From NCBI GenBank assembly GCA_963790025.1, contig CAWBMP010000004.1, forward strand, positions 1,056,001 through 1,120,000: a stretch of DNA of 64,000 nt, in the 5' to 3' direction. Below the pieces are notes generated by a model. That model saw only the letters and a list, made by a program, of their open reading frames with translations. It ran no database searches and was not told the DNA's origin. The position numbers and the translations under genes were made by a program. This stretch comes from Nitrospirota bacterium (lineage in GTDB: Bacteria; Nitrospirota; Thermodesulfovibrionia; Thermodesulfovibrionales; Dissulfurispiraceae). Shown in pieces: positions 1 through 64,000 of this stretch (positions are counted from its first letter, which is position 1; every line of letters begins with the position of its first letter).

Positions 1-885
1 GCTGCAAATACCTCGTTCGCCGATTTCCCGAGACTCTCATCCATAATGGCAACCGACCGTTTCCTGCCCCGGCAGCTCAGTAACCGCGGGGACAGGCTTG
101 TTTTCTCCAATGGCATACTGCTACTCGGGTTTTTCTCCGCTCTGCTTCTGGTGATCTTTTCAGGCGATACTCATGCGTTGATTCCCCTTTACGCTGTTGG
201 TGTTTTCACGGCTTTTACACTTTCTCAGGCAGGCATGGTGAAGCACTGGATTAAATATAAGGGAACAGGCTGGAAAAGAAGCATCATGATAAATGGCCTT
301 GGAACAGTTACAACCGCAATAGTCCTTGTAATTATCGCGGTTGAAAAATTCACACACGGGGCATGGATAGTGCTTGTGGCAATCCCCAGTCTGGTTGTTT
401 TAATGAATAAAGTCCAAAGCCATTACAAGTCTGTTGCCAAACAGCTCTCGGTCACTTCCTGTGAAATTGAGCAGCAGGATTTCAAGCATCACTCTGTTAT
501 AATTCCCATATCAGGAATCCAGCAGGCGGTCATCAGCGCCGTAAAATACGCAAAAGCCCTTTCGAATGACGTAGTAGCCCTCTACGTGTGTCTTGACCCA
601 GCAGAAACTATAAATTTAAAGGCAAAATGGAACCAGTACTGTATGGGGGTAAAACTCATTATTCTTGAGTCACCTTACCGATCGATTAGGGAGCCGCTTC
701 TTGAATACATTGATGAAGTACAGAACGTCTACAAGGATGGAGTCATCACAGTGGTCCTTCCGGAGTTTGTACCTTCAAAGTGGTGGCACCACCTGCTCCA
801 TAACCAGACAGCGCTTCTGATTAAAGGCATTTTGCTGTTCAAAAAAGGAACGGTTTCGACGAGCGTGCCATTCCACCTGAGTTAG
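1..885 (+). CDS. APC-family transporter (KimA/YdaO-like K+ or amino-acid permease), 5'-truncated by window edge
   Basis: Frame open from base 1 (AANTSFADFPRL...); motifs RGDRLVFSNG, LIPLYAVGVFTAFTLSQAGMV, SPYRSI, LPEFVP..WWHHLLHNQ. Confidence 0.85.
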   Translation, partial: AANTSFADFPRLSSIMATDRFLPRQLSNRGDRLVFSNGILLLGFFSALLLVIFSGDTHALIPLYAVGVFTAFTLSQAGMVKHWIKYKGTGWKRSIMINGLGTVTTAIVLVIIAVEKFTHGAWIVLVAIPSLVVLMNKVQSHYKSVAKQLSVTSCEIEQQDFKHHSVIIPISGIQQAVISAVKYAKALSNDVVALYVCLDPAETINLKAKWNQYCMGVKLIILESPYRSIREPLLEYIDEVQNVYKDGVITVVLPEFVPSKWWHHLLHNQTALLIKGILLFKKGTVSTSVPFHLS

Positions 886-915
886 TGAACGGAAAGCTTG
901 ACGAAAAAGTGATGT

Positions 916-2730
916 TTGGCAAATATTAAATATATGGCGGATGAAGCATATAAAATCCTTCCCCCGTTAAGAAAGAAAATATACCGCCATTATCTTGCAA
1001 TAGTTGCACTGTTCGGTATTTTCGGTGTTTTTTTTCTGTTATCCTCTGTGTTTATCGCGACAGGACTTACCCCCACAATAATACATGCCAATTATGACTC
1101 TATAGAAGCAGCCAGAACAATGCAGCAAGCCTGGACTGCACTTAATTTTCCAGGTACTTATCCGGATATGACAAATAAACAATGGACTGATCAATTCAAG
1201 AAGGCGCTGAATTTTGAAATGAATAATATTACCGAACCCGGAGAGGACAGGATCGCAAAAGAAATCAAAAGCATCTGGGACCAATGGGAAAAAGGATCGC
1301 GTTCCGCCGAGTTCACCCGTGAGATGAATGTTCAACTTGAAACCCTAACCAAGATCAATGAAAAAGGGATGTTTAGCTTGGTCAGAAAAGCGAGCAATGT
1401 GCGGCGTGCGGTTGTGGTTGGTGTTGCAATCTTCTTCACTTTAAGCCTCTTTTTAACGCTACTGATTGTGGATTCTCTGTCCAGCAGACTTGCAAAGCCG
1501 CTTAAAGAAATTGCGGAGGTGCTTCGGTCAAAACCAACCCCTGGTCAAAAACTCAAACTGCCTGAGCCTACAAGCCTCGAGCTTCGTATCCTCACTGAAG
1601 AATTTTTACTGCTGTGGGAACGAGTAAGTCAGGCAGACCAAATGAACATTGAAAGGATACTGAGGCAGCGAAACCAGCTTGAGACCCTTCTGTCCTCCGT
1701 GGAAGATGCCGTCATAGCCCTGGACAGCTGGTTTCGGGTCACCCATGTAAATCATCGAATGGCGCAGCTCATCGGCATTGACACTGCCAGGATTGTCGGA
1801 TACTTGTGGAATGATTTGCCCACTGTTTCAGAAAATTACTTCAAGCTCAGAGAAGTGCTGCGCGAGCGAGGCACATCAGGGACATTAATTTTTGATCTCA
1901 AGGCAGACAGCGGTGACCCAAGGAGTTTTGAGGCACGTTTCAAAGAAGTTTTTTCTACTTCCGGAGAACTTATTTCCACTATATTTCTACTTCATGACGT
2001 GACAGAAGCCCGTCAAAGAGAACGGCTTAAAACTGAGTTTATCGGGGTTCTTTCACATGAGCTCAAAACACCGCTTCAATCTCTCGGAACAGCCGTCGAG
2101 CTTGTAGTGCAGAAAAAAAAGGAGCTCGATGAGCGAACACAATTTCTCTTTGACATAATCCAGAGTGATGTAACTAGGATCCGTTCTGTGGCCAACCAGT
2201 TTGTTCAGGCAGATTATGTACCGGGAGCGGCGATTCATATTCATCCTGAAGCTGTCAAACTGGATGACTTATTTCCAGAATGGCTCAGGCCCCTCGAATT
2301 ACTCGCGGCAGAACGGCAGATAGAATTATGCTTTGAAAAAGAGACAGCAGGAGATGTATGGGCAGAAATCGACCCGGCTAAATTCCCCTGGGTCATTTCA
2401 AATCTTGTTACGAATTCCATCCGAGTTTCCCCTGAGGGCTCGAAGGTTACAATTATTCTAACCGATCGTAACGGATATACAGAAATCAGGGTAACGAATA
2501 GCGGGCCTAAAATACCGGATGAAGTGCAGAGGAGAATGTTCGACCCCTATTTTAAGGGACCTTTGATAAATTCCGGTGCCGACCTTAAAACTTCGGGTTA
2601 CCTTGGACTCGGATTGACTATTGTAAAAGAAATGACCGAGGCCCACGGTGGTCGAGTCGAGTATGAATCCATCGAACCTAAAGGTTCCTGCTTCCGCGTG
2701 CTTCTGCCACGGAATGCAAGTGAAAAGTGA
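916..2730 (+). CDS. Membrane sensor histidine kinase (periplasmic domain, HAMP-like linker, PAS, HisKA, HATPase); KinB/KdpD-C-like
   Basis: Two TM segments, SHELKTPL H-box, NLVTNS N-box, GLGLTIVK G-box; ATG at 934 is an alternative start. Confidence 0.9.
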   Translation: MANIKYMADEAYKILPPLRKKIYRHYLAIVALFGIFGVFFLLSSVFIATGLTPTIIHANYDSIEAARTMQQAWTALNFPGTYPDMTNKQWTDQFKKALNFEMNNITEPGEDRIAKEIKSIWDQWEKGSRSAEFTREMNVQLETLTKINEKGMFSLVRKASNVRRAVVVGVAIFFTLSLFLTLLIVDSLSSRLAKPLKEIAEVLRSKPTPGQKLKLPEPTSLELRILTEEFLLLWERVSQADQMNIERILRQRNQLETLLSSVEDAVIALDSWFRVTHVNHRMAQLIGIDTARIVGYLWNDLPTVSENYFKLREVLRERGTSGTLIFDLKADSGDPRSFEARFKEVFSTSGELISTIFLLHDVTEARQRERLKTEFIGVLSHELKTPLQSLGTAVELVVQKKKELDERTQFLFDIIQSDVTRIRSVANQFVQADYVPGAAIHIHPEAVKLDDLFPEWLRPLELLAAERQIELCFEKETAGDVWAEIDPAKFPWVISNLVTNSIRVSPEGSKVTIILTDRNGYTEIRVTNSGPKIPDEVQRRMFDPYFKGPLINSGADLKTSGYLGLGLTIVKEMTEAHGGRVEYESIEPKGSCFRVLLPRNASEK

Positions 2731-2864
2731 AAGCAAACAGGTGAAAAGAAAAAAGCTTCGTATGCCTGGACAAATGCTGTGGGTACATAAATGCTGTTCA
2801 TGACAGATTATGTTGCCTTAAACTTTCGCTAACGAAATGTTGCTGTCTCTCTTGAGCTGCTTTA

Positions 2865-3716
2865 CTACTGTTTTATATACTCCCGCATGTCGATGAGATT
2901 CCTTTCCAGAATGTAATAAACGTGGTCTCCGTGTATAATCGTTTGCCTGACAGCAGGCCCAAGATACGCATCTGCATCGGCTTTTCTATCTGCTTTAATT
3001 TGTAAAATTACCTCATCATCCAGGCTTAGCCACTTGACAAACCCCAGTTCTTCAGCAATAGACTTTTCCCCTATCTTATCAACAAGTTTAACGAAACGCT
3101 CACCGTTGACCGCTTCCCTGGATCTATCAGCCAGTAGCTCACTTTCAGCTCTCTCATTACTTAACTTCTCAATTTGTTCCCGGAGTGAGTCATTCTGCTT
3201 CTGCTTTTCTGTTGCTTCGGAGGATTTCTGCTCCATTTCACCCTGCAGGACTTCAAGCCGCTTTTGGGACCCCTCGGCTTCGGCTGTAAGCACCTTCACT
3301 TTAGCCTCGATTGCAATCCTAGTATCAGTCTCTTTTTTAAGCTGGGCTTGCAAGCCATCGTGTTTTTTTTCCGTCGAAATAAGATTTTGAGTTTCAGCTT
3401 TTAAAGACGCAGCCTTTTGAATTGCCATCTTCTCAACTGGATCACAGGCAACCTTCTCAGCGGTCACAAGACAACCGCCTATCACTTCTCCGACTCCGGC
3501 TGTTCTTGTCTCCCCATCGTCGCCGACTAGCAGCACGGTATCACCACTCTGGCCTTGCACCTCCCACTTAACATGCCCAATCATTTCTTGATCCAAAAGC
3601 GTTCCGGTTCCATTAGGAGTCCGCATAGGGAAAGATGGCAGGACATCGGATAGACTTCCCCCATAGGCAGTGGTTGCCAATACCATCAGAAGCATCAGTG
3701 TTATGAATGTTTTCAT
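2865..3716 (-). CDS. Secreted protein with a PilP/GspC-like beta segment and a long coiled coil
   Basis: Signal peptide MKTFITLMLLMVLATTAYG; VLLVGDDGETRTAGVGEVIG resembles the PilP/GspC beta domain; E/K/Q-rich heptads; last gene of the pil cluster. Confidence 0.5.
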   Translation of the reverse strand: MKTFITLMLLMVLATTAYGGSLSDVLPSFPMRTPNGTGTLLDQEMIGHVKWEVQGQSGDTVLLVGDDGETRTAGVGEVIGGCLVTAEKVACDPVEKMAIQKAASLKAETQNLISTEKKHDGLQAQLKKETDTRIAIEAKVKVLTAEAEGSQKRLEVLQGEMEQKSSEATEKQKQNDSLREQIEKLSNERAESELLADRSREAVNGERFVKLVDKIGEKSIAEELGFVKWLSLDDEVILQIKADRKADADAYLGPAVRQTIIHGDHVYYILERNLIDMREYIKQ

Positions 3717-4024
3717 TGAGTTCCAACTGCTCCGGAGAAGTCGCCATTTGCAATATTACGAAAAGTCTTAGTGAGATTAATTGGCGGTATTATTTTCCCC
3801 GACGCCTCCTGGTATATCAACTCTGTCATCACTCCAACAGCACGTGATTGCTCTTCATCGAGCACATAGGAATAGCACTTTTTCAGGGCAATATTCAGGT
3901 CGTCTACTTTGGCTATATGGAATATTGTCTTCAGCCACCCCAGCACATCGCCAATTTTTATCTCCATATTAAAAAACTTTTCAGAGTTTATCTCAATACT
4001 TTTAGAATGGTCTTCTCCTGTCAT
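3713..4024 (-). CDS. Hypothetical protein in the pil operon
   Basis: AGGAGAG RBS; 4-bp overlap with the downstream gene. Confidence 0.6.
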   Translation of the reverse strand: MTGEDHSKSIEINSEKFFNMEIKIGDVLGWLKTIFHIAKVDDLNIALKKCYSYVLDEEQSRAVGVMTELIYQEASGKIIPPINLTKTFRNIANGDFSGAVGTQ

Positions 4025-4036
4025 TGCTCTCTCCTT

Positions 4037-5263
4037 TTACTTGTCTTCTTTAATCATCATAGAGGCTATTACCTCTCTCTTGTCGTCCTCTGTTATCGTT
4101 TTTTTCTTCACAAGGTCAGATATGTATTGCGAAAAGGTAATCGATGATTGCCCCATGTTTTTTTCCGTGACGAACCTCCTTTTTATTTCTTTCATGCCGT
4201 TTTCGAGGCATATCTTTTCTTTTATTATTTCGTCCGGCGTAAATATTTCATAGATGGGAATGATATTACCTGCAATGGTCAGATACAGATAGTGGGACAC
4301 AATGGCACGCAGGCTCCTAGCGAGCAGGTTCTTGGCATCCCCCATTACCGCCATCATTATAGACAGCGCCTCCAATGCGTCCTTGGCATGCAGGGTGGCC
4401 AATGTCAGATGTCCCCTGCTGGCGGTATCGATCAACTCGCGTATCTCATCTTCGGTCTTCACTTCCGAAAACATGACTACAGATGGGGCCTTCCGTAAAA
4501 GATTATACTTTGCCGTCTGAAACATCGTCATGTTATCCTGCTCTCTTATATGTACTCCCAGTTCCCGCTGCTCCACCAGTGCCCTTGTCTGTATAAACCG
4601 ATATTCGATCGGGTTTTCGTACGTGAGTATGATTCCATCAATCCTCATGGCCATATACATTATTTCGCTTGCTATTGCAGTTGTTTTCCCGCTTCCAGTC
4701 GGGCCTATATGGAGGATAAGCCCTCCGCTATTGATTTGCCCTACCTTGTATAACGGACCATTGTCATTAGGCATTGTCCTCTCTCTTATCAGGGACTGAA
4801 ACCACCTCCTGTAAAAGAGCGGATACTGCAGCCCCTCGAACTCGGGGATCTCGAAGTCAAGATACCTGATACTGAGACCTACCCCCATTTCACATCTGGA
4901 GTAGTTGATCCGCAATATACCTATGCCGTATACGGCAACGGAAAAGTCTATTGAGGACATGCTGTCTATATCGTTGGGGCCTTTCCCCAATAAGTTGTAA
5001 ACGAGGCGGTTGATATCATCTTCGGAAGGCTGGACAATCCTGCCGTCAATTTCGACCATGACCTTAGGAAGGGGCGTCACTACTTCTATCGGCTGGGATT
5101 CCCTTATCACAATATCGGTGATCCTCCGGCGCTGCTTCAACGCTACTATCTCGCTAATAAACCTGGCAAACCATTTGTGTTCCCCCAGTTTGTGCTCAAG
5201 TTCCTCTATCGCCTTGTCCGGATCCCTGTGGTTAAAACCGAAATGAAGCTTGTTATTAGTCAC
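4037..5263 (-). CDS. pilT: Divergent PilT/PilU-family retraction ATPase
   Basis: DFSVA..G.LRINY N-domain motif, Walker A GPTGSGKTT, TYENPIEY, GHLTLATLHA His box. Confidence 0.8.
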   Translation of the reverse strand: MTNNKLHFGFNHRDPDKAIEELEHKLGEHKWFARFISEIVALKQRRRITDIVIRESQPIEVVTPLPKVMVEIDGRIVQPSEDDINRLVYNLLGKGPNDIDSMSSIDFSVAVYGIGILRINYSRCEMGVGLSIRYLDFEIPEFEGLQYPLFYRRWFQSLIRERTMPNDNGPLYKVGQINSGGLILHIGPTGSGKTTAIASEIMYMAMRIDGIILTYENPIEYRFIQTRALVEQRELGVHIREQDNMTMFQTAKYNLLRKAPSVVMFSEVKTEDEIRELIDTASRGHLTLATLHAKDALEALSIMMAVMGDAKNLLARSLRAIVSHYLYLTIAGNIIPIYEIFTPDEIIKEKICLENGMKEIKRRFVTEKNMGQSSITFSQYISDLVKKKTITEDDKREVIASMMIKEDK

Positions 5264-5287
5264 CCGTATTTCTCCATTTAAAACGCG

Positions 5288-7171
5288 CTATATTTCACCA
5301 ACGCGCGATTTTTCGACCAGACCGTCTTTGAGCCTCTCAAGAAATATTATTTTCTTTGTCTTGCCGAGATCATTTTTTAGAACTTCATTCTTGATATCAG
5401 TTGGATTTACGGTCTTATTGACAACCTCGCTTATGAATTCCTGCGTGGGTATAAAATAATCGTAAATTACTGTCCTGCCCTTGTATCCCGCGTGGCACTT
5501 CCCACAGCCCTTCTTATTTCTCTTAAATCCCCGGCATGTAAAAGCGATTAACTCATCTTTTTCAATTTTGGAGAGCGCGTTCAGGTACTTCACGTCGTGT
5601 TGTGTGAATCCGATTTCGTTTTCTTCCTTGCAGTGTTCACAGAGCCTCGGAAGTAGGAGCTGGTTTAAAGACAGGAATATCAGCCTCGCAGATACATGCT
5701 TCGGCACATGGAACATCTCCTCGATCGCACTATAGATCTCGAAGGAACTCTTGATGTGCAGCGTGGTGAATATCAATTGACCGGCGTTTGACTGCTCTAT
5801 CATAGCCTCTGTCAGCCCTTCTGTTTTTCTCCATTCCCCGATAAACACTACATCATAATCGCCGCGCTTGAATGACTTTATATATTGCTCGAATCCCATC
5901 TTCTTCTTGTCCTCATCATTTGGAGGCTCAAATATCTGGTGTTGAATGATATTAGGTCTGTCTAAAATACATTCTATCGGGTCCTCGACAGTCCCTATTT
6001 TCTTTGTGGGGTCCAATGCCGGCAGTATGTTCAGTACTGTCGTGGACTTACCTGAATTCACCACCCCGCTTATAACGCCAACGCCGAATTTGCGGTGTGT
6101 TGCGGCTTCAACCGAGACGGCGTCCGACTCTAAAAAACCCAAATTCAATAGGTTGCTCTTCATGTTTGAAGATATCGGAAGTGCCCTTTGGGAAAGGATT
6201 CTGATCGTTGTATCCATATGCTCAGTCAGACGTCCGTCGGGAACAAGCTCAAGCCTCAAGCCCACACCCATATCCTCCAACTCGATTTTTGCCGCCTGAG
6301 AGACCCTCGTTTCGTCCGGGTTGAAGCCACCCTTGGTGAAGTCGTTCGCATTTGTTCTGAGCAACGATGTAAACTGCAGTCCTTGTTCCAGGTTCATATA
6401 AAAATCTTTCATCTCAATAAACCTGCCGTCTATCCGGAAAAATACCCGGTAACGATCTTTCTTTGGCACAATATGTATGTCCGAAGCATTGTGCCGCCGG
6501 GCTTCTTCTACCATGTCCCTAAGCGAAAAATTAACAATGTCGTTTTTTTCTTCTGTCTTAGGTGGCGCCGTTTCCAATGAAAGATTTATGCACTTATCAT
6601 AAGGCACAAGTATCTGAATATCCACCGTGTTCCGAGGGTAGTACACCGGGGTCACCATTATCCGGCTTTCGCCCTCTTTGCAGAAATATATGCGCCCGCC
6701 GCTTAGTAATATCTCTTTGTCTTCGTAGTCGACTATTATTTTATCGCGACCCAGGGCCTTGATAATATTTCTTAATACCTCACAACTCTCCTGGAAAGTC
6801 ATAACGCCGAGGTCGTTCAGCGTCTTGATTATGTGCCGGTCCTTGGCGTCAGCTTTTTTGAGTACCGCGTCGTGGTATTTGTCTTCCCCAACCTTCTCGA
6901 TAATCCCATTCATAAAATGCTTGTAAAAATCGTCCCTTACCTTCTCGCCGCCACGTTTGCCTTTGTGAAGTTCATCTACTGCCCTCTTGACTGCTTCAAG
7001 AGGGCAGTACCCTTGTTCAACTATTATTTCCCCGATTAACTTCCTCGTACCATCGTCCTTCAACTGACGCTGTGTCTTAATGGCATTATCAAGCTGTTCC
7101 TGCGTAATAATGTTGTCGCGGACAAGTATCCGCCCTGTTATAAGTAATTGTGAACCAGCCTGTTTTACCAT
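5288..7171 (-). CDS. pilB: PilB/GspE-family assembly ATPase with N-terminal MshEN-like motif
   Basis: ASDIHIVP, RIDG, Walker A GVVNSGKST, TVEDPIE, TTLH, CEHC...CGKC Zn motif, GYKGRT. Confidence 0.88.
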   Translation of the reverse strand: MVKQAGSQLLITGRILVRDNIITQEQLDNAIKTQRQLKDDGTRKLIGEIIVEQGYCPLEAVKRAVDELHKGKRGGEKVRDDFYKHFMNGIIEKVGEDKYHDAVLKKADAKDRHIIKTLNDLGVMTFQESCEVLRNIIKALGRDKIIVDYEDKEILLSGGRIYFCKEGESRIMVTPVYYPRNTVDIQILVPYDKCINLSLETAPPKTEEKNDIVNFSLRDMVEEARRHNASDIHIVPKKDRYRVFFRIDGRFIEMKDFYMNLEQGLQFTSLLRTNANDFTKGGFNPDETRVSQAAKIELEDMGVGLRLELVPDGRLTEHMDTTIRILSQRALPISSNMKSNLLNLGFLESDAVSVEAATHRKFGVGVISGVVNSGKSTTVLNILPALDPTKKIGTVEDPIECILDRPNIIQHQIFEPPNDEDKKKMGFEQYIKSFKRGDYDVVFIGEWRKTEGLTEAMIEQSNAGQLIFTTLHIKSSFEIYSAIEEMFHVPKHVSARLIFLSLNQLLLPRLCEHCKEENEIGFTQHDVKYLNALSKIEKDELIAFTCRGFKRNKKGCGKCHAGYKGRTVIYDYFIPTQEFISEVVNKTVNPTDIKNEVLKNDLGKTKKIIFLERLKDGLVEKSRVGEI

Positions 7172-7216
7172 TTGATGCTCCTTTGCACGTCAAAATCTCA
7201 CAACATCAGCACACTT

Positions 7217-7738
7217 TCAATTGTTGATAACGATATCCGCATATGCGCATGGGTCAGTCGACCCGCCTTCGGTCTGGACCGAATGAGTGGGCAGATTATT
7301 CAGATTGTAGTTGTATCCTGTCAGATCGCTATGCACACTCTTAAGCAGGTGTGTACCGTATGCTGCGGCCCCCGCACAGGAAAAACTATTACTTGATGGG
7401 GCATTCAGAATGCTGTTTAAGCTGCCATTATTACCGTTATTGAGCAGAAATGCCCATGTCAGGCTCGTATTTATGGCAGAACAGTTGTTGGTTTTCGCCA
7501 TAAAGTACGTTGACCTGCATATCTCCACGAGCGACTGTTCTATATTCACCAGCTTATAATTTTTCATGCGTGCAGCGGTGGCAGCATTCATGCCCGCCTG
7601 ATTGTCATAAAATAGCGACTCGGGTGCCAAGCTGTCGACCACAGCGGAGGTGTCGTAATTGGAAGGGCTTACGAGACCATTGCCCATCAAGGCCAAGACG
7701 GCCAGTAATGAAACAAGAACAATCATCAGTAGCTGCAT
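7217..7738 (-). CDS. Pilin-like/PilM-like membrane-anchored protein
   Basis: N-terminal hydrophobic helix without leader, Cys-containing globular part, sits between major pilin and ATPase. Confidence 0.5.
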   Translation of the reverse strand: MQLLMIVLVSLLAVLALMGNGLVSPSNYDTSAVVDSLAPESLFYDNQAGMNAATAARMKNYKLVNIEQSLVEICRSTYFMAKTNNCSAINTSLTWAFLLNNGNNGSLNSILNAPSSNSFSCAGAAAYGTHLLKSVHSDLTGYNYNLNNLPTHSVQTEGGSTDPCAYADIVINN

Positions 7739-7775
7739 CTATTCTCCTCTGTTAGGCGTTTCAGATTAATCGGTT

Positions 7776-8282
7776 TTAACTGCAATTAACTGCCGGCACT
7801 GTCACAGTGAGCCCTGTCTGGCTGACAGACCCAGTCGCAATAGCAGCGTTTGATACCGAATTTAATATTTTGTCGCGCAACATATTCATGGCATCGGTAG
7901 ATGGCGAATTGGGTTCGTTAACTACTATAGTGATAGTGTTGCCATTCCCACTGGGGCATGTATAAGTCCAGTTGCCAACATCAGGCGAATTCGTGCCGAT
8001 ATACGGAACCACTGTCGCTATGCCTGTAATAGCTGCGGCAGTGGCCTGTGCCGGAAACGCGCCGCCCCTCGAATTCTGAGCTTGTTGAAGCCCTGCCCAT
8101 ACGCTGCTAAAAGTGTCGAATGTTGTTCCCGCAAACGCGGCCGGCGCAATTCTGTAATGGTAGGCTGCAAAAGAGCCGCCCACCACGGCCGCCACAAGCC
8201 CCATAGTCAGGGCAAACTCGATAAGGTTATACCCCATTTGATTCCTTAAAACATTTACCAACTTACTTAATTCTGTTTTCAT
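7776..8282 (-). CDS. Type IV major pilin (prepilin)
   Basis: Start moved to ATG at 8282 after AGGAGA RBS; class III signal NQMG/YNLIEFALTMGLVAAVV with Glu5; C-terminal Cys pair. Confidence 0.8.
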   Translation of the reverse strand: MKTELSKLVNVLRNQMGYNLIEFALTMGLVAAVVGGSFAAYHYRIAPAAFAGTTFDTFSSVWAGLQQAQNSRGGAFPAQATAAAITGIATVVPYIGTNSPDVGNWTYTCPSGNGNTITIVVNEPNSPSTDAMNMLRDKILNSVSNAAIATGSVSQTGLTVTVPAVNCS

Positions 8283-8375
8283 CCCTGTTCTCCTTTCAGC
8301 TTTTGCAAGAGTTATTACCCATTCATATGGGATTTCGCTATACTTCATATTACCCGCGGGCCCCCGACCTGCCAC

Positions 8376-9161
8376 TTACCAGATGATATTGATCTGACCA
8401 TTTCCACCATTTCCACCTGGCCATCCGTCGAACCAGCCGCCACCGCCACCGCCTCCGTTGGTACCGTTTAAGGGGGGGAAACCATAACAATAACCATTAC
8501 CTCCGGTACCATAACTTCCGCCACCGCCACCGCCATATGATGGTGAGCCACCTGAAGAGTAGCTGTTTCCGCCACCGGCATATGACCCGCCGCCATTACC
8601 GCCTCCATAAAGAGTACCGATGCCAGAAACGCCTACGGTGTTCCCCACAGTAGCGGTTACTGTACCGTCAGTTGCGGACCCTCCGGCTCCTCCAGAAAAA
8701 TAATATGGCGGCCAGTTGTTCCAAGTGGGACCTGTTCCACCATTTGCGCGCAAAGTTCCGAAGGTTGTACTTCCCGCGTTGTAGCCATGAGAGCCAACGC
8801 TGTATGGAATCGAGTTACCTGAAGTAACATTTAAAAAATAGTATACAATTACGCCGCCACCACCTCCGCCGCCGCCACCGCACCCACCACAGGAATATTC
8901 GTTTGAGGATACTCCGTCACCGCCGGCGCCCCACATGGTGACCATGACCTGGCAAATCCCAGCAGGCACGGTCCAGTTGCCCGATTGACCGGCTGTCAAT
9001 GTTATATTTCCGTGGGAGCCGTTAGTGCAACTGCTGCTGCCGCCAATCCCCATGATGTAAACGTGGCTTGCCCCATAGGATGGATAGAATGACAGCATAA
9101 CTGCCAGCATCGAGACTGCCAAAACTGAAATTCGCCTGAATACACTCCTTTTTACCGGCAT
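8376..9161 (-). CDS. Secreted glycine-rich protein (Gly-rich domain, possible adhesin)
   Basis: Sec signal peptide; WTVPAGI..V.VTMWGAGG and many GGGGGG runs; ends GGNGQINIIW. Confidence 0.75.
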   Translation of the reverse strand: MPVKRSVFRRISVLAVSMLAVMLSFYPSYGASHVYIMGIGGSSSCTNGSHGNITLTAGQSGNWTVPAGICQVMVTMWGAGGDGVSSNEYSCGGCGGGGGGGGGVIVYYFLNVTSGNSIPYSVGSHGYNAGSTTFGTLRANGGTGPTWNNWPPYYFSGGAGGSATDGTVTATVGNTVGVSGIGTLYGGGNGGGSYAGGGNSYSSGGSPSYGGGGGGSYGTGGNGYCYGFPPLNGTNGGGGGGGWFDGWPGGNGGNGQINIIW

Positions 9162-9205
9162 AATCTGCTATGTGCACTCGTAAAGGCTGTCTTGCCTAAA
9201 CATGC

Positions 9206-10267
9206 TCAATGCCCCGCTCCCCCTTTGACCTGCGTGAGTGCACCGACAATAGTCATAAGGACATACACAACCAGCCCTACCGGCAGGATTGTAAGAACGG
9301 TAAGCAGTTTACTGAACGTGCCTGTAATGCCGCTCACAGTCTTTTCCACGTCCATCATCCTTTTAGCGACGATGGCCGAAATGGTTGTTTCTTCCCCGCT
9401 AGATTTGGACGAGGTTTTCAAAAGAGCAATTTCCACAGGGGTCAGATAATAAGAGAGCACCTTCGTCAACCCCTCTGAATTTTTCTCATGTGATTTCAGG
9501 ACGTATATTCTCTTATACAGCTTTTTGTCCTTCACCTTCTTAAAAAAGTCAATCGCATCCACAGACCCCAGCCCCAGGCCTACAAACGTCTTAATTATCA
9601 GCAAGTAGTTGGCCGATTTGACATACTTGTAAACTCTGTTCCAAACCGGCACTCTGTCAGGGAATCTGGCGAGAATAAAATGCACTAAGGCTATAGGGAT
9701 AAATGCGATAAAAAAGTAGCAACTCTTTATAAGAGCAATATTCGACAGATCCGCCTTTGGCATACTCTTGAAATTGTTATAAAAGGTGTTGACAGCCACA
9801 TAAGAAATAATCGCGACCATCACATACATAACGGTCGGCTCTATCAAGGCGCTATGCATTTTTGATTCAGCCTTATCAATTACTTGCTTCATGTTTACAT
9901 AATCGGACAATATTTCACTTGCTATCACCTGTTTACTTTCCGCACTTTTCAGTATGGCTATGATGTCTGCCGGAAGAATGTTTTTGTATGCAGCACTCGG
10001 CTTCTTCCCCTGAGACAGGAGCTTTATCGCACTCTCAAGATATACGTTGTCTTTCATGTCCTGGACAACATTCCGTAAAACGTCAAGCCTGGACAATCCG
10101 GATGTAATAATAGATATCTCGACACTATAGATCACTTCGATTGCCTCCTTCTTTTTGCCGACGGAGGCAATCTCGCGAAGCCATTCCCTCATTCCCGCAA
10201 TATCTATATTTACAAAACTAAACATATCGCTTAAATCATCGCACAACCCCATCAATTTTATTCTCAT
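9206..10267 (-). CDS. pilC: PilC/GspF-family inner-membrane platform protein (divergent)
   Basis: Two repeated soluble domains with TM helices, ILKSAE/ALIEP motifs, operon context; start set to ATG 10267. Confidence 0.65.
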   Translation of the reverse strand: MRIKLMGLCDDLSDMFSFVNIDIAGMREWLREIASVGKKKEAIEVIYSVEISIITSGLSRLDVLRNVVQDMKDNVYLESAIKLLSQGKKPSAAYKNILPADIIAILKSAESKQVIASEILSDYVNMKQVIDKAESKMHSALIEPTVMYVMVAIISYVAVNTFYNNFKSMPKADLSNIALIKSCYFFIAFIPIALVHFILARFPDRVPVWNRVYKYVKSANYLLIIKTFVGLGLGSVDAIDFFKKVKDKKLYKRIYVLKSHEKNSEGLTKVLSYYLTPVEIALLKTSSKSSGEETTISAIVAKRMMDVEKTVSGITGTFSKLLTVLTILPVGLVVYVLMTIVGALTQVKGGAGH

Positions 10268-10284
10268 TCCTGTTCCCCTTATAT

Positions 10285-11550
10285 TTAATTCGGATACACC
10301 ACTGTCCACCTGCAGAAGTCCGGATACACCGCGTTATCTAAACACAGCGGGCTCACAATAAGGCTCGCATACGGAGGGCGCGGGGTATAACTGTTGGTAA
10401 CCATCAAGGCAAGATAGTTCTGCTGCGGCAAAGGGGGGAGGTTCCCCGAGGCCGTGCACCCGGAGACGTCCCCCGTGCAATTATTTGAAATCGGCAGCAG
10501 TCTGAGCGGATTTCCAAAAGCATCTGCCGCATAAATCAGGTTTGAAGACAAAAGATTGGTTGTCACCAGGAGCCACGCCTTGGCAAAACTGGACACCTGG
10601 CCCGCTGTCGCCCATTGAGACCCTGATGCGATGGAAGTGCACGTGGTGTTATTGTTGCACAATACATTTGCGTTGGCCTGGGAAGACGCCAGCGCCTGCC
10701 ATATCCAAGGCACAAAAAAAATATCGTTGCTGGCGAGTCCGTTTGGAGGTACGTTTAGAAACTCACCTGTCATATTGCCTATGGCGTAATCCCTGAGCGC
10801 CACATCAAGGTTAATCATATTATCACGTGTTTTTTTTACCCTGTCGAAATACAGATCGGTCATGTTGAGGGTGTATGCCCCGTTGTTTATATCGCCGGCG
10901 GCATTGGTCATGTCGTTATGGGCCACAGTCTGCCCGGTGCTGCTGATAGAAGCGTTGTACTGGATATATACGGCAGACGGAAAATCGAGAAAGTTAAGAA
11001 AATCGGCGTTGGTGTTATTCATATGCGGCGTGGTAAACACATTCACGGTGTTTGCCACCGCATTGTTCAGCGGTCCGGTGGATGTCTGATACTGGATGCC
11101 GTTCACGTTCAAACTGCTGCAGTTAAACGTCACTGCCGTAGCCGTCTGCCCGGTGTATTGGCAAAACGACCCCACATTTTGAATAATTACTGTTACAGTA
11201 TTCCCGAAATTCGCAGTGTCTATATTGTATGTCAGCACCTGTGTCGTTGTGTTATACACCGGAAACGGCGACGTATTCTGGCAAATTGGGTGCCTCCACC
11301 CCCAACCGTCGTTAGCGTATGCGGCGGTTATATTGGTGCAGACAGTCGCTGCCGCATCCATTATCAATTTGGCGTTATTCTTTATCGCCACGGCAAGCAT
11401 CGAAATGTTATATGACTGCCGGCTGACCTGGGTTTGCATATTGTATGAACTTATCAGCTTCAACACGCCGCCGAGAACCATCGCCATGATGGCCAGCGAC
11501 AATGACAGCTCTATAAAACTGAACCCCTTATCGTTTGCAAAACGAGACAT
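10285..11550 (-). CDS. Large prepilin-type minor pilin / PilV-like tip adhesin
   Basis: KG/FSFIELSLSLAIMAMV class III signal; N/T-rich Cys-containing body; DAFGNPL motif. Confidence 0.78.
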   Translation of the reverse strand: MSRFANDKGFSFIELSLSLAIMAMVLGGVLKLISSYNMQTQVSRQSYNISMLAVAIKNNAKLIMDAAATVCTNITAAYANDGWGWRHPICQNTSPFPVYNTTTQVLTYNIDTANFGNTVTVIIQNVGSFCQYTGQTATAVTFNCSSLNVNGIQYQTSTGPLNNAVANTVNVFTTPHMNNTNADFLNFLDFPSAVYIQYNASISSTGQTVAHNDMTNAAGDINNGAYTLNMTDLYFDRVKKTRDNMINLDVALRDYAIGNMTGEFLNVPPNGLASNDIFFVPWIWQALASSQANANVLCNNNTTCTSIASGSQWATAGQVSSFAKAWLLVTTNLLSSNLIYAADAFGNPLRLLPISNNCTGDVSGCTASGNLPPLPQQNYLALMVTNSYTPRPPYASLIVSPLCLDNAVYPDFCRWTVVYPN

Positions 11551-12502
11551 CAATTTTCCCTTTTCCCAGGTTAATATCAAGTGTGTTCAAAGACACGTAG
11601 CAGTCTTTAATAGAATTGTACAGATCAACTGTTCTGGCAGCCTCGCCCTCGTAAGTGAGTTCAACACACCTTTCATTTCTGGTTTTAACATAAAAACCGC
11701 TGTCAAGCATCTCCAAAGAACACTTGTCAAAATTTCTGCTTTCTACAGCCTTTATGTCGCTTCTGCCCAATGCCAAAGTTTCGATTTCTGTCTTCCTCCA
11801 GACGCAAATATTCGTTGACGCAGCACCCATCTGCGGATATAGGTATTCCTTCCCGGCAGTCAGGATATATGAGACAGCCTTTGGGGTCTCGCTTTTTTGT
11901 ATTGTGAGACCGGATATCCGTGCATAGTTATCAGCCCGGACAGAAGATATAACACGGTCCAACTTTGCAACCACAAGCCTGCTGCCGATTACTTTCAACT
12001 TTTCCTTTTCTTTGTCATCGAGGTTGGCGGGAACGGAAGGTACCGCATTCATTATTCTAACAGGCTGCTTTTTAGGCCACACAAGATTGAACAGGCTATA
12101 AGAGAAGATGACAACAAACACAATTACAACAACTACAACTATCCTTTTGTCTATGCTTTTAATAGCATGCACTTTGGAGTCTTCAAATATCTCCAGGTCA
12201 TAGCCCTCAAAGAATTCCTCCAATCCGAACCGGGCCTCGCGCTCGTCTTCAAATGTCTTCCTGTTGATTACTATTTCGTCGCCATTTTTCTCAATAAAAA
12301 GATATTCCGTCACACTCATTGAATAGGATGCCTTGTCCAAATCCCTTGAAAGCAGATCTCTAACATTTTTAAGATAAACCTCTTCCTCTTTGTTGCCGAG
12401 CGCGACATACACCTTTTCATACGTCTGTTCGCCGGTCTCTTCATTGACCTTTTTTATCTTAAGGAGTATGGACTTCTTTTCTTTGTTCTCTAATATTCTC
12501 AT
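11528..12502 (-). CDS. Bitopic pilus alignment protein (PilO/PilN-like position)
   Basis: Cytoplasmic N-domain, one TM (IVVVVVIVFVVIF), periplasmic C-domain; coupled in operon. Confidence 0.5.
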   Translation of the reverse strand: MRILENKEKKSILLKIKKVNEETGEQTYEKVYVALGNKEEEVYLKNVRDLLSRDLDKASYSMSVTEYLFIEKNGDEIVINRKTFEDEREARFGLEEFFEGYDLEIFEDSKVHAIKSIDKRIVVVVVIVFVVIFSYSLFNLVWPKKQPVRIMNAVPSVPANLDDKEKEKLKVIGSRLVVAKLDRVISSVRADNYARISGLTIQKSETPKAVSYILTAGKEYLYPQMGAASTNICVWRKTEIETLALGRSDIKAVESRNFDKCSLEMLDSGFYVKTRNERCVELTYEGEAARTVDLYNSIKDCYVSLNTLDINLGKGKIDVSFCKR

Positions 12503-13279
12503 CTACCAGTTCACAAACCTTCTGTTTGTCGTGAAAAAAGTATTGCTTACATTGTTGACAATCTCGCTGCCAATCATATCGCCTTTTTTTAAAGGCCCTT
12601 CGCTTGTAATAGCAATACAGTTGCCATCCCTAATACATGTAATGCCGAATATTCTTATTTCCTTAAGCTGTTCTACTGGCGGAGGTGTCAGCGCTGATAT
12701 TTCCGCCAGCTTTCCCATGCCCGGCATATTTTTCTCCATCCTTTTCTTCATTTCTGCCAAATCGCCAGATGTTTCTATATGCTTCACATAAAACTCCTTA
12801 AACACATCCCGTTCTTCTGATCTTGTCGCTTTAGTTGTACTCCGCTCTTTTTGCGATAGGTCAGATATAGAAGTTTTATTCTCAGGCTTACGGACAGCGC
12901 CTGGAGTGTCGTCAGTTGGGTGAGTTCGCGGCACTCCCCCAGACATTGATACAGCCGCCTCTGCAGCTAATAGCGGTTGAGCGGTCACAATATTTTGCTG
13001 TCTCTGCGCAACTGTTGCACTGGCAACCTGGGTACCTGACGGCAAGGTCAAGGCATTACGGAGAGCTATCTGAATTTCTTTGCCGCCGCTATTTACCATA
13101 GAAGTTATAAAAGCGAAGCCTAAACAGGCACACAGAACGAATAACAACAGAGGCAACAACAAATTTTTCCTGTCTATTTTCTCGCTATCTTCCTGAAGTT
13201 CATCTGCAGCCTCTCCCGCACGGGTCTCACTTATATCGTTATCGGGCTTCTTATTTCTCTTTAACAGATCCCTTAACAT
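12503..13279 (-). CDS. Bitopic protein with C-terminal GspC/PilP-like domain
   Basis: One TM, flexible linker, IFGITC...AIT..G.LKKGDMIG..IV beta motif; overlaps secretin stop. Confidence 0.5.
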   Translation of the reverse strand: MLRDLLKRNKKPDNDISETRAGEAADELQEDSEKIDRKNLLLPLLLFVLCACLGFAFITSMVNSGGKEIQIALRNALTLPSGTQVASATVAQRQQNIVTAQPLLAAEAAVSMSGGVPRTHPTDDTPGAVRKPENKTSISDLSQKERSTTKATRSEERDVFKEFYVKHIETSGDLAEMKKRMEKNMPGMGKLAEISALTPPPVEQLKEIRIFGITCIRDGNCIAITSEGPLKKGDMIGSEIVNNVSNTFFTTNRRFVNW

Positions 13280-14813
13280 CCTTTTCCCCCTCCTTATCAG
13301 CCTTTGTTGCTGTTACTACAATAGCGAACTCGCTGCCTACCTTGTCTTTTTCCTGAGACCCAAACAAAGCCCCTAAAACTGGCAGCTTCGAAAGAAATGG
13401 TATCCCGCTCACGGTGATGGAGTTTTGGTTCGACTTGAATCCGGTCAGTACAAAGCTGCCCCCCCATTTTAAATCCAAAGGAAGAGCAGTATTCGTTACT
13501 GAAGTCAGCGGAGCAGTCGTAGGGTTTGTTCCACCAGAGGATTGCATGCTCACCAGCTCCGACAATTCTGCATAGACACCGCCGTTCAGCACGTCCAGTC
13601 TTATGTTAGGGAGTATCTTGATTTTAAGCCCTACACTTACATAATTGACTTGTGTGGTTGTCGAGGAAATCCCGCTTGTGATTGCCTGTGATTGAGTAAA
13701 ATACGGTATTTCCTGAACTTCATTGAAAAATATTGGGATACCATTTAGAGCATAGGCTTCCCATGTTTTTACTATTTTACTGTCACCGTAAGTGCCCAAA
13801 ACGCCCAGCAACGTTGTAACGGGATTCCCTTCTTTCGTCGTGTTATATCCGAAATTAAAGGCCCCTGCTGGAGCAAAGCTGCCTGTTATAGCAGCGTGTT
13901 TAATAACGGCGTTCCAGTTTACCCCGGCAGAGTAGTTGTCCGTCAGATCAACTCTGATTACATCAACCTTCAGTCTTACCCCTTCCATCTCCTTATCCTT
14001 TGCGACAATCTGCCGAACCTTGGATATGGCGCTTGGGACGTCATCCACAACGATGTAGCCACTTTTGGATATCTGCACTGATCCTTCCTTGGTCAGAAAC
14101 GACCTGATAAATGCCGTTGCAAAATCATCGAAATTCGCAGACATCGAGATACTGTCACTCCCTGAGGCCCCCGAAGCTCCAGCTGAAGAATTTCCAATTG
14201 GAGAACTTGTCGAGGTTGATTGTGTCCCTGATGTCCCAGGTGAGGAAGGTTGCATAGATGTTGAGGATGATGTATTACTCCCTCCGTTGCCAATAGCATA
14301 TGTGAAGAAAACATCCTTATCGATGATATATATTTCATGTTTACTTATCATCCAGATGTCATCTTTCTTTTCACAGTAAACGTCGGCACCTTTACAAAGC
14401 ACACGGACCGTATCGTCTATTGAATCCCCTGTATAGGCAAAACTTACGTTTATGTCATATAGCCCCTGTAGCTGCTGCGACGACTGCCCCCCAAAAGTGG
14501 GAGGGGGCAAAGGAGCAGGATTGCCCGGTGATGCCGGAGACAACGATGAAGACAGTGCAGACGAAGATATGGAATAACTGAAAGGCTTCATCTTGGCCAA
14601 ACACCTTAGCACTTCCCCAAACCTTGCCCCCTTGACGTTCAACCTTATCGACTCCCGAACCGGCGCCTTAACAACTTCTGCTACAGGGACCTGCTCAATA
14701 ACGTCTTTCTCTAAACTTGCTGAACTCGGCGCCTCGCCGGCCTGTATTGCGGAAACTCCGCAGCAAAAAAGCAACAACGACACCACTAAGACGCTATAAT
14801 CATTTTTATTCAT
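13251..14813 (-). CDS. Secretin 1 (PilN/MshL/GspD-family outer-membrane channel)
   Basis: Signal peptide, Ser/Gly-rich insert, GVNWN, VGLKIKILP, GIPFLSKLPVLGALFG secretin signature. Confidence 0.9.
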   Translation of the reverse strand: MNKNDYSVLVVSLLLFCCGVSAIQAGEAPSSASLEKDVIEQVPVAEVVKAPVRESIRLNVKGARFGEVLRCLAKMKPFSYSISSSALSSSLSPASPGNPAPLPPPTFGGQSSQQLQGLYDINVSFAYTGDSIDDTVRVLCKGADVYCEKKDDIWMISKHEIYIIDKDVFFTYAIGNGGSNTSSSTSMQPSSPGTSGTQSTSTSSPIGNSSAGASGASGSDSISMSANFDDFATAFIRSFLTKEGSVQISKSGYIVVDDVPSAISKVRQIVAKDKEMEGVRLKVDVIRVDLTDNYSAGVNWNAVIKHAAITGSFAPAGAFNFGYNTTKEGNPVTTLLGVLGTYGDSKIVKTWEAYALNGIPIFFNEVQEIPYFTQSQAITSGISSTTTQVNYVSVGLKIKILPNIRLDVLNGGVYAELSELVSMQSSGGTNPTTAPLTSVTNTALPLDLKWGGSFVLTGFKSNQNSITVSGIPFLSKLPVLGALFGSQEKDKVGSEFAIVVTATKADKEGEKDVKGSVKEK

Positions 14814-15073
14814 CTTCCCCTAATTCTGTATCCGAAAAAAGAAAATGGATAGATAGATATATCTCTATATTACTTTTTGAAAGTCGCAGAGGAGGTGCTC
14901 GTTCCGTTTCGGACATTACCAATGGAGGGGATGCCTTAAGTAGATAATTTGCCATCTGAAACGGAAAACTCCATGGGAAGCGGAGAAAGCCTCGGCCGGA
15001 ACAGTAAACTATTTAGTGACTACCTGCCGGAAAAAACATGGAGATTGTGGAACAGCGGTATGGCATAAGGGGG

Positions 15074-15373
15074 TTACGCAGCAGCATATGGCTTTATTCT
15101 GTTTAGTGTTTTATCCATTTTATCCCTGGCAACAGACAGGTCGTAGTCAATCTGCAAACGCTCCCAAAACCCGTCGCTGAGACCGAAAAAACGGGACAGC
15201 CGGAGACCGGTATCTGTGGTGATAGCGCGCTTGCCGGCTATGATTTCGCCAATACGCCTTTGAGGCACACCTATTTCTTTAGCCAAGCGGTACTGCGTAA
15301 GCCCCAGAGGCTTCAAAAACTCTTCAAGCAGGATTTCGCCTGGTGTAGGGTACGGCACCTGTCTTTTTCTCAT
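15074..15373 (-). CDS. higA: HigA antitoxin (XRE HTH)
   Basis: PGEILLEEFLKPLGLTQYRLAKEIGVP..RI.EII.GKRAIT..T.LRL.RFFG. Confidence 0.95.
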   Translation of the reverse strand: MRKRQVPYPTPGEILLEEFLKPLGLTQYRLAKEIGVPQRRIGEIIAGKRAITTDTGLRLSRFFGLSDGFWERLQIDYDLSVARDKMDKTLNRIKPYAAA

Positions 15374-15385
15374 ACTACAGCCTCC

Positions 15386-15664
15386 TCAGTGATAATCAAC
15401 AATCTCGACATCAAAGGCGTCGCCGGCTGCGAACCTGAAGCAGATCCGCCACTGATCGTTAATACGAACGCTCCATTGCCCCTGCCGATTGCCCTTGAGA
15501 GCCTCAAACCTGTTCCCAGGTGGCACTCTCAGATCTTCTATCCTTCCGGCAACATTTAATACCGCAAGTTTCCGCATGGCCGCGGACTGAATGCCGATAA
15601 ACCGCTCAATGCGCTTGCCGTTGAACATCGCTTCAGTATCACGGCACTTGAACGATTTAATCAT
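15386..15664 (-). CDS. higB: HigB toxin (RelE/ParE superfamily)
   Basis: MIKSFKC..T..DLRVPPGNR.E.LKG.R.GQWSVRINDQWRICF..VEIVDYH. Confidence 0.95.
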   Translation of the reverse strand: MIKSFKCRDTEAMFNGKRIERFIGIQSAAMRKLAVLNVAGRIEDLRVPPGNRFEALKGNRQGQWSVRINDQWRICFRFAAGDAFDVEIVDYH

Positions 15665-15669
15665 AATTA

Positions 15670-15698
15670 ATAGTACCCTATCACGTTACTATTGTCAA
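15670..15698 (-). promoter_or_regulatory. sigma70 promoter of higBA with overlapping inverted repeat (likely operator); likely leaderless transcript
   Basis: Minus strand TTGACA-17 nt-TACTAT, 5 nt before the ATG; ATAGTA...TACTAT inverted repeat. Confidence 0.7.
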
Positions 15699-15767
15699 TC
15701 GTTATTAAGGCCAGTTATCCTCTCAGGAATTTGACAATTGCCGTATAAGTAATTATATTTGGCCTTC

Positions 15768-17390
15768 TCAATTGGATCTCTTCACCTTCAGGGCAATCAC
15801 TATTTCCGAGTTACTGCGTGTATCGTTGTCTGATTTAAAGAGGTTGCCCAACAGCGGTATTTTCGACAGCAGCGGGACCCCGCTTGTGGAAAACTCCCTT
15901 TGTTGTCGCCTTATCCCTCCTATCACAATCGTCTCGCCGTCCTTCAGCGTCACCGACTGCAACGTCTGCTGCACCGAGGAAACCGGGTTTGTAAATGTGT
16001 TACCCCCTACATTAAATGTCACGTAACTGTCTATTGTCGCCAGTATCGGCGCTATCTGCACATCTATCCTGCCGTCATCCCTTATATGACATCGCACTGC
16101 CAGCATTATGCCGTCCTGCGCACGGGCTATGGAATAATTTGTCTGCGATGTCCCCACCGTCCCCGATACGGTCGTCTGTATGCTCCCTATATAAGGTATG
16201 CTCTTGCCCGAAAATATCGCTACCGGCTGCAGGTTCCTCGCAAATATGTAAGGCTTCGACAATACCTCCACTTTCCCCTGGTCCTGCAACGCCTTCAGCA
16301 CCCCTGATATGTCGCTGGCTGTCCTCGTTACGGTCAATGTCGGCGATATCACATTCGTCACTGCGGTCGCCACCGTCAGCTGATCGCCGCCCGGCTTCGA
16401 TATCCTTGTCCCCCCTATCTTGTTTATGAGCACGTTCCAGTCTATGCCGAACTGTAAGTCCTCATTAGTCGTCACTTCGCTTATCGTGGCCTCTACTACA
16501 AGGAGCCTGTCTGATGATTCTTTAAGTCCGTTGATGTACTGAGAAATAAGCACTATGTTCCTTGGCGAGTCCACTACCATCAGGCTCGCTGCCAGCCAGT
16601 CAACTACATAGTGGCCATCCGCGGAAAGCAGCTTCTTTATGTTTTCCTCAAACATCTTCCTGCCGTCTACCGTATCTCCCGCTTTCTTTAGTGTTACATT
16701 TGCCTTGAGGTTCTGCGAGCCTGTATCTGCACCGCTGCTGCCATACCCTGTTCCTCCTCCTGTGCTGCTGCCGCTGTTGCTGCCGCCTACCATGTCCCCG
16801 CCCATCTCTGCCGTCATGTTCGGAGACGTTATACTTACATCAGGAATCGAAAAGTTCCTCACTATGAGCTTCTGTACGGTTATCGTCTTGTCCTTTATCT
16901 CATATCCATAGTTCACATAACCCGTTATAGCATCAAGTGCCTGTGATAAAGGGATGCCTCTGACATCCACTACCACGGGCAGATTGGGGTCCACCTGTGC
17001 CCCAAAGATTACCGTATATCCTGTCCCACTTCCCATTTCCAGCAAAATGTCCCCTAACCTCCGCCCATAGGAAGTCAGCGAGACAAGTGGTGCAGAGGAT
17101 ACCACCACAGGACGGGTTAAACCATTTTTCGGCAGGGCCGTGGCTCTCGTTCCATCTTCCGGATTCACAGAATCCGGCGGTACGATTGACTGAGGCATTT
17201 CAACATCGTTTCTTGTTTCTGACTTCTGACTTCTGCCCTCTGTCTCCGGCAGGACTGGCTTTGTTTCCAGTGCATGCTTGAGCAGCAACATGTATTCCTC
17301 ATCGGCATTCCTATTGACAGGATTTTCTGCATAAAGGAGTTTTGGGACAACCAGGACGACTACCGCCAGCGCATAGAACATCATTTTCAT
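15768..17390 (-). CDS. Secretin 2 (MshL/PilN-like, with STN-like N-domain)
   Basis: Start moved to ATG 17390 (signal peptide MKMMFYALAVVVLVV); FGIDWN, ALQDQGKVEVLSKP, GVPLLSKIPLLGNLFK. Confidence 0.9.
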   Translation of the reverse strand: MKMMFYALAVVVLVVPKLLYAENPVNRNADEEYMLLLKHALETKPVLPETEGRSQKSETRNDVEMPQSIVPPDSVNPEDGTRATALPKNGLTRPVVVSSAPLVSLTSYGRRLGDILLEMGSGTGYTVIFGAQVDPNLPVVVDVRGIPLSQALDAITGYVNYGYEIKDKTITVQKLIVRNFSIPDVSITSPNMTAEMGGDMVGGSNSGSSTGGGTGYGSSGADTGSQNLKANVTLKKAGDTVDGRKMFEENIKKLLSADGHYVVDWLAASLMVVDSPRNIVLISQYINGLKESSDRLLVVEATISEVTTNEDLQFGIDWNVLINKIGGTRISKPGGDQLTVATAVTNVISPTLTVTRTASDISGVLKALQDQGKVEVLSKPYIFARNLQPVAIFSGKSIPYIGSIQTTVSGTVGTSQTNYSIARAQDGIMLAVRCHIRDDGRIDVQIAPILATIDSYVTFNVGGNTFTNPVSSVQQTLQSVTLKDGETIVIGGIRRQQREFSTSGVPLLSKIPLLGNLFKSDNDTRSNSEIVIALKVKRSN

Positions 17391-17707
17391 TACTGCCGGT
17401 CCTCTTGCTGACCTGGAGATCGCAGAAATGGTCCGGATGGTTTCACAATTACGGTCTCCTTGTGTGCCGGATAAAATACTCCTCCCCTGATTGCTCCAGG
17501 AACAATAATTTCTTGGAGTATTTGTTCCTCCCAAATATATTTATATGGTTCGGAATAGGGGGTGAGTGTTTTATTTGCCCCTTTTGCTATATCTGTAACG
17601 GCTGTCTTCTTTCCCTCCTGAAAGCCTCTCGAATAATCGTCAGTAGTTGCGCATCCATAGGCAGCAAACAAAATAATCAGGCATGAGAAAACAGTTTTTT
17701 TATTCAT
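17390..17707 (-). CDS. Lipoprotein with a TraV-like C-terminal beta motif
   Basis: Lipobox LFAAYG-C; QEIIVPGAIRGGVFYPAHKETVIVKPSG parallels the TraV motif; stop overlaps secretin 2 start. Confidence 0.5.
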   Translation of the reverse strand: MNKKTVFSCLIILFAAYGCATTDDYSRGFQEGKKTAVTDIAKGANKTLTPYSEPYKYIWEEQILQEIIVPGAIRGGVFYPAHKETVIVKPSGPFLRSPGQQEDRQ

Positions 17708-18191
17708 GCCTTTTTGATCTCCATACCTTAAGCATATAGCCGTCCTGGGTCAGAAACGCCTCATCCGGTGCAAGCATCTTTGTTGTGACCAGGCCTTTTT
17801 TAACATAATCAATTTTATACCGGGCATCATAGACGTTAAAAGAATACGCATGCATGCCTATTATTACTGGCTCTTTGTTGAAAAGCATATAGTATGCTGT
17901 CAACGCATCATCTTTAAAGAGAAAAGGCATATTCCCCGATTGAATCAAAGTTCCATCCTCTTCCTTAAGATCAGTTCTGTAGACCGTCAGGATTATGTCA
18001 TCGCCGAATGAAGGAGAAATTATTGAAAAGCGTGAAGGTATACTATATTTTTCTCTTAAAACTTCAATCTTGTCGAGACCTTTTCCCGATATGCCCGCTC
18101 GCTCATATCTGGAAGTCCTCACTATTTCCTGTCCGAGACCAAAACCCGGCACTAATGTCAAAATAAATAGAAATGTTACCAAGCTACGCAT
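17700..18191 (-). CDS. Short secreted protein, weakly TraW-like
   Basis: Signal peptide; TDLKEEDGTLIQSG and AFLTQDGYMLKV recall TraW motifs; follows traC-like gene as in F-type order. Confidence 0.4.
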   Translation of the reverse strand: MRSLVTFLFILTLVPGFGLGQEIVRTSRYERAGISGKGLDKIEVLREKYSIPSRFSIISPSFGDDIILTVYRTDLKEEDGTLIQSGNMPFLFKDDALTAYYMLFNKEPVIIGMHAYSFNVYDARYKIDYVKKGLVTTKMLAPDEAFLTQDGYMLKVWRSKRHE

Positions 18192-18825
18192 TCTCAATAT
18201 TCCCTGCAAATAGCCCCATCCTCGAAAGAAGGTGGGGATCGGCGCCAAGAGGAAAACTCAAGAAGCGGACCTGCTTCTGAAATACCTTTGTCGGCAATAC
18301 TACCGGCCAGAATCCCAGGTTATAGCAGATAGACATATCTATGACGATATTGTCTGAATTTATCAGTATCGACTCTCTGTTACCGCATTTGGCATAGGAG
18401 AAATCTATTTTCCCTATCAAGTCGTAAATACTGTTTTTTTTGACGGCTATATAGAGAAAAAATTTCTTTGTTGCCACAATATGCGAAAGCTCCCTTGCTG
18501 ATAATAGTTCAGGCGCATCAGTTATTTGATCTTTTAAATGCATCACTTTGCATAAAGCGTCGTCGTAAATTGTTTTCATTCTGTCCATAACGTAGGATGG
18601 ATATAAAAATGTTTTAATGTTGCGTCCGGCATATTCGAGAGCAATATTTGTTCTGACAGCTATAATTGTTGAATCAAAAAATTCGTTCTGGATAGCCTGG
18701 TAGCTGCTGATATTTTTATTGACGGGGTCGCTTTTGAGGTATTTGGAATCAAAAACAAATCCGAGATGCCCGTCAGCCAATATCGATATCCCTTCCTCTT
18801 CCTTCCAGTACGGGCTTATATCCAC
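18184..18825 (-). CDS. TraC/VirB4 N-terminal-domain-like protein lacking the ATPase domain
   Basis: ISPYWKEEEGISILADGHLGFVF and GF...FLSFPLGAD recall both ends of the TraC N-domain; follows traV; no Walker A; 213 aa. Confidence 0.45.
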   Translation of the reverse strand: MDISPYWKEEEGISILADGHLGFVFDSKYLKSDPVNKNISSYQAIQNEFFDSTIIAVRTNIALEYAGRNIKTFLYPSYVMDRMKTIYDDALCKVMHLKDQITDAPELLSARELSHIVATKKFFLYIAVKKNSIYDLIGKIDFSYAKCGNRESILINSDNIVIDMSICYNLGFWPVVLPTKVFQKQVRFLSFPLGADPHLLSRMGLFAGNIENA

Positions 18826-19244
18826 TAATCCTCCCTCTCACCGGCAGTATTTTTCTTATAATTGTCAGAAGGAACTATAGTATCCAAGCCTGTCTCACGC
18901 GGCGTCCACCAGCTTTCTCCTTTGACAACAGCCCATACATAATGCTCTCCTATCAGACGTCCCATTGGTGATTTCATAGGTGCTATATAGATGCGTATTA
19001 CTTTTGCTGGCAATCGCATAGGCATACCCGGCGCGGCATAGCCGGTCATTCTATCCGTCCCGTTTCCCTTCCGCTCCAAAAGTCCCACGGTGTTATTCAG
19101 GGTTTCATTCACTTTATCCCTGACTGCCGGGGCATCAGTGTCGTTTTTTCTTTCTATTGTTCCGCAGCCACTTAAAGAAACAAACATAAATATAACGGAG
19201 ACATAAAATATTAAGCCCGTTCGACTTTTCCACCGATTGTTCAT
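18825..19244 (-). CDS. traV: F-type T4SS outer-membrane lipoprotein TraV
   Basis: Lipobox LSG-C; PMRLPAKVIRIYIAPMKSPMGRLIGEHYVWAVVKGESW. Confidence 0.8.
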   Translation of the reverse strand: MNNRWKSRTGLIFYVSVIFMFVSLSGCGTIERKNDTDAPAVRDKVNETLNNTVGLLERKGNGTDRMTGYAAPGMPMRLPAKVIRIYIAPMKSPMGRLIGEHYVWAVVKGESWWTPRETGLDTIVPSDNYKKNTAGERED

Positions 19245-19456
19245 TTACCCTCCCAATAAAATATTACTTCTGTCTTTCCACTTTGTTATTCCGTGGAAGC
19301 TATACTGACGTAACAAAGCATGATAAAGAGTTTGTACAAAAGCTGGGTTGAGGTTATCCCAACCTCCCCGCTTCCACGGCACCACCTGTTACCACTGCTG
19401 CTATACGAATAGCAATCACAGCGATAAACACAAACAACCCCGTCCACCTTGACTGC
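19245..19456 (-). pseudogene. Possible 3' part of a small secreted-protein gene split by the cargo insertion and frameshifted
   Basis: Start-less QSRWTGLFVFIAVIAIRIAAVVTGGAVEA, then after a 1-nt shift in a G run GWDNLNPAF...LLGG* ending TAAATG at the traV start. Confidence 0.3.
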
Positions 19457-19693
19457 GTTTGGGATCACTTGCAACCCAATGTCACTTACGGTTCGGGAAT
19501 TTGCCATAATTAAAATAATTTTCCAGCATTGTAGATGGTCTTACGGGACAAATTGTGTTTATTAGGGAGTTGATTACAAGTAGTGGGAATGCGCCGCCCC
19601 AAATTATCGATGATTACATGCACAGAGACATGAAACATTAATTAATCCCAAGGAAACGGCACTGAAAAACTTTAAATATCGAAGATCATATCG

Positions 19694-20854
19694 TTACCTG
19701 AATTCCACGCCGACAAAGTATTCGTCTTTCTTCGCAGTAATCCACCGTACTATGCCAACAGTTTTGTGTCTATCTCCTATCTGTATTCTTGTGTCTGTAC
19801 CGACTGAAACAGGTGCATGAAGAACGAGCTTGCAGCCGAAAGGAGATATCTCCTTCACTCTTGCTTCCTGTCCTGATTCAACTTTGTCCTTTATAACGAA
19901 ACATCGTGCCTGCATATCGCAAAACGTTCTTCCGGCTTTTCTTCTTTCTATGCCGGCATAAGCTCCCTTTTTATCTATCAATTTCTTATGTGTAAAAGCA
20001 AAAGATCTGTCTTTATAGATATCTGCGCTTTCGATTATCTTTTTGTATCCATACGCATTTACAAAAAAAACGGTTTTAAAATTGTCAGTTTTTGGAATAG
20101 TTTCGGCGGTGCCCAAGAAAAGATAGCCGCCTCTCTTCAGATTCCCGGAACACATATCAATAACTGTTTGCTTGGAATTGTTATCAAAATATATCAGGAC
20201 ATTTCTCAGGAAGATCATATCCATATTGTTGAATTCCTTGCATTTCTCACAATCCATAAGGTTACATGCCTCAGTTACAACTAACTTTTTGACAGTATCG
20301 TTTACCATGAAAAGATTATCCGCCGTCACAGTAAAGTATTTTCTTCTGATCTCATCCGACGTGTTTCTTAGAGAGTATTTATCATACACTCCCCTCCGAC
20401 CTATGGATAGAACGTTCTCATTTAGATCAGTAGCAAATATTTTTATGTCCCATTCAGATATGACATGCCTGAGTTGTTCCGCAAACAGTATTGCGAGTGT
20501 ATATGCTTCATCGCACGAGGATGCTGCAGCCGACCATATCCTGACCTTTTTTTGAACACTATTCATCCCCAGCAGTTCAGGGACGATATTTTTGCTTATA
20601 GCTGTGATTTGATTGTCGTCTCTGAAAAAACATGTTTCATTGACGGTAACAGAATCCAGCAATGACTGCCACTCCTGTCCGCTCTCATTAGAGGAAAGAT
20701 ACCGCATATACTGGCCGGGATTACTGCGGCCGGTATGAGCAATTCTCTGTGACACCTTCGTTTCAAGCGACTGACGGTTCCTGTCTGTAAAGAAAAGGCC
20801 GGATTTTTTGTAAATAAGGTCTCTCAACTCGACAAATTCGTTATCAGAAAACAT
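19694..20854 (-). CDS. cheR: CheR-type methyltransferase fused to a C-terminal PilZ domain
   Basis: TVNETCFFRD, RIWSAAASSCDEAYT, ATDL, IFLRNVLIYFD, GGYLFLG; then ERRKAGR...EISPFG...GIVRW...YFVGVEF. Confidence 0.85.
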   Translation of the reverse strand: MFSDNEFVELRDLIYKKSGLFFTDRNRQSLETKVSQRIAHTGRSNPGQYMRYLSSNESGQEWQSLLDSVTVNETCFFRDDNQITAISKNIVPELLGMNSVQKKVRIWSAAASSCDEAYTLAILFAEQLRHVISEWDIKIFATDLNENVLSIGRRGVYDKYSLRNTSDEIRRKYFTVTADNLFMVNDTVKKLVVTEACNLMDCEKCKEFNNMDMIFLRNVLIYFDNNSKQTVIDMCSGNLKRGGYLFLGTAETIPKTDNFKTVFFVNAYGYKKIIESADIYKDRSFAFTHKKLIDKKGAYAGIERRKAGRTFCDMQARCFVIKDKVESGQEARVKEISPFGCKLVLHAPVSVGTDTRIQIGDRHKTVGIVRWITAKKDEYFVGVEFR

Positions 20855-20877
20855 TCAGGCAACCTTTCTTTGTCATA

Positions 20878-21753
20878 TTATTTCATGCCTTGAGCAAGCA
20901 CTCCAATGTCACTGTCCGCCTTATCAAGATCAAGAACAAACTTCAGCAATATATCTTCATCAAGGTTGGGGACCAAACCCTTAATCATCCTGAATGATTC
21001 GGTCTCTGAAAGCATAACTCCCGTTTTATCCCCGCTAAAACCGAACCCCTTGACCCTTGCCATATGGTTTGAAAGCGCCGTTACTGCCACAAGGGCCTTA
21101 TGTTCATTTGTTGTATCTATTACGGAATGATGTTTCGAGACTGCCTCTGTCAGGCCACTTGAAAAACCCCATTTCTCTATTAGCCAGCCGCCAACAGTTG
21201 CATGTGATACGCCCATGGTGAGGACCTCAGCCTCATAAAGCGAGATATTGGAATCGTGGGTGAGCTTAATTACCTTTGAATAGATGTCATGGAAAAATCT
21301 GTCAAGCACTATTATCCCGACATCATGCACAAGGCCGGCTAAATATGCTTCCTCATGTATTTTTAAGTCGAAGGTTTTGCTGAAAATACCGGCTATCAGA
21401 GCAGTTGCCATTGAATGTTTCCAAAATGCCAGGGTATCTATGAGCCACGCAAGGCGATTTATTGCGCCGCCAATAATTGCAGACCTGCAAATGGCTTGGA
21501 GATTTTGGATGCCGATCAGTTCAATAGCATGATCGATCGAAGAAACCTTGAATGGAAGTCCGTAATAAACAGAGTTAACTGATCTTAATACATTTATACT
21601 TAGAGAAGGGTCTTTTTCTATGATATCGCTCAATGCATTGATATTCAGGTTTTCCTGGTCCATCAACCGCAGCAAATCAGACACATTATGCTCAAGCGCA
21701 GGAAGAGCTTTCTTTATCTCATCGACCCTGACTTTAAACTTATCTATAAACAT
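20878..21753 (-). CDS. HDOD-domain signalling protein
   Basis: LPAL, IEKDPSLS..VLR.VNS.YYG, FWKHS, AYLAGLVHDVG, HATVGGWLIEKW. Confidence 0.9.
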   Translation of the reverse strand: MFIDKFKVRVDEIKKALPALEHNVSDLLRLMDQENLNINALSDIIEKDPSLSINVLRSVNSVYYGLPFKVSSIDHAIELIGIQNLQAICRSAIIGGAINRLAWLIDTLAFWKHSMATALIAGIFSKTFDLKIHEEAYLAGLVHDVGIIVLDRFFHDIYSKVIKLTHDSNISLYEAEVLTMGVSHATVGGWLIEKWGFSSGLTEAVSKHHSVIDTTNEHKALVAVTALSNHMARVKGFGFSGDKTGVMLSETESFRMIKGLVPNLDEDILLKFVLDLDKADSDIGVLAQGMK

Positions 21754-21764
21754 ATAGCGTATTT

Positions 21765-23435
21765 CTATGCCCGCCCGGTGACCTTAAATTGGCTCATGTC
21801 CTCGTTAAGAACTAATGTAAGATTTAATAAATTGGTCGCCTCCTGTTTTATTTGGGCAGATGCGGTGCTTGTCTCCTTTGACACCGTTGCCACCACCTCG
21901 ATGTCACCGCTTATTTGTTCCGAAACACTTGACATCTCCTCTGTTGCTGACGCTATCTGCTGTACCATCGACTGAAGCCCGCCCACGCTCTCAAGTATCT
22001 TGTGAAGACTGACCCCGGCCTGGGTGGCGAGGTCCACCCCTACCACTACCTTCTTTGCACCCTCCTCCATGGACCCGACGGCTGTATCCGCCACCTGCTG
22101 TATCGCCCTTATCATGTCTCCTATTTCCGAGGTCGAATGCGCGGTCTTTTCAGCAAGCTTTCTCACTTCATCCGCAACCACCGCAAATCCTCTTCCCTGC
22201 TCCCCTGCACGTGCGGCCTCGATTGCGGCATTCAGCGCCAGAAGGTTCGTCTGGTCAGCTATGTCCTTTATCACATTAACGATGGCCCCTATTTCCTTTG
22301 ATTTCTCTCCAAGTGACTTCATTGTCTGCGCAAGACCTTCAACCGTATTTGCTATTTCCTGTACCTCCTCCACGGTTTTGTTCACAACGTTAGCCCCCTC
22401 ATTTGCTGTTCTTGAAGTGTCTGTTGCAGCTTCTGAAATGTTTGACGCATTTCTTGCTATATCAATCACTGTTTGGGACATCTCTGCTGAGGCTGTTGCA
22501 ACCTGTTCTGCCCTCGACACCTGCTCCCCCACCCGTTGAGTCAACTGAACAACTGTTGCGGAAAACTCTTCCGACGAGGACGCAAGACGATTGGAAGTGT
22601 CCGAGAGATCACCTATTATTTTTTTCAGGGACTTCTTCATGTTGTTAAGGGCTTCAGCAAGAACGCCGACTTCATCTGCAGACTTTATGTCGAGATCGTC
22701 GCAGGACAAATCGCCACGCGCTATCATATCAGCCATGCCGATGCTTTTCCTGAGCGGGGCGATGATGCGAACGGTTATAAAAAATCCCGCAAAGAAATTT
22801 GCGGCCGATATGCAGATCATAAATGCTACGGCAACCCAAAGAATATTTTTTAAAACTATGATTACATCATCCCGATAAATTCCGGTGCCGACGATCCATC
22901 CCCAATTCTTGTAAAGCTTTATGTAAGAAACCTTCGGGACCGGTTTGGACTCTCCGGGCTTGGGCCACATATAATCTACAAAACCTTCTCCTTTGTCCTT
23001 GCATACTTTCACCATCTCGATGAAAATGTGTTTGCCGTTCGGGTCCACATTATCAGTCAGCTCCTTTCCATCCAGTTCGGGTTTTATAGGGTGCATTATC
23101 ATCGTCGGATGCATATCGTTTATCCACAAATATTCCTGGTTGTTATAGCCGTACCGCAAATTCTGTATTCTTTCCTTTGCCCTCTGCTGGGCCTCTTCCA
23201 CCGTCAATTCACCTTTCTGAACACGCCTGCCATATTCATCCATCAGATTATAAGCCAGGCTCACTATGTTTTGTATACCCGTTTGTTTCTCGACTATTAA
23301 CTTTCCATTAATATAAGGCAGCAGAAACAATAAACCAATCAAGACGAATAGCACAGACATAAAAGGCATGATCGATATTTTCCAGCGCATAGACCAATCA
23401 CTGAAATTGAAAAAACGCCCGATGTTTCTTGCCAT
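21765..23435 (-). CDS. Methyl-accepting chemotaxis protein (Cache sensor, HAMP, MCP signal domain)
   Basis: YLWIND...MHP.KPEL.GK Cache motif; [38 protein letters not shown]. Confidence 0.95.
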
Positions 23436-23543
23436 CTTGTTTTACCTCCAGTTGGTACTGCTCATGGTTAAGTAGAACCCCACCGATCTATCTGCCTTGT
23501 CTATTAGCTTTCCATGATACGACTATCTTTTCAGCACATTTAT

Positions 23544-23930
23544 CTAATTTAAGGATTTTGGATAATGCTGCAAATATTCTCCCTCACATTGTTCAAATAA
23601 TAAAATACTTTCAGCATATTTGAAATGTACTCTAAATATGTTTGTCTCGAGTTCACGTTGCGATGCTCCCAAAGCTCTGAATGCTTCAATATATTCATTC
23701 AGGCTTTCAAACAGCCCTTCAAGACTTTCTCTGAAAACATTACAATTCTTTTTTATGGCAATGCTTCGTTGCCTGGATTCATCTATGAGAGATTTATATT
23801 GTTCTTTGTCACTCTCAGACAGAGTTGCAATATAGTCTTCCAAATTATGATATCTCACTTCGCTCCTGTAGCATCCCAAAATTAAATGCCAAGCTGTCTG
23901 TATCCTTTTAGGCAACCGGGGCATCTTCAT
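23544..23930 (-). CDS. Hypothetical helical protein; start uncertain because it overlaps the riboswitch-like element
   Basis: 128-aa ORF co-oriented with MCP; no family recognised. Confidence 0.4.
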   Translation of the reverse strand: MKMPRLPKRIQTAWHLILGCYRSEVRYHNLEDYIATLSESDKEQYKSLIDESRQRSIAIKKNCNVFRESLEGLFESLNEYIEAFRALGASQRELETNIFRVHFKYAESILLFEQCEGEYLQHYPKSLN

Positions 23931-23996
23931 TACAATTAAGATCCGAAGCTTTCCGCCTCCTTCCTCCTTAGGAGGGTGTCGGCCTTTGCTGCGATA
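23909..23996 (-). ncRNA. Degenerate c-di-GMP-I (GEMM)-like riboswitch
   Basis: Minus strand ...CCTCC-TAA-GGAGG..GGCGGAAAGCTTCGGATCTT..AAGATGCCCCGGTTGCC resembles the GEMM core; upstream of MCP-HDOD-cheR. Confidence 0.5.
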
Positions 23997-24088
23997 AATG
24001 AATTTTTTTGCCTATGGTATGTTAAGATAACGTATCCTGAGTATCAATATTAATTAAATATTAGGGTAATATTAGCTTAAAACTAATA

Positions 24089-24964
24089 TTATTTAATTGA
24101 CAATAAATATGTTCTTAGGTTGGTTTTTGTGTTATTTAAGCCAAGCTTTGCCCTTATATTATTTCTGTGGAAGTCGACTGCCGCCTTTGATATATTTAAA
24201 ATTTCTGCAATTTCCTTGGATCTTTTCCCTTCTTTGATAAAATTAATTACCCCAATTTCTGCCTGAGTGAGGTTTTGATATTGAGATGATAATCTCATTG
24301 AAAATGGTGAGATGATCTCAAGAAGACTGGATTCAAGAAGGTTAAGGTAGGATGCATATCTCTGGTCTGCCTCACCTTTCTTCAATTGTTCTATACATGG
24401 CAAGATGATTTTTTGTACGTTTGAAATAATGCGATTTTCAAGTTCTTTCTTGTCTTCCTCTCTCTGTTTCAGCAACACCTTCAGTGCAGTGTTTGCATCC
24501 GAAAGTTCATTTGTTCTTCTCCAGACCCTTTCTTCTAATTCATCGTGTGCTTTCTGTAGCTCTATTGTCAGTTGTGCCTTTTCCCGGTCTATTTTATATT
24601 TATGGAGAGCAACTTCTACCACAATTCGCAATTCTTTTGTTGTGAATGGTTTCAAAATATATCCATACGGTTCGGTTATCTTCGCTCTTTCAATGATATT
24701 TTCTTCGGAGTGGGCTGTAAGGTATATCACCGGCACGCCATAGTCTTTATTCATGCGACAGGCAGTCTCAATCCCGTCCATCTTCCCCTGCAGACTTATA
24801 TCCATCAATACCAGGTCGGGTCCCGCTTCTTTGATGCCCTCAAGTGCCTCTTTTCCGGAAGCATAGGTGCCCACAACAGCATAGCCCATTTCTTCCAGGT
24901 CGCTCTTTATTCGCAACGCCAGTATGCCTTCGTCCTCAACTATCAGTATTCTCTTCTTTTCCAT
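24089..24964 (-). CDS. Response regulator (REC, coiled coil, LuxR HTH)
   Basis: ILIVEDE, DLVLMDI, YILKPF; LT.AE..VI.FIKEGKRSKEIAEIL.IS..AV.FHR.NIR.KLG. Confidence 0.92.
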   Translation of the reverse strand: MEKKRILIVEDEGILALRIKSDLEEMGYAVVGTYASGKEALEGIKEAGPDLVLMDISLQGKMDGIETACRMNKDYGVPVIYLTAHSEENIIERAKITEPYGYILKPFTTKELRIVVEVALHKYKIDREKAQLTIELQKAHDELEERVWRRTNELSDANTALKVLLKQREEDKKELENRIISNVQKIILPCIEQLKKGEADQRYASYLNLLESSLLEIISPFSMRLSSQYQNLTQAEIGVINFIKEGKRSKEIAEILNISKAAVDFHRNNIRAKLGLNNTKTNLRTYLLSIK

Positions 24965-27900
24965 CTTTATTTCCTATTGTGAACGTTACGAGAGCTTCAG
25001 TCCCTCCATCACTTATTAGTTGCAGGGTCCCCATTAGCTGCTTGGCCAAAACATCCACGAGCTGAAATCCCAGAGTAGTTGTTTCTTTATAATCAAATCC
25101 TTCCGGCAAGCCAACTCCGTTGTCTTTGATCGTCAACGCATAGGTGTTCTCCGCCCTTGTAAAATAGACGCTTAATACCCCCCTTCTATTGTCAGGGAAT
25201 GCATACTTAAAGGCATTGGTGAGGAGTTCATTAATTATTAGTCCGCATGGGACTGCCGACTCCAGGTCAAATTCTATGTCCTCAATGTTGAGGACCATTG
25301 TGATCAAGTTGTCGTCGATATGGTACAGGGCCATTATCTCCTGAATTATTGAGTTGATGTGGTCCTTAAAGTTAATGGATGATAAATCTTTTGTCCCGCA
25401 GAGTTTTTCATGCACCAAAGATATTGACTTAACCCTCTGCTGGCTCTCTTCAAATAGGTGCTTTATATTGGGGTCTTTTATAGCGTTTGCCTGCAAAGCA
25501 AGAAGGCTCGATACTACTGCCATGTTGTTCTTGACTCTGTGATGAATCTCTCTGAGAAGGGTCTCCTTTTCTCTGAGTGATTGCCTTATCTGCTTCTCGG
25601 CGTGTTTGCGATCAGTAATGTCGCGACAGATGCTTAACATGGCGGGTCTGCCTTCGTATTCAACAATGCGGCAGTTGATTTCCGTGGGAATCACCGTGCC
25701 GTCGCGTTTCATTTGAGCGGTTTCGAATATGAGTTCGCCATCTTTCTGTATCTTATTAATGCGCTGGCTCACCAGGTCTGTATATTCAGGCGTATCTAAA
25801 TCAGCTGGCTTCATCCGTAACAGTTCCTCTTTATTATAGCCAAGACGATCGCAGGCTACATTATTGGCCTCAACTATATGCCCCGGCAAATCAAGGATCA
25901 ATATCGCGTCGTTTATACTGTTGAAAAGGGATTTGAATTTTTTCTCTGATATTATTAATGCCTCTTCAGTATGTTTCCTGTCGGTGTAGTCATCGACAGC
26001 TACGATAACATTCGGCTGGCCGTCAAACTGATAAGGTTCTGCGCTGATGCTCAGCCAGCGCTGTTGGGGGATGCCACTGACAAGCAATTTGAGATTTATC
26101 AGTACCCCGTGCATTTTCGACCCTTCGGCTATTACATTTTCTATGCCTCTGCGTAAGTTGCAATCGGGACATGACATGGAGAAACCGCAGCCTCTCGGGT
26201 CCTCAAGGCTGTGAATACAACCTAACCCTCCACCGGCGCGCATCCCGATAACTTCTGCCGGCTCACGCACCACCATCCCTCTGATGGCCTCGTTTGCCCG
26301 AGTGATGACCGTCTCTCTGTTCAGCAATAGAAGACCCACAGGCGCAGCCGAGAATATTCTCAAAAAATTCTCATGGTCTTTTTTAAGCTGCCCCACTATG
26401 CGCTTGTGTTCGGTGACGTCTCTGGTTATGCCGAGCAAGGCAACAATCTCGTCTTTATCATTACGCAACGGGACCGCATGAGTTTCAAACCAAATATGCG
26501 CGCCTTTAAGACCAATAGCCTCAAACTCAAGAGTTCCTGATTCGCCTCCGAAAACATCTTCGGTCAACGACTTGAATGCCCCCCGATATTCCTCGGTCAC
26601 CAATGTATAAACACTCTGTCCTTTAATTTGCTCCAGGCAATCGGCCTCTATCATCGAAAGTCCCGCACGGTTCATTTGAAGGACCCTACCATTGGCATCG
26701 AGCAGTTTAACGCATTCCGGCTCGGTTTCAATAATTGTTTGCAGGAATTTTTCACTTTCTACAAGTGCTTTCTCGGCCCGCTTGCGTTTAGTGATGTCCT
26801 CCACCATGGTTATGAAATAAAGGGGTTCATTAGTTTCTGAACTTAGAAGGGAGACAGTTAAATTGACCCATAAAATGCCGCCACTCTTACTCAAGTAGCG
26901 TTTCTCTATTGAAAAAAACAATATCTTTCTCTTGAGCAACTGCTCGGCCTGTTCAGTATCCTTCCCTGCATCGTCAGGATAGGTAATGTCACAGACTGAT
27001 TTTGTAGTGAGTTCTTCTTCTGAGTAACCGACGAGCTGACACATTCTGTCGTTTACCTTTTTGTACCGTAAGTCCAGCCCAACCATTGCCATTCCGAGCG
27101 GTCCATTTTCAAAGATCTTCCGGAACCGTTCTTCGGTCTCGCGAAGAGTCTGTTCGGCACGTTTGCGTTCGGCAATATTTTGTCTGAGCTCTTTATTAAG
27201 CTTTATAATTGTCAGATACCGCCATAATGCCATGCCGCCAACAGTTATAAACAGAAAAATGCCACCCACGGTGACTATTCTCTTAGTTGTCCAATAAGGG
27301 ATCGGCTTGCCGTACCATTTCATATAAATCTGCTGATATTCAGGACCTCCCACAAAACCTCCTATCGTCCTGTTCAGCAGTTCAAGCAATGCAACGTTGT
27401 CCTTGCGCACTGCAATGCACCTCTTAGCTTCGTCAAGTGGCTTACCGACCTTTTTTATGCGCCCTTCTAACCCCGACTCTCTGGCAAGTTCCAGAATTAT
27501 TGATTCCGGGCCTGCGAACAAATCGATCTTCCCGGCTAAAAGAGCAAAAAGAGCTTCCTGTAAATTATCATTTTGGACAAAACTTATATTTGGGCGATCC
27601 TTCAGCTTGTCATAGGTAGCGCTTTTTTTCAAAAGTCCCACCGTAATTCCCTCGGGCAATCTATCTGCATCTATACTGCTTTGAGAACGAACAAAAAAGG
27701 AGATGTAGGATATATCAATCGGAGTGGTAAACAGGAGGTCCTTTTTGCGCTCTTCGCTGATAATCATACCACTGAGGTCCGCTTCGCCTCTTTCCACCTT
27801 ATCTATTATCGACGGCCAGCTATTGTCACACATATAATATACTTGAAGCCCCGCACGTTCAGCGACTTTGTCCATAACATCAACAAAAAAGCCTGTTGGT

Positions 27901-28094
27901 TTGCCGGTTCTATTATCCAAAAAATTTGTTGGCGGATAATCACAGCGGATGACAGCAATAACCTTCTTCGGAACAGAAGACGCATGATAAGGTGCAGTCC
28001 GGGCATTTTCACCTGCTGATTGAGCAGCAGATACAAGTAATGACAGTATAGCTAAAATTAGTGATATTTTAGAGCTATGAGATTTACCTTTCAC
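24936..28094 (-). CDS. Sensor kinase: periplasmic solute-binding (family 3) domain, TM, four PAS domains, HisKA_2/HATPase
   Basis: DYPP..G..TGFFVDV PBPb motif; repeated PAS/PAC ends (EDITKRK, RDVTEHK, DDYTDRK, RDITDRK); EIHHRVKNN; NELLTNAFKYAF; DNGVG. Confidence 0.92.
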   Translation of the reverse strand: MKGKSHSSKISLILAILSLLVSAAQSAGENARTAPYHASSVPKKVIAVIRCDYPPTNFLDNRTGKPTGFFVDVMDKVAERAGLQVYYMCDNSWPSIIDKVERGEADLSGMIISEERKKDLLFTTPIDISYISFFVRSQSSIDADRLPEGITVGLLKKSATYDKLKDRPNISFVQNDNLQEALFALLAGKIDLFAGPESIILELARESGLEGRIKKVGKPLDEAKRCIAVRKDNVALLELLNRTIGGFVGGPEYQQIYMKWYGKPIPYWTTKRIVTVGGIFLFITVGGMALWRYLTIIKLNKELRQNIAERKRAEQTLRETEERFRKIFENGPLGMAMVGLDLRYKKVNDRMCQLVGYSEEELTTKSVCDITYPDDAGKDTEQAEQLLKRKILFFSIEKRYLSKSGGILWVNLTVSLLSSETNEPLYFITMVEDITKRKRAEKALVESEKFLQTIIETEPECVKLLDANGRVLQMNRAGLSMIEADCLEQIKGQSVYTLVTEEYRGAFKSLTEDVFGGESGTLEFEAIGLKGAHIWFETHAVPLRNDKDEIVALLGITRDVTEHKRIVGQLKKDHENFLRIFSAAPVGLLLLNRETVITRANEAIRGMVVREPAEVIGMRAGGGLGCIHSLEDPRGCGFSMSCPDCNLRRGIENVIAEGSKMHGVLINLKLLVSGIPQQRWLSISAEPYQFDGQPNVIVAVDDYTDRKHTEEALIISEKKFKSLFNSINDAILILDLPGHIVEANNVACDRLGYNKEELLRMKPADLDTPEYTDLVSQRINKIQKDGELIFETAQMKRDGTVIPTEINCRIVEYEGRPAMLSICRDITDRKHAEKQIRQSLREKETLLREIHHRVKNNMAVVSSLLALQANAIKDPNIKHLFEESQQRVKSISLVHEKLCGTKDLSSINFKDHINSIIQEIMALYHIDDNLITMVLNIEDIEFDLESAVPCGLIINELLTNAFKYAFPDNRRGVLSVYFTRAENTYALTIKDNGVGLPEGFDYKETTTLGFQLVDVLAKQLMGTLQLISDGGTEALVTFTIGNKDGKEENTDS

Positions 28095-28494
28095 ACCAAT
28101 TCCTCATCAGAAGCGTTTGACTTTACTTAAAAAACCTCTCATTAGTCCAAGTTGCAACAAAATTTCCTTCAATATATTAACAAATAAACATAGTTGTCAA
28201 CACGGGTGGAATTTCCAAACCTTCCAGCTATAATCGATAGTGAAAAATGAAGATTCGCCGAGTAGTTTAAAGAGAAACTATTGCATATTGATGAGCCGTA
28301 CTAGATGAATATTTCGTTATGTAGAACTATCTGAGCTGAACCGCCACTGTGCACATTTTAGAAGAATTTAGTAAACAATGTGTAACTGTTTCCAATCGGA
28401 ACTCTCAGGGCAAACAGGTTCGTAGCGAGTGTTGGTTACCGGAAATATATCGCGGAAGATGATAGCTCGGCATATCCTGCGGTTGTTTAACCTC

Positions 28495-29679
28495 TTATGT
28501 GCCGACTTCTGACTGAAGACCAGGAACAGAATAAATAACGACCCTGTTTCGGCCAGAGCGCTTTGCCTGGTACAGAGCATAGTCGGCAGCAGCAACAAGT
28601 TTCGCCTTTAGGCTGTGCAAGATCGGGTCTTCCTCTTCTTCCGTTAGCCCAGGAGAATTGTCCGGCTTTTCTTCGGTCCACCATTCAGTTAGAGATTGAG
28701 CTACGCCGACGCTCACAGTAACATTCTCTATTCTTTCTCTCTCGTTAGAAGCACCTACTATCGGGAGGGGTTGTTTTGCTATGCGATCACGTATGGTCTC
28801 GGCCGTTGCGGCAGCATCTTCCATGCTTATAGACTGGAAGACCACAGCGAACTCCTCGCCGCCATATCGAGCTGGAATGCCACCTTTGCTAACAGCAACT
28901 TCCTTCATAAGTGCGGCTACTATTCGCAGCGCATTGTCTCCGGTTTGATGGCCATACGTATCGTTGAAGCGTTTGAAATGGTCGATGTCCATCATGAGCA
29001 GACAGATAATTTCCCCTGACGATCTGGCTGTCTTAAAAAGCTTGCCTAGTTGTTCATCAAAACTGCGTCTGTTATAGACCTGTGTCAGCTTATCAATAGA
29101 GGCGATCTTTTCCAGGGCAACGACTTTTTTCTTCCATTGATCGGTTTCTTCAGCCTTCTCCCGCCAGGCAGCAGCCTCTTTTACAAATTTATCCATCATC
29201 TTGGCAGCAGTGGAACTGACCTCCGAAATCATTTTTGCTTTATCCTCATACTGCTCAATGATGCTGATAGTCTCCACTTTCATATTGTCAATATCGGCAA
29301 GTTTTTCTGTAATTCCCGAGCGTCCAAACTCTATGAGGCGCAAATAATTTGTTAGCATCTCCTGAAAGAGTTTCTTCTCAGCTGCCCGAAGTTGCCATTC
29401 TTTCTCTTCGATTTGTTGTTTGACAAAAGCTTCTTCCTTATGAGGTAAGGCATAAATGTCCAGTATTTCAGGAAAGATGGTGTTGTAGAAGGCGGTTGAG
29501 AAGTCTTTTGTCTGTAATATCCGCTTTAGCAGGCTGTGAAACATCTGCTTTTGCTTTTCCGAGAAACAGTCCATTTCCCCGACATCGCGCAAAAAACCTA
29601 AGATGCCGCGCCACTTTATATCCTTGGGGACGCCTGCATCTTCAAAAAGTCGACAAACTTCATTACAGGGTTTTGTCAT
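28495..29679 (-). CDS. Diguanylate cyclase (coiled coil plus GGDEF)
   Basis: DKLTQVYNRR, DIDHFKRFNDTYGHQTGD, ARYGGEEF, AAD.ALYQAK.SGRN. Confidence 0.93.
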   Translation of the reverse strand: MTKPCNEVCRLFEDAGVPKDIKWRGILGFLRDVGEMDCFSEKQKQMFHSLLKRILQTKDFSTAFYNTIFPEILDIYALPHKEEAFVKQQIEEKEWQLRAAEKKLFQEMLTNYLRLIEFGRSGITEKLADIDNMKVETISIIEQYEDKAKMISEVSSTAAKMMDKFVKEAAAWREKAEETDQWKKKVVALEKIASIDKLTQVYNRRSFDEQLGKLFKTARSSGEIICLLMMDIDHFKRFNDTYGHQTGDNALRIVAALMKEVAVSKGGIPARYGGEEFAVVFQSISMEDAAATAETIRDRIAKQPLPIVGASNERERIENVTVSVGVAQSLTEWWTEEKPDNSPGLTEEEEDPILHSLKAKLVAAADYALYQAKRSGRNRVVIYSVPGLQSEVGT

Positions 29680-30184
29680 AATGGATTTCTTCCTTACCGC
29701 CCATGTGCCGTTTAACTATAAGTAGCTATGCTTATGAAAAATCCTTCTCTACCAAAAACATTTTTTGTTTTGCCGTTATTACTTGAAAAGACATTGGAAT
29801 TTTATCATAAATCTCATATCTTTGGGTATGAAAAAAGTGAGGAATCATTCCCAAGCCGCATGGAAAATCTCAACTGGAACTAGACACGTGTTCATCTCTA
29901 TTTTTTCAAAAAGGTTTTTTTAGAAGTTCCGTAGGGGCCAATAGCGCTGGAGCAGTCAAGATTTCTGGGGAAATCTCTCCCCATTCCCCAAATCACTGAA
30001 AGTCTTGGTTTCCAAAAAAAAGAAATTTTGAGATTTTGATAGTAATGAGGTTAAGCGTCATTCCGCAAGCTTCCTTACCTCATCCCCAACTACGGCAAAG
30101 CCCCTGCCCTGCTCGCCGTGCATAGTACAAAAAAGAACTTCTCACTACATGTTTCGCAGCGAAATCCATTGTTCCCCTGCCGGG

Positions 30185-30304
30185 GGTGGCACGGTTTGCA
30201 CCGGAACGGGAGGCAAGTTTGCAATGGAATCGGTGGCAGGTTTAAATCGGAACAGCCGGAAGGAATCAAGCGGAACAGGTGGCAGAACTGGTTCGGAAAA
30301 TGCA
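30185..30304 (+). mobile_element. Orphan IS21-family-type terminal repeat array (IS end, no transposase)
   Basis: Five tandem ~23-bp units GGTGGC-N~10-CGGAA ending ...CGGAAAATGCA, 9 bp from the traB stop. Confidence 0.7.
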
Positions 30305-30313
30305 CCTGCCTCA

Positions 30314-31564
30314 TTACTTTATCCACGTCATCTCCCTCATATTTGACCCATGATAATCATCAGGTATATGCACTGCACCCGAGAATACAATTTGCACCCT
30401 GTCCGTTGGTTTGATCTCAACGAATGGCAGAAACTTATCTGCCCTTTGTTCCAATTTTGAGGCGAGTTTTTCGGCAGCATTACTGGCACCACTGTAGAGA
30501 CCTTCGCGTATGGCACTGCCGGTAATGCTCGAAGTGACGACACCTGTTGAAGCGCTTACGGAAGTCGTCGTTTCCCCTATGGCTAATCCCTTTGAAATCC
30601 CGGAGGCAAAAGAAGCTAAAATAAGCTCTGCAATATAGGGACCTGATCTCTCATCTACTCTTCCTTTCAGGCCGATGAGTCCATCGCTCAAATCGACAAT
30701 ATACCCGTCAACAGCCTGCTCAATATACTCTCCGCCTATATAACAGTTTAAAGTTTTAGCCTGCATATATACCCTTGCAGCTGATAGATCTGCACTTGCG
30801 GCAGCAATGATTGCACAATCCTTTATCGGGCGGCTTGTTGCATTTGGGCCAATAGATGCAGAGGTGATATCTATAACAACAGGATAGGGAAGTCCCGAGA
30901 CTGCAGCTACGCCATGCGAGAGCGAACCTAGTGCACGGGAGCCTCCCAGCAGGTTTTTCTCACGCTCCTTTTTATTCTCCTGAGAAGTTCCTGCAGTATA
31001 AAGTTGTGTACGCTGGGTTGCCGGCAATGCCGGCGGGGGCAATACCCTTTGCATTGGCTGATAAGCTGGAATATTGGCCTTTTTTTGTTCTTGTGCTGCC
31101 ATAAAGTTCACAGCTTCGCCAGGGCTTGTAAAAGCCGGGGCTCGTTTCTGCGCGTCAGCCGCCGAAAGCTGGCCCCCGGATCCAGCCCATAACTGCTGTG
31201 CGGATACCGGCGGTTGAAGTTTAATTTCTTCCTTCAGCCCCTTGCCTTTCAGTTCCTGATTCTCCTTCGTAAGATTTAAAATCTTTTCCTGGTCAGCTTT
31301 GCCTTTGTCGCTCAACAACCTGTTTGCTTCAGCAATATCTTCCCTTGATTGGTTTTGGCTTTTTATGTTATATTTTTTTGCGCCATTCAATCCGGCAGGT
31401 CCGGCTATTAGAGCATGAATAACGGCAACACTGATAAAAATTATCACAATAGTTGCCATAGTTCTCGGCAGACTGCCAAAAAAAAATCTGCGAATGCCGG
31501 ATCCCCGTCTTTCAGGTGATATTTTTTCCATTTCAATCGGTTCCGACGCATTCATATCATGCAT
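30314..31564 (-). CDS. traB: TraB/VirB10-like T4SS core protein
   Basis: TM, coiled coil, Pro-rich linker; C.II..A.ADLS..RVY....L.C; DGYIVD..DG.IGLKGRV. Confidence 0.85.
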   Translation of the reverse strand: MHDMNASEPIEMEKISPERRGSGIRRFFFGSLPRTMATIVIIFISVAVIHALIAGPAGLNGAKKYNIKSQNQSREDIAEANRLLSDKGKADQEKILNLTKENQELKGKGLKEEIKLQPPVSAQQLWAGSGGQLSAADAQKRAPAFTSPGEAVNFMAAQEQKKANIPAYQPMQRVLPPPALPATQRTQLYTAGTSQENKKEREKNLLGGSRALGSLSHGVAAVSGLPYPVVIDITSASIGPNATSRPIKDCAIIAAASADLSAARVYMQAKTLNCYIGGEYIEQAVDGYIVDLSDGLIGLKGRVDERSGPYIAELILASFASGISKGLAIGETTTSVSASTGVVTSSITGSAIREGLYSGASNAAEKLASKLEQRADKFLPFVEIKPTDRVQIVFSGAVHIPDDYHGSNMREMTWIK

Positions 31565-31569
31565 ATGCT

Positions 31570-32388
31570 TTATTGTCCTCCGGGGATAATAACTAGGTAA
31601 ACAAGCATTTTATGCTGCCCCGCAGCTGCCTTTTCAGCATCCCGCGGAGTCGGGGCCATATAGCCGCCCTCTCTTTCAAATGCCACAGCCACTACATTAG
31701 GACCTACAAAGTCCTGCTCCGATATTACCAATGGCAGAATTGACTTATTCTTCAGTTCAACAATAAAACCTGTAAAAAAGGAAGATAGATATACTTTTTT
31801 AACTATCGCTTCCATTAGACCGTTCTTACTAAATTTTTTTAGGAGTTGGTCTCGTTCAGAAACGGAAAATCCTGCAAGCGGCTCATCCCCCGCCATTGCG
31901 ACCGTCAGCGTTACAGGATCTATATCCTTAGTTAAACGCTGCTCTTCCTGGACCTTTTGTTCAATGACCTGCCTCATATCCATTATATCAACAACAAAGT
32001 CGTTGCTTTTAGACGATATTTTAACCAGAACAGGATATGTAACACCCGGGGCCGAGACGAATATCTGCGTTTCCGTCAAATCTGCTGTAAGTATTTTGAC
32101 AAAAACTGTCTTTTCTCTTATCTGAACATCAATGCTCTCGGTGGCCTTTATGACTTCCTGTATCGGAAGCGGAAAATTAACCTGTACTGCCTTATTCACT
32201 CCCGTATTTATCAGAATGACCTCGCCGTTCCATTCAACAAATCGCTTACCGTCCATCGCGATGGCAGAAGAAGGCAAAAGGCCAAAGGGCAAAGAAGGGC
32301 TAAAGTCTAAAGGCAAAAAACAAATAACTAAAGGCAGAAAGAAAACGGAAAACAAACTTCTATATTTTATTTTTTGTTTTTTATTCAA
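31570..32388 (-). CDS. traK: TraK-like T4SS outer-membrane core protein
   Basis: Signal peptide, V.FP.PI, TQIFV....TYP, LKN....LV.SEQDF..P.VVAVA; between traE and traB. Confidence 0.7.
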   Translation of the reverse strand: MNKKQKIKYRSLFSVFFLPLVICFLPLDFSPSLPFGLLPSSAIAMDGKRFVEWNGEVILINTGVNKAVQVNFPLPIQEVIKATESIDVQIREKTVFVKILTADLTETQIFVSAPGVTYPVLVKISSKSNDFVVDIMDMRQVIEQKVQEEQRLTKDIDPVTLTVAMAGDEPLAGFSVSERDQLLKKFSKNGLMEAIVKKVYLSSFFTGFIVELKNKSILPLVISEQDFVGPNVVAVAFEREGGYMAPTPRDAEKAAAGQHKMLVYLVIIPGGQ

Positions 32389-32463
32389 TTTATGCCTTTT
32401 TTGTCATATTTTAGCCATTTGCCTATTGCCTTCCTTTGTCTCTTGCGTTTTGCCTGCACTCCT

Positions 32464-33066
32464 TCATTCATGTTCTGACAGTTGTCCCTTTCTCATTTCT
32501 GTAATATGAAACCCGAAAATATTCACATCATTAGGTGCTGTAGCCTCCAAAAAAACCTCATAATAGTACCTCTCTGTCTTCTTGACCTCTCCTGCACCCA
32601 GCACACTTCTCTTGCCCTTAATAGTAACTATGTATGCCTTTTCATCGATCTTCCTGATTTCATGTGTTTCAGGAGAAAATAAAAAACTGATATCGCCGGC
32701 CCTTAATGAATCGATAACTATTTTCTGCTCCTCATAGAACTTTGATCTGTATACAGGGCTCAGATATCTCGAGGACCGCTTTGTCACAAGATCGGCAGTA
32801 TCGGATGTGACGGATGCAATAAGCAAAACAAAATTTTCAGCTATACTCAACACTACATCCTCTATTGCCTCGCCGGGTGTATAAATTCCCGGCTTGGCCC
32901 CGGGGACTATATATGCGCGCCTTGGGGTCTGAGATGATTTTACTAGGGCAAATGCCAGGAATACAACAACGACCAGAAGAATGATCGACATCATTTTCCA
33001 CGCTGCTCCCTCGCCGGCATACTTCGCAATCAGAATCCACGATTTTTTTTCAGAACAAAAAGACAT
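32464..33066 (-). CDS. traE: TraE-like T4SS protein
   Basis: One N-terminal TM, YIVPG, YLSP, NIFGFHIT C-terminal motif; between traL and traK. Confidence 0.75.
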   Translation of the reverse strand: MSFCSEKKSWILIAKYAGEGAAWKMMSIILLVVVVFLAFALVKSSQTPRRAYIVPGAKPGIYTPGEAIEDVVLSIAENFVLLIASVTSDTADLVTKRSSRYLSPVYRSKFYEEQKIVIDSLRAGDISFLFSPETHEIRKIDEKAYIVTIKGKRSVLGAGEVKKTERYYYEVFLEATAPNDVNIFGFHITEMRKGQLSEHE

Positions 33067-33075
33067 ACGCTCCTT

Positions 33076-33393
33076 TTAGGGTGAATACAATCTTTTCCCC
33101 GGCGCCATAAGATGGTTAGCCCGCATTTTGTCATTCCACACTCCATACTTATGCATAATATGGCGTATATATCCTACCGGCCTTACTTCGGCAATTTTTT
33201 TAAGTATAAAAGCAATAAACAGCCCGATCATGACTGGGATAATTATGCCGAAGATCGACTGCTGGAATCCGGCGCTCTTAAAGACAACTATAAGCATCGA
33301 GACAAAAACTATAACAATGGCCAGATCATCCGCCTGCAGGCCAAAAAAAAGCAGCGGCATGTTGAGTGCTTTAGGTACACGGTAACGCATCAC
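33076..33393 (-). CDS. traL: TraL (VirB3-like)
   Basis: YRVPKALNMPLLFFGLQADD, two TM, GYIRH..HKYG. Confidence 0.8.
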   Translation of the reverse strand: MMRYRVPKALNMPLLFFGLQADDLAIVIVFVSMLIVVFKSAGFQQSIFGIIIPVMIGLFIAFILKKIAEVRPVGYIRHIMHKYGVWNDKMRANHLMAPGKRLYSP

Positions 33394-33399
33394 TGACCT

Positions 33400-33726
33400 C
33401 TACTGGCCGGTCACTGCTTTTGCAGGAACATTTGCCACATCAGGAAATAAGAGGCCTATAAATGCAATTAGAACATGAGGAGCAACACCGACCACAATAC
33501 ATCCAAACAGAATGCCTATGTTCTTCCCGCTCATAAAGTATTCGACGATGCCGATTATTCCCGCCGCTATAGTAAACAGTGCACCATAGATGCCAGTGAT
33601 GGCGCCTTTAGCCGTGCCATACACATCATTTAAAGCCATTGCATAAGATGAATCTGCATTAGCCAGAATACCAATACCTACAATCACCCCTACCGCAACC
33701 CAATCCACAGCCGTAAACTTGCTCAC
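33400..33726 (-). CDS. traA: TraA/TrbC/VirB2-type conjugative pilin
   Basis: Signal peptide ending SSYA then two hydrophobic helices; directly upstream of traL. Confidence 0.65.
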   Translation of the reverse strand: MSKFTAVDWVAVGVIVGIGILANADSSYAMALNDVYGTAKGAITGIYGALFTIAAGIIGIVEYFMSGKNIGILFGCIVVGVAPHVLIAFIGLLFPDVANVPAKAVTGQ

Positions 33727-33735
33727 GTTGTCCTC

Positions 33736-34089
33736 CTATTTTGAGTTGATAATATCTTCGAGGAAGTAATCTCCCTCGATCTTGAAGGGGATGTAATCCC
33801 CTGTAAGCTTTTCATTTCTCGGGTAAAGATATGCTTCGAGGTCTTTTTCAATAAGCTCTATATCCGTCAGCAATTTGCCGTAATCAAAACTCGGCAGGTT
33901 ATTGGCCGATCTCGATTTTTCGGTGTAAAAAAGCGCCTGTTCCAGAGAAAAATAGGCCCTTTGAAGATAAGAAAGCGACCTTGCCTCACTATAGTTCCTT
34001 GTCTGAGGCATTTCGCTCAAAGACTCACCATAGATAGGCGTCGCTAAAAAGAGTGCGCTGCAAATAAAAGGTAATATATATTTTTTCAT
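33736..34089 (-). CDS. RAQPRD-family ICE protein
   Basis: Signal peptide; FDYGKLLTDIELIEKDLEAYLYPR matches the family FDY.RL..D...I..G...YL.P motif. Confidence 0.65.
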   Translation of the reverse strand: MKKYILPFICSALFLATPIYGESLSEMPQTRNYSEARSLSYLQRAYFSLEQALFYTEKSRSANNLPSFDYGKLLTDIELIEKDLEAYLYPRNEKLTGDYIPFKIEGDYFLEDIINSK

Positions 34090-34110
34090 CTGTATCTCCG
34101 TGATATAATA

Positions 34111-34674
34111 TTACGTGGCTGAATATTGATATGATGTTTGTTCAAATACTATCAGGTTTTCAGCTATAATCCTTCCGTTCCCGATGAGGCCCTGTACGAG
34201 CACTACATCTCCCGTCCGTATTTTAGACATTTTCAACTTCATCATTTCTTCTGATGTTTCTATGACATGAGTGACAATAAATGTTTTAGTCTTTCTGGGC
34301 TCTTTCGTTTCCATGACAAATCTCATGTATTCATCTACCGAAAATGGGGCTTTTTTGACAGTTCCTATCAAAGTAGCATCATTAATATCCTGGTTCCCAA
34401 AATTAATCAACTCGACAACTATTATTGATCTGGAGCCAGATATCGGACCATTGACATAAACAATATCGTCGATCCTTATTTTCGAGAGTATCTCCATCAG
34501 TCGCTCATCTTTTGTTTCTATTAGATGGGGGCAAGCCAAAACTTTATTCCCTTTTAAAACCCTGGTCTCCATTGTAAACGTCATTCTGTCATGCTCGCGA
34601 GCCGCCGGCGAGGTGACTCTTCCGGTCAGTCTGTTGTCATTTACATTTCTGTTGACTTCAAAATTATTCCGCAT
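34111..34674 (-). CDS. Tandem OB-fold (SSB/PriB-like) protein
   Basis: Two internal ~80-aa repeats: ND..L.G.V....M.F.MET....H.IET....SKIR..D.V.V.G.I. Confidence 0.6.
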   Translation of the reverse strand: MRNNFEVNRNVNDNRLTGRVTSPAAREHDRMTFTMETRVLKGNKVLACPHLIETKDERLMEILSKIRIDDIVYVNGPISGSRSIIVVELINFGNQDINDATLIGTVKKAPFSVDEYMRFVMETKEPRKTKTFIVTHVIETSEEMMKLKMSKIRTGDVVLVQGLIGNGRIIAENLIVFEQTSYQYSAT

Positions 34675-34871
34675 TGTTTATTCCCTTGCATTGAATTTTT
34701 GATAAGACGTTATCACTCCGATTGAACTCTTAATATCCCTCTCATAAATACTACTTTTGATAATTTTGTTTGTCGGATAGGTTGCCGAGCTTTATGGTAT
34801 TCGAAGTAGTTCGTGTTTAGAAACCAAAATCCGAAAATAAAAGGGGGAGGTTATGGTTGAGGAAAGAGAAC

Positions 34872-35504
34872 TTAGGCTATGAGGCTATTTTTAATCGCAT
34901 AATTTGTCAATTCGGCATTGTTCTTCAACTTCATTTTTTCAAGAATACGGCTTCTATATGTGCTGATTGTCTTGACACTCAGAGACAACTGCTCTGCAAT
35001 TTCGCTTGCAGTTTTGCCGGAGGCGATCATGCACAATACCTGATACTCTCTGTCTGAGAGGATTTCGTGAGGTTCCTTTTTTGTGTCCTCATCAAGATTG
35101 ATGGCCAGTTTTTCTGCCAGAGGAGGGCTGACATATTTTCTGCCGGCAGCTACAGTACGTATGGCTGTTACCAGTTCTTCCGGTGCGCTATCCTTTGTCA
35201 TGTATCCGGACGCCCCTGATCTCAAAACTCTTATTGCATATTGATCTTCCGGGTACATGCTGAGCATCAGGACGTGAAGGCTGGGGTATTCATTTTTTAT
35301 CTCCTTCAAGGCATCAAGCCCGCTTTTGCCAGGCATAGAGATATCAAGCACTATCACTGAATAATCGTTTTTCCTTATTTTATCAATCGCTTCATAAGCA
35401 CTGCCTGCTTCGTCTACTATGGTCATGTCTGGAACACCCGATAGGATTTGACGCAACCCCGCGCGAACAACGGAATGATCATCTGCAATAAGTATCTTAA
35501 TCAT
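34872..35504 (-). CDS. NarL/UvrY-family response regulator (orphan)
   Basis: ILIADDH.VVRAGL, VLDISMPG, LSDREYQVL..IASGK...EIA..LSLSVKT.STYR. Confidence 0.95.
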   Translation of the reverse strand: MIKILIADDHSVVRAGLRQILSGVPDMTIVDEAGSAYEAIDKIRKNDYSVIVLDISMPGKSGLDALKEIKNEYPSLHVLMLSMYPEDQYAIRVLRSGASGYMTKDSAPEELVTAIRTVAAGRKYVSPPLAEKLAINLDEDTKKEPHEILSDREYQVLCMIASGKTASEIAEQLSLSVKTISTYRSRILEKMKLKNNAELTNYAIKNSLIA

Positions 35505-35665
35505 GAGCGATTATAACATATGCGCTAGCAAATAGATTATATTTGCTTATAATAACAAATAGATCGCATCTAATGTATATGCTGTAAGGAACTATTTCAT
35601 TGGCAGTGTTAATCCTATACCCAAATCCGGCGCTAAGGGCCTAAGTCATAATTTATAGACCGTCG

Positions 35666-36418
35666 CTATTTGGTATCGTTCGGCATTACTAGCTGACTGC
35701 ATTTGAGCACCTTGCCGTAATCCGTAAAATAACTGTCGGCTTCTTCTCTCGTCTCGGCACATGCTATTACGGTGCTATGTATAGCGTTCATGCATTCGGC
35801 CTTAAAAAGCTTCAGTCCCATTGCATTAATTTCGGATACGAGCTGCTTAAATATTTTGTTTGAAAGTGTAGTTTTTCTCCTGCACCCGTACATTTTCTCA
35901 AGCTCATTTATTGCGGGTTTGCAATAGTGCTGACGTGTTAAAAGTCTCAGTGTATCCAATACCCTTTTCGATACAGCTTTATCATTGAAGGACTTAATGC
36001 AAACATGAAACTCGTTTTTTTCTCTGCTGACAGACTCCATCTCATATTTTTTCCACGAGACATCCCGGTCGTGCCCTCTCCCGTCGGTTTCTCCGGGCTT
36101 GAAAACAGTCCGCTCGAAATCTATGTCCCGTAATTCTTCATTACAGGCCGGCCAGTTTCTCTGACTCGAAATTTCGCCGCCATCCAGCCCACGGATACTT
36201 TCAAAGCCCTTTTTCAGATACCAGACAAAGACCGTAGTGTCCTTAGTCTTTTGGAATTGATCTCTCTTATATACTTTGGCCTGCAGTCCGGCAAGATATG
36301 CAATTGACATCGCTTCCATTTCGTTGAAATGAGGCCCGAGCCGCTTTCTTGCAATTTTGATTATAATTCCCTTATTCATTTCGAGGAATTGCTCTATTTT
36401 TTTATTTGCGTTGACCAT
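35666..36418 (-). CDS. Hypothetical protein with sigma70 region-2-like N-terminus
   Basis: GIIIKIARKR....EAMSIAYLAGLQA.....KTKDTTVFVWYLKK resembles sigma region 2; region 4 not clear. Confidence 0.4.
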   Translation of the reverse strand: MVNANKKIEQFLEMNKGIIIKIARKRLGPHFNEMEAMSIAYLAGLQAKVYKRDQFQKTKDTTVFVWYLKKGFESIRGLDGGEISSQRNWPACNEELRDIDFERTVFKPGETDGRGHDRDVSWKKYEMESVSREKNEFHVCIKSFNDKAVSKRVLDTLRLLTRQHYCKPAINELEKMYGCRRKTTLSNKIFKQLVSEINAMGLKLFKAECMNAIHSTVIACAETREEADSYFTDYGKVLKCSQLVMPNDTK

Positions 36419-37893
36419 AACAGTCCCCCCCAGTTAGACGATTGCTGCATGCCGGACATTGTACCGTAAATTTTTTCCAGCGAAATTATTCTGCTGTTGA
36501 TACCATTGTTGTTGATATCCATGCCATTGATACTGTCTTTGAAATCTTCAAATTTTTCTTTAGTCCTTAGGCTCGTCAGCCCATTATCGTCTCCCCATTC
36601 AAGTACTGACAACAGGGCAAATATGCTATTTACCGTTAATTGTTTGAGAATACCCCCATCTTTTTCCGAAACATCAGGGATTGCCTGAATGTGTTCATTA
36701 ATATGAGTCACCATAAAACTCACATATTTTTCAAATTCCAAACGAAGCCTTTCTGTTGTAAATTCACATTGGTAGTTACAGGCCTCCGTTCTCTTTTTCA
36801 GCAGTTCTTCTTTTTGTTTTAGCTGGTCATTCTTCTTCAAAAGCTCTTTTCTTTGTATTTGCAATTCTTCTTTTGCGGCCTTTAATTCATAGTGTAATCC
36901 CTCCATTTCCATTGCGTAGCTTCCGTCCTTGATGATTCCGGCCACACCGGGGAACTTTTTCGCGAGAAGCGGTAAAACAGTGATTTTGATCTCGTGGTCA
37001 GTTGCGTCGTTAACTTCAAGCAGACGAATTGCATCATAAATTTCATTTATGCTTTTCTGTGCTGATGCAGAGGCCGTCTCACACTCAACTGACGGCTCAG
37101 AGCGTTCCTCCGTATTTTTTCCATCTGATTCATTTTCTTTTGCGTCAAGAGCATTTGAAGATCCCTCTACTGACTTCCATTTATATGTCGGGCCATTATT
37201 ATCAGTGATACTTGCGGCCACTGTTTCATTATCATTTGGGTGCTTTTTTGTGACTTCATTTATCAATCTCCGTGCGGTTGTTCTTGACACCCCTGTTTCG
37301 TTGATGATTTTCTTTACGGACGCTCCCTGGACCAATAAAGTTTTTACTTGTTCTTTTTTACTGACTCTCGCACACACTGCCTTCACTTTTCTTTCTTTTA
37401 CTTCATTTTGAAGCCATCTGTATATGGTGGCTTTACCTGCAATGCCCGTTGCTATAATTTCAGCGCCTGTACAACCATAAATGTTCATTTTTTGTACAGC
37501 GTCTTTTCGTTCTTCGTTGCTCAGTGCCATGCCGTGACTTGCATTCGATTCACATGCCTTCATCAATAAATGTTTTTTAACCTCGTAAGTGTTTAATTCT
37601 GATTCTGAAATTGATATATCGGTACGAATTCTTGCTTTAATCTTCTTCATCTTAATTTCTTTTTGTGCCAGCAACCTGTGGACGCCGTCTTCCAGCGCAA
37701 ATACTTCTTTTCCAGGGTCTCCCGTCTGTACCAGCGAGACTTCAACAGGTGGAATTTCAAAGATAAGGTCTTCCTTTTTTTGAGAATAAATTTCCCTGAA
37801 AAACGCAATTCTTGAGTTATCGATTTTTGTTCTGGGGCTGGTACCGTCAACAATAAGAACTGAATTAACTGAAACCTCTTTTGTGTAAAACAC
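36394..37893 (-). CDS. ParB-N/StrR-like DNA-binding protein with two HTH-like segments and a coiled coil
   Basis: IPPVEV..LEDGVHRLLA; NASHGMALSNEERKDAV; KATIYRW; TGVSRTTARR. Confidence 0.7.
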   Translation of the reverse strand: MFYTKEVSVNSVLIVDGTSPRTKIDNSRIAFFREIYSQKKEDLIFEIPPVEVSLVQTGDPGKEVFALEDGVHRLLAQKEIKMKKIKARIRTDISISESELNTYEVKKHLLMKACESNASHGMALSNEERKDAVQKMNIYGCTGAEIIATGIAGKATIYRWLQNEVKERKVKAVCARVSKKEQVKTLLVQGASVKKIINETGVSRTTARRLINEVTKKHPNDNETVAASITDNNGPTYKWKSVEGSSNALDAKENESDGKNTEERSEPSVECETASASAQKSINEIYDAIRLLEVNDATDHEIKITVLPLLAKKFPGVAGIIKDGSYAMEMEGLHYELKAAKEELQIQRKELLKKNDQLKQKEELLKKRTEACNYQCEFTTERLRLEFEKYVSFMVTHINEHIQAIPDVSEKDGGILKQLTVNSIFALLSVLEWGDDNGLTSLRTKEKFEDFKDSINGMDINNNGINSRIISLEKIYGTMSGMQQSSNWGGLLWSTQIKK

Positions 37894-38000
37894 TTTTCCC
37901 TCCTTTGAAACACTCTTATTAAATATGAAAGCATACTAATTTTTAGACCGAATATAGTCTCGATGGCTGACCTGTCAAAGATAGGACGCCATTGAGATAA

Positions 38001-38060
38001 CTAACATGTTAGATATTTTACGTGTTTAGAATGACAGTTATGTTAACATAATAATATTAT
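38001..38060. promoter_or_regulatory. Palindromic operator-like sites in the divergent parB-like/xre spacer
   Basis: Perfect palindromes CTAACATGTTAG (38001-38012), TTATGTTAACATAA (38038-38051), ATAATATTAT (38051-38060). Confidence 0.35.
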
Positions 38061-38224
38061 ATTTTCATTATTATTTCTTAATTGAGCAGTGACATCTTAA
38101 CGTTCTTTGAAATAACACACATTTTGTTTCACATTTCCTTTTTAAAACCATATGGTTGGATGTCGAAAGGTGCCGGAAAGAGGTATTATTGTTTTTTTTC
38201 TTTTTATTGTTTATCATTGTAGGC

Positions 38225-38890
38225 ATGGCACTTTGGGATTCCATAAAAGAGATCAGACAAAAAGCGCAGCAAACTCAAAAAGAGTTCGCAGATGCAATAG
38301 GTTACACACCCGAGTACATCTCTAATATTGAGCGTTCCCCTGATATAACGCGCAGGATTGCAACGGAAAAGATGATAAAGAAAATTGCAGAAATATATAC
38401 GAAAACTGATGAGGAAAGAATCTCTCTAGAAAGAAAGCTGCTGCTTGAGCGGGCACAGGCAACTGTAAGTCCGGAAGTTGCAATGCATTTTTTAATGGAT
38501 GAGAAGAAACTGTCCACTTATCAGTCAGAGGATGGTATGCCACTCTCATTTATTAAGCGATTAAAAAAAGATTTGTTGAATGTCGAGAACGAAAACACCT
38601 TTTTCAATTCTCTTCAAACAGTTTCAAAAGATGTCGTTGAAGAAAGCCTGAACGGCATGCGCCTCCTCCCTCGAAAAGCGGTTGTAGAAATCGCACGGTT
38701 GTTGGGCCAGTCGATTGAAGAATATTTAATTCTCGCTGATTATATGCCGAGCGAGTTAAAATCGCTCATTATGCACAAAGGGATGAACAATATGTTTCGC
38801 ACTATGAGTGAACTGGACTCAGAAGAACTTGATGCCATGATCGATGTATTTTCGAGTGTTTTGAGAATGCGCAAGAAAAAGAATGAATAG
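38225..38890 (+). CDS. XRE-family HTH transcriptional regulator
   Basis: IKEIRQKAQQTQKEFADAIGYTPEYISNIER; start moved to ATG 38225; divergent from the island operon. Confidence 0.85.
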   Translation: MALWDSIKEIRQKAQQTQKEFADAIGYTPEYISNIERSPDITRRIATEKMIKKIAEIYTKTDEERISLERKLLLERAQATVSPEVAMHFLMDEKKLSTYQSEDGMPLSFIKRLKKDLLNVENENTFFNSLQTVSKDVVEESLNGMRLLPRKAVVEIARLLGQSIEEYLILADYMPSELKSLIMHKGMNNMFRTMSELDSEELDAMIDVFSSVLRMRKKKNE

Positions 38891-39002
38891 CAACTCGCTG
38901 GACGACTAACGTGCATATAAAGTATGGATAAAATCGGAAAAATCGTAATTCAACAGCTTGCTGAGGGATTTATTGAGCAGTGGGAGATAAACCCTGATTT
39001 TA

Positions 39003-39344
39003 TCATTTTCCTCGTCCGGTAGCCTGACCGCTTTCAAGCAGCATGCGTTGCTTTTCTATTTGTTTCACCGCCTCTAAATTAACGCCTGTCGGATTGTACT
39101 TATATATAAGCTCCCCTATGATTCCCAATGCCCGCTTCAGTTTGGCCCTGTCTTCAGGGTCTCTTATCATGTCATCCAAAAGCCCTTCGTAAGCTGCCAG
39201 GATTCTGGGCACATCGCTCGCGAGCTTTTGTTCCCTGTAGCTGCTGTAAAGATATCCCGTTCCTATCAGTGCCAGTATTAAAAGGAGGCTCCCCCATATA
39301 TGAACTGTTCCGCTTCGGTCACATAGAATTCTCATAAACAACAC
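39003..39344 (-). CDS. Hypothetical single-TM protein
   Basis: One hydrophobic helix then a helical soluble part. Confidence 0.55.
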   Translation of the reverse strand: MLFMRILCDRSGTVHIWGSLLLILALIGTGYLYSSYREQKLASDVPRILAAYEGLLDDMIRDPEDRAKLKRALGIIGELIYKYNPTGVNLEAVKQIEKQRMLLESGQATGRGK

Positions 39345-39787
39345 TCACCCGCCAATTTTATTGTTTTTGTTTGAATCACGACAAAATACCAATTTATAGA
39401 CAGGCACTATTTATAGGATATTACCGTTCACTTTTTATTCAACAGGAATACATAATGAAAGTGTGCAATTAATGGTGATGGACCATGTGATCGCGCATTT
39501 CATCGGTTTTATTTGGCACTTGGGTATCATGCCTCCCCTCCTGAATGTTCCTGGTGCCCCATGTGGCGGGAAGGTATCTCATGCTGAGCAGGACCGCCCA
39601 AAGCAGCACGATAACAATCAGAAATGCTTCTATTTTCACGCTGAGCATCAACCGGAAGGCAATCAGGCGTCCATCGACTCTTTGCTTCAGAGGCGCATAA
39701 ATATTAAGCGAATATAAGGGGAACCTATGGCAGCACAACAGACTTTAAATAAGGTAAAATAAATCATGAGTTATAAGGAGGGGCCGA

Positions 39788-40084
39788 ATGCTGACTAAAA
39801 CTTGGGGATTTTACATGATTTTGCTCTGCTCATTATTTTTTGCTTCGAGCGGCTGTACATCTGAGCACATAAGCTTATGGGATAGGCACTGTGCGGCTTG
39901 CCATGACGGGAAGACCGTTCTGAACAAGCACGTTGTTATTAGTAAGGAACAGATGAAGGAGAAATACAAAACGCTAAAAGAATTCTCAAATGCATGTTCA
40001 GGCACAACAGCTTGCATGAATATACTCAAGCACGACAATAAGTTATTTATTGAGGTGGGCGAGGAAATTGGGATAAAAGAGTAA
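39788..40084 (+). CDS. Small monoheme c-type cytochrome, possibly a lipoprotein
   Basis: AGGAGG RBS, signal with ASSG-C, CAACH heme motif. Confidence 0.75.
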   Translation: MLTKTWGFYMILLCSLFFASSGCTSEHISLWDRHCAACHDGKTVLNKHVVISKEQMKEKYKTLKEFSNACSGTTACMNILKHDNKLFIEVGEEIGIKE

Positions 40085-40408
40085 CTTATCATTGCATTTT
40101 CACCCCATAGGTGTTTCTGCTGAAGTAGTTTTTTAACCGAAAATTAACACTACTGTAATGTAAAACATGCATTTATTTTTTTAAACTGTCTGCTGCAAAC
40201 TACATACTTCAATTTATAACGTTAGCGCAACGGCATAAAGTAATTACGCCGGCCTGGCGGAAAACCACGGGCCGAAGGCCACGGTGCTTTATTTAATCAG
40301 ATTGCTCATTACAAGATAATTACGGCTAAGTTACATTTTCATTAAACTCCTGCCAGGTTTTTTTTAATTTCAGATAGAGTTTATTATTGCGAGCCCAAAA
40401 ATATTTAC

Positions 40409-40445
40409 TTGACAAGTATTTCAATATTTGATAATTTTTATTAAA
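40409..40445 (+). promoter_or_regulatory. sigma70 promoter with overlapping Fur/PerR-like box upstream of fprA
   Basis: TTGACA(40409)-17 nt-TAATTT with extended TG; TGATAATTTTTATTA 7-1-7-like motif. Confidence 0.5.
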
Positions 40446-40605
40446 TAATAATTAAAATAAACTGGCAATAAACTTCAAAAGAAGTTTTAAACTCCTGGTT
40501 TAAACCTACACAGAAAAGGAGCGGTAAATATGGTGGTGCAGGAAATTAAGTGCTATAATAATTTTGTCATGGCTTTTTCCATGACATAACAGTCTAAAAG
40601 GAGAT

Positions 40606-41826
40606 ATGGAGATGAAAGCGGTTGAGATCAAGAACGGCATTTATTGGGTGGGCGCAATTGATTGGGCAGTGCGTGATTTTCACGGCTATGTGACCCCCCG
40701 GGGAACGACCTACAATAACTATCTGATTATGGATGATGAAATCACTCTGCTTGATACGGTCAAGTACGATTTCGCTGATGCGACGATCAGGAACATACAA
40801 AGCGTTGTCGACCCCTCCAGAATCAAGCATGTGGTCATCAACCATATAGAAAATGACCATGTCACCAGTATAGGTGACATAATGAAGCTGACTCCCAATG
40901 CGACCATTTATATAACAGAAAAAGGCAGGAAGGGTCTTGAGAGGTTTTTTGATATATCCAGGTGGACTATAAAAACAGTAAAAACCGGTGACACACTCAA
41001 GATTGGCAAACGGACACTGCTCTTCCTGGAGACCCCTATGCTCCACTGGCCCGACTCCATGATGACTTATATAAAAGAGGAAAAGATACTGATCAGCCAG
41101 GATGCTTTCGGCCAGCATATCGCCTCTGCGGTGAGATTCGACGACGAATTCGTGTCGTGTCAGTCCATGGCCGAATTGGACGACGCCGTAAGAGATTATT
41201 ACGCCAATATCCTCATGCCCTTCGGACAGTTGATTAAGGCAAAGATCGCAGAGGTACAAAAGCTAGGCCTCAACATCGAGATTATTGCTCCCGACCATGG
41301 AATAATATGGAAACAGAATCCAAAAAAAGTCATGCAGATGTATCTTGATATGGCCAACGGCAAGGCGCATCTGAGAATTTCCATCATCTACGATACCATG
41401 TGGCACAGTACCGAACAGATGGCGTCGCCCATGATGCAGGGGGTCAAAGACGAGGGCGTTGAATGCAAAGTCATTAAATTACGTGCTACCCCCATGAGTG
41501 CCGCTATAACAGAATTTTGGAACTCCCGGGGCTGCCTAATAGGCACGCCGACCCTCAACAATATAATGTATCCTACAGTAGCCGAGTTTATAACCCATTT
41601 GAGGGGACTGCGCCCAAAAAACAGGATGATCGGCGCTTTTGGCAGTTACGGTTGGGGTGGCGGCGCCGTAAAAGAAGCATACGAGGAATTCAAGAGAATG
41701 GGCCTTGAGATTTATGAACCCGGATTGCAGGTACTGTACAAGCCTTCTTTGGAGGACGAGACTGCATGCTATAATTTCGCCAGGGAATTCGCCAGGCGGG
41801 TTAAAGAATACCACGAGAAATTTTAA
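40606..41826 (+). CDS. fprA: Flavodiiron protein (O2/NO reductase)
   Basis: GTTYNNYLI, NHIENDH, PMLHWPDSM, APDHG, flavodoxin YDTMWHST, AFGSYGWGG. Confidence 0.95.
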   Translation: MEMKAVEIKNGIYWVGAIDWAVRDFHGYVTPRGTTYNNYLIMDDEITLLDTVKYDFADATIRNIQSVVDPSRIKHVVINHIENDHVTSIGDIMKLTPNATIYITEKGRKGLERFFDISRWTIKTVKTGDTLKIGKRTLLFLETPMLHWPDSMMTYIKEEKILISQDAFGQHIASAVRFDDEFVSCQSMAELDDAVRDYYANILMPFGQLIKAKIAEVQKLGLNIEIIAPDHGIIWKQNPKKVMQMYLDMANGKAHLRISIIYDTMWHSTEQMASPMMQGVKDEGVECKVIKLRATPMSAAITEFWNSRGCLIGTPTLNNIMYPTVAEFITHLRGLRPKNRMIGAFGSYGWGGGAVKEAYEEFKRMGLEIYEPGLQVLYKPSLEDETACYNFAREFARRVKEYHEKF

Positions 41827-41842
41827 GGAGGACAGCACAACC

Positions 41843-42337
41843 ATGGGCAAAACTGAAAAAGATTTGATGGATGCGTTTGCAGGAGAGAGTCAGGCTAACA
41901 GAAAATACCTTGCCTTTGCAATGAAGGCGGAAGCGGAGGGCTACAAACAGATTGCCAAGCTGTTCCGCGCTGCTGCGGCAGCCGAAACCATCCACGCACA
42001 TAACCACCTCAGGACCGTCGGCGGCATCAAGACCACAAGAGAGAACCTGGAAGCGGCACTTAACGGCGAAGTTTATGAATTCCAGACGATGTATCCACAG
42101 ATGATCAATGATGCTCAGGCCGAAGACAACAAGGGAGCACTAAAAACATTTACCTATGCCAATGAAGTTGAAAAGGTCCATGCTGCGCTCTACAAAAAAG
42201 CAATAGATGAATTCGCCAAAAATACCGAGACTGACTATTACGTATGCGGTGTCTGCGGACACACCGTGGAAGGCGAGGCGCCTGACGAGTGCCCTGTTTG
42301 CAAAGCCAAGAAACAGGCATTTAAAAAAATCGAATAG
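41843..42337 (+). CDS. rbr: Rubrerythrin
   Basis: AFAGESQANRKY, ETIHA, EKVHA, C-terminal CGVCGH...CPVC; start moved to ATG 41843. Confidence 0.95.
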   Translation: MGKTEKDLMDAFAGESQANRKYLAFAMKAEAEGYKQIAKLFRAAAAAETIHAHNHLRTVGGIKTTRENLEAALNGEVYEFQTMYPQMINDAQAEDNKGALKTFTYANEVEKVHAALYKKAIDEFAKNTETDYYVCGVCGHTVEGEAPDECPVCKAKKQAFKKIE

Positions 42338-42346
42338 CATAACCAT

Positions 42347-43870
42347 ATGAGAGTTTATCTTTTTCCCGTTATATGCCTGCTATCCTTGCTGTCGGCATTC
42401 AATTCATTTGCTGCCGATATCAATGTGGAAGCGCTGTCTGCGACCAACCTGAGTCCCGAGACCCAGGCATGCATAAGTTGTCATTATGAATACACACCCG
42501 GAATTGTACTGGACTGGCTGTCGAGCCGGCATTCGAAGACACTTCCGGCAGACGCAATAAAAAAACCCGAGCTTGAGCGCAGGATTTCCGTGGAAGCGCT
42601 TCCGCCCAGTCTGGCAAACTATTTCGTCGGGTGCTATGAATGCCACACCCTCAACACCAAAAAACACAAAGACAATTTCGAACATATGGGCTTCAGAATA
42701 AACGTGATAGTGAGCCCGAACGATTGCAAGACATGCCACCCAGCCGAAGCAGATCAATTTGCCGGTTCAAAGAAAGCCAATGCCAGAAAAAATCTGATGG
42801 CAAATTCCGTCTACCATACTTTGGTGAGCACTATCACCGGGGTAAAGGAGCTTCGGAACAAAAAGCTTGTGTCAAAGGAACCCTCTGCCGCAACTCTTCA
42901 GGATTCCTGTCTCGGCTGCCACGGAACATCGGTTGAAGTTAAAGGTCTGAAGCAGGTCGCCGTGAAGATGGGAGAAATCACGGTCCCGAACCTCACTAAT
43001 TGGCCCAACCAGGGCGTTGGCAGGGAAAATCCTGATGGGAGCCTCGGCACATGCTCGGCATGCCATGCCAGGCACAGTTTCTCCATTGAGGTGGCCAGGA
43101 CCCCCTATACCTGCTCGCAATGTCATATGGAGCCTGACGTCCCTGCCTGGGATGTATACAAAGAGAGCAAGCACGGGAATATATTTTTTTCCAAATATCG
43201 CGAGTGGGATTTGAACGCAGTACCCTGGGTTGCAGGAAAGGATTTCAAAACACCAACCTGCGCCGTCTGCCATAACAGTCTTATTGCGACACCCAACGGA
43301 AACGTGATTGCCGGACGGACCCATGATTTCGGGTCGCGTTTGTGGGTCAGGATATTCGGCCTGATTTACAGCCATCCGCAGCCTATATCCGGGGATACAA
43401 CAATCATACGAAATAAAGACGGCCTGCCGCTGCCGTCGACGTTCGGAGGAGAGCTTGCGTCCGGGTATCTCATCGACAGGGAGGAGCAGGACAGGAGACA
43501 AAAGGCCATGAAAGCAGTATGCAGCGGCTGTCATAGTTCCGATTGGATAAATGGTCACTTTGCAAAATTCGACAGCACAGTCAAAGAGACTGACGCGATG
43601 GTGCATACGGCAACTGAACTGATGACGAATGCATGGACCAATAAACTTGAAGACCCGTCCAATCCGTTCGATGAGAGTATAGAGAAAATGTGGGTCAGCC
43701 AGTGGCTGTTCTACGCTAATTCCATACGCTATGCCTCTGCCATGACCGGCGCTCCCGATTATACGGCCTTCAAGTTAGGATGGTGGGATATGACAGATAA
43801 TCTCAGGAATATGCAGGATATGATCGATTTTAAAAAACAGCTAAAAAAGAAGGGACCCAAGAAAGAATGA
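42347..43870 (+). CDS. Octaheme cytochrome c, hydroxylamine-oxidoreductase-like family
   Basis: Signal peptide; eight CxxCH (CISCH, CYECH, CKTCH, CLGCH, CSACH, CSQCH, CAVCH, CSGCH); WPNQGVGR.NPDGS.G.C and ESKHG motifs. Confidence 0.85.
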   Translation: MRVYLFPVICLLSLLSAFNSFAADINVEALSATNLSPETQACISCHYEYTPGIVLDWLSSRHSKTLPADAIKKPELERRISVEALPPSLANYFVGCYECHTLNTKKHKDNFEHMGFRINVIVSPNDCKTCHPAEADQFAGSKKANARKNLMANSVYHTLVSTITGVKELRNKKLVSKEPSAATLQDSCLGCHGTSVEVKGLKQVAVKMGEITVPNLTNWPNQGVGRENPDGSLGTCSACHARHSFSIEVARTPYTCSQCHMEPDVPAWDVYKESKHGNIFFSKYREWDLNAVPWVAGKDFKTPTCAVCHNSLIATPNGNVIAGRTHDFGSRLWVRIFGLIYSHPQPISGDTTIIRNKDGLPLPSTFGGELASGYLIDREEQDRRQKAMKAVCSGCHSSDWINGHFAKFDSTVKETDAMVHTATELMTNAWTNKLEDPSNPFDESIEKMWVSQWLFYANSIRYASAMTGAPDYTAFKLGWWDMTDNLRNMQDMIDFKKQLKKKGPKKE

Positions 43871-44439
43871 AGATAGTGGCATTTTTAGGCAGCCCCCGCG
43901 TTGATGGCAATTCGGATATTATGTTGAGAGAGGCGCTCAAGGCAGTTGAGGGCACAACACATGATACGCGGATTTTCAAACTCAATACTATGAAGATAAA
44001 ACCTTGCCAGAACTGCGGCTGCTGTGATGAAGCGGGCATATGCGTTATAAAGGATGAGATGGAGGAAATAAAAGGGGCGATCCGTGAGGCTGACCGCATT
44101 ATTCTTGCCGCACCTATTTTTTTCTTCGGGCTTAGCGCCCAATCGAAAATCATGATTGACCGCTGCCAATCCTTCTGGTGTGAAAAATACTTGTTAAAAA
44201 AGACCATCCCCCCGGGCCCACAGGGAAGAAAAGGGCTGCTCATGCTTGTCGGGGGCATGAAAAAAGATATAGGCATTCAATGCTCGGAAACCACTGCTAA
44301 GGCTTTTTTCAGGACTATCAGCGTTCCTGAACATGAGACGCTGGCCTTCCTGGGGGTTGACGCAAAAGGTGAGATTCGCAACCACCCTACGGCCCTTACT
44401 GATGCTTTCGAGGCGGTAAAAAGATTAATAGCGTTATAG
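43867..44439 (+). CDS. Iron-sulfur flavoprotein / NADPH-dependent FMN reductase family
   Basis: GSPR..GNS, PCQNCGCC....C.IKD, AAPIFF. Confidence 0.9.
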   Translation: MKIVAFLGSPRVDGNSDIMLREALKAVEGTTHDTRIFKLNTMKIKPCQNCGCCDEAGICVIKDEMEEIKGAIREADRIILAAPIFFFGLSAQSKIMIDRCQSFWCEKYLLKKTIPPGPQGRKGLLMLVGGMKKDIGIQCSETTAKAFFRTISVPEHETLAFLGVDAKGEIRNHPTALTDAFEAVKRLIAL

Positions 44440-44456
44440 CGTTAAAGGAGGAGACC

Positions 44457-44777
44457 ATGTCGGAGTTACCAGGGCAGTATAAGAGCATTGTCAAGAGATT
44501 TAAGAAGTACACCAGGGCTGTTGAAAACCTCGGGAAAGCGGCTAAGGAGGCAGGCCCTATCGATGACAAGACATCTCATTTAATCCAGCTGGCAGCTGCC
44601 GCTGCCATAAGATCAGAGGGCTCCGTCCATTCTCATGCCCGGAGGGCGTTGCAGGCTGGCGCTTCCGTGGATGAATTGCATCATGCAATCATACTGCTGT
44701 CAAGCACTATAGGGTTCCCGACTGTATCCGCAGCATTGAGCTGGGTTGATGATGTGATAAAAAAGGATAGGGGCTGA
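44457..44777 (+). CDS. Carboxymuconolactone decarboxylase (CMD/AhpD-like) protein
   Basis: GPIDDKT.HLIQLA....SEG.VHSHARRAL..GAS..E...TIGFP. Confidence 0.88.
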   Translation: MSELPGQYKSIVKRFKKYTRAVENLGKAAKEAGPIDDKTSHLIQLAAAAAIRSEGSVHSHARRALQAGASVDELHHAIILLSSTIGFPTVSAALSWVDDVIKKDRG

Positions 44778-45731
44778 TTGCAACTTCCACATCCTGACTA
44801 TATACAATTTTTCCCTACCCTTAATTGCAACCTGCACTGCGGTTTCTGTTTTAACAGGGGGTTGAATACGGACAGCGAAATTACCTCAGACAGTTTTGAG
44901 AGGCTCGCTGGAATAATACTTGATGCCGGGATATGTGAGATAGATATCCTGGGCGGCGAGCCTTCGCTTCATCCTGATATTGTCCGGCTCATCGACATCG
45001 CTGCAACGCTCAAGCTCAGGTTGAACCTGAGCACCAACGGCACAAATGTCGCCATACTGGAGCGCCTGTCTGAAACATATGGCAAGGGCATTGTTAATAT
45101 AGGCATCTCGCTTAACGGCAACCGCGTGACCAAAGAACTCGAAAACTACATTTTCAAGCACCGGCCCCTGCTTAAAACCATCTATAAAAAAACAGGATTG
45201 CCGTCGCAGGCTATCCGTTACCTCGGTTTGACGGAAACAACCTATTATCTGCTATATATGGATGCCGTTAACAAAAGCGATCTTTTGGAGAGCTTGCATT
45301 TCTCTCATTATTATAAACAACTTTCTGATCTGCGATGCAAATACGACAATATAGCCGGAGTTTACTGCGGAGGCTTTATTCCCGATATCGGAAGTCAACC
45401 ATTGTTAAGAGACGTCAGGTGCCCTGCAGGGACCACAAAACTCTCCGTTCTTCCCGATGGTTCGGTCTACCCCTGCTATCTTTTTTTCAGACATAATGAA
45501 TTCAGACTGGGCAATATTTTGACAGATAGATTTGAGAATATCTGGTGCAATCCAACACTAGACTTTTTCAGGACATTCCACGGCAATAAATGTCCCGATA
45601 AAAACTGTGAATTGTTTTCAAAATGCCACGGCGGATGTCCCGCGGTAAGTCTCTTGATCTGCGGCGATATCGCTGCTCCTGACCCGCGGTGTGTCAGGAG
45701 CCCGCTGCCTTATCTAACCGATTACAACTGA
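44778..45731 (+). CDS. Radical SAM protein with SPASM domain
   Basis: CNLHCGFC, GGEP, STNG; CPAG....PDGSVYPC...C...C.GGCPA. Confidence 0.9.
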   Translation: MQLPHPDYIQFFPTLNCNLHCGFCFNRGLNTDSEITSDSFERLAGIILDAGICEIDILGGEPSLHPDIVRLIDIAATLKLRLNLSTNGTNVAILERLSETYGKGIVNIGISLNGNRVTKELENYIFKHRPLLKTIYKKTGLPSQAIRYLGLTETTYYLLYMDAVNKSDLLESLHFSHYYKQLSDLRCKYDNIAGVYCGGFIPDIGSQPLLRDVRCPAGTTKLSVLPDGSVYPCYLFFRHNEFRLGNILTDRFENIWCNPTLDFFRTFHGNKCPDKNCELFSKCHGGCPAVSLLICGDIAAPDPRCVRSPLPYLTDYN

Positions 45732-47096
45732 CGGTATAATCCCGATAACAAATACCATCACGACTGTGATAACGAGGGCCAATCCCAGGGTCGGAGAAGG
45801 GCTTATTCCGGCCTCTCCTGTCGGCTCCTTCATATACATGTTCATCACTACCCTCAAGTAGTAATAAGCTGAAATGGAGCTGAATATGACGGCAATAACG
45901 ACAACCCATGTGTATCCGGCGTTTATTGCCGCCATAAATATATTGAATTTTCCAATGAATCCTGCCGTCGGCGGTATGCCCGTAAGCGAGAACATAAAGA
46001 CGAGCATTAACGCCGCGACAATCGGCCGGCTCTTTGCCAGGCCTTCGTAGTCTTTTATTTCTTCTCCCTTGTCCAGCATTATGACAACCGCAAATGCGCC
46101 CATATTCATAAAAGCGTAAATAAGCATGTAAGTCATCATTGCATGCCGTCCAGCCTCGGTTCCGGCGATAACTCCGATGAGCATATAGCCAGCATGAGCG
46201 ATCGACGAATAGGCAAGCATTCTTTTTATATTAGTCTGCGAAATGGCAAGTATGTTCCCTACTGCCATGGTCAGAATTGCAATCCCGATAAGCAAGGGGG
46301 TCCAATCAGCCTGCACGTTCTGGAAAGCCACGTAGAATACCCTCCCTATAACCGCAAAGCCAGCGGCCTTTGGGCCAACAGACATAAAGGCTGTTATGGA
46401 TGTGGGTGCACCCTCATAAACATCGGGGGCCCACATGTGAAATGGCGCAGCGGCTATCTTAAAGGAAAAAGCGACCGCAATAAGCACCATGCTCAGCAGC
46501 AGGGTGGTGGATACTTCGGTCTGCTTCAGTTGTTCTGCTATTTTGTACAGGTCCGTTGTAGTGGTAAGGCCGTAGATGAGTGATATTCCGTAGAGGAGCA
46601 AGGCTGATGAAAATGCCCCGAGAAGAAAATACTTCAGCGCCGCCTCGTTAGACTTGATATCATGACGCTTAATTCCGGCAAGAACATATGTACTCAGCGC
46701 CATAAGCTCAAGGCCAAGATAAAGTACAATAAAGTCCCTTGCCGATGCCATGATCATCATGCCGGTGGTAGCGAACAGAAGAAGGCTGTAATACTCTCCG
46801 TATTCGGCTTCCTGCCGCTGGAGATACTTCAGAGAAATCAGTATGGTCAGCACGAGGTTGATAAGGAAAATAACTTTGAAATACATGCTGTAATTGTCGC
46901 TAATAAACATACCTCCGAATGTCTCCCCGTAGCTGCAGGGCAGAACATAGAAGGTTGCAGCCGCAGCAATAATTCCGACAAGCGCGAGGACACCCTTGTT
47001 CTTGAAAACAAGCTCCATCATAAGGAGCAGCATTGCTGCAACGGACAATATGATTTCCGGCATCAGCGGCGACAGATTAGGAAACGGAATGTTCAT
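45714..47096 (-). CDS. nuoN: NADH-quinone oxidoreductase subunit N
   Basis: EAALKYFLLG, FKIAAAPFHMWAPDVYEGAP. Confidence 0.95.
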   Translation of the reverse strand: MNIPFPNLSPLMPEIILSVAAMLLLMMELVFKNKGVLALVGIIAAAATFYVLPCSYGETFGGMFISDNYSMYFKVIFLINLVLTILISLKYLQRQEAEYGEYYSLLLFATTGMMIMASARDFIVLYLGLELMALSTYVLAGIKRHDIKSNEAALKYFLLGAFSSALLLYGISLIYGLTTTTDLYKIAEQLKQTEVSTTLLLSMVLIAVAFSFKIAAAPFHMWAPDVYEGAPTSITAFMSVGPKAAGFAVIGRVFYVAFQNVQADWTPLLIGIAILTMAVGNILAISQTNIKRMLAYSSIAHAGYMLIGVIAGTEAGRHAMMTYMLIYAFMNMGAFAVVIMLDKGEEIKDYEGLAKSRPIVAALMLVFMFSLTGIPPTAGFIGKFNIFMAAINAGYTWVVVIAVIFSSISAYYYLRVVMNMYMKEPTGEAGISPSPTLGLALVITVVMVFVIGIIPSVVIG

Positions 47097-48601
47097 TGTA
47101 TCACCTCAATTATATGCTGCGCCACATTCTGACACCCGGCCGTGTTTATCCGCTCGATCAGATGCTGCACTGATACATCCATAAAACTTAAAAACGTATT
47201 GGGATACACTCCTATCCAGAACACCAGGATAATGAGCGGAGCAAGCGTTAAGATTTCCCTCACATCTATGTCCTTGAAACCCTGAACCTTGGGATTGACC
47301 TCCAGGAAAAAGACCCTCTGGTAGAGCCAGAGCATGTATCCGGCGCCGATTATTATTCCGGTTGCCGAGAGAGCGCCTAATGTCTTTGATGCGGTAAAGC
47401 CCCCTAGGATTATGAGAAATTCACCGACAAAGCCGTTTGTACTCGGAAGCCCTATCGAGGCAAGGGTAAACACAATAAAGAGTGCGGAGTAAACAGGAAA
47501 TACCGTCGCCACACCGCCGTAGTCGGCAATCTGTCTCGTGTGGGTCCTGTCATAAATCATACCTATGCTCAAAAACAGTCCGCCCGTTACAATCCCATGA
47601 TTGAGCATCTGAAGTATTCCGCCTTGCAACCCCTGCATATTAAGCGCGAAGATGCCGAGTGTGACAAAGCCCATATGGCTCACGGAGCTATAAGCGATAA
47701 GCCTTTTCATATCGGTTTGACCAAGGCAGATTACTGCGCCGTAAATAATAGCTATTACCGACATGACCATCATTGCCGGCGCCATGGCCTTTGTAGCTTC
47801 GGGCAGTATAGGCATGCTGAATCTCAGGAAGCCGTATGCACCCATCTTTATGAGAATGCCAGCGAGGATAACGCTTCCTGCTGTCGGGGCCTCGGTGTGA
47901 GCATCCGGCAGCCAGGTGTGAACCGGGAACATGGGCACTTTCACGGCAAATGCCGCAAAAAAAGCCCAGAAAAGCATGACCTGGAGATTAAAGGGATAAT
48001 TGGTTGTCATCATTTGCAGTATATCGAAGCTCTTTCCAGTATTAAGATAGAGGACGATAATGCCTATAAGCATAAGCACGCTGCCCACAAGTGTAAATAG
48101 GAAAAATTTGATGGCAGCATATATCCTTTTCGGCCCTCCCCATACCCCTATCAGAAGGTACATGGGGATAAGCATTGCCTCCCAGAAAATATAGAAGAGG
48201 AACAGATCGAGGCTGCAGAATACTCCTATCATCGACCCTTCGATAAGAAGCAGCGCGGCAAAGAATTCTTTCGTTTTTTGTTTCACACTTTTCCACGATA
48301 CGGTGACGCAGAGAATAGACAACAGCGTTGAGAGGAGAACGAACAGGACGCTTATTCCGTCCACGCCCAGGGTATAGTTTATCCTCCATGCGGGGATCCA
48401 TCGATATTTCTCTACAAACTGCATGGCGGCCGTTGTTTTATTGAAGGTGCAGAAAAGAGGCAAGCTCAGCGCAAAATTGATTATACTGAAGGCCAGCGCC
48501 GTCCATTTTATCAGTCCTTCGTTAGACCTCTGCATTAGTAAGATAAGCAGCGCACCCGCTATGGGCAGGAATATGACTGTGCTTAAAATCGGGTAATCCA
48601 T
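47093..48601 (-). CDS. nuoM: NADH-quinone oxidoreductase subunit M
   Basis: FWEAMLIPM, VKVPMFPVHTWLPDAHTEAP. Confidence 0.95.
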   Translation of the reverse strand: MDYPILSTVIFLPIAGALLILLMQRSNEGLIKWTALAFSIINFALSLPLFCTFNKTTAAMQFVEKYRWIPAWRINYTLGVDGISVLFVLLSTLLSILCVTVSWKSVKQKTKEFFAALLLIEGSMIGVFCSLDLFLFYIFWEAMLIPMYLLIGVWGGPKRIYAAIKFFLFTLVGSVLMLIGIIVLYLNTGKSFDILQMMTTNYPFNLQVMLFWAFFAAFAVKVPMFPVHTWLPDAHTEAPTAGSVILAGILIKMGAYGFLRFSMPILPEATKAMAPAMMVMSVIAIIYGAVICLGQTDMKRLIAYSSVSHMGFVTLGIFALNMQGLQGGILQMLNHGIVTGGLFLSIGMIYDRTHTRQIADYGGVATVFPVYSALFIVFTLASIGLPSTNGFVGEFLIILGGFTASKTLGALSATGIIIGAGYMLWLYQRVFFLEVNPKVQGFKDIDVREILTLAPLIILVFWIGVYPNTFLSFMDVSVQHLIERINTAGCQNVAQHIIEVIQ

Positions 48602-48614
48602 CTATCCTCCTCAG

Positions 48615-48740
48615 TGACGGTTTCGTAAAAAGCCCATATACTGCGTTGCCCTTCACACTTCGTCACTGCAACGTACTTACAGTACGTCTCATTCCTCAGT
48701 GTTCGTACGCCTTGTCTATGGCCTTTTTACAAAACCGTCA
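48615..48740. repeat. 126-bp MITE/REP-like element with 18-bp terminal inverted repeats
   Basis: TGACGGTTTCGTAAAAAG ... CTTTTTACAAAACCGTCA (17/18 match), internal ACGTAC...GTACGT hairpin; between nuoL and nuoM. Confidence 0.75.
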
Positions 48741-48761
48741 TAATTCATAATTCCTGATTAA

Positions 48762-50693
48762 TTATTTTACTGTACCAATGAGAACGAGCGAAAACAGAAT
48801 AAACAGCCCTATCGCCATACTGATTGCATAGTGCTGCACATATCCGGTCTGCAGCTTTCTTAATCTTTCACTGAAATTTCCGATCATTCTGGGCACGCCA
48901 TTTACAATGCCTTCTATAATCGTGCCGTCCGTCACCGGCATAAGTATGCTGCTCGCCAACCACATCGTGGGCCTTATAATAATAAAATCATATAATTCGT
49001 CCACATAATATTTATTCCACAACACAGCATATATCCCGCTGAAGTTCTTGGCCAGGCTCTTCGGTATACCAGGCTTCAGCACATAAAATATCCATGAAAC
49101 AATTATGCCTCCGACAGCGCAGGCTATTGAAACAGCCATTACCATCTTCTCCTCTGCCTCGCCGGCATGGACGTGAGGATGACCAAGTACGGGCTGGAAG
49201 AAGTGGCCTATAAAATTGCCTCCGCCCAAGGTTTCAGGGATTCCTACCCATCCGGCAAATATCGACCCAACAGCGAGAATCATGAGCGGGATGGTCATTG
49301 ACTTTGGCGACTCATGAAGGTGATGCTCCTGCTCGTGAGTCCCCCTGAATTTTCCATGGAATGCCAGGAAAATAATCCTGAAGCTGTAGAATGCGGTAAG
49401 CGCGGCCACCAGAGTTCCCATGGCCCATACAATCCTGCCGATAGAACCGCCGTTATATGCAAGCCAGAGTATCTCATCTTTGCTGAAGAAGCCCGAGAGC
49501 CCGGGTATGCCTGCGATGCTCAATGAAGCAATCAGGAACGTCCAGTAAGTAACAGGCATATATTTCTTGAGTCCGCCCATCTTTTGTATGTCCAGTTCGC
49601 CTGACATGGCGTGCATGACGCTGCCGGCCCCGAGGAACAGAAGGGCCTTAAAGTATGCGTGAGTATACAGATGGAAGATACCAGCTCCATAAGCGCCGAC
49701 GCCGCACGCAAGGACCATATAGCCAAGCTGGCTTAGTGTGGAATACGCGATAATACGTTTTATATCATTTTGCACCAGCGCTATAGTAGCAGCAAACAGG
49801 CTCGTGACTGCGCCGGTAATCGCCACAACGCCCATGGCAACAGGCGACAAACTGAAAACGGGGTTGAACCTTGCCACCATGAATACGCCGGCGGTAACCA
49901 TAGTTGCCGCGTGTATCAGTGCGCTTACCGGTGTCGGGCCTTCCATAGCATCAGGCAGCCAGACGTGTAGCGGGATCTGGGCTGATTTGCCGACAGCGCC
50001 GCAAAACAGAAGCAGTGCGATAAGGGTTATAAGGTCTACATTGTATCCATAAACGGCTATCGTATGCCCCTGAAGCGTTGCGACCTTGCTGAATATGTCG
50101 GCGTAGTGGACGCTGCCCAGAGTCAGGAAGATCAGCATCACTCCCAATCCGAAGCCGAAATCTCCGAACCTGTTTACAATAAAGGCCTTTTTGCCCGCAT
50201 CGGATGCGCTCTTCTTCTCATACCAGAAACCGATGAGGAAATAGGAGCACAAACCCACTGCCTCCCATCCGAAATAAAGCTGGAGGAGATTGTTGGCAGT
50301 CACAAGCATAAGCATCGAAAATGTGAAAAGGCTCAGATAGGAGAAAAAGCGGTAATATCCGCCATCACCGTGCATGTAACCGACAGAATAAATATGGACA
50401 AGCAGGCTTATACTGGTCACTACGATAAGCATTATGGCGGTAAGCTGGTCTATTAAAAACCCTACGCTTGCTTTGAAAGTACCGGAGACGATCCAGGTGT
50501 AAACGTCCTGGTTGATGACCTTGCCGCCCATGACTTCAGCAAAAGTCATCACCGCAAGCGCAAAGGAGCCGAACACCGCGAGGATAGCGACCCAGTGTGC
50601 CTTGTCCTTAAAAATAGATTTCCCGAATAGAATATTTATGATAAAAGCTGCAAGCGGCAAGAGAGGAATTAAAATATACTGTTCCATTGTCAC
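48762..50693 (-). CDS. nuoL: NADH-quinone oxidoreductase subunit L
   Basis: [32 protein letters not shown]. Confidence 0.95.
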
Positions 50694-50992
50694 CCCTTCA
50701 TTTCAATGATGTCGTCTGTGTGTATTGCAGCCTTGTTTCTAAACAGCGACACCAGTATCGCCAAACCGATCGCTGCCTCGGCCGCTGCAACGGTGATTAT
50801 GAAAAAAACCAGTATCTGGCCCCTCAGGTCCTGAAGGTAGTGGCTAAAAGTTACAAGGCTGATATTGACCGAATTCAGCATCAGTTCTATGGAAATAAGC
50901 ATAATGAGTATGTTCCGTCTGATCAGGAACCCGACAGCGCCGATGGTGAATATGACTGCACTTAACCCTATATACCAATTTAACGGTACCAT
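50690..50992 (-). CDS. nuoK: NADH-quinone oxidoreductase subunit K
   Basis: [26 protein letters not shown]. Confidence 0.95.
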
Positions 50993-51000
50993 CTGTCCTC

Positions 51001-51507
51001 CTATGTCCTCCTCTTGGCCAGCACCAGGGCGCCGACGACTGCAACCAATAAGATAAGCGATGCTATTTCAAAGGGGAAAAGATATTCCGTATACAATACC
51101 CTGCCGATTGCCCTGGCATGAGTCTCGGCCTGGATAGCCTCTATTGTATACTTGCCGACCGGTCCCTGCGTTAGAGTGCTAAGAGCAAGGAAAAAGAGGA
51201 CAAGCATCGATCCCCCTACAAAAACCGCTATCGGCCACTCCCCCAGAAAGCGCTCGACCGTGACCTCTTTCTTCAGGCTAAGCATCATAATGACAAAAAG
51301 GAAGAGCACGAGTATTGCCCCGGCATATAATATCATCTGGACCGCGGCAAGAAATTCAGCGTTGAGAAATAAATAAAGTCCGGCAATATGAAAGAACAGA
51401 ACAAGCATCCACAGTATACTGTGTATCGGGTTCCGCCTCGTTATAATCAAAAGGGAAAGAACTACCATCACAATAGAAAAATATCCAAAAAACAGTTTAG
51501 GCAGCAT
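51001..51507 (-). CDS. nuoJ: NADH-quinone oxidoreductase subunit J
   Basis: NPIHS, AEFLA.VQ..LYAGAI, PFEIAS. Confidence 0.95.
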
Positions 51508-52066
51508 TGCTCAACTCCTTCGGGATTTGTTTGGCGCCCCTGAATACCGCCTGGTCATCATGGGCTTCAAAGTCCTCGCTCTTGGGCCTCCAGAAACGTA
51601 GGTAGTATTCCACTCCCTTTTTACCAGCCATGTAATTGTCCCAGTTTGAAAGGAGTTTGTCCTTGTCCATAAAAAGGGCTTCCCGGGAGTAATCGGAATA
51701 CTCAAAATGCTCGGTGAGAGCTACCGCCTGGTAAGGGCATGCCTCCACGCAAAACCCGCAATAGACGCACCTGAGGACTTCAATCTCGTACCTGTCGACA
51801 ATCTTTGTATGGTCGGCGCCTTCACTGGTGTATACGTGAATACAGCGGGAGGGACAAACCGCCGAGCACAGGCCGCACCCCACGCACCTCGGGGAGCCGT
51901 CCGGTTTCCTTGCGAGGGCATGCAACCCGCGGAAGCCAGGCATTGCCGGCCGCTTTTCATCAGGATATTGCCTCGTCACAGGACGGGTAAACATCATCCT
52001 TAAGGTCAATCCCATGGCCTTCACAATTTCTAGCATGAAGAATTTTGTTGCGTATTTTCTTATCAT
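51497..52066 (-). CDS. nuoI: NADH-quinone oxidoreductase subunit I
   Basis: CVGCGLCSAVCP and CVYCGFCVEACP. Confidence 0.95.
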   Translation of the reverse strand: MIRKYATKFFMLEIVKAMGLTLRMMFTRPVTRQYPDEKRPAMPGFRGLHALARKPDGSPRCVGCGLCSAVCPSRCIHVYTSEGADHTKIVDRYEIEVLRCVYCGFCVEACPYQAVALTEHFEYSDYSREALFMDKDKLLSNWDNYMAGKKGVEYYLRFWRPKSEDFEAHDDQAVFRGAKQIPKELSNAA

Positions 52067-52093
52067 AATTTACTTCCTTCTCCGCTATCCTGC

Positions 52094-53110
52094 CTATACG
52101 GTCAGGAATTTCACAATGGACGTTACCACTATATTCAGCAGTGCCAGCGGCAGCAGCACCTTCCATCCCAACGCCATAAGCTGATCATACCTGTATCTGG
52201 GCACCGTTGCCCTGACCCAATAAAAAAGGAATATATGAAAATATACTTTCAACAGAAACCAGACTATGCCGGGAACAAGCAGAAGTGCAGGGACTGCGTT
52301 GGTAATAACAGGAGGCAATGTCCAGCCTCCCCAAAAACAGAGCACAGCCATGGACGACATGACAAGCATGCCCATGTATTCTGAAACGAAATACAGTGCA
52401 AAGCGAAATCCACTGTACTCGACAAAATAGCCTGCCACCAACTCGCTCTCAGCCTCGGGCAAATCAAATGGAGTTCTGTTGGTCTCGGCAAATGCGGCAA
52501 CCATGAAGACAAAGTAGCCGATAAACTGCGGGAAGAGGAACATGCCGAACCAGTACTGATGCTGTACCCTTACAATTTCTGAAATACTCAATGAGCCGGA
52601 AAGGAGCATGACGCCTATGAGACTCATGCCCATGGAGACTTCATAGCTGACAACCTGTGCAGACGCTCTTAAGCCGCCGAGGAACGAAAACTTTGAATTT
52701 GATGACCATCCTGCCATAACGACACCGTAGGCGCCCAGAGATGACATGGCGAGAATGTAAAGGACGCTTATATTTATATCGGCTACCACAAACCCATCGA
52801 AAAAAGGGAGCACAGCCAGGGAACTCATGGTGGCGAAAATAAATATGATGGGCGCCATCTTGAAGACAGCATGGTCGGATTCGGCGGGAATAATGTCCTC
52901 CTTGAAGAAGAGCTTTAGGCCGTCTGCAAGAGGCTGCAATAGCCCGTGCGGCCCGACTCTCATTGGTCCCAGCCTTACTTGCATATGACCGATGACTTTT
53001 CTTTCAAAATAGGTGCAATACATGACGTGTACCATCGCCACGCTGATGACAGCAACAATTTTTAAAAGTATCATGACAAATGGCATTATGGTCTCAAAAT
53101 TCACTGACAC
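52094..53110 (-). CDS. nuoH: NADH-quinone oxidoreductase subunit H
   Basis: ERKV.GHMQ.RLGP, AETNRTPFDLPEAESELV; GTG start after GGAGG. Confidence 0.95.
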   Translation of the reverse strand: MSVNFETIMPFVMILLKIVAVISVAMVHVMYCTYFERKVIGHMQVRLGPMRVGPHGLLQPLADGLKLFFKEDIIPAESDHAVFKMAPIIFIFATMSSLAVLPFFDGFVVADINISVLYILAMSSLGAYGVVMAGWSSNSKFSFLGGLRASAQVVSYEVSMGMSLIGVMLLSGSLSISEIVRVQHQYWFGMFLFPQFIGYFVFMVAAFAETNRTPFDLPEAESELVAGYFVEYSGFRFALYFVSEYMGMLVMSSMAVLCFWGGWTLPPVITNAVPALLLVPGIVWFLLKVYFHIFLFYWVRATVPRYRYDQLMALGWKVLLPLALLNIVVTSIVKFLTV

Positions 53111-53156
53111 GCTGATACCTCCGCAGTAATACAATTTTGCGTCACGAGCAATTCAA

Positions 53157-54353
53157 TTACCTGTCGATTTCGCCCAGCACTATATCTAAAGTGCCGACGT
53201 TTGCAACAAAGTCCGCCACCATTGCGTCCTTGCAAAGAAGAGGCAGTGTAGACACATGGACGAAAGAGGGCGATCTCAGCCTCATCCTATATGGTTTTCC
53301 GCTTCCATCGCTGATGAAATAGAAGCCAAGTTCACCCTTCGGGACTTCTGTTGCCGCGTATATTTCACCTTGAGGCGCTGCTATAGGGCCCTTGGTAATC
53401 AAAACAAATTGGTGGATAAGCGATTCCATATCGGCCAGCACCCTGTCTTTGGCCGGTAAGGTGAATTTGGGCGCATCAGGCGCCATTATGGCCCCTTTGG
53501 GCAGTTGTTCTATGCACTGTCTAATGATCATGTTTGACTGTTTCATCTCTTCCATTCTGCAAAGATACCGGTCATACACATCGCCGTTTTTTCCCAGGGG
53601 CACATCGAATTCCACTTTGTCGTACGCATCATATGGGGCAAACTTCCGCAAATCGTAATAAACGCCGGAGCCGCGGAGGTTGGGACCGGTCATCCCCCAA
53701 CTCATTGCTTCTTCTGCAGTTACCACTCCGACGCCTATTGTCCGCTGTTTCCATATCCTGTTTTGATTCAGCAGGGTCTCATATTCCCGTTCTATGGTCG
53801 CCTCGAACGTATCCGTAAATGCATATAACTTGTCGAGAAACTCCTGGCTGACATCGTTTCTTACACCACCTATTCTCGGATAGCTTACCGTGAGTCTTGC
53901 GCCGCAGAGCATCTCGAACAGGTCCAGCAGGGTTTCCCTGTCTCTGAAAGAATACAGGAAGAGAGTCATAGCGCCGATGTCAAGGGCATGCGTCGCGACG
54001 CCGATTATGTGGCTGCTGATCCTCGCCATTTCGCAGGTCATTGTCCTGATGTATTTGGCCCGCTCAGGCACCTCGATGCCGAAAAGCTTTTCCACGGCAA
54101 CGCAGTATCCCACGTTATTGCACATGCTGGCAATATAGTCGAGCCTGTCCGTCAATGGCAACGCGGAAAGGTATGTCATGTTTTCGGCAAGCTTCTCTAT
54201 GCCCCTGTGAAGGTAGCCGATATGTGGAGTGCACTTCACTATGCTTTCGCCGTCGAGTTCGAGTACCACTTTAAGCACGCCGTGTGTCGCCGGGTGCTGA
54301 GGCCCCATGCTGATGGTCAAATTCTTTGTCTTCATTTCATTCGCGGTCGGCAT
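53157..54353 (-). CDS. nuoD: NADH-quinone oxidoreductase subunit D
   Basis: [29 protein letters not shown]. Confidence 0.96.
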
Positions 54354-54890
54354 CTATCTAACCTCGTAAGCTTTATTCTTTTCTGCCAGTGCCACAACCT
54401 CTTTATATCCTCGCCATTCCTTTTCGCCCAGGTCGCTCCTGAGCGGATAGTCTTTTCTCAGAGGATGCCCTTCCCAGTCCTCGGGCAAGAGGACACGCCT
54501 CAGGTCGGGATGGCCGTTGAAAGTGATGCCGAACAGGTCAAAACATTCGCGTTCATGCCAATTAGCTCCGGCCCAAATGCCGACGACACTGTCAATCGAA
54601 GCATCATCTTCAGCCACTTCAGCCTTGAGCCTTATCATGTGCCGGTGCTCGAACGAGTAAAGATGATACACCACCTCGAACCTCGGCTCCTTTTTGCCAA
54701 AATAATCTACTCCGCAAAGGTCCTCAAGAAAATTGAAATTCAGTTCCGGGTCCCCGTGCAGGTACTGCATTATTTCCTTGATCCTGTCTTTCTTCAGCAC
54801 CACGGATACCTGTCCGCGAAATTCGATTATTTCCTTTACTTCTTCGGCAAATTTCTCTTTTATCTTTTCAGCAATACCTATTGGTTCCAT
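54354..54890 (-). CDS. nuoC: NADH-quinone oxidoreductase subunit C
   Basis: ANWHERECFDLFGI.F.GHPDLRR..LP..WEGHPLRKDYP. Confidence 0.96.
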   Translation of the reverse strand: MEPIGIAEKIKEKFAEEVKEIIEFRGQVSVVLKKDRIKEIMQYLHGDPELNFNFLEDLCGVDYFGKKEPRFEVVYHLYSFEHRHMIRLKAEVAEDDASIDSVVGIWAGANWHERECFDLFGITFNGHPDLRRVLLPEDWEGHPLRKDYPLRSDLGEKEWRGYKEVVALAEKNKAYEVR

Positions 54891-54899
54891 ATCAAGTTC

Positions 54900-55427
54900 C
54901 TATCTCCACATGCTCCACTTAAAGTGTTCTTTTTTCATCTTTTCCTGAAGCTTGATAATTCCCTGCATAAAGGCTTCGGGTCTCGGGGGACAACCCGGTA
55001 TGTAAACATCCACCGGCAAAAAGGTATCAACCCCCTGAACAGTGCTGTATGTGTCGAACACGCCTCCGGTGCATGCGCAACTACCCATCGCTATTACATA
55101 CCTGGGCTCGGGCATCTGGTCATAGACTGTTCTTATAACAGGGCACATCTTTTTGGTAACGGTGCCGGCAATGACAATGCAATCCGACTGCCTTGGCGAC
55201 GCCCTGAAGATTATTCCAAACCTGTCTAAATCGTAGTGTGATGATCCCGTGGTCATCATTTCAATAGCGCAACAGGCCAGTCCAAAGGTCATGGGCCATA
55301 ACGATCCTACTCTTGCCGCGTTCACGAGCTTGTCTATCGTCGTTATCAGGGCGTTTGTTCCGGGGATTACCCGTATCCCTTTTTCAATTTCGATCAACTC
55401 AGAAGTATTTTCCACTGCCATTGCCAT
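54900..55427 (-). CDS. nuoB: NADH-quinone oxidoreductase subunit B
   Basis: [25 protein letters not shown]. Confidence 0.96.
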
Positions 55428-55441
55428 GTGCCCTTACCTCC

Positions 55442-55825
55442 TCAATCCCATTCAAATGCTTCTTTTTGCCAGGCATAGACATAGCCTACTACCAGGACCG
55501 CTATGAAAAGCAACATTTCTATCAAAGCGTAGATACCGATTTTATCATATACAAGTGCCCAAGGATACAAAAAAACAGCTTCAACATCGAAGATAACAAA
55601 AAGCATTGCAATTATATAAAACCTGACATTGAATTGCTGTCTGGGTTCCCCGATCGGCGGGTTTCCTGATTCATAAGGCGTAAGTTTTTCCCGGTAAGTC
55701 CTTTTCAGTCTGAACAAAGTGCCGATCAGCAACATCACAATGCCAAATAAAAAGGCAATTATCATAAATATCAATACTGGAAGATATTGCGTGGGAATAT
55801 AACTGCCCGGAATTATTGGATTCAT
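55442..55825 (-). CDS. nuoA: NADH-quinone oxidoreductase subunit A
   Basis: PYESG, FY..AMLFVIFDVE..FLYPWA. Confidence 0.96.
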   Translation of the reverse strand: MNPIIPGSYIPTQYLPVLIFMIIAFLFGIVMLLIGTLFRLKRTYREKLTPYESGNPPIGEPRQQFNVRFYIIAMLFVIFDVEAVFLYPWALVYDKIGIYALIEMLLFIAVLVVGYVYAWQKEAFEWD

Positions 55826-56022
55826 ATTTACCTTTACCCCTCTGATATAGACTTATTTGATCTGCTGTCTTTTACTACACCAAATTGTCATTTATACCTT
55901 ACCTAACGATAGATTGTCAAGCAAATGGCTATTAAAGATAGCAATACTCGGATTAATGATCGAAATACCGGGCCAAACAACGAGAAGGCGCGCTTTGGAA
56001 ATCTTTTATTATCATAAACTTC

Positions 56023-57762
56023 TCAATTTTTCTTTAATTTTACCATCACTTCATTCCCATTCCCGATAACCACAGGCTCCTGCTCCACTCCTAAAAGCCT
56101 GCCAGCCATGTAGGGAACTTTGTCTTTTAAATAATCTTTCATCTCACGGACGGTTATCTTCCCGTCTTTGTTAGCGTCAGCCCCGCCCTGTATCCCCTTG
56201 AGGAAATAATAAGTAAAGAGCGAGTGTCTTTTCTCAGGATACCATGCCGATACCTGGTCCACTGCCCCGCTTGTTATGATAATAGCGTTGGCAGGCCCCC
56301 GGTACTCTTTTTTTACCTTCACGATCGAAGGGCTGATGTCTGTAAGAAGCGTACCCTTTTCATAGTTGCCCGAAAAGCACGAATCCAAAACTATGGTCAT
56401 CTTCTTTGCTGGTATCTTTGAGAGGTTGTCGTAGAAGGTCTGGAGCATGTACCCGTTGTTCCTGATAAATTTGGGGTTGGCATCAACAGGCACGAAATAC
56501 GCCTCAGCGGAATCAAGGTCAGGTGCGCCGTGTCCGACGTAATAGACAAACACCTTTGACTTTCCGGGTTTAACAAACTGGAAGAGCCTGCCTTTGTAGT
56601 CCCGTTCGGAACCGAAAATCTCGCTGAATTTGGCAAAAGTGGCATCTTCCGCATATATGACATTTTTAGGGTCGAAGCCGAAGGTCTGGACTACATATTC
56701 CTTCATTATTCCCGCGTCCCTGTCAGCGTACTCGACATCGGGAGATCCTGAAGCCGAATAATGCTTGTTGCCGATTATGACCGCTACGTCGTAATTGCCT
56801 GCCTTTTCGCCTTCCGGGATATTAATGTCTACGTCCACACTCAGGCCGGTTGCAAGCCGGATGTAAGGCTTTCTTCCAGTCTCTAATCCCTTCACTATTG
56901 TCTCAGCGGTCTTTTTCTGCGGAGCATTCATTAAAAGTGAGAGAGGATAAGACACCCCGAATTGAGTCCTGCTCTCATTGATGTCTATAATGATAGGAAT
57001 ATTCTCTCCGCTTTTGATGCGGTTGTTCGTATAGAACATAAATTTAATGTCCCTGTACTTTCCCGCCTGCAAGTCACCTAGAGCAAAATGTGCATTGCTG
57101 TTTCCGGCAATAAAGACATTCTCTCCCAACTTTACGTCAGCAGTCACATTACCGGCGTCTCCGTAGCCAATGTTCTGGATCCTTACGGTGATCCCAACTA
57201 TCTCCATGGGCTGGACCCTGTAACTCTTGTTCTGGTCCTCTATTCCGATGTCTGCGACAACCAGTTTCGGGGGCTCAAATGCTTTTGTCTTAAATACTAC
57301 CTTTAGCGGAGAGGCATCAAATCCGCTAGATTCTTTGACCACTATATTGAAGCTCAGGTCCCCGGTCGGCAGTTCCTCCGTCGCCCTTAATTTGACCTCT
57401 TTTGACACGCTCCCGCCAGCTGCTATTGTGCCGAATGATATCGTTTTGTCATAAAAAAGACCTTCTGTCCGCTTGTTTGCGCTTATTTCAGCCACGACGT
57501 CGAAGGCATCTCCCTTTCCGTTGTTCTGCACATTGATGATAAGCTTGCCTGTCCCGTTAGCATAAAGTATGTTGTTGCCGGAAGGTTCATAAAACAGCAC
57601 AGATGCTGAAAGGGCCGGAGGTTGAGGGTATACATTCACCTTGATAGTACCCTGTTCTGCAAAAACCGAAGAGGCAGCAAACAAAAAGTAAAAGGTAAGA
57701 AGTAAAAAGTAAAAAGTTACGGCTGCATATCTGATCAGTAAGTTAAATTTCGTTTTAACCAT
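56023..57762 (-). CDS. Secreted caspase-family (peptidase C14) protein with Ig/CARDB-like N-terminal domains
   Basis: Signal peptide; N.G.GDA repeats; AVIIGN, YYVGHG and LDSCFSG catalytic His/Cys motifs. Confidence 0.85.
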   Translation of the reverse strand: MVKTKFNLLIRYAAVTFYFLLLTFYFLFAASSVFAEQGTIKVNVYPQPPALSASVLFYEPSGNNILYANGTGKLIINVQNNGKGDAFDVVAEISANKRTEGLFYDKTISFGTIAAGGSVSKEVKLRATEELPTGDLSFNIVVKESSGFDASPLKVVFKTKAFEPPKLVVADIGIEDQNKSYRVQPMEIVGITVRIQNIGYGDAGNVTADVKLGENVFIAGNSNAHFALGDLQAGKYRDIKFMFYTNNRIKSGENIPIIIDINESRTQFGVSYPLSLLMNAPQKKTAETIVKGLETGRKPYIRLATGLSVDVDINIPEGEKAGNYDVAVIIGNKHYSASGSPDVEYADRDAGIMKEYVVQTFGFDPKNVIYAEDATFAKFSEIFGSERDYKGRLFQFVKPGKSKVFVYYVGHGAPDLDSAEAYFVPVDANPKFIRNNGYMLQTFYDNLSKIPAKKMTIVLDSCFSGNYEKGTLLTDISPSIVKVKKEYRGPANAIIITSGAVDQVSAWYPEKRHSLFTYYFLKGIQGGADANKDGKITVREMKDYLKDKVPYMAGRLLGVEQEPVVIGNGNEVMVKLKKN

Positions 57763-57808
57763 AGTTTGGGCACCATGAATGCTAACGTCTGTTAATACTT
57801 ACCACTTT

Positions 57809-58633
57809 TTACTTGACATTCACCACTTCATATGTGAGTATGACATTTTCGGCACAATCTGCAATATCCGAGTATTTCCTGAAAAATTCGGTGACGCTCA
57901 TGATTTCGTATGGGCTGAAGATGTCGATGAAGTCTTTGGGGCAGCTTTCGTCGAGTGCCGCGATAAAAAACGCCTCGTCATCTCTCCTGTGCCCATCGAG
58001 GGTATGCATGATCAGTTCGGTCTTGGTGTCTCTATCAGGAAAGACCAGTCTCCTTTCTCTTGAGATACTGTTCTCTTTGTCATAGCCGTTCGGGAAAACC
58101 ATAACAACCTTGTCGTCTGCCGTCATATTGAAAATTCCGATCTTTGCACTCCCGCCGCTATCGATTTCTACTACAGCCTTGTCACCATTTTTGTAAAGAA
58201 CACTGTTAGTCTTTGCCCGGAGCCCCAAAGGCCTGATACTCGGTTCAGAGACTCTTACATCAGCAATGATTCTGACCCGGTATTCTGGGATTGGCGGCTC
58301 TGACAGGTCTTTTTGATACTGGCCCAGGGGCAGCCATTCGACTTTTTCATGAACAATAAATCCCCTGGAATATGTCTTTATAAATTCGGCGGTAAGGACC
58401 ATATTGGTAACAAGAGAACCGGAGGCTACAACCGTTCCAACGACCTGTTCAATTGCCGAGGCCCTTGCCCTCTGAAGCGCTATCAACTGACATTGTTCGG
58501 CGCTCATTCCCACAATTGCGCATGAGCCTTCGGCCACAACCTTTTCAACTGTACCGGCACAGCAGAGGTTTGACGCCTGGATCATTAAAACCAGTAAAAA
58601 TAAAATTATTGCAGCTATGCGAAACATTTTCAT
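57809..58633 (-). CDS. Secreted protein with FlgT/LPP20-like N-domain and DUF4384-like C-domain
   Basis: Signal peptide; ALQRARASAIEQVVG; Y.NGD....FNMTADDKV.MVFPN. Confidence 0.6.
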   Translation of the reverse strand: MKMFRIAAIILFLLVLMIQASNLCCAGTVEKVVAEGSCAIVGMSAEQCQLIALQRARASAIEQVVGTVVASGSLVTNMVLTAEFIKTYSRGFIVHEKVEWLPLGQYQKDLSEPPIPEYRVRIIADVRVSEPSIRPLGLRAKTNSVLYKNGDKAVVEIDSGGSAKIGIFNMTADDKVVMVFPNGYDKENSISRERRLVFPDRDTKTELIMHTLDGHRRDDEAFFIAALDESCPKDFIDIFSPYEIMSVTEFFRKYSDIADCAENVILTYEVVNVK

Positions 58634-58737
58634 CGCCGAAAAACTCCCCCCCATCTGTATATAAAGTATATCAGTGCTTTCAAGTATCTGTATATATCCT
58701 TGTTCTTTACCGCAGAAGTGCAGTAAAATCAACGTAT

Positions 58738-59532
58738 ATGGATGTCCTAACCGCTATAATCGAAAAGAAAGCTGAACGCCTGGTACACTCAAAAAGCATT
58801 GTTTCGTTGCAGGATTTAAAATGCGCCATTGCAGATGCCGATAATAAAAGCCGGGACTTCAAGACTGCTTTAAGCGCTGAAAGGGGAGAGATAAAGCTTA
58901 TTGCCGAACTGAAAAAGGCCTCTCCGTCAAAAGGAATCATACTACCCGATTTCGATCCCGCGTCAATTGCGTCGCTGTATGAAAGAAAGCCGGTCAGTGC
59001 CCTCTCTGTCCTCACTGAAGAAGACTTTTTCCAGGGCAGCCTCTCGTACCTGGGAACAGTGAGAAATGTTGCTTCAAAACCCGTTTTGAGAAAAGATTTC
59101 ATTTTTGATGACTATCAGATATATGAATCAAAAGCGAACCATGCGGATGCTGTGCTGCTTATTGCCTCTGTTTTGGGGAGAAACCAGGCACAGGAATATC
59201 TTCATTTGTCCGGCGAACTAGGTCTGGGAGTGCTTTTTGAAGTTCACAATGAAGAAGACCTTGAAAAGGCCCTCCTGGTAAAGGCTGATATTATCGGCAT
59301 AAACAACCGCGACCTTAAGACATTAATAATTGACCTTTCGACAACGCTGCGGCTGAAAAAGGACATACCTGAAGACCGCATCATAGTTAGCGAAAGCGGT
59401 ATCAGGAACAGAGATGATGTTGTAACACTTATAGATGCCGGTATTGCAGCAATACTTGTAGGCACCTCGCTGATGGCAGCCAGGGACATAGGGGCAAAAA
59501 TCGATGAACTCATGGGGATCAGTAAGAAGTAG
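58738..59532 (+). CDS. trpC: Indole-3-glycerol phosphate synthase
   Basis: IAELKKASPSKG, SVLTE..FF.GS, LRKDF, GINNRDL, VSESGI; start moved to ATG 58738. Confidence 0.96.
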   Translation: MDVLTAIIEKKAERLVHSKSIVSLQDLKCAIADADNKSRDFKTALSAERGEIKLIAELKKASPSKGIILPDFDPASIASLYERKPVSALSVLTEEDFFQGSLSYLGTVRNVASKPVLRKDFIFDDYQIYESKANHADAVLLIASVLGRNQAQEYLHLSGELGLGVLFEVHNEEDLEKALLVKADIIGINNRDLKTLIIDLSTTLRLKKDIPEDRIIVSESGIRNRDDVVTLIDAGIAAILVGTSLMAARDIGAKIDELMGISKK

Positions 59533-59630
59533 GCAGTAAGCAGCAAAAGACAAACAAAAAAGGTAAGCAGTCATCGGTAGAGTGTATCTTCCAGTTTTTG
59601 CCGTTTCTGCTTACTGCCTACTTCTTACTG
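59520..59630. terminator. Perfect 24-bp inverted repeat built of heptamer units between convergent trpC and HNH genes
   Basis: CAGTAAGAAGTAGGCAGTAAGCAG (59520-59543) / CTGCTTACTGCCTACTTCTTACTG (59607-59630). Confidence 0.55.
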
Positions 59631-59647
59631 CTTACTTTCTTTGCTGC

Positions 59648-59953
59648 CTACTTTTTAATGTTTTGATGCAGATACTCTTCCCATTCCATGGGGAAAAGAT
59701 ACTTCTTTTTATTGTTGCAGGTTTTGCATGCAGTGACAATATTGCTCTTTACTGATTTGCCGCCGCGGACAAGCGGCACTATGTGGTCCATGGTCAGCAG
59801 TTTTGCGTGGACCCTGGAATTGCAGTAGTAGCAAGTGCCGGCAGCACGCTTCCTTTTCCACCAGGTGCTCTGGCGGAGTTCGCGAGCAATGCTCCGCTCT
59901 TTTTTGATTTCGACCTCTGTTACAACAGAAGTAAAAGGAGTGTTATGCGTAAT
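59648..59953 (-). CDS. HNH endonuclease-family protein (non-canonical ATT start; absent from the ORF track)
   Basis: Manual translation: ...WWKRKRAAGTCYYC...LTMDHIVPLVRGGKSVKSNIVTACKTCNNKKK...*. Confidence 0.8.
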   Translation of the reverse strand: MTHNTPFTSVVTEVEIKKERSIARELRQSTWWKRKRAAGTCYYCNSRVHAKLLTMDHIVPLVRGGKSVKSNIVTACKTCNNKKKYLFPMEWEEYLHQNIKK

Positions 59954-60231
59954 TATCTCCGGCCTTTTTTTGCGTCTTCCTCTTCAAAAAGCTTCCTATA
60001 CATGATTTCCCACTCCGGGCTCCCCTCGATGATCTTTTTTGTATAAGACTGAAGCTTCTTTGTCACTTCGGCGTCGATGTCCTCGCCGATTTTTAATTCG
60101 TTGATGATAGTACGTTTTATTTCCCTCCTCAGCAGGCTGTCATCTTCCTTTAAGATAATCAAGCCCTTTTCCATCAATCCTTTTAACAGCAAATGAGTCG
60201 TGAGGGTTATCTTATCGTCAGAGAGCATCAT
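59953..60231 (-). CDS. DUF507-family protein
   Basis: LSDDKI...ID.EV.KKLQSY.K.I.EGS.EW.IMY.KL.EEE. Confidence 0.8.
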   Translation of the reverse strand: MMLSDDKITLTTHLLLKGLMEKGLIILKEDDSLLRREIKRTIINELKIGEDIDAEVTKKLQSYTKKIIEGSPEWEIMYRKLFEEEDAKKGRR

Positions 60232-60509
60232 AGTACAATGTTCCTTTCCCTGACAAGCTTCTGTTTTGTCATATCAAAAAGTTTCCTGAAATCAAGTCTC
60301 CCTTTCTCTATTTCCGATTCGTACTTCTTCAACAGTTGCCGCACCTCTTCGTTCAGCCTGTCTTCAACCATCAGCTCATCAAGGAGAAGGAGTTCGGTTT
60401 CTTCTATAAGCCGCTCAACAGGAACAGCCGATTCAATGAGTCCCTTGTTAACAAGATTGTTGACAATCTGCTTTGCAATAAAAGGCACCCAACTCTTCGG
60501 TATGCGCAT
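60228..60509 (-). CDS. DUF507-family protein
   Basis: MRIPK.WV..IA..IV...EDRLNEEVR.LL.......D.RKLF...K.KL..ER. Confidence 0.8.
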   Translation of the reverse strand: MRIPKSWVPFIAKQIVNNLVNKGLIESAVPVERLIEETELLLLDELMVEDRLNEEVRQLLKKYESEIEKGRLDFRKLFDMTKQKLVRERNIVL

Positions 60510-60510
60510 A

Positions 60511-60735
60511 CTATTTTTCCATAAAAGGCAAGAGTGCAATATACCGTGCTCTCTTGATTGCGGTTGTCAACTCCCTCTGATGGGCCGCGCAGTTCCCTGT
60601 CATTTTCCTCGTCAGGATCTTACCGCGCTCGGTCATATAACTCCTCAGACCTTTTAAATCCTTATAGTCAATAAACGGTATCTTATCGGCGCAAAATCTG
60701 CAGAATTTCCTTTTCTGAAACCTCTTCTGTTGCAT
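60511..60735 (-). CDS. rpsR: 30S ribosomal protein S18
   Basis: CRFC, IDYKD, ERGKI..R..TGNC..HQR.L..AIKRAR.IALLP. Confidence 0.97.
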
Positions 60736-60753
60736 GTGATCTCCTTTCCTATT

Positions 60754-61164
60754 TTAAAACGGCTCTAAATCCGTAGTTTCATCAGGCGGTGTATCAGCAA
60801 TACCCGGTCCTTCGGCAGATCCTTCAGCACGAGACTGCCTCTGCTCGCGTTTTGGCAGAAATCTTACGTCCCTCGCTATGACTTCAAATTTGCTCTTCTG
60901 GACCCCTTCCGTCTCCCATTTCCGCTCCCGGAGCCTGCCTTCAATCAGTACAGGATTACCCTTACTCAGGTAGTGTCCGCAGCTCTCAGCCTGTTTGCCG
61001 AATACAACAGCATTGATAAAGAGCACCTCTTCTTTTGTATCATCACCTTGTTTATACTTGGAATTGACAGCGATCGAAATCGTCGCAACCGGGGTCCCGC
61101 CAGGTGTATACCGCACTTCAGGATCTCTCGTAAGATTCCCTATCAGAATGATACGGTTAAACAT
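60754..61164 (-). CDS. ssb: Single-stranded DNA-binding protein
   Basis: FNRIILIGNLTRDPEVRYT, LSKG..V.IEGRL, acidic tail DLEPF. Confidence 0.97.
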   Translation of the reverse strand: MFNRIILIGNLTRDPEVRYTPGGTPVATISIAVNSKYKQGDDTKEEVLFINAVVFGKQAESCGHYLSKGNPVLIEGRLRERKWETEGVQKSKFEVIARDVRFLPKREQRQSRAEGSAEGPGIADTPPDETTDLEPF

Positions 61165-61540
61165 GGGCGTCTGCTTTCACCTCAGCTGAGGCTTCAGGAT
61201 CTTGTTTTGTAGCAGTGACCTCCAGCACCTCTTTTGGAAGGGCAGCTATCTGTTTACTTTCAAGTCTGATAACCATAAATTTTAAAACAGGATCGAAAAC
61301 TTTAAAATAGCCTTCGAGTTTGGCAATAGTAGCGGAAGGGGCCTTGAACAGATAAAAGATATATACTCCCATCTTCTGTTTGTTGAGTGAATAGGCGAGT
61401 TTACGCCTCCCCCAGTTATCGGCTTTGTAAACCTCACCGTCCGAATTCTTTATCAGCTCCGAAATCTTGTCAACCGCGGATTTGATTTCTTCTTCGTTGA
61501 GTGACGGATTAAGGATGACCATGCTCTCGTACCAATTCAT
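61157..61540 (-). CDS. rpsF: 30S ribosomal protein S6
   Basis: YESMVILNP, WGRRKLAY; start moved to ATG 61540 after GGAGG. Confidence 0.96.
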   Translation of the reverse strand: MNWYESMVILNPSLNEEEIKSAVDKISELIKNSDGEVYKADNWGRRKLAYSLNKQKMGVYIFYLFKAPSATIAKLEGYFKVFDPVLKFMVIRLESKQIAALPKEVLEVTATKQDPEASAEVKADAHV

Positions 61541-61667
61541 GACACACCTCCATATGGATATAAAGCCCTCTCCTAAAAAAGGGCATGGAGGATACTCCAA
61601 TTTTTTACAGGCAAAAAATTTGGGGCACCCCAGGAACTGATTTTATATCATATTTAAGACTGAAAAA

Positions 61668-63068
61668 TCAAATAAGTTTATATGCTTTCATCTTCTTGTT
61701 AAGAGTGTTTCTATTGATACCTAGGATTTTTGCGGCCTTGACCTGGTTCCCATTTGTCTCCTGCAACACAATACTGAGGAGGGCCTTGTCGACTTCCGCA
61801 ATAATCGTCTCGTAGAGATTCGAATTGTCGACCCTTGTCATCTTCTTGAGGAAGCAGTTAATCTTACCCTCCAAAAATTCCCTTACGGAGCACGCACTAT
61901 AATTATTGGCAAAGAGGTCCTTTCTTTCGACAAGCCTTCCCAGTGAAAGAATCGATGCTCTTTTGACGCAATTTTCAAGCTCTGTCACATTGCCGGGCCA
62001 TTCATAGGAGGTAAGGGACTTTTCGGCATCACTTGAAAAATCTTTTGGGGGCAGTGCAAAGACCTTTATTGATTCCTTTAGAAAATGCCTCGCCAGAGGA
62101 AGGATATCTTCTTTTCTTTCCCTGAGCAGTGGCAGTTTTATCTCAATGACATTTAACCTTCTGTAAAGGTCATCACGAAATAAACCTTCCCTGACGCACT
62201 CCTTGAGGTCTTTGTTAGTGGCCCCGATAATCCTGACATCGCCCTTGATGACCTTATTGCTCCCGATCGGACTATACTGCTGTTCCTCCAAAAAACGCAG
62301 GAGTTTCGCCTGAACCTTAATGTCGAGTCCGGCGATCTGAGCGAGGAAAAGCGTACCTCCTTCGGCCGCACTGATCTTGCCTTCCTTTCTTTCGACTGCA
62401 CCGGGAAAGGCCCCCTTCTCCCACCCGAAAAGCTCCGCCTCCATGAGTTCTTTGGGAAAATAAGACGAATCAAGGGCAATAAAGGGCCCGAATTTTCTTC
62501 TGCTGCTTTTATGGATGGCCCTCGCGACAAGCTCCTTGCCTGTGCCAATTTCCCCGGAAATAAGCACTGTAACATCTTTGGGGGCAACTCTCGCTATTTC
62601 TCTGAATACTTTCAGAATACCGCGCGATTTTCCTATAATCTGGCCGACCCTTTGGAAAGGCATGGCATCTTCCTTGCTCTGCCTCAGCTTCAGGAGTTCC
62701 TCACGCATGGCTATATCCTTAAACGCCTTATCTACAACGATTTTCAATTCCTCAATGTCGAACGGCTTTTTCAGATAATCATAGGCGCCTTCCTTAATAG
62801 CATCTATAGCGCTTTCCATGTGTCCATTAGTAGTAACGATAATCACCAGGGTATCAGAACTGCAGACTTTTATCTCCTTGAACGCATCTATCCCCTTGCA
62901 GTCGGCAAGCATAAGGTCAACCAATATGAGCTTATATTTTCCGACATTCTTTATGCCTGCCCTGAAGCTTGTACTCGCCTCTACATCATAGCCGAGTGGT
63001 TCCAGCGCCTTTCGGATAACGCATACTGCACTCTCATCATCATCTAAAACCAGCAATCTTTTACTCAT
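61668..63068 (-). CDS. NtrC-like regulator (REC, AAA+, Fis HTH) with degenerate catalytic motifs
   Basis: GEIGTGKE, GAFPGA, LFLAQI, FRDDLYRRL, WPGNV.EL.N, GNQ.KAA.ILGINRNTL. Confidence 0.9.
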   Translation of the reverse strand: MSKRLLVLDDDESAVCVIRKALEPLGYDVEASTSFRAGIKNVGKYKLILVDLMLADCKGIDAFKEIKVCSSDTLVIIVTTNGHMESAIDAIKEGAYDYLKKPFDIEELKIVVDKAFKDIAMREELLKLRQSKEDAMPFQRVGQIIGKSRGILKVFREIARVAPKDVTVLISGEIGTGKELVARAIHKSSRRKFGPFIALDSSYFPKELMEAELFGWEKGAFPGAVERKEGKISAAEGGTLFLAQIAGLDIKVQAKLLRFLEEQQYSPIGSNKVIKGDVRIIGATNKDLKECVREGLFRDDLYRRLNVIEIKLPLLRERKEDILPLARHFLKESIKVFALPPKDFSSDAEKSLTSYEWPGNVTELENCVKRASILSLGRLVERKDLFANNYSACSVREFLEGKINCFLKKMTRVDNSNLYETIIAEVDKALLSIVLQETNGNQVKAAKILGINRNTLNKKMKAYKLI

Positions 63069-63175
63069 TTTCTCTCACTTATCATATTCAAGACGTAACC
63101 GCAGCCGACAGACGGGAAACCATGGAATTCCTCTTTATACAAAAAAAACATAAAGTCAGCCTTCCGTCATATGTG

Positions 63176-63829
63176 TTAAGTCCTCTGACTGTATAACTTA
63201 TTTTTTCTAATATACCGTTCCACCGATGCAGGTAAAAGGTATTTGACACTCATCTTCTGCCCTATGAGACACCGTATTCCGGTCGACGATATATCAAGCT
63301 GGGTAACCGGCACTAAAAATGCGCTCCTGCCGCCAACCAGAGAGTAGCACGCATTTGCACCCTCAGGGCCTTTATGGGACATTATAAACGGGGAGTCCGC
63401 AATTGCATCAAAGCCGAATCCCGGCCTCGCCACGATAATGAAGTCCGTAATACCAGCCAGCTTTTCAGGCTGACGCCATTTCGGCATATCTAAAAAAGCA
63501 TCGATGCCAAGAATAAAGAACAACTCATCTACGCGATGCTTTTTACGAAGCATTTGAAGAGTATCAACCGAATAAGACTTCCCACGCTTGCCGGCTTCCA
63601 GATCAGAGACAATGAAGTCTTTGTTGGAAGCAGTGGCAAGAACCACCATTGCATAGCGGTGCGACGCGGAAACAGTATCATGCTCCTTAAGAGGAGGGTT
63701 CCCGGATGGCACGAAAATCACTTTGTCAAGGCCCAGTTTATATCTGGCTTCCTCAGCAGTCCTCAAATGCCCGGAATGAATAGGATTGAATGTACCACCA
63801 AAGATCCCTAATCTCAAGTCAAACTCCAC
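63176..63829 (-). CDS. nadD: Nicotinate-nucleotide adenylyltransferase
   Basis: GIFGGTFNPIHSGH, SYSVDTL, FILG.DA, DISST.IR. Confidence 0.95.
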   Translation of the reverse strand: MEFDLRLGIFGGTFNPIHSGHLRTAEEARYKLGLDKVIFVPSGNPPLKEHDTVSASHRYAMVVLATASNKDFIVSDLEAGKRGKSYSVDTLQMLRKKHRVDELFFILGIDAFLDMPKWRQPEKLAGITDFIIVARPGFGFDAIADSPFIMSHKGPEGANACYSLVGGRSAFLVPVTQLDISSTGIRCLIGQKMSVKYLLPASVERYIRKNKLYSQRT

Positions 63830-63844
63830 ACCACTTGCTGCAGC

Positions 63845-64000
63845 TTATTGCCCCAGGCCCATCTTTTTCAGTGCCTCATCCCCCTGCCCTTTCATAGCCG
63901 GGGCATCTTCCGGCAAATACAACATAACGCCGCCTTTTACCGGCCTTATGACAATTTTGCCTTCCTGAGCGAGCTGATTGGTTGACTTAACAGGGTCTTC
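63845..64000 (-). CDS. Hypothetical protein, C-terminal part (5'-truncated by window edge)
   Basis: Manual translation EDPVKSTNQLAQEGKIVIRPVKGGVMLYLPEDAP...ALKKMGLGQ*. Confidence 0.55.
   Translation of the reverse strand, partial: EDPVKSTNQLAQEGKIVIRPVKGGVMLYLPEDAPAMKGQGDEALKKMGLGQ

What the first reader, a model, noticed from the sequence alone, without database searches (positions are those of the whole stretch)
2865..34674. Candidate chimeric envelope machine: ATPase-less F-type T4SS core joined to a two-secretin type IV pilus
Seen: one co-oriented run of RAQPRD-traA-traL-traE-traK-traB-[cargo]-traV-traC(N only)-traW-like-TraV-like-secretin 2, then higBA, secretin 1 and the pil genes. From traV to secretin 2 every gene overlaps the next, so tra genes run straight into a secretin. 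The long ORFs are intact. Established: conjugation needs a full VirB4/TraC ATPase, a coupling protein and a relaxase, and F-type systems also need TraG/N/U/H/F. I recognise none of these in the island, nor an integrase; its only recognisable ATPases are PilB and PilT. Inference: this may be a domesticated hybrid in which a T4SS envelope core and a TraA pilin work with T4P motors and secretins (adhesion, contact, secretion or DNA uptake) rather than a simply decayed ICE.
Basis: partly seen in the sequence, partly recalled or inferred. Interest (0 to 1): 0.85.

Follow-up and report, generated by a model that had tools for sequence, protein, structure and literature searches.

The report
ATPase-less conjugation remnant beside pilus genes
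A Nitrospirota chromosome keeps, under purifying selection, the envelope parts of a plasmid-type DNA-transfer machine that has lost all its motors and sits directly upstream of type IV pilus genes, so it looks re-used rather than simply decaying.

Summary
On the minus strand lie a RAQPRD-like gene, a TraA-like gene, TraL, TraE, TraK and TraB. An 11,069-bp signalling block follows. Then come TraV, a 213-aa protein, a 163-aa periplasmic protein, a 105-aa lipoprotein, secretin 2, higBA, secretin 1 and a divergent type IV pilus (T4P) set with PilB and PilT. The 213-aa protein looks like the N-terminal domain of VirB4/TraC only, with no ATPase domain; this rests on three weak lines. I found no VirB4 ATPase, coupling protein, relaxase, TraF/G/H/N/U or integrase in the 64 kb.

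Three other Nitrospirota MAG species keep the same tra run. Two of them reach secretin 1. dN/dS is 0.04–0.26 at dS of about 0.6–1.5, so this is not neutral decay.

- The signalling block is specific to this genome.
- Only this genome has two intact secretins.
- A fifth locus shows the tra part destroyed.

Best reading: a domesticated, motor-less derivative of an F-type type IV secretion system (T4SS) that probably serves as an envelope scaffold with the neighbouring c-di-GMP-linked pilus. Physical coupling is untested. I could not check the rest of the genome for a VirB4 acting in trans.

The parts
38156..38890 (+). Divergently transcribed XRE/CI-like HTH regulator at the upstream edge; the region is conserved in L001 and L002
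   Evidence: Pfam HTH_3 1.9e-9; PHROG transcriptional regulator 7.3e-8; blastn colinearity with L001 and L002. In L001 the equivalent gene sits beside an ImmA/IrrE M78 peptidase.
36394..37893 (-). p499, HTH_7-containing protein of unknown role; conserved upstream gene
   Evidence: Pfam HTH_7 5.2e-5; 68% identical in L001 and L002; dN/dS 0.15-0.16.
35666..36418 (-). p250, unknown; conserved partner of p499
   Evidence: No family hit; 68-72% identical in L001 and L002; dN/dS 0.17.
34872..35504 (-). GacA/UvrY-type response regulator (REC + LuxR HTH); present in the window and L004 only
   Evidence: Pfam Response_reg 3.3e-29 and GerE 3.1e-19; 92% identical in L004 and absent at this place in L001 and L002.
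34111..34674 (-). p187, first gene of the tra-like run; no predicted TM segment or N-terminal signal; unknown
   Evidence: No family hit; atlas search uninformative; 75-78% identical in L001 and L002; dN/dS 0.12.
33736..34089 (-). RAQPRD-like protein with a hydrophobic N-terminus (read as a signal peptide)
   Evidence: NCBIfam ICE_RAQPRD E 8.2e-5, 22.7 bits, below the cut-off of 50; Pfam 0.063; hydrophobic N-terminus by eye, no TM segment by my hydrophobicity scan; dN/dS 0.20-0.22.
33400..33726 (-). TraA/VirB2-like small membrane protein (candidate pilin)
   Evidence: Three hydrophobic segments and a position just before TraL. Only a non-significant TraA_TIGR hit, E 0.74. dN/dS 0.11-0.13.
33076..33393 (-). 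TraL (VirB3-like), two TM segments
   Evidence: Pfam TraL 1.2e-4, 22.8 bits against 24.4; TIGR02762 5.7e-4; 88% identical in L001 and L002; dN/dS 0.04-0.05; 11 homologues in the 5.8-billion set, all 63-94% identical.
32464..33066 (-). TraE (VirB8-like), membrane protein (two hydrophobic segments predicted)
   Evidence: Pfam TraE 5e-8, above cut-off; hydrophobic segments at residues 17 and 68; dN/dS 0.07-0.08.
31570..32388 (-). TraK (VirB9-like) outer-ring subunit
   Evidence: Pfam TraK_C 1.9e-7, above cut-off; dN/dS 0.12-0.15 against L001 and L002; the L003 copy carries a stop.
30314..31564 (-). TraB (VirB10-like)
   Evidence: Pfam TrbI 1.2e-15; family profile hits F-plasmid TraB structures 7spb and 7okn at 1e-9; nearest plasmid homologue is Ca. 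Manganitrophus TraB, 34.9%, E 9e-13; dN/dS 0.11.
19245..30313 (-). 11,069-bp window-specific insertion of signalling genes: GGDEF 28495-29679, SBP-PAS-HisKA_2 kinase 24936-28094, REC-LuxR regulator 24089-24964, MCP 21765-23435, HDOD 20878-21753, CheR-PilZ 19694-20854
   Evidence: Pfam and NCBIfam. In L001, L002 and L003 TraB is followed directly by TraV. No flanking repeats found.
18825..19244 (-). TraV (VirB7-like) lipoprotein
   Evidence: Pfam TraV 1.2e-7, above cut-off; lipobox LSGC; best match among 30 Manganitrophus proteins is TraV, hhalign prob 79.8, E 1.5e-5.
18184..18825 (-). p213: VirB4/TraC N-terminal-domain-like protein without an ATPase domain
   Evidence: AF2 model pLDDT 86.9. 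Foldseek top hit is TrwK/VirB4 (8rtb_B), prob 0.97, E 1.2e-2, TMq 0.47; 9 of the 14 rows listed to rank 16 are VirB4 chains. hhalign to 11 TraC sequences matches only residues 4-27 to TraC 19-43, E 1.9e-4. Best of 30 Manganitrophus proteins is TraC_N. No Walker A motif. It occupies TraC's place after TraV. dN/dS 0.14-0.21.
   Evidence: N-terminal hydrophobic segment; conserved in L001-L003; AF2 model poor, pLDDT 47.7; no family or Manganitrophus match.
17390..17707 (-). o105, conserved 105-aa lipoprotein translationally coupled to secretin 2 (pilotin-like or TraV-like)
   Evidence: Lipobox AAYGC; 66-68% identical in L001-L003; dN/dS 0.12-0.26; Manganitrophus TraV hits the L002 copy at E 0.005; no family hit.
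15768..17390 (-). Secretin 2 (540 aa from the conserved Met), MshL/PilN-like
   Evidence: Pfam Secretin 5.6e-34; MshL 2e-47 and PilN-IVB 1.5e-33, both below cut-offs. The first ~75 aa are colinear with the small ORFs of L001-L003. Residues 151-586 of the long ORF are 80-87% identical to the L004 secretin.
15074..15664 (-). higB-higA toxin-antitoxin pair between the two secretin genes (window-specific)
   Evidence: HigB-like_toxin 1e-17; HigA TIGR02607 1.6e-28; no tblastn match in L001-L004.
13251..14813 (-). Secretin 1, head of the conserved pilus set ('T4P-A')
   Evidence: Pfam Secretin 2.6e-21; 57% identical in L001 and present at the end of the L002 contig.
11528..13279 (-). p258 and p324, single-TM proteins after secretin 1 (candidate assembly or alignment proteins)
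   Evidence: One TM each; no family; 32% and 44% identical in L001.
10285..11580 (-). Large prepilin-like protein (431 aa), candidate tip or adhesin pilin
   Evidence: N_methyl 1.1e-4, 22.1 bits against 21.2; the string GFSFIEL in its N-terminus; 62% identical in L001.
9206..10309 (-). Platform protein (GspF/PilC-like)
   Evidence: T2SSF 5.5e-4, 20.3 bits, below the 25.2 cut-off; three TM segments; 55% identical in L001.
7217..9161 (-). Gly-rich secreted protein (8376-9161), 199-aa prepilin-like protein (7776-8375), p173 (7217-7738)
   Evidence: Gly_rich_2 9.9e-6, also in L001. The string GYNLIEF is read directly from the N-terminus of p199; no family hit.
5288..7171 (-). PilB-type extension ATPase with an MshE-type c-di-GMP-binding N-terminus
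   Evidence: T2SSE 3.5e-44; MshE-related c-di-GMP motif 3.6e-8, 33.1 bits against 38.
4037..5263 (-). PilT/PilU-like ATPase
   Evidence: pilT_fam 2.3e-44, 152 bits, below the 319 cut-off; T2SSE 7.9e-22.
2865..4024 (-). p103 and p283 (the latter with an N-terminal hydrophobic segment), unknown; last genes of the run
   Evidence: No family; N-terminal hydrophobic segment on p283.

Best explanation
This is a chromosomal, vertically inherited derivative of an F-type (MPF-F-like) conjugative type IV secretion system in a Nitrospirota lineage.

It keeps the envelope parts: a TraA-like protein, TraL/VirB3, TraE/VirB8, TraK/VirB9, TraB/VirB10 and TraV/VirB7. Within the DNA examined it has lost every motor and DNA-processing function. 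VirB4/TraC survives only as a ~213-aa protein resembling its N-terminal domain. The run continues, with overlapping stops and starts, through two small envelope proteins into a secretin gene, and lies directly upstream of a divergent type IV pilus set with PilB and PilT.

Shown:
- the gene content and order;
- the absence of T4SS ATPases in the window and in four related loci;
- conservation with purifying selection in other species.

Inferred:
- The TraV/K/B proteins still build a periplasm-spanning ring.
- TraL, TraE and p213 still form its inner-membrane base, as VirB3 and the VirB8 tails do on VirB4 in the R388 structure.
- This motor-less scaffold has been co-opted to work with the neighbouring secretin and pilus machine, which PilB and PilT power.
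- In this genome the pilus is tied to c-di-GMP and chemosensory signalling, so the likely role is surface attachment or cell contact rather than DNA transfer.
For: - Tra identity and order: 4 of 5 Pfam hits are above cut-off, in the order L-E-K-B-V. This is the order on a full F-type plasmid system of Ca. Manganitrophus, where TraC follows TraV.
- TraB: the family profile hits F-plasmid TraB structures at 1e-9.
- p213 as a VirB4 N-terminal domain: a confident model, top Foldseek hits to TrwK/VirB4, an N-terminal motif match to TraC at E 1.9e-4, best match to TraC_N among 30 proteins, and no Walker A.
- No ATPase domain: 0 TraC-HMM hits in 1,474 six-frame ORFs of the window plus L001-L004.
- Age of the truncated form: an exhaustive HMM search of 1.84 billion representatives found only 4 related clusters, all 209-217 aa, down to 33% identity, one from Ca. 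Nitrobium versatile.
- Selection: dN/dS is 0.04-0.26 for TraA-like, L, E, K, B, V, p213 and o105 at dS 0.6-1.6.
- Linkage to the pilus: 3 of the 3 loci that span the junction (window, L001, L002) run from the tra genes into secretin 1. TraV, p213, p182, o105 and secretin 2 overlap one another in the window.
- Chromosomal setting: housekeeping flanks.
- c-di-GMP link: an MshE-type motif on PilB and GGDEF, PilZ, HDOD and MCP genes in the inserted block.
- Basis for the scaffold idea: in R388, VirB3 wraps the VirB4 N-terminal domain and the VirB8 tails bind VirB4 (PMC9259494, passages read).
Against: - The tie to the pilus is genetic adjacency only. No binding test could be run.
- The modules are separable. 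L001-L003 lack the body of secretin 2 yet keep the tra genes. L004 has lost the tra genes yet keeps a secretin-2 homologue, read as two overlapping ORFs, and a different pilus set.
- The junction accepts insertions, including an opposite-strand gene in L001. Co-transcription of the two modules is therefore unlikely there.
- The pilus proteins diverge much faster than the tra proteins: 32-62% identity against 59-88%.
- The evidence that p213 is VirB4-derived is individually weak. No Foldseek hit reaches E<=0.001, TM is 0.47, and hhalign covers 24 columns at probability 47%.
- TraK, TraE, TraV and o105 profiles found no solved homologue by sequence.
- dS is near saturation, so the dN/dS values are rough.
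- Only 3 relatives with usable tra DNA were available, and TraK in L003 carries a stop.
- A VirB4, T4CP or relaxase elsewhere in the 1.7-Mb contig cannot be excluded.
Confidence: 0.45

Rival explanations
1. Two unrelated machines lie side by side, a legacy of a conjugative element that carried both a T4SS and a mating pilus, as IncI plasmids do. The pilus works alone. The tra-like module is still a T4SS part-set that is completed in trans by a VirB4, coupling protein and relaxase encoded elsewhere in the genome.
For: - T4P clusters next to T4SS genes are known on IncI plasmids and PAPI-1 (PMC12857230, passages; PMC5297154 and PMC9045228, listing only).
- The modules are separable in L001-L004.
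- The two modules evolve at different rates.
- The rest of the genome was not available.
Against: - A stand-alone VirB4 N-terminal domain conserved at ~213 aa down to 33% identity is hard to reconcile with a full VirB4 also docking on the same TraL and TraE.
- TraG/VirB6 and TraF/H/N/U/TrbC are also absent from the window and loci.
- No mobile-element boundary, integrase or tRNA occurs in the 64 kb.
Confidence: 0.2
2. The tra-like module is functional on its own and independent of the pilus. It would be a motor-less envelope structure, for example an outer-membrane to inner-membrane tether, a passive channel, or an entry-exclusion or receptor structure. Its place next to pilus genes would be historical.
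For: - Purifying selection on the tra genes continues in L001-L003 without the body of secretin 2.
- An opposite-strand insertion separates the modules in L001.
- The tra genes have their own conserved upstream genes, p499, p250 and p187.
Against: - Adjacency to secretin 1 holds in 3 of 3 spanning loci.
- The tra run is translationally coupled into secretin 2 in the window, and a colinear ORF remnant sits at the same place in L001-L003.
- I know of no precedent for such a role (recalled; my literature searches found none).
Confidence: 0.2
3. It is a decaying remnant of an integrated conjugative element with no present function. The apparent conservation reflects too few and too closely related genomes.
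For: - L004 shows outright decay: TraB reduced to 43 aa, TraV to 46 aa, an IS256/Mutator transposase, and a secretin read as two ORFs.
- TraK in L003 carries a stop.
- The body of secretin 2 is absent in L001-L003.
- An 11-kb insertion splits the run in the window.
- The family is small: 15 TraB homologues.
Against: - dN/dS is 0.04-0.26 at dS around 1 across 8 genes and 2-3 species pairs.
- All window tra ORFs are intact.
- p213 keeps its length in lineages down to 33% identity.
- L003 is a 3.9x-coverage contig, so its stop may be an assembly error.
Confidence: 0.1

Closest known systems
F-type (MPF-F) conjugative T4SS, e.g. the F/pED208 outer-membrane core complex and the complete tra region of a Ca. 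Manganitrophus plasmid (CP114554)
   Same: The same families in the same order, TraL-TraE-TraK-TraB-TraV, then a TraC-derived gene. The TraB profile hits F-plasmid TraB structures. TraK, TraV and TraB build the F core complex (PMC8770708, abstract in listing).
   Different: No VirB4 ATPase domain, T4CP, relaxase, TraG/VirB6 or TraF/H/N/U/TrbC. The cluster is chromosomal. It runs into secretin and T4P genes. Only the C-terminal domain of TraB is alignable, at 35% identity.
PAPI-1 and IncI (R64, TP114) conjugative type IVb pili encoded with T4SS genes
   Same: A T4P cluster sits beside T4SS genes on one element. For PAPI-1 a chimeric T4SS/T4P pathway has been proposed (PMC12857230, passages). 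The cluster has a large prepilin-like protein and PilN-like secretin similarity.
   Different: The composition is the converse of the PAPI-1 model. PAPI-1 keeps VirB4 and VirD4 plus a T4P. This cluster keeps the T4SS envelope parts and lacks both ATPases. The secretins fall below the PilN-family cut-off. A PilT-like ATPase is present. No transfer functions were found.
MSHA-type and other c-di-GMP-controlled type IV pili
   Same: The best secretin model is MshL. PilB carries an MshE-type c-di-GMP-binding N-terminus. GGDEF, PilZ and HDOD genes lie in the locus.
   Different: All scores are below the family cut-offs. The gene order starts with the secretin. No MshI-K, M or N equivalents were recognised. 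Tra-like genes are attached.
VirB4 (TrwK) N-terminal domain in the R388 inner-membrane complex
   Same: The p213 model's best structural matches are TrwK chains. TraL/VirB3 and TraE/VirB8, which bind VirB4 in R388 (PMC9259494), are encoded in the same cluster.
   Different: p213 is 213 aa against about 385 residues for the TrwK N-terminal domain (residues 15-400 in PMC9259494). It has no C-terminal ATPase domain. The structural match is weak (TM 0.47).

Membership tests
Conjugative/F-type T4SS | VirB4/TraC ATPase, described as the only ubiquitous T4SS protein (PMC4027160, abstract in listing) | tested here: not met
   A TraC HMM built from 11 full-length sequences gave 0 hits at E<=10 in 1,474 six-frame ORFs of the window plus L001-L004. 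That profile does recognise VirB4 ATPase domains in the PDB. Only an N-terminal-domain-like 213-aa protein without Walker A is present. The rest of the genome was not testable.
Conjugative/F-type T4SS | Outer-membrane core: TraK/VirB9, TraB/VirB10, TraV/VirB7 | tested here: met
   Pfam TraK_C, TrbI and TraV all score above their gathering cut-offs. The TraB profile hits 7spb TraB at 1e-9. TraK and TraV profiles found no PDB match by sequence.
Conjugative/F-type T4SS | Inner-membrane parts TraL/VirB3 and TraE/VirB8 | tested here: met
   TraE scores 33.0 bits against 24.8. TraL scores 22.8 bits, just under 24.4. Both are in the canonical order.
Conjugative/F-type T4SS | Pilin TraA/VirB2 | tested here: inconclusive
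   A 108-aa protein with three hydrophobic segments sits in the right place. No significant family hit; the best is TraA_TIGR at E 0.74.
Conjugative/F-type T4SS | Coupling protein, relaxase, and F-specific TraF/G/H/N/U/TrbC | tested here: not met
   No Pfam hit in 69 ORFs. blastp of the Manganitrophus T4CP, TraF, TraH, TraN, TraU, TrbC and TraG_N gave no hit at E<=0.01. This holds for the window and four loci only. No relaxase query sequence was available, so the relaxase test rests on Pfam alone.
Integrative conjugative element | Integrase or recombinase and an attachment site (often a tRNA) | tested here: not met
   No integrase family in 69 ORFs. No tRNA in the 64 kb. No repeats flank the inserted block. 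Island ends were not searched for att repeats.
Type IV pilus (type IV filament superfamily) | Secretin, PilB-type ATPase, platform protein, prepilins with an N-terminal methylation motif | tested here: met
   Secretin 5.6e-34 and 2.6e-21. T2SSE 3.5e-44. N_methyl 22.1 bits against 21.2 on the 431-aa protein. T2SSF is weak, at 20.3 bits against 25.2. A second prepilin-like N-terminus on p199 was read directly from the sequence.
Type IV pilus (type IV filament superfamily) | Prepilin peptidase | tested here: not met
   No peptidase A24 hit among the 69 ORFs scanned. It could lie elsewhere in the genome.
MSHA pilus / type IVb (PilN-type) pilus | Scores above the equivalog cut-offs for MshL, MshE or PilN | tested here: not met
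   Secretin 2: MshL 161.6 bits against 250.2; PilN-IVB 116.1 against 287.65. The secretin 1 scores are lower still. The c-di-GMP motif scores 33.1 against 38.

The most novel reading that the evidence does not exclude
A single chimeric envelope machine. A T4SS-derived ring (TraV/K/B) and inner-membrane hub (TraL, TraE and the VirB4 N-terminal-domain protein p213) would be physically integrated with a secretin and a type IV pilus platform, so that PilB and PilT replace the lost VirB4 motor. This would be the mirror image of the chimera proposed for PAPI-1, and the first T4SS-like apparatus that works without VirB4.
Probability: 0.2. Interest if true: 0.9.

Novelty: new variant of a known kind. 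Interest (0 to 1): 0.68.

Why it matters
VirB4 is treated as the one universal and defining component of type IV secretion systems, and detection tools key on it. A T4SS part-set that has been kept under purifying selection for a long time without the VirB4 motor would show three things:
- T4SS envelope modules can be domesticated for another job.
- VirB4-anchored surveys would miss such modules.
- The Nitrospirota cluster is a natural test case for how T4SS and type IV pilus machineries can be combined, a question the field has raised for PAPI-1-type hybrids.

If the adjacency turns out to be only historical, the locus is still a clear example of stepwise reduction of a conjugative system in an uncultured lineage.

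Tried and rejected
I took 'traC(N only)' and 'traW-like' for the MCP and HDOD genes (note 1). They are p213 and p182, which follow the cargo (note 2).
- I first read the stretch between p182 and secretin 2 as conserved non-coding DNA. It is a real lipoprotein gene, o105.
- Complex prediction for TraL + p213 was not available. No binding evidence either way.
- The AF2 model of p182 was too poor to use (pLDDT 47.7). I ran no fold search on it.
- Protein-atlas searches of p213 and p187 gave nothing usable.
- PDB sequence searches gave nothing significant for the p213 profile, p499, or the TraK, TraE, TraV and o105 profiles.
- Pfam and NCBIfam at E<=10 on the small unknown proteins gave only noise. 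PHROGs gave only regulator hits for the divergent HTH gene.
- hhalign of 9 family profiles against 30 Manganitrophus proteins recovered TraV and TraC_N, and weakly TraL. It did not recover TraE or TraK. One search timed out first.
- The promoter and terminator scan found counts no higher than shuffles: 37 against 37.0 and 22 against 17.7. It says nothing about operon structure.
- The repeat search around the cargo found no flanking repeats.
- Literature searches for a VirB4-less T4SS, a Tra+Pil hybrid, or a description in Nitrospirae found none.
Synteny in the more distant p213-bearing lineages (P0016-P0019) therefore stayed unchecked.

Full report
**What is in the sequence**

All genes of the finding are on the minus strand between 2865 and 34674. 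In transcription order they are:
- p187 (34111-34674).
- A RAQPRD-like protein with a hydrophobic N-terminus (33736-34089; NCBIfam E 8.2e-5, below cut-off).
- A 108-aa protein with three hydrophobic segments in the TraA/VirB2 position (33400-33726; no significant family hit).
- TraL, TraE, TraK and TraB.
- After an 11-kb block, a TraV lipoprotein (18825-19244).

The Pfam scores:

| Gene | E-value | Bits | Cut-off |
|---|---|---|---|
| TraL | 1.2e-4 | 22.8 | 24.4 |
| TraE | 5e-8 | 33.0 | 24.8 |
| TraK_C | 1.9e-7 | 31.6 | 28.5 |
| TrbI (TraB) | 1.2e-15 | 58.2 | 35 |
| TraV | 1.2e-7 | 33.2 | 21 |

Four of the five are above Pfam's own cut-offs. The order is the canonical F-type order. It is also the order on the nearest complete system I could find, a Candidatus Manganitrophus (Nitrospirota) plasmid. 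There TraL-TraE-TraK-TraB-x-TraV-TraC is accompanied by TraF, TraH, TraN, TraU, TrbC, TraG and a coupling protein. A profile of the TraB family hits the solved F-plasmid TraB at E 1e-9.

**After TraV**

- p213 (18184-18825).
- p182 (from the conserved Met, 17700-18191).
- A 105-aa lipoprotein, o105 (17390-17707). I first overlooked it because a longer TTG-initiated frame of secretin 2 covers it.
- Secretin 2. Its conserved Met start at 17390 shares one base with the o105 stop.

Then come:
- higBA (15074-15664).
- Secretin 1 (13251-14813).
- Two single-TM proteins.
- A 431-aa prepilin-like protein.
- A GspF-like platform protein.
- A Gly-rich protein.
- A 199-aa prepilin-like protein.
- p173.
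- A PilB-type ATPase with an MshE-type c-di-GMP-binding N-terminus.
- A PilT-like ATPase.
- Two unknown proteins.

The T4P scores are all well below the equivalog cut-offs, so this is a divergent pilus system.

**The 'cargo'**

The block 19245-30313 encodes a GGDEF cyclase, an SBP-PAS histidine kinase, a REC-LuxR regulator, a Cache-HAMP MCP, an HDOD protein and a CheR-PilZ fusion. In three related loci TraB is followed immediately by TraV. DNA colinearity breaks exactly at the TraB stop and resumes about 60 nt into TraV. The block is therefore an 11,069-bp insertion specific to this genome. I found no flanking repeats.

**What is missing**

- Pfam on 37 island ORFs and 32 flanking ORFs shows no VirB4/TraC ATPase, coupling protein, relaxase, TraF/G/H/N/U or integrase.
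- No tRNA gene occurs in the window.
- I built an HMM from 11 full-length TraC sequences. It recognises VirB4 ATPase domains in the PDB. It gave 0 hits at E<=10 in all 1,474 six-frame ORFs of at least 40 aa from the window and loci L001-L004.
- Of 30 proteins from the Manganitrophus tra region, only TraB and TraV found anything.
- The flanks are ordinary chromosome: a nuo operon, rpsF, ssb, rubrerythrin and cytochromes.
- The rest of the genome was not available. The TraB protein's contig is 1.74 Mb.

**p213 is probably what is left of VirB4/TraC**

- It sits where TraC sits.
- An exhaustive HMM search of 1.84 billion representatives found only four related clusters. All are 209-217 aa and go down to 33% identity. 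One includes Candidatus Nitrobium versatile.
- With those sequences AlphaFold2 gave a confident model: pLDDT 86.9, pTM 0.84.
- Foldseek against the PDB gave no hit at E<=0.001. The best hit is TrwK/VirB4 of R388 (8rtb_B: probability 0.97, E 1.2e-2, TM 0.47). Nine of the 14 rows listed to rank 16 are VirB4 chains.
- Profile-profile comparison with the 11 TraC sequences aligns only p213 residues 4-27 to TraC 19-43, at E 1.9e-4 and probability 47%.
- Among the 30 Manganitrophus proteins the best match is again the TraC N-terminus.
- p213 has no Walker A motif.

Each line is weak, but all three point the same way. I put about 0.7 on this assignment. N-terminal domains are poorly conserved even between TraC and TrwK: only the ATPase part aligned.

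**Relatives**

The TraB family has 15 members in a 5.8-billion-protein set, all 62-100% identical. The one named member and the four genome-contig loci come from Nitrospirota/Nitrospirae MAGs. TraL has 11 homologues, 63-94% identical.

- L001 (21 kb), L002 (12 kb) and L003 (4.5 kb) carry the same run.
  - L001 and L002 have p499-p250-p187-RAQPRD-like-TraA-like-TraL-TraE-TraK-TraB-TraV-p213-p182-o105.
  - L003 starts inside TraK.
  - After o105 comes an 82-96-aa ORF. In L001 and L002 this is followed by secretin 1.
  - L001 continues with p258, p324, the large prepilin, the platform protein and the Gly-rich protein.
- Pairwise Nei-Gojobori dN/dS against the window:

| Gene | dN/dS |
|---|---|
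| TraL | 0.04-0.05 |
| TraE | 0.07-0.08 |
| TraB | 0.11 |
| TraK (L001, L002) | 0.12-0.15 |
| TraA-like | 0.11-0.13 |
| TraV | 0.16-0.25 |
| p213 | 0.14-0.21 |
| o105 | 0.12-0.26 |
| p182 | about 0.40 |

  dS is about 0.6-1.6, near saturation, so the ratios are rough. Neutral decay is still excluded.

Results against a stable system:
- TraK in L003 carries a stop. The contig has 3.9x coverage.
- L004 keeps only 43 aa of TraB and 46 aa of TraV, next to a Mutator-family transposase.

**The two secretins**

Only the window has two intact secretin genes. The small ORF of L001-L003 is colinear with the first ~75 residues of secretin 2, covering the signal peptide, an ADEEYMLLL motif and the stretch up to an IIPDSS-like strand. 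It then stops.

The body of secretin 2 is 80-87% identical to a secretin in L004. That secretin has its own, different signal peptide and is read as two overlapping ORFs. It heads a different pilus set of two unknown proteins, a 542-aa MshE-like ATPase and a platform protein. That set has no detectable similarity to the window's pilus accessory proteins.

Two histories fit:
- A tra-linked secretin is ancestral and its body was deleted in the L001-L003 lineage.
- Alternatively, the window's secretin 2 is an in-frame fusion of the small ORF with a secretin from a neighbouring pilus operon.

The small ORF is under some constraint within L001-L003 (dN/dS 0.14-0.43). It is unusually diverged from the window's N-terminus (dN about 0.5, against 0.19 for o105 next door). 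I cannot decide between the two histories. Either way, the 'two-secretin pilus' is not a conserved trait.

**How it most likely works**

Shown:
- an F-type-derived set of envelope proteins;
- no T4SS motor in the locus;
- purifying selection;
- conserved position immediately upstream of secretin and T4P genes in the 3 of 3 loci that span the junction (window, L001, L002).

Inferred from solved systems:
- TraV, TraK and TraB form the ring complex (PMC8770708, abstract seen in the listing).
- VirB3 wraps the VirB4 N-terminal domain, and VirB8 tails bind VirB4 (PMC9259494, passages read). So TraL, TraE and p213 could still form an inner-membrane base.

My preferred reading is that this motor-less scaffold has been co-opted to serve the adjacent pilus, which PilB and PilT power. 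In this genome the pilus is wired to c-di-GMP and chemosensory inputs: the MshE-type motif on PilB and the GGDEF, PilZ, HDOD, MCP and CheR genes. That points to attachment or cell contact rather than DNA transfer.

The separability of the modules in L001-L004, the insertion-prone junction and the different evolutionary rates argue that any coupling is loose. The rivals therefore keep substantial weight: supply of motors in trans, an independent scaffold function, or decay.

**Comparison with what is known**

- The cluster fails the defining test for a T4SS. VirB4 is described as the only ubiquitous T4SS protein (PMC4027160, abstract seen in listings).
- It also fails the tests for a conjugative element.
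- It meets the core tests for a type IV pilus, except that no prepilin peptidase is in the window.
- T4P clusters beside T4SS genes are known for IncI plasmids and PAPI-1. For PAPI-1 a chimeric pathway using VirB4 and VirD4 with a T4P has been proposed (PMC12857230, passages read; PMC5297154 and PMC9045228, listing only). This cluster is the converse composition.
- Four full-text searches found no description of a VirB4-less tra cluster joined to pilus genes, or of this locus in Nitrospirae. The library lacks most subscription papers.

**Limits**

- The source genome beyond 64 kb could not be searched.

**Verdict**

- The claim that this is not a simply decayed ICE is supported.
- The claim that it is a working T4SS/T4P chimera with two secretins is unproven and in part contradicted.
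- I rate it a new variant of known kinds, with interest 0.68.

Noticed in passing
window 23907-23992 (-): Sub-threshold match to the c-di-GMP-I-GGC riboswitch aptamer over the full model: 26 bits against a gathering score of 59; E 0.043 in 40 kb and 8.5e-4 in 801 bp. It lies inside the signalling insertion, upstream of the MCP-HDOD-CheR/PilZ genes, and overlaps the start of a doubtful 128-aa ORF (23544-23930).
   Followed up: partly
window 15074-15664 (-): An intact higB-higA toxin-antitoxin pair sits between the two secretin genes. L001-L004 have no counterpart. In L001 the same junction holds an opposite-strand Uma2-family endonuclease gene. The junction looks like an insertion hot-spot.
   Followed up: partly
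window 45714-55825 (-): A nuo (complex I) operon reads A-B-C-D-H-I-J-K-L-M-N, with NuoH directly after NuoD. No NuoE, F or G genes appear among the ORFs scanned, so it looks like an 11-subunit complex lacking the NADH-oxidising module.
   Followed up: no
window 56023-58732 (-): A 579-aa protein with a caspase (Peptidase_C14) domain and a CARDB domain lies next to a DUF4384 protein. The function is unknown.
   Followed up: no
window 59953-60539 (-): DUF507 is split over two overlapping ORFs. One matches profile positions 1-93 and the other 95-181. This is either a split gene or a frameshift.
   Followed up: no
L004 1-20129: A related genome has the tra-like module destroyed: TraB is reduced to its last 43 aa and TraV to its first 46 aa. 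About 9 kb of radical-SAM genes, a restriction-enzyme fragment and a Mutator-family transposase lie in its place. The response regulator (92% identical), a secretin-2 homologue read as two overlapping ORFs, and a different pilus gene set remain.
   Followed up: partly
L001 3035-4285: An ImmA/IrrE-type M78 peptidase gene lies next to the XRE repressor-like gene at the upstream edge of the cluster. Such a pair is typical of mobile-element regulation (recalled). The window keeps the XRE gene (38156-38890), but I found no M78 peptidase there.
   Followed up: no
window 30090-30326 (-): A 78-aa ORF overlaps the end of TraB at the insertion boundary. It has no family hit, and a terminator-like hairpin (30164-30140) lies inside it. 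It is probably not a gene.
   Followed up: no
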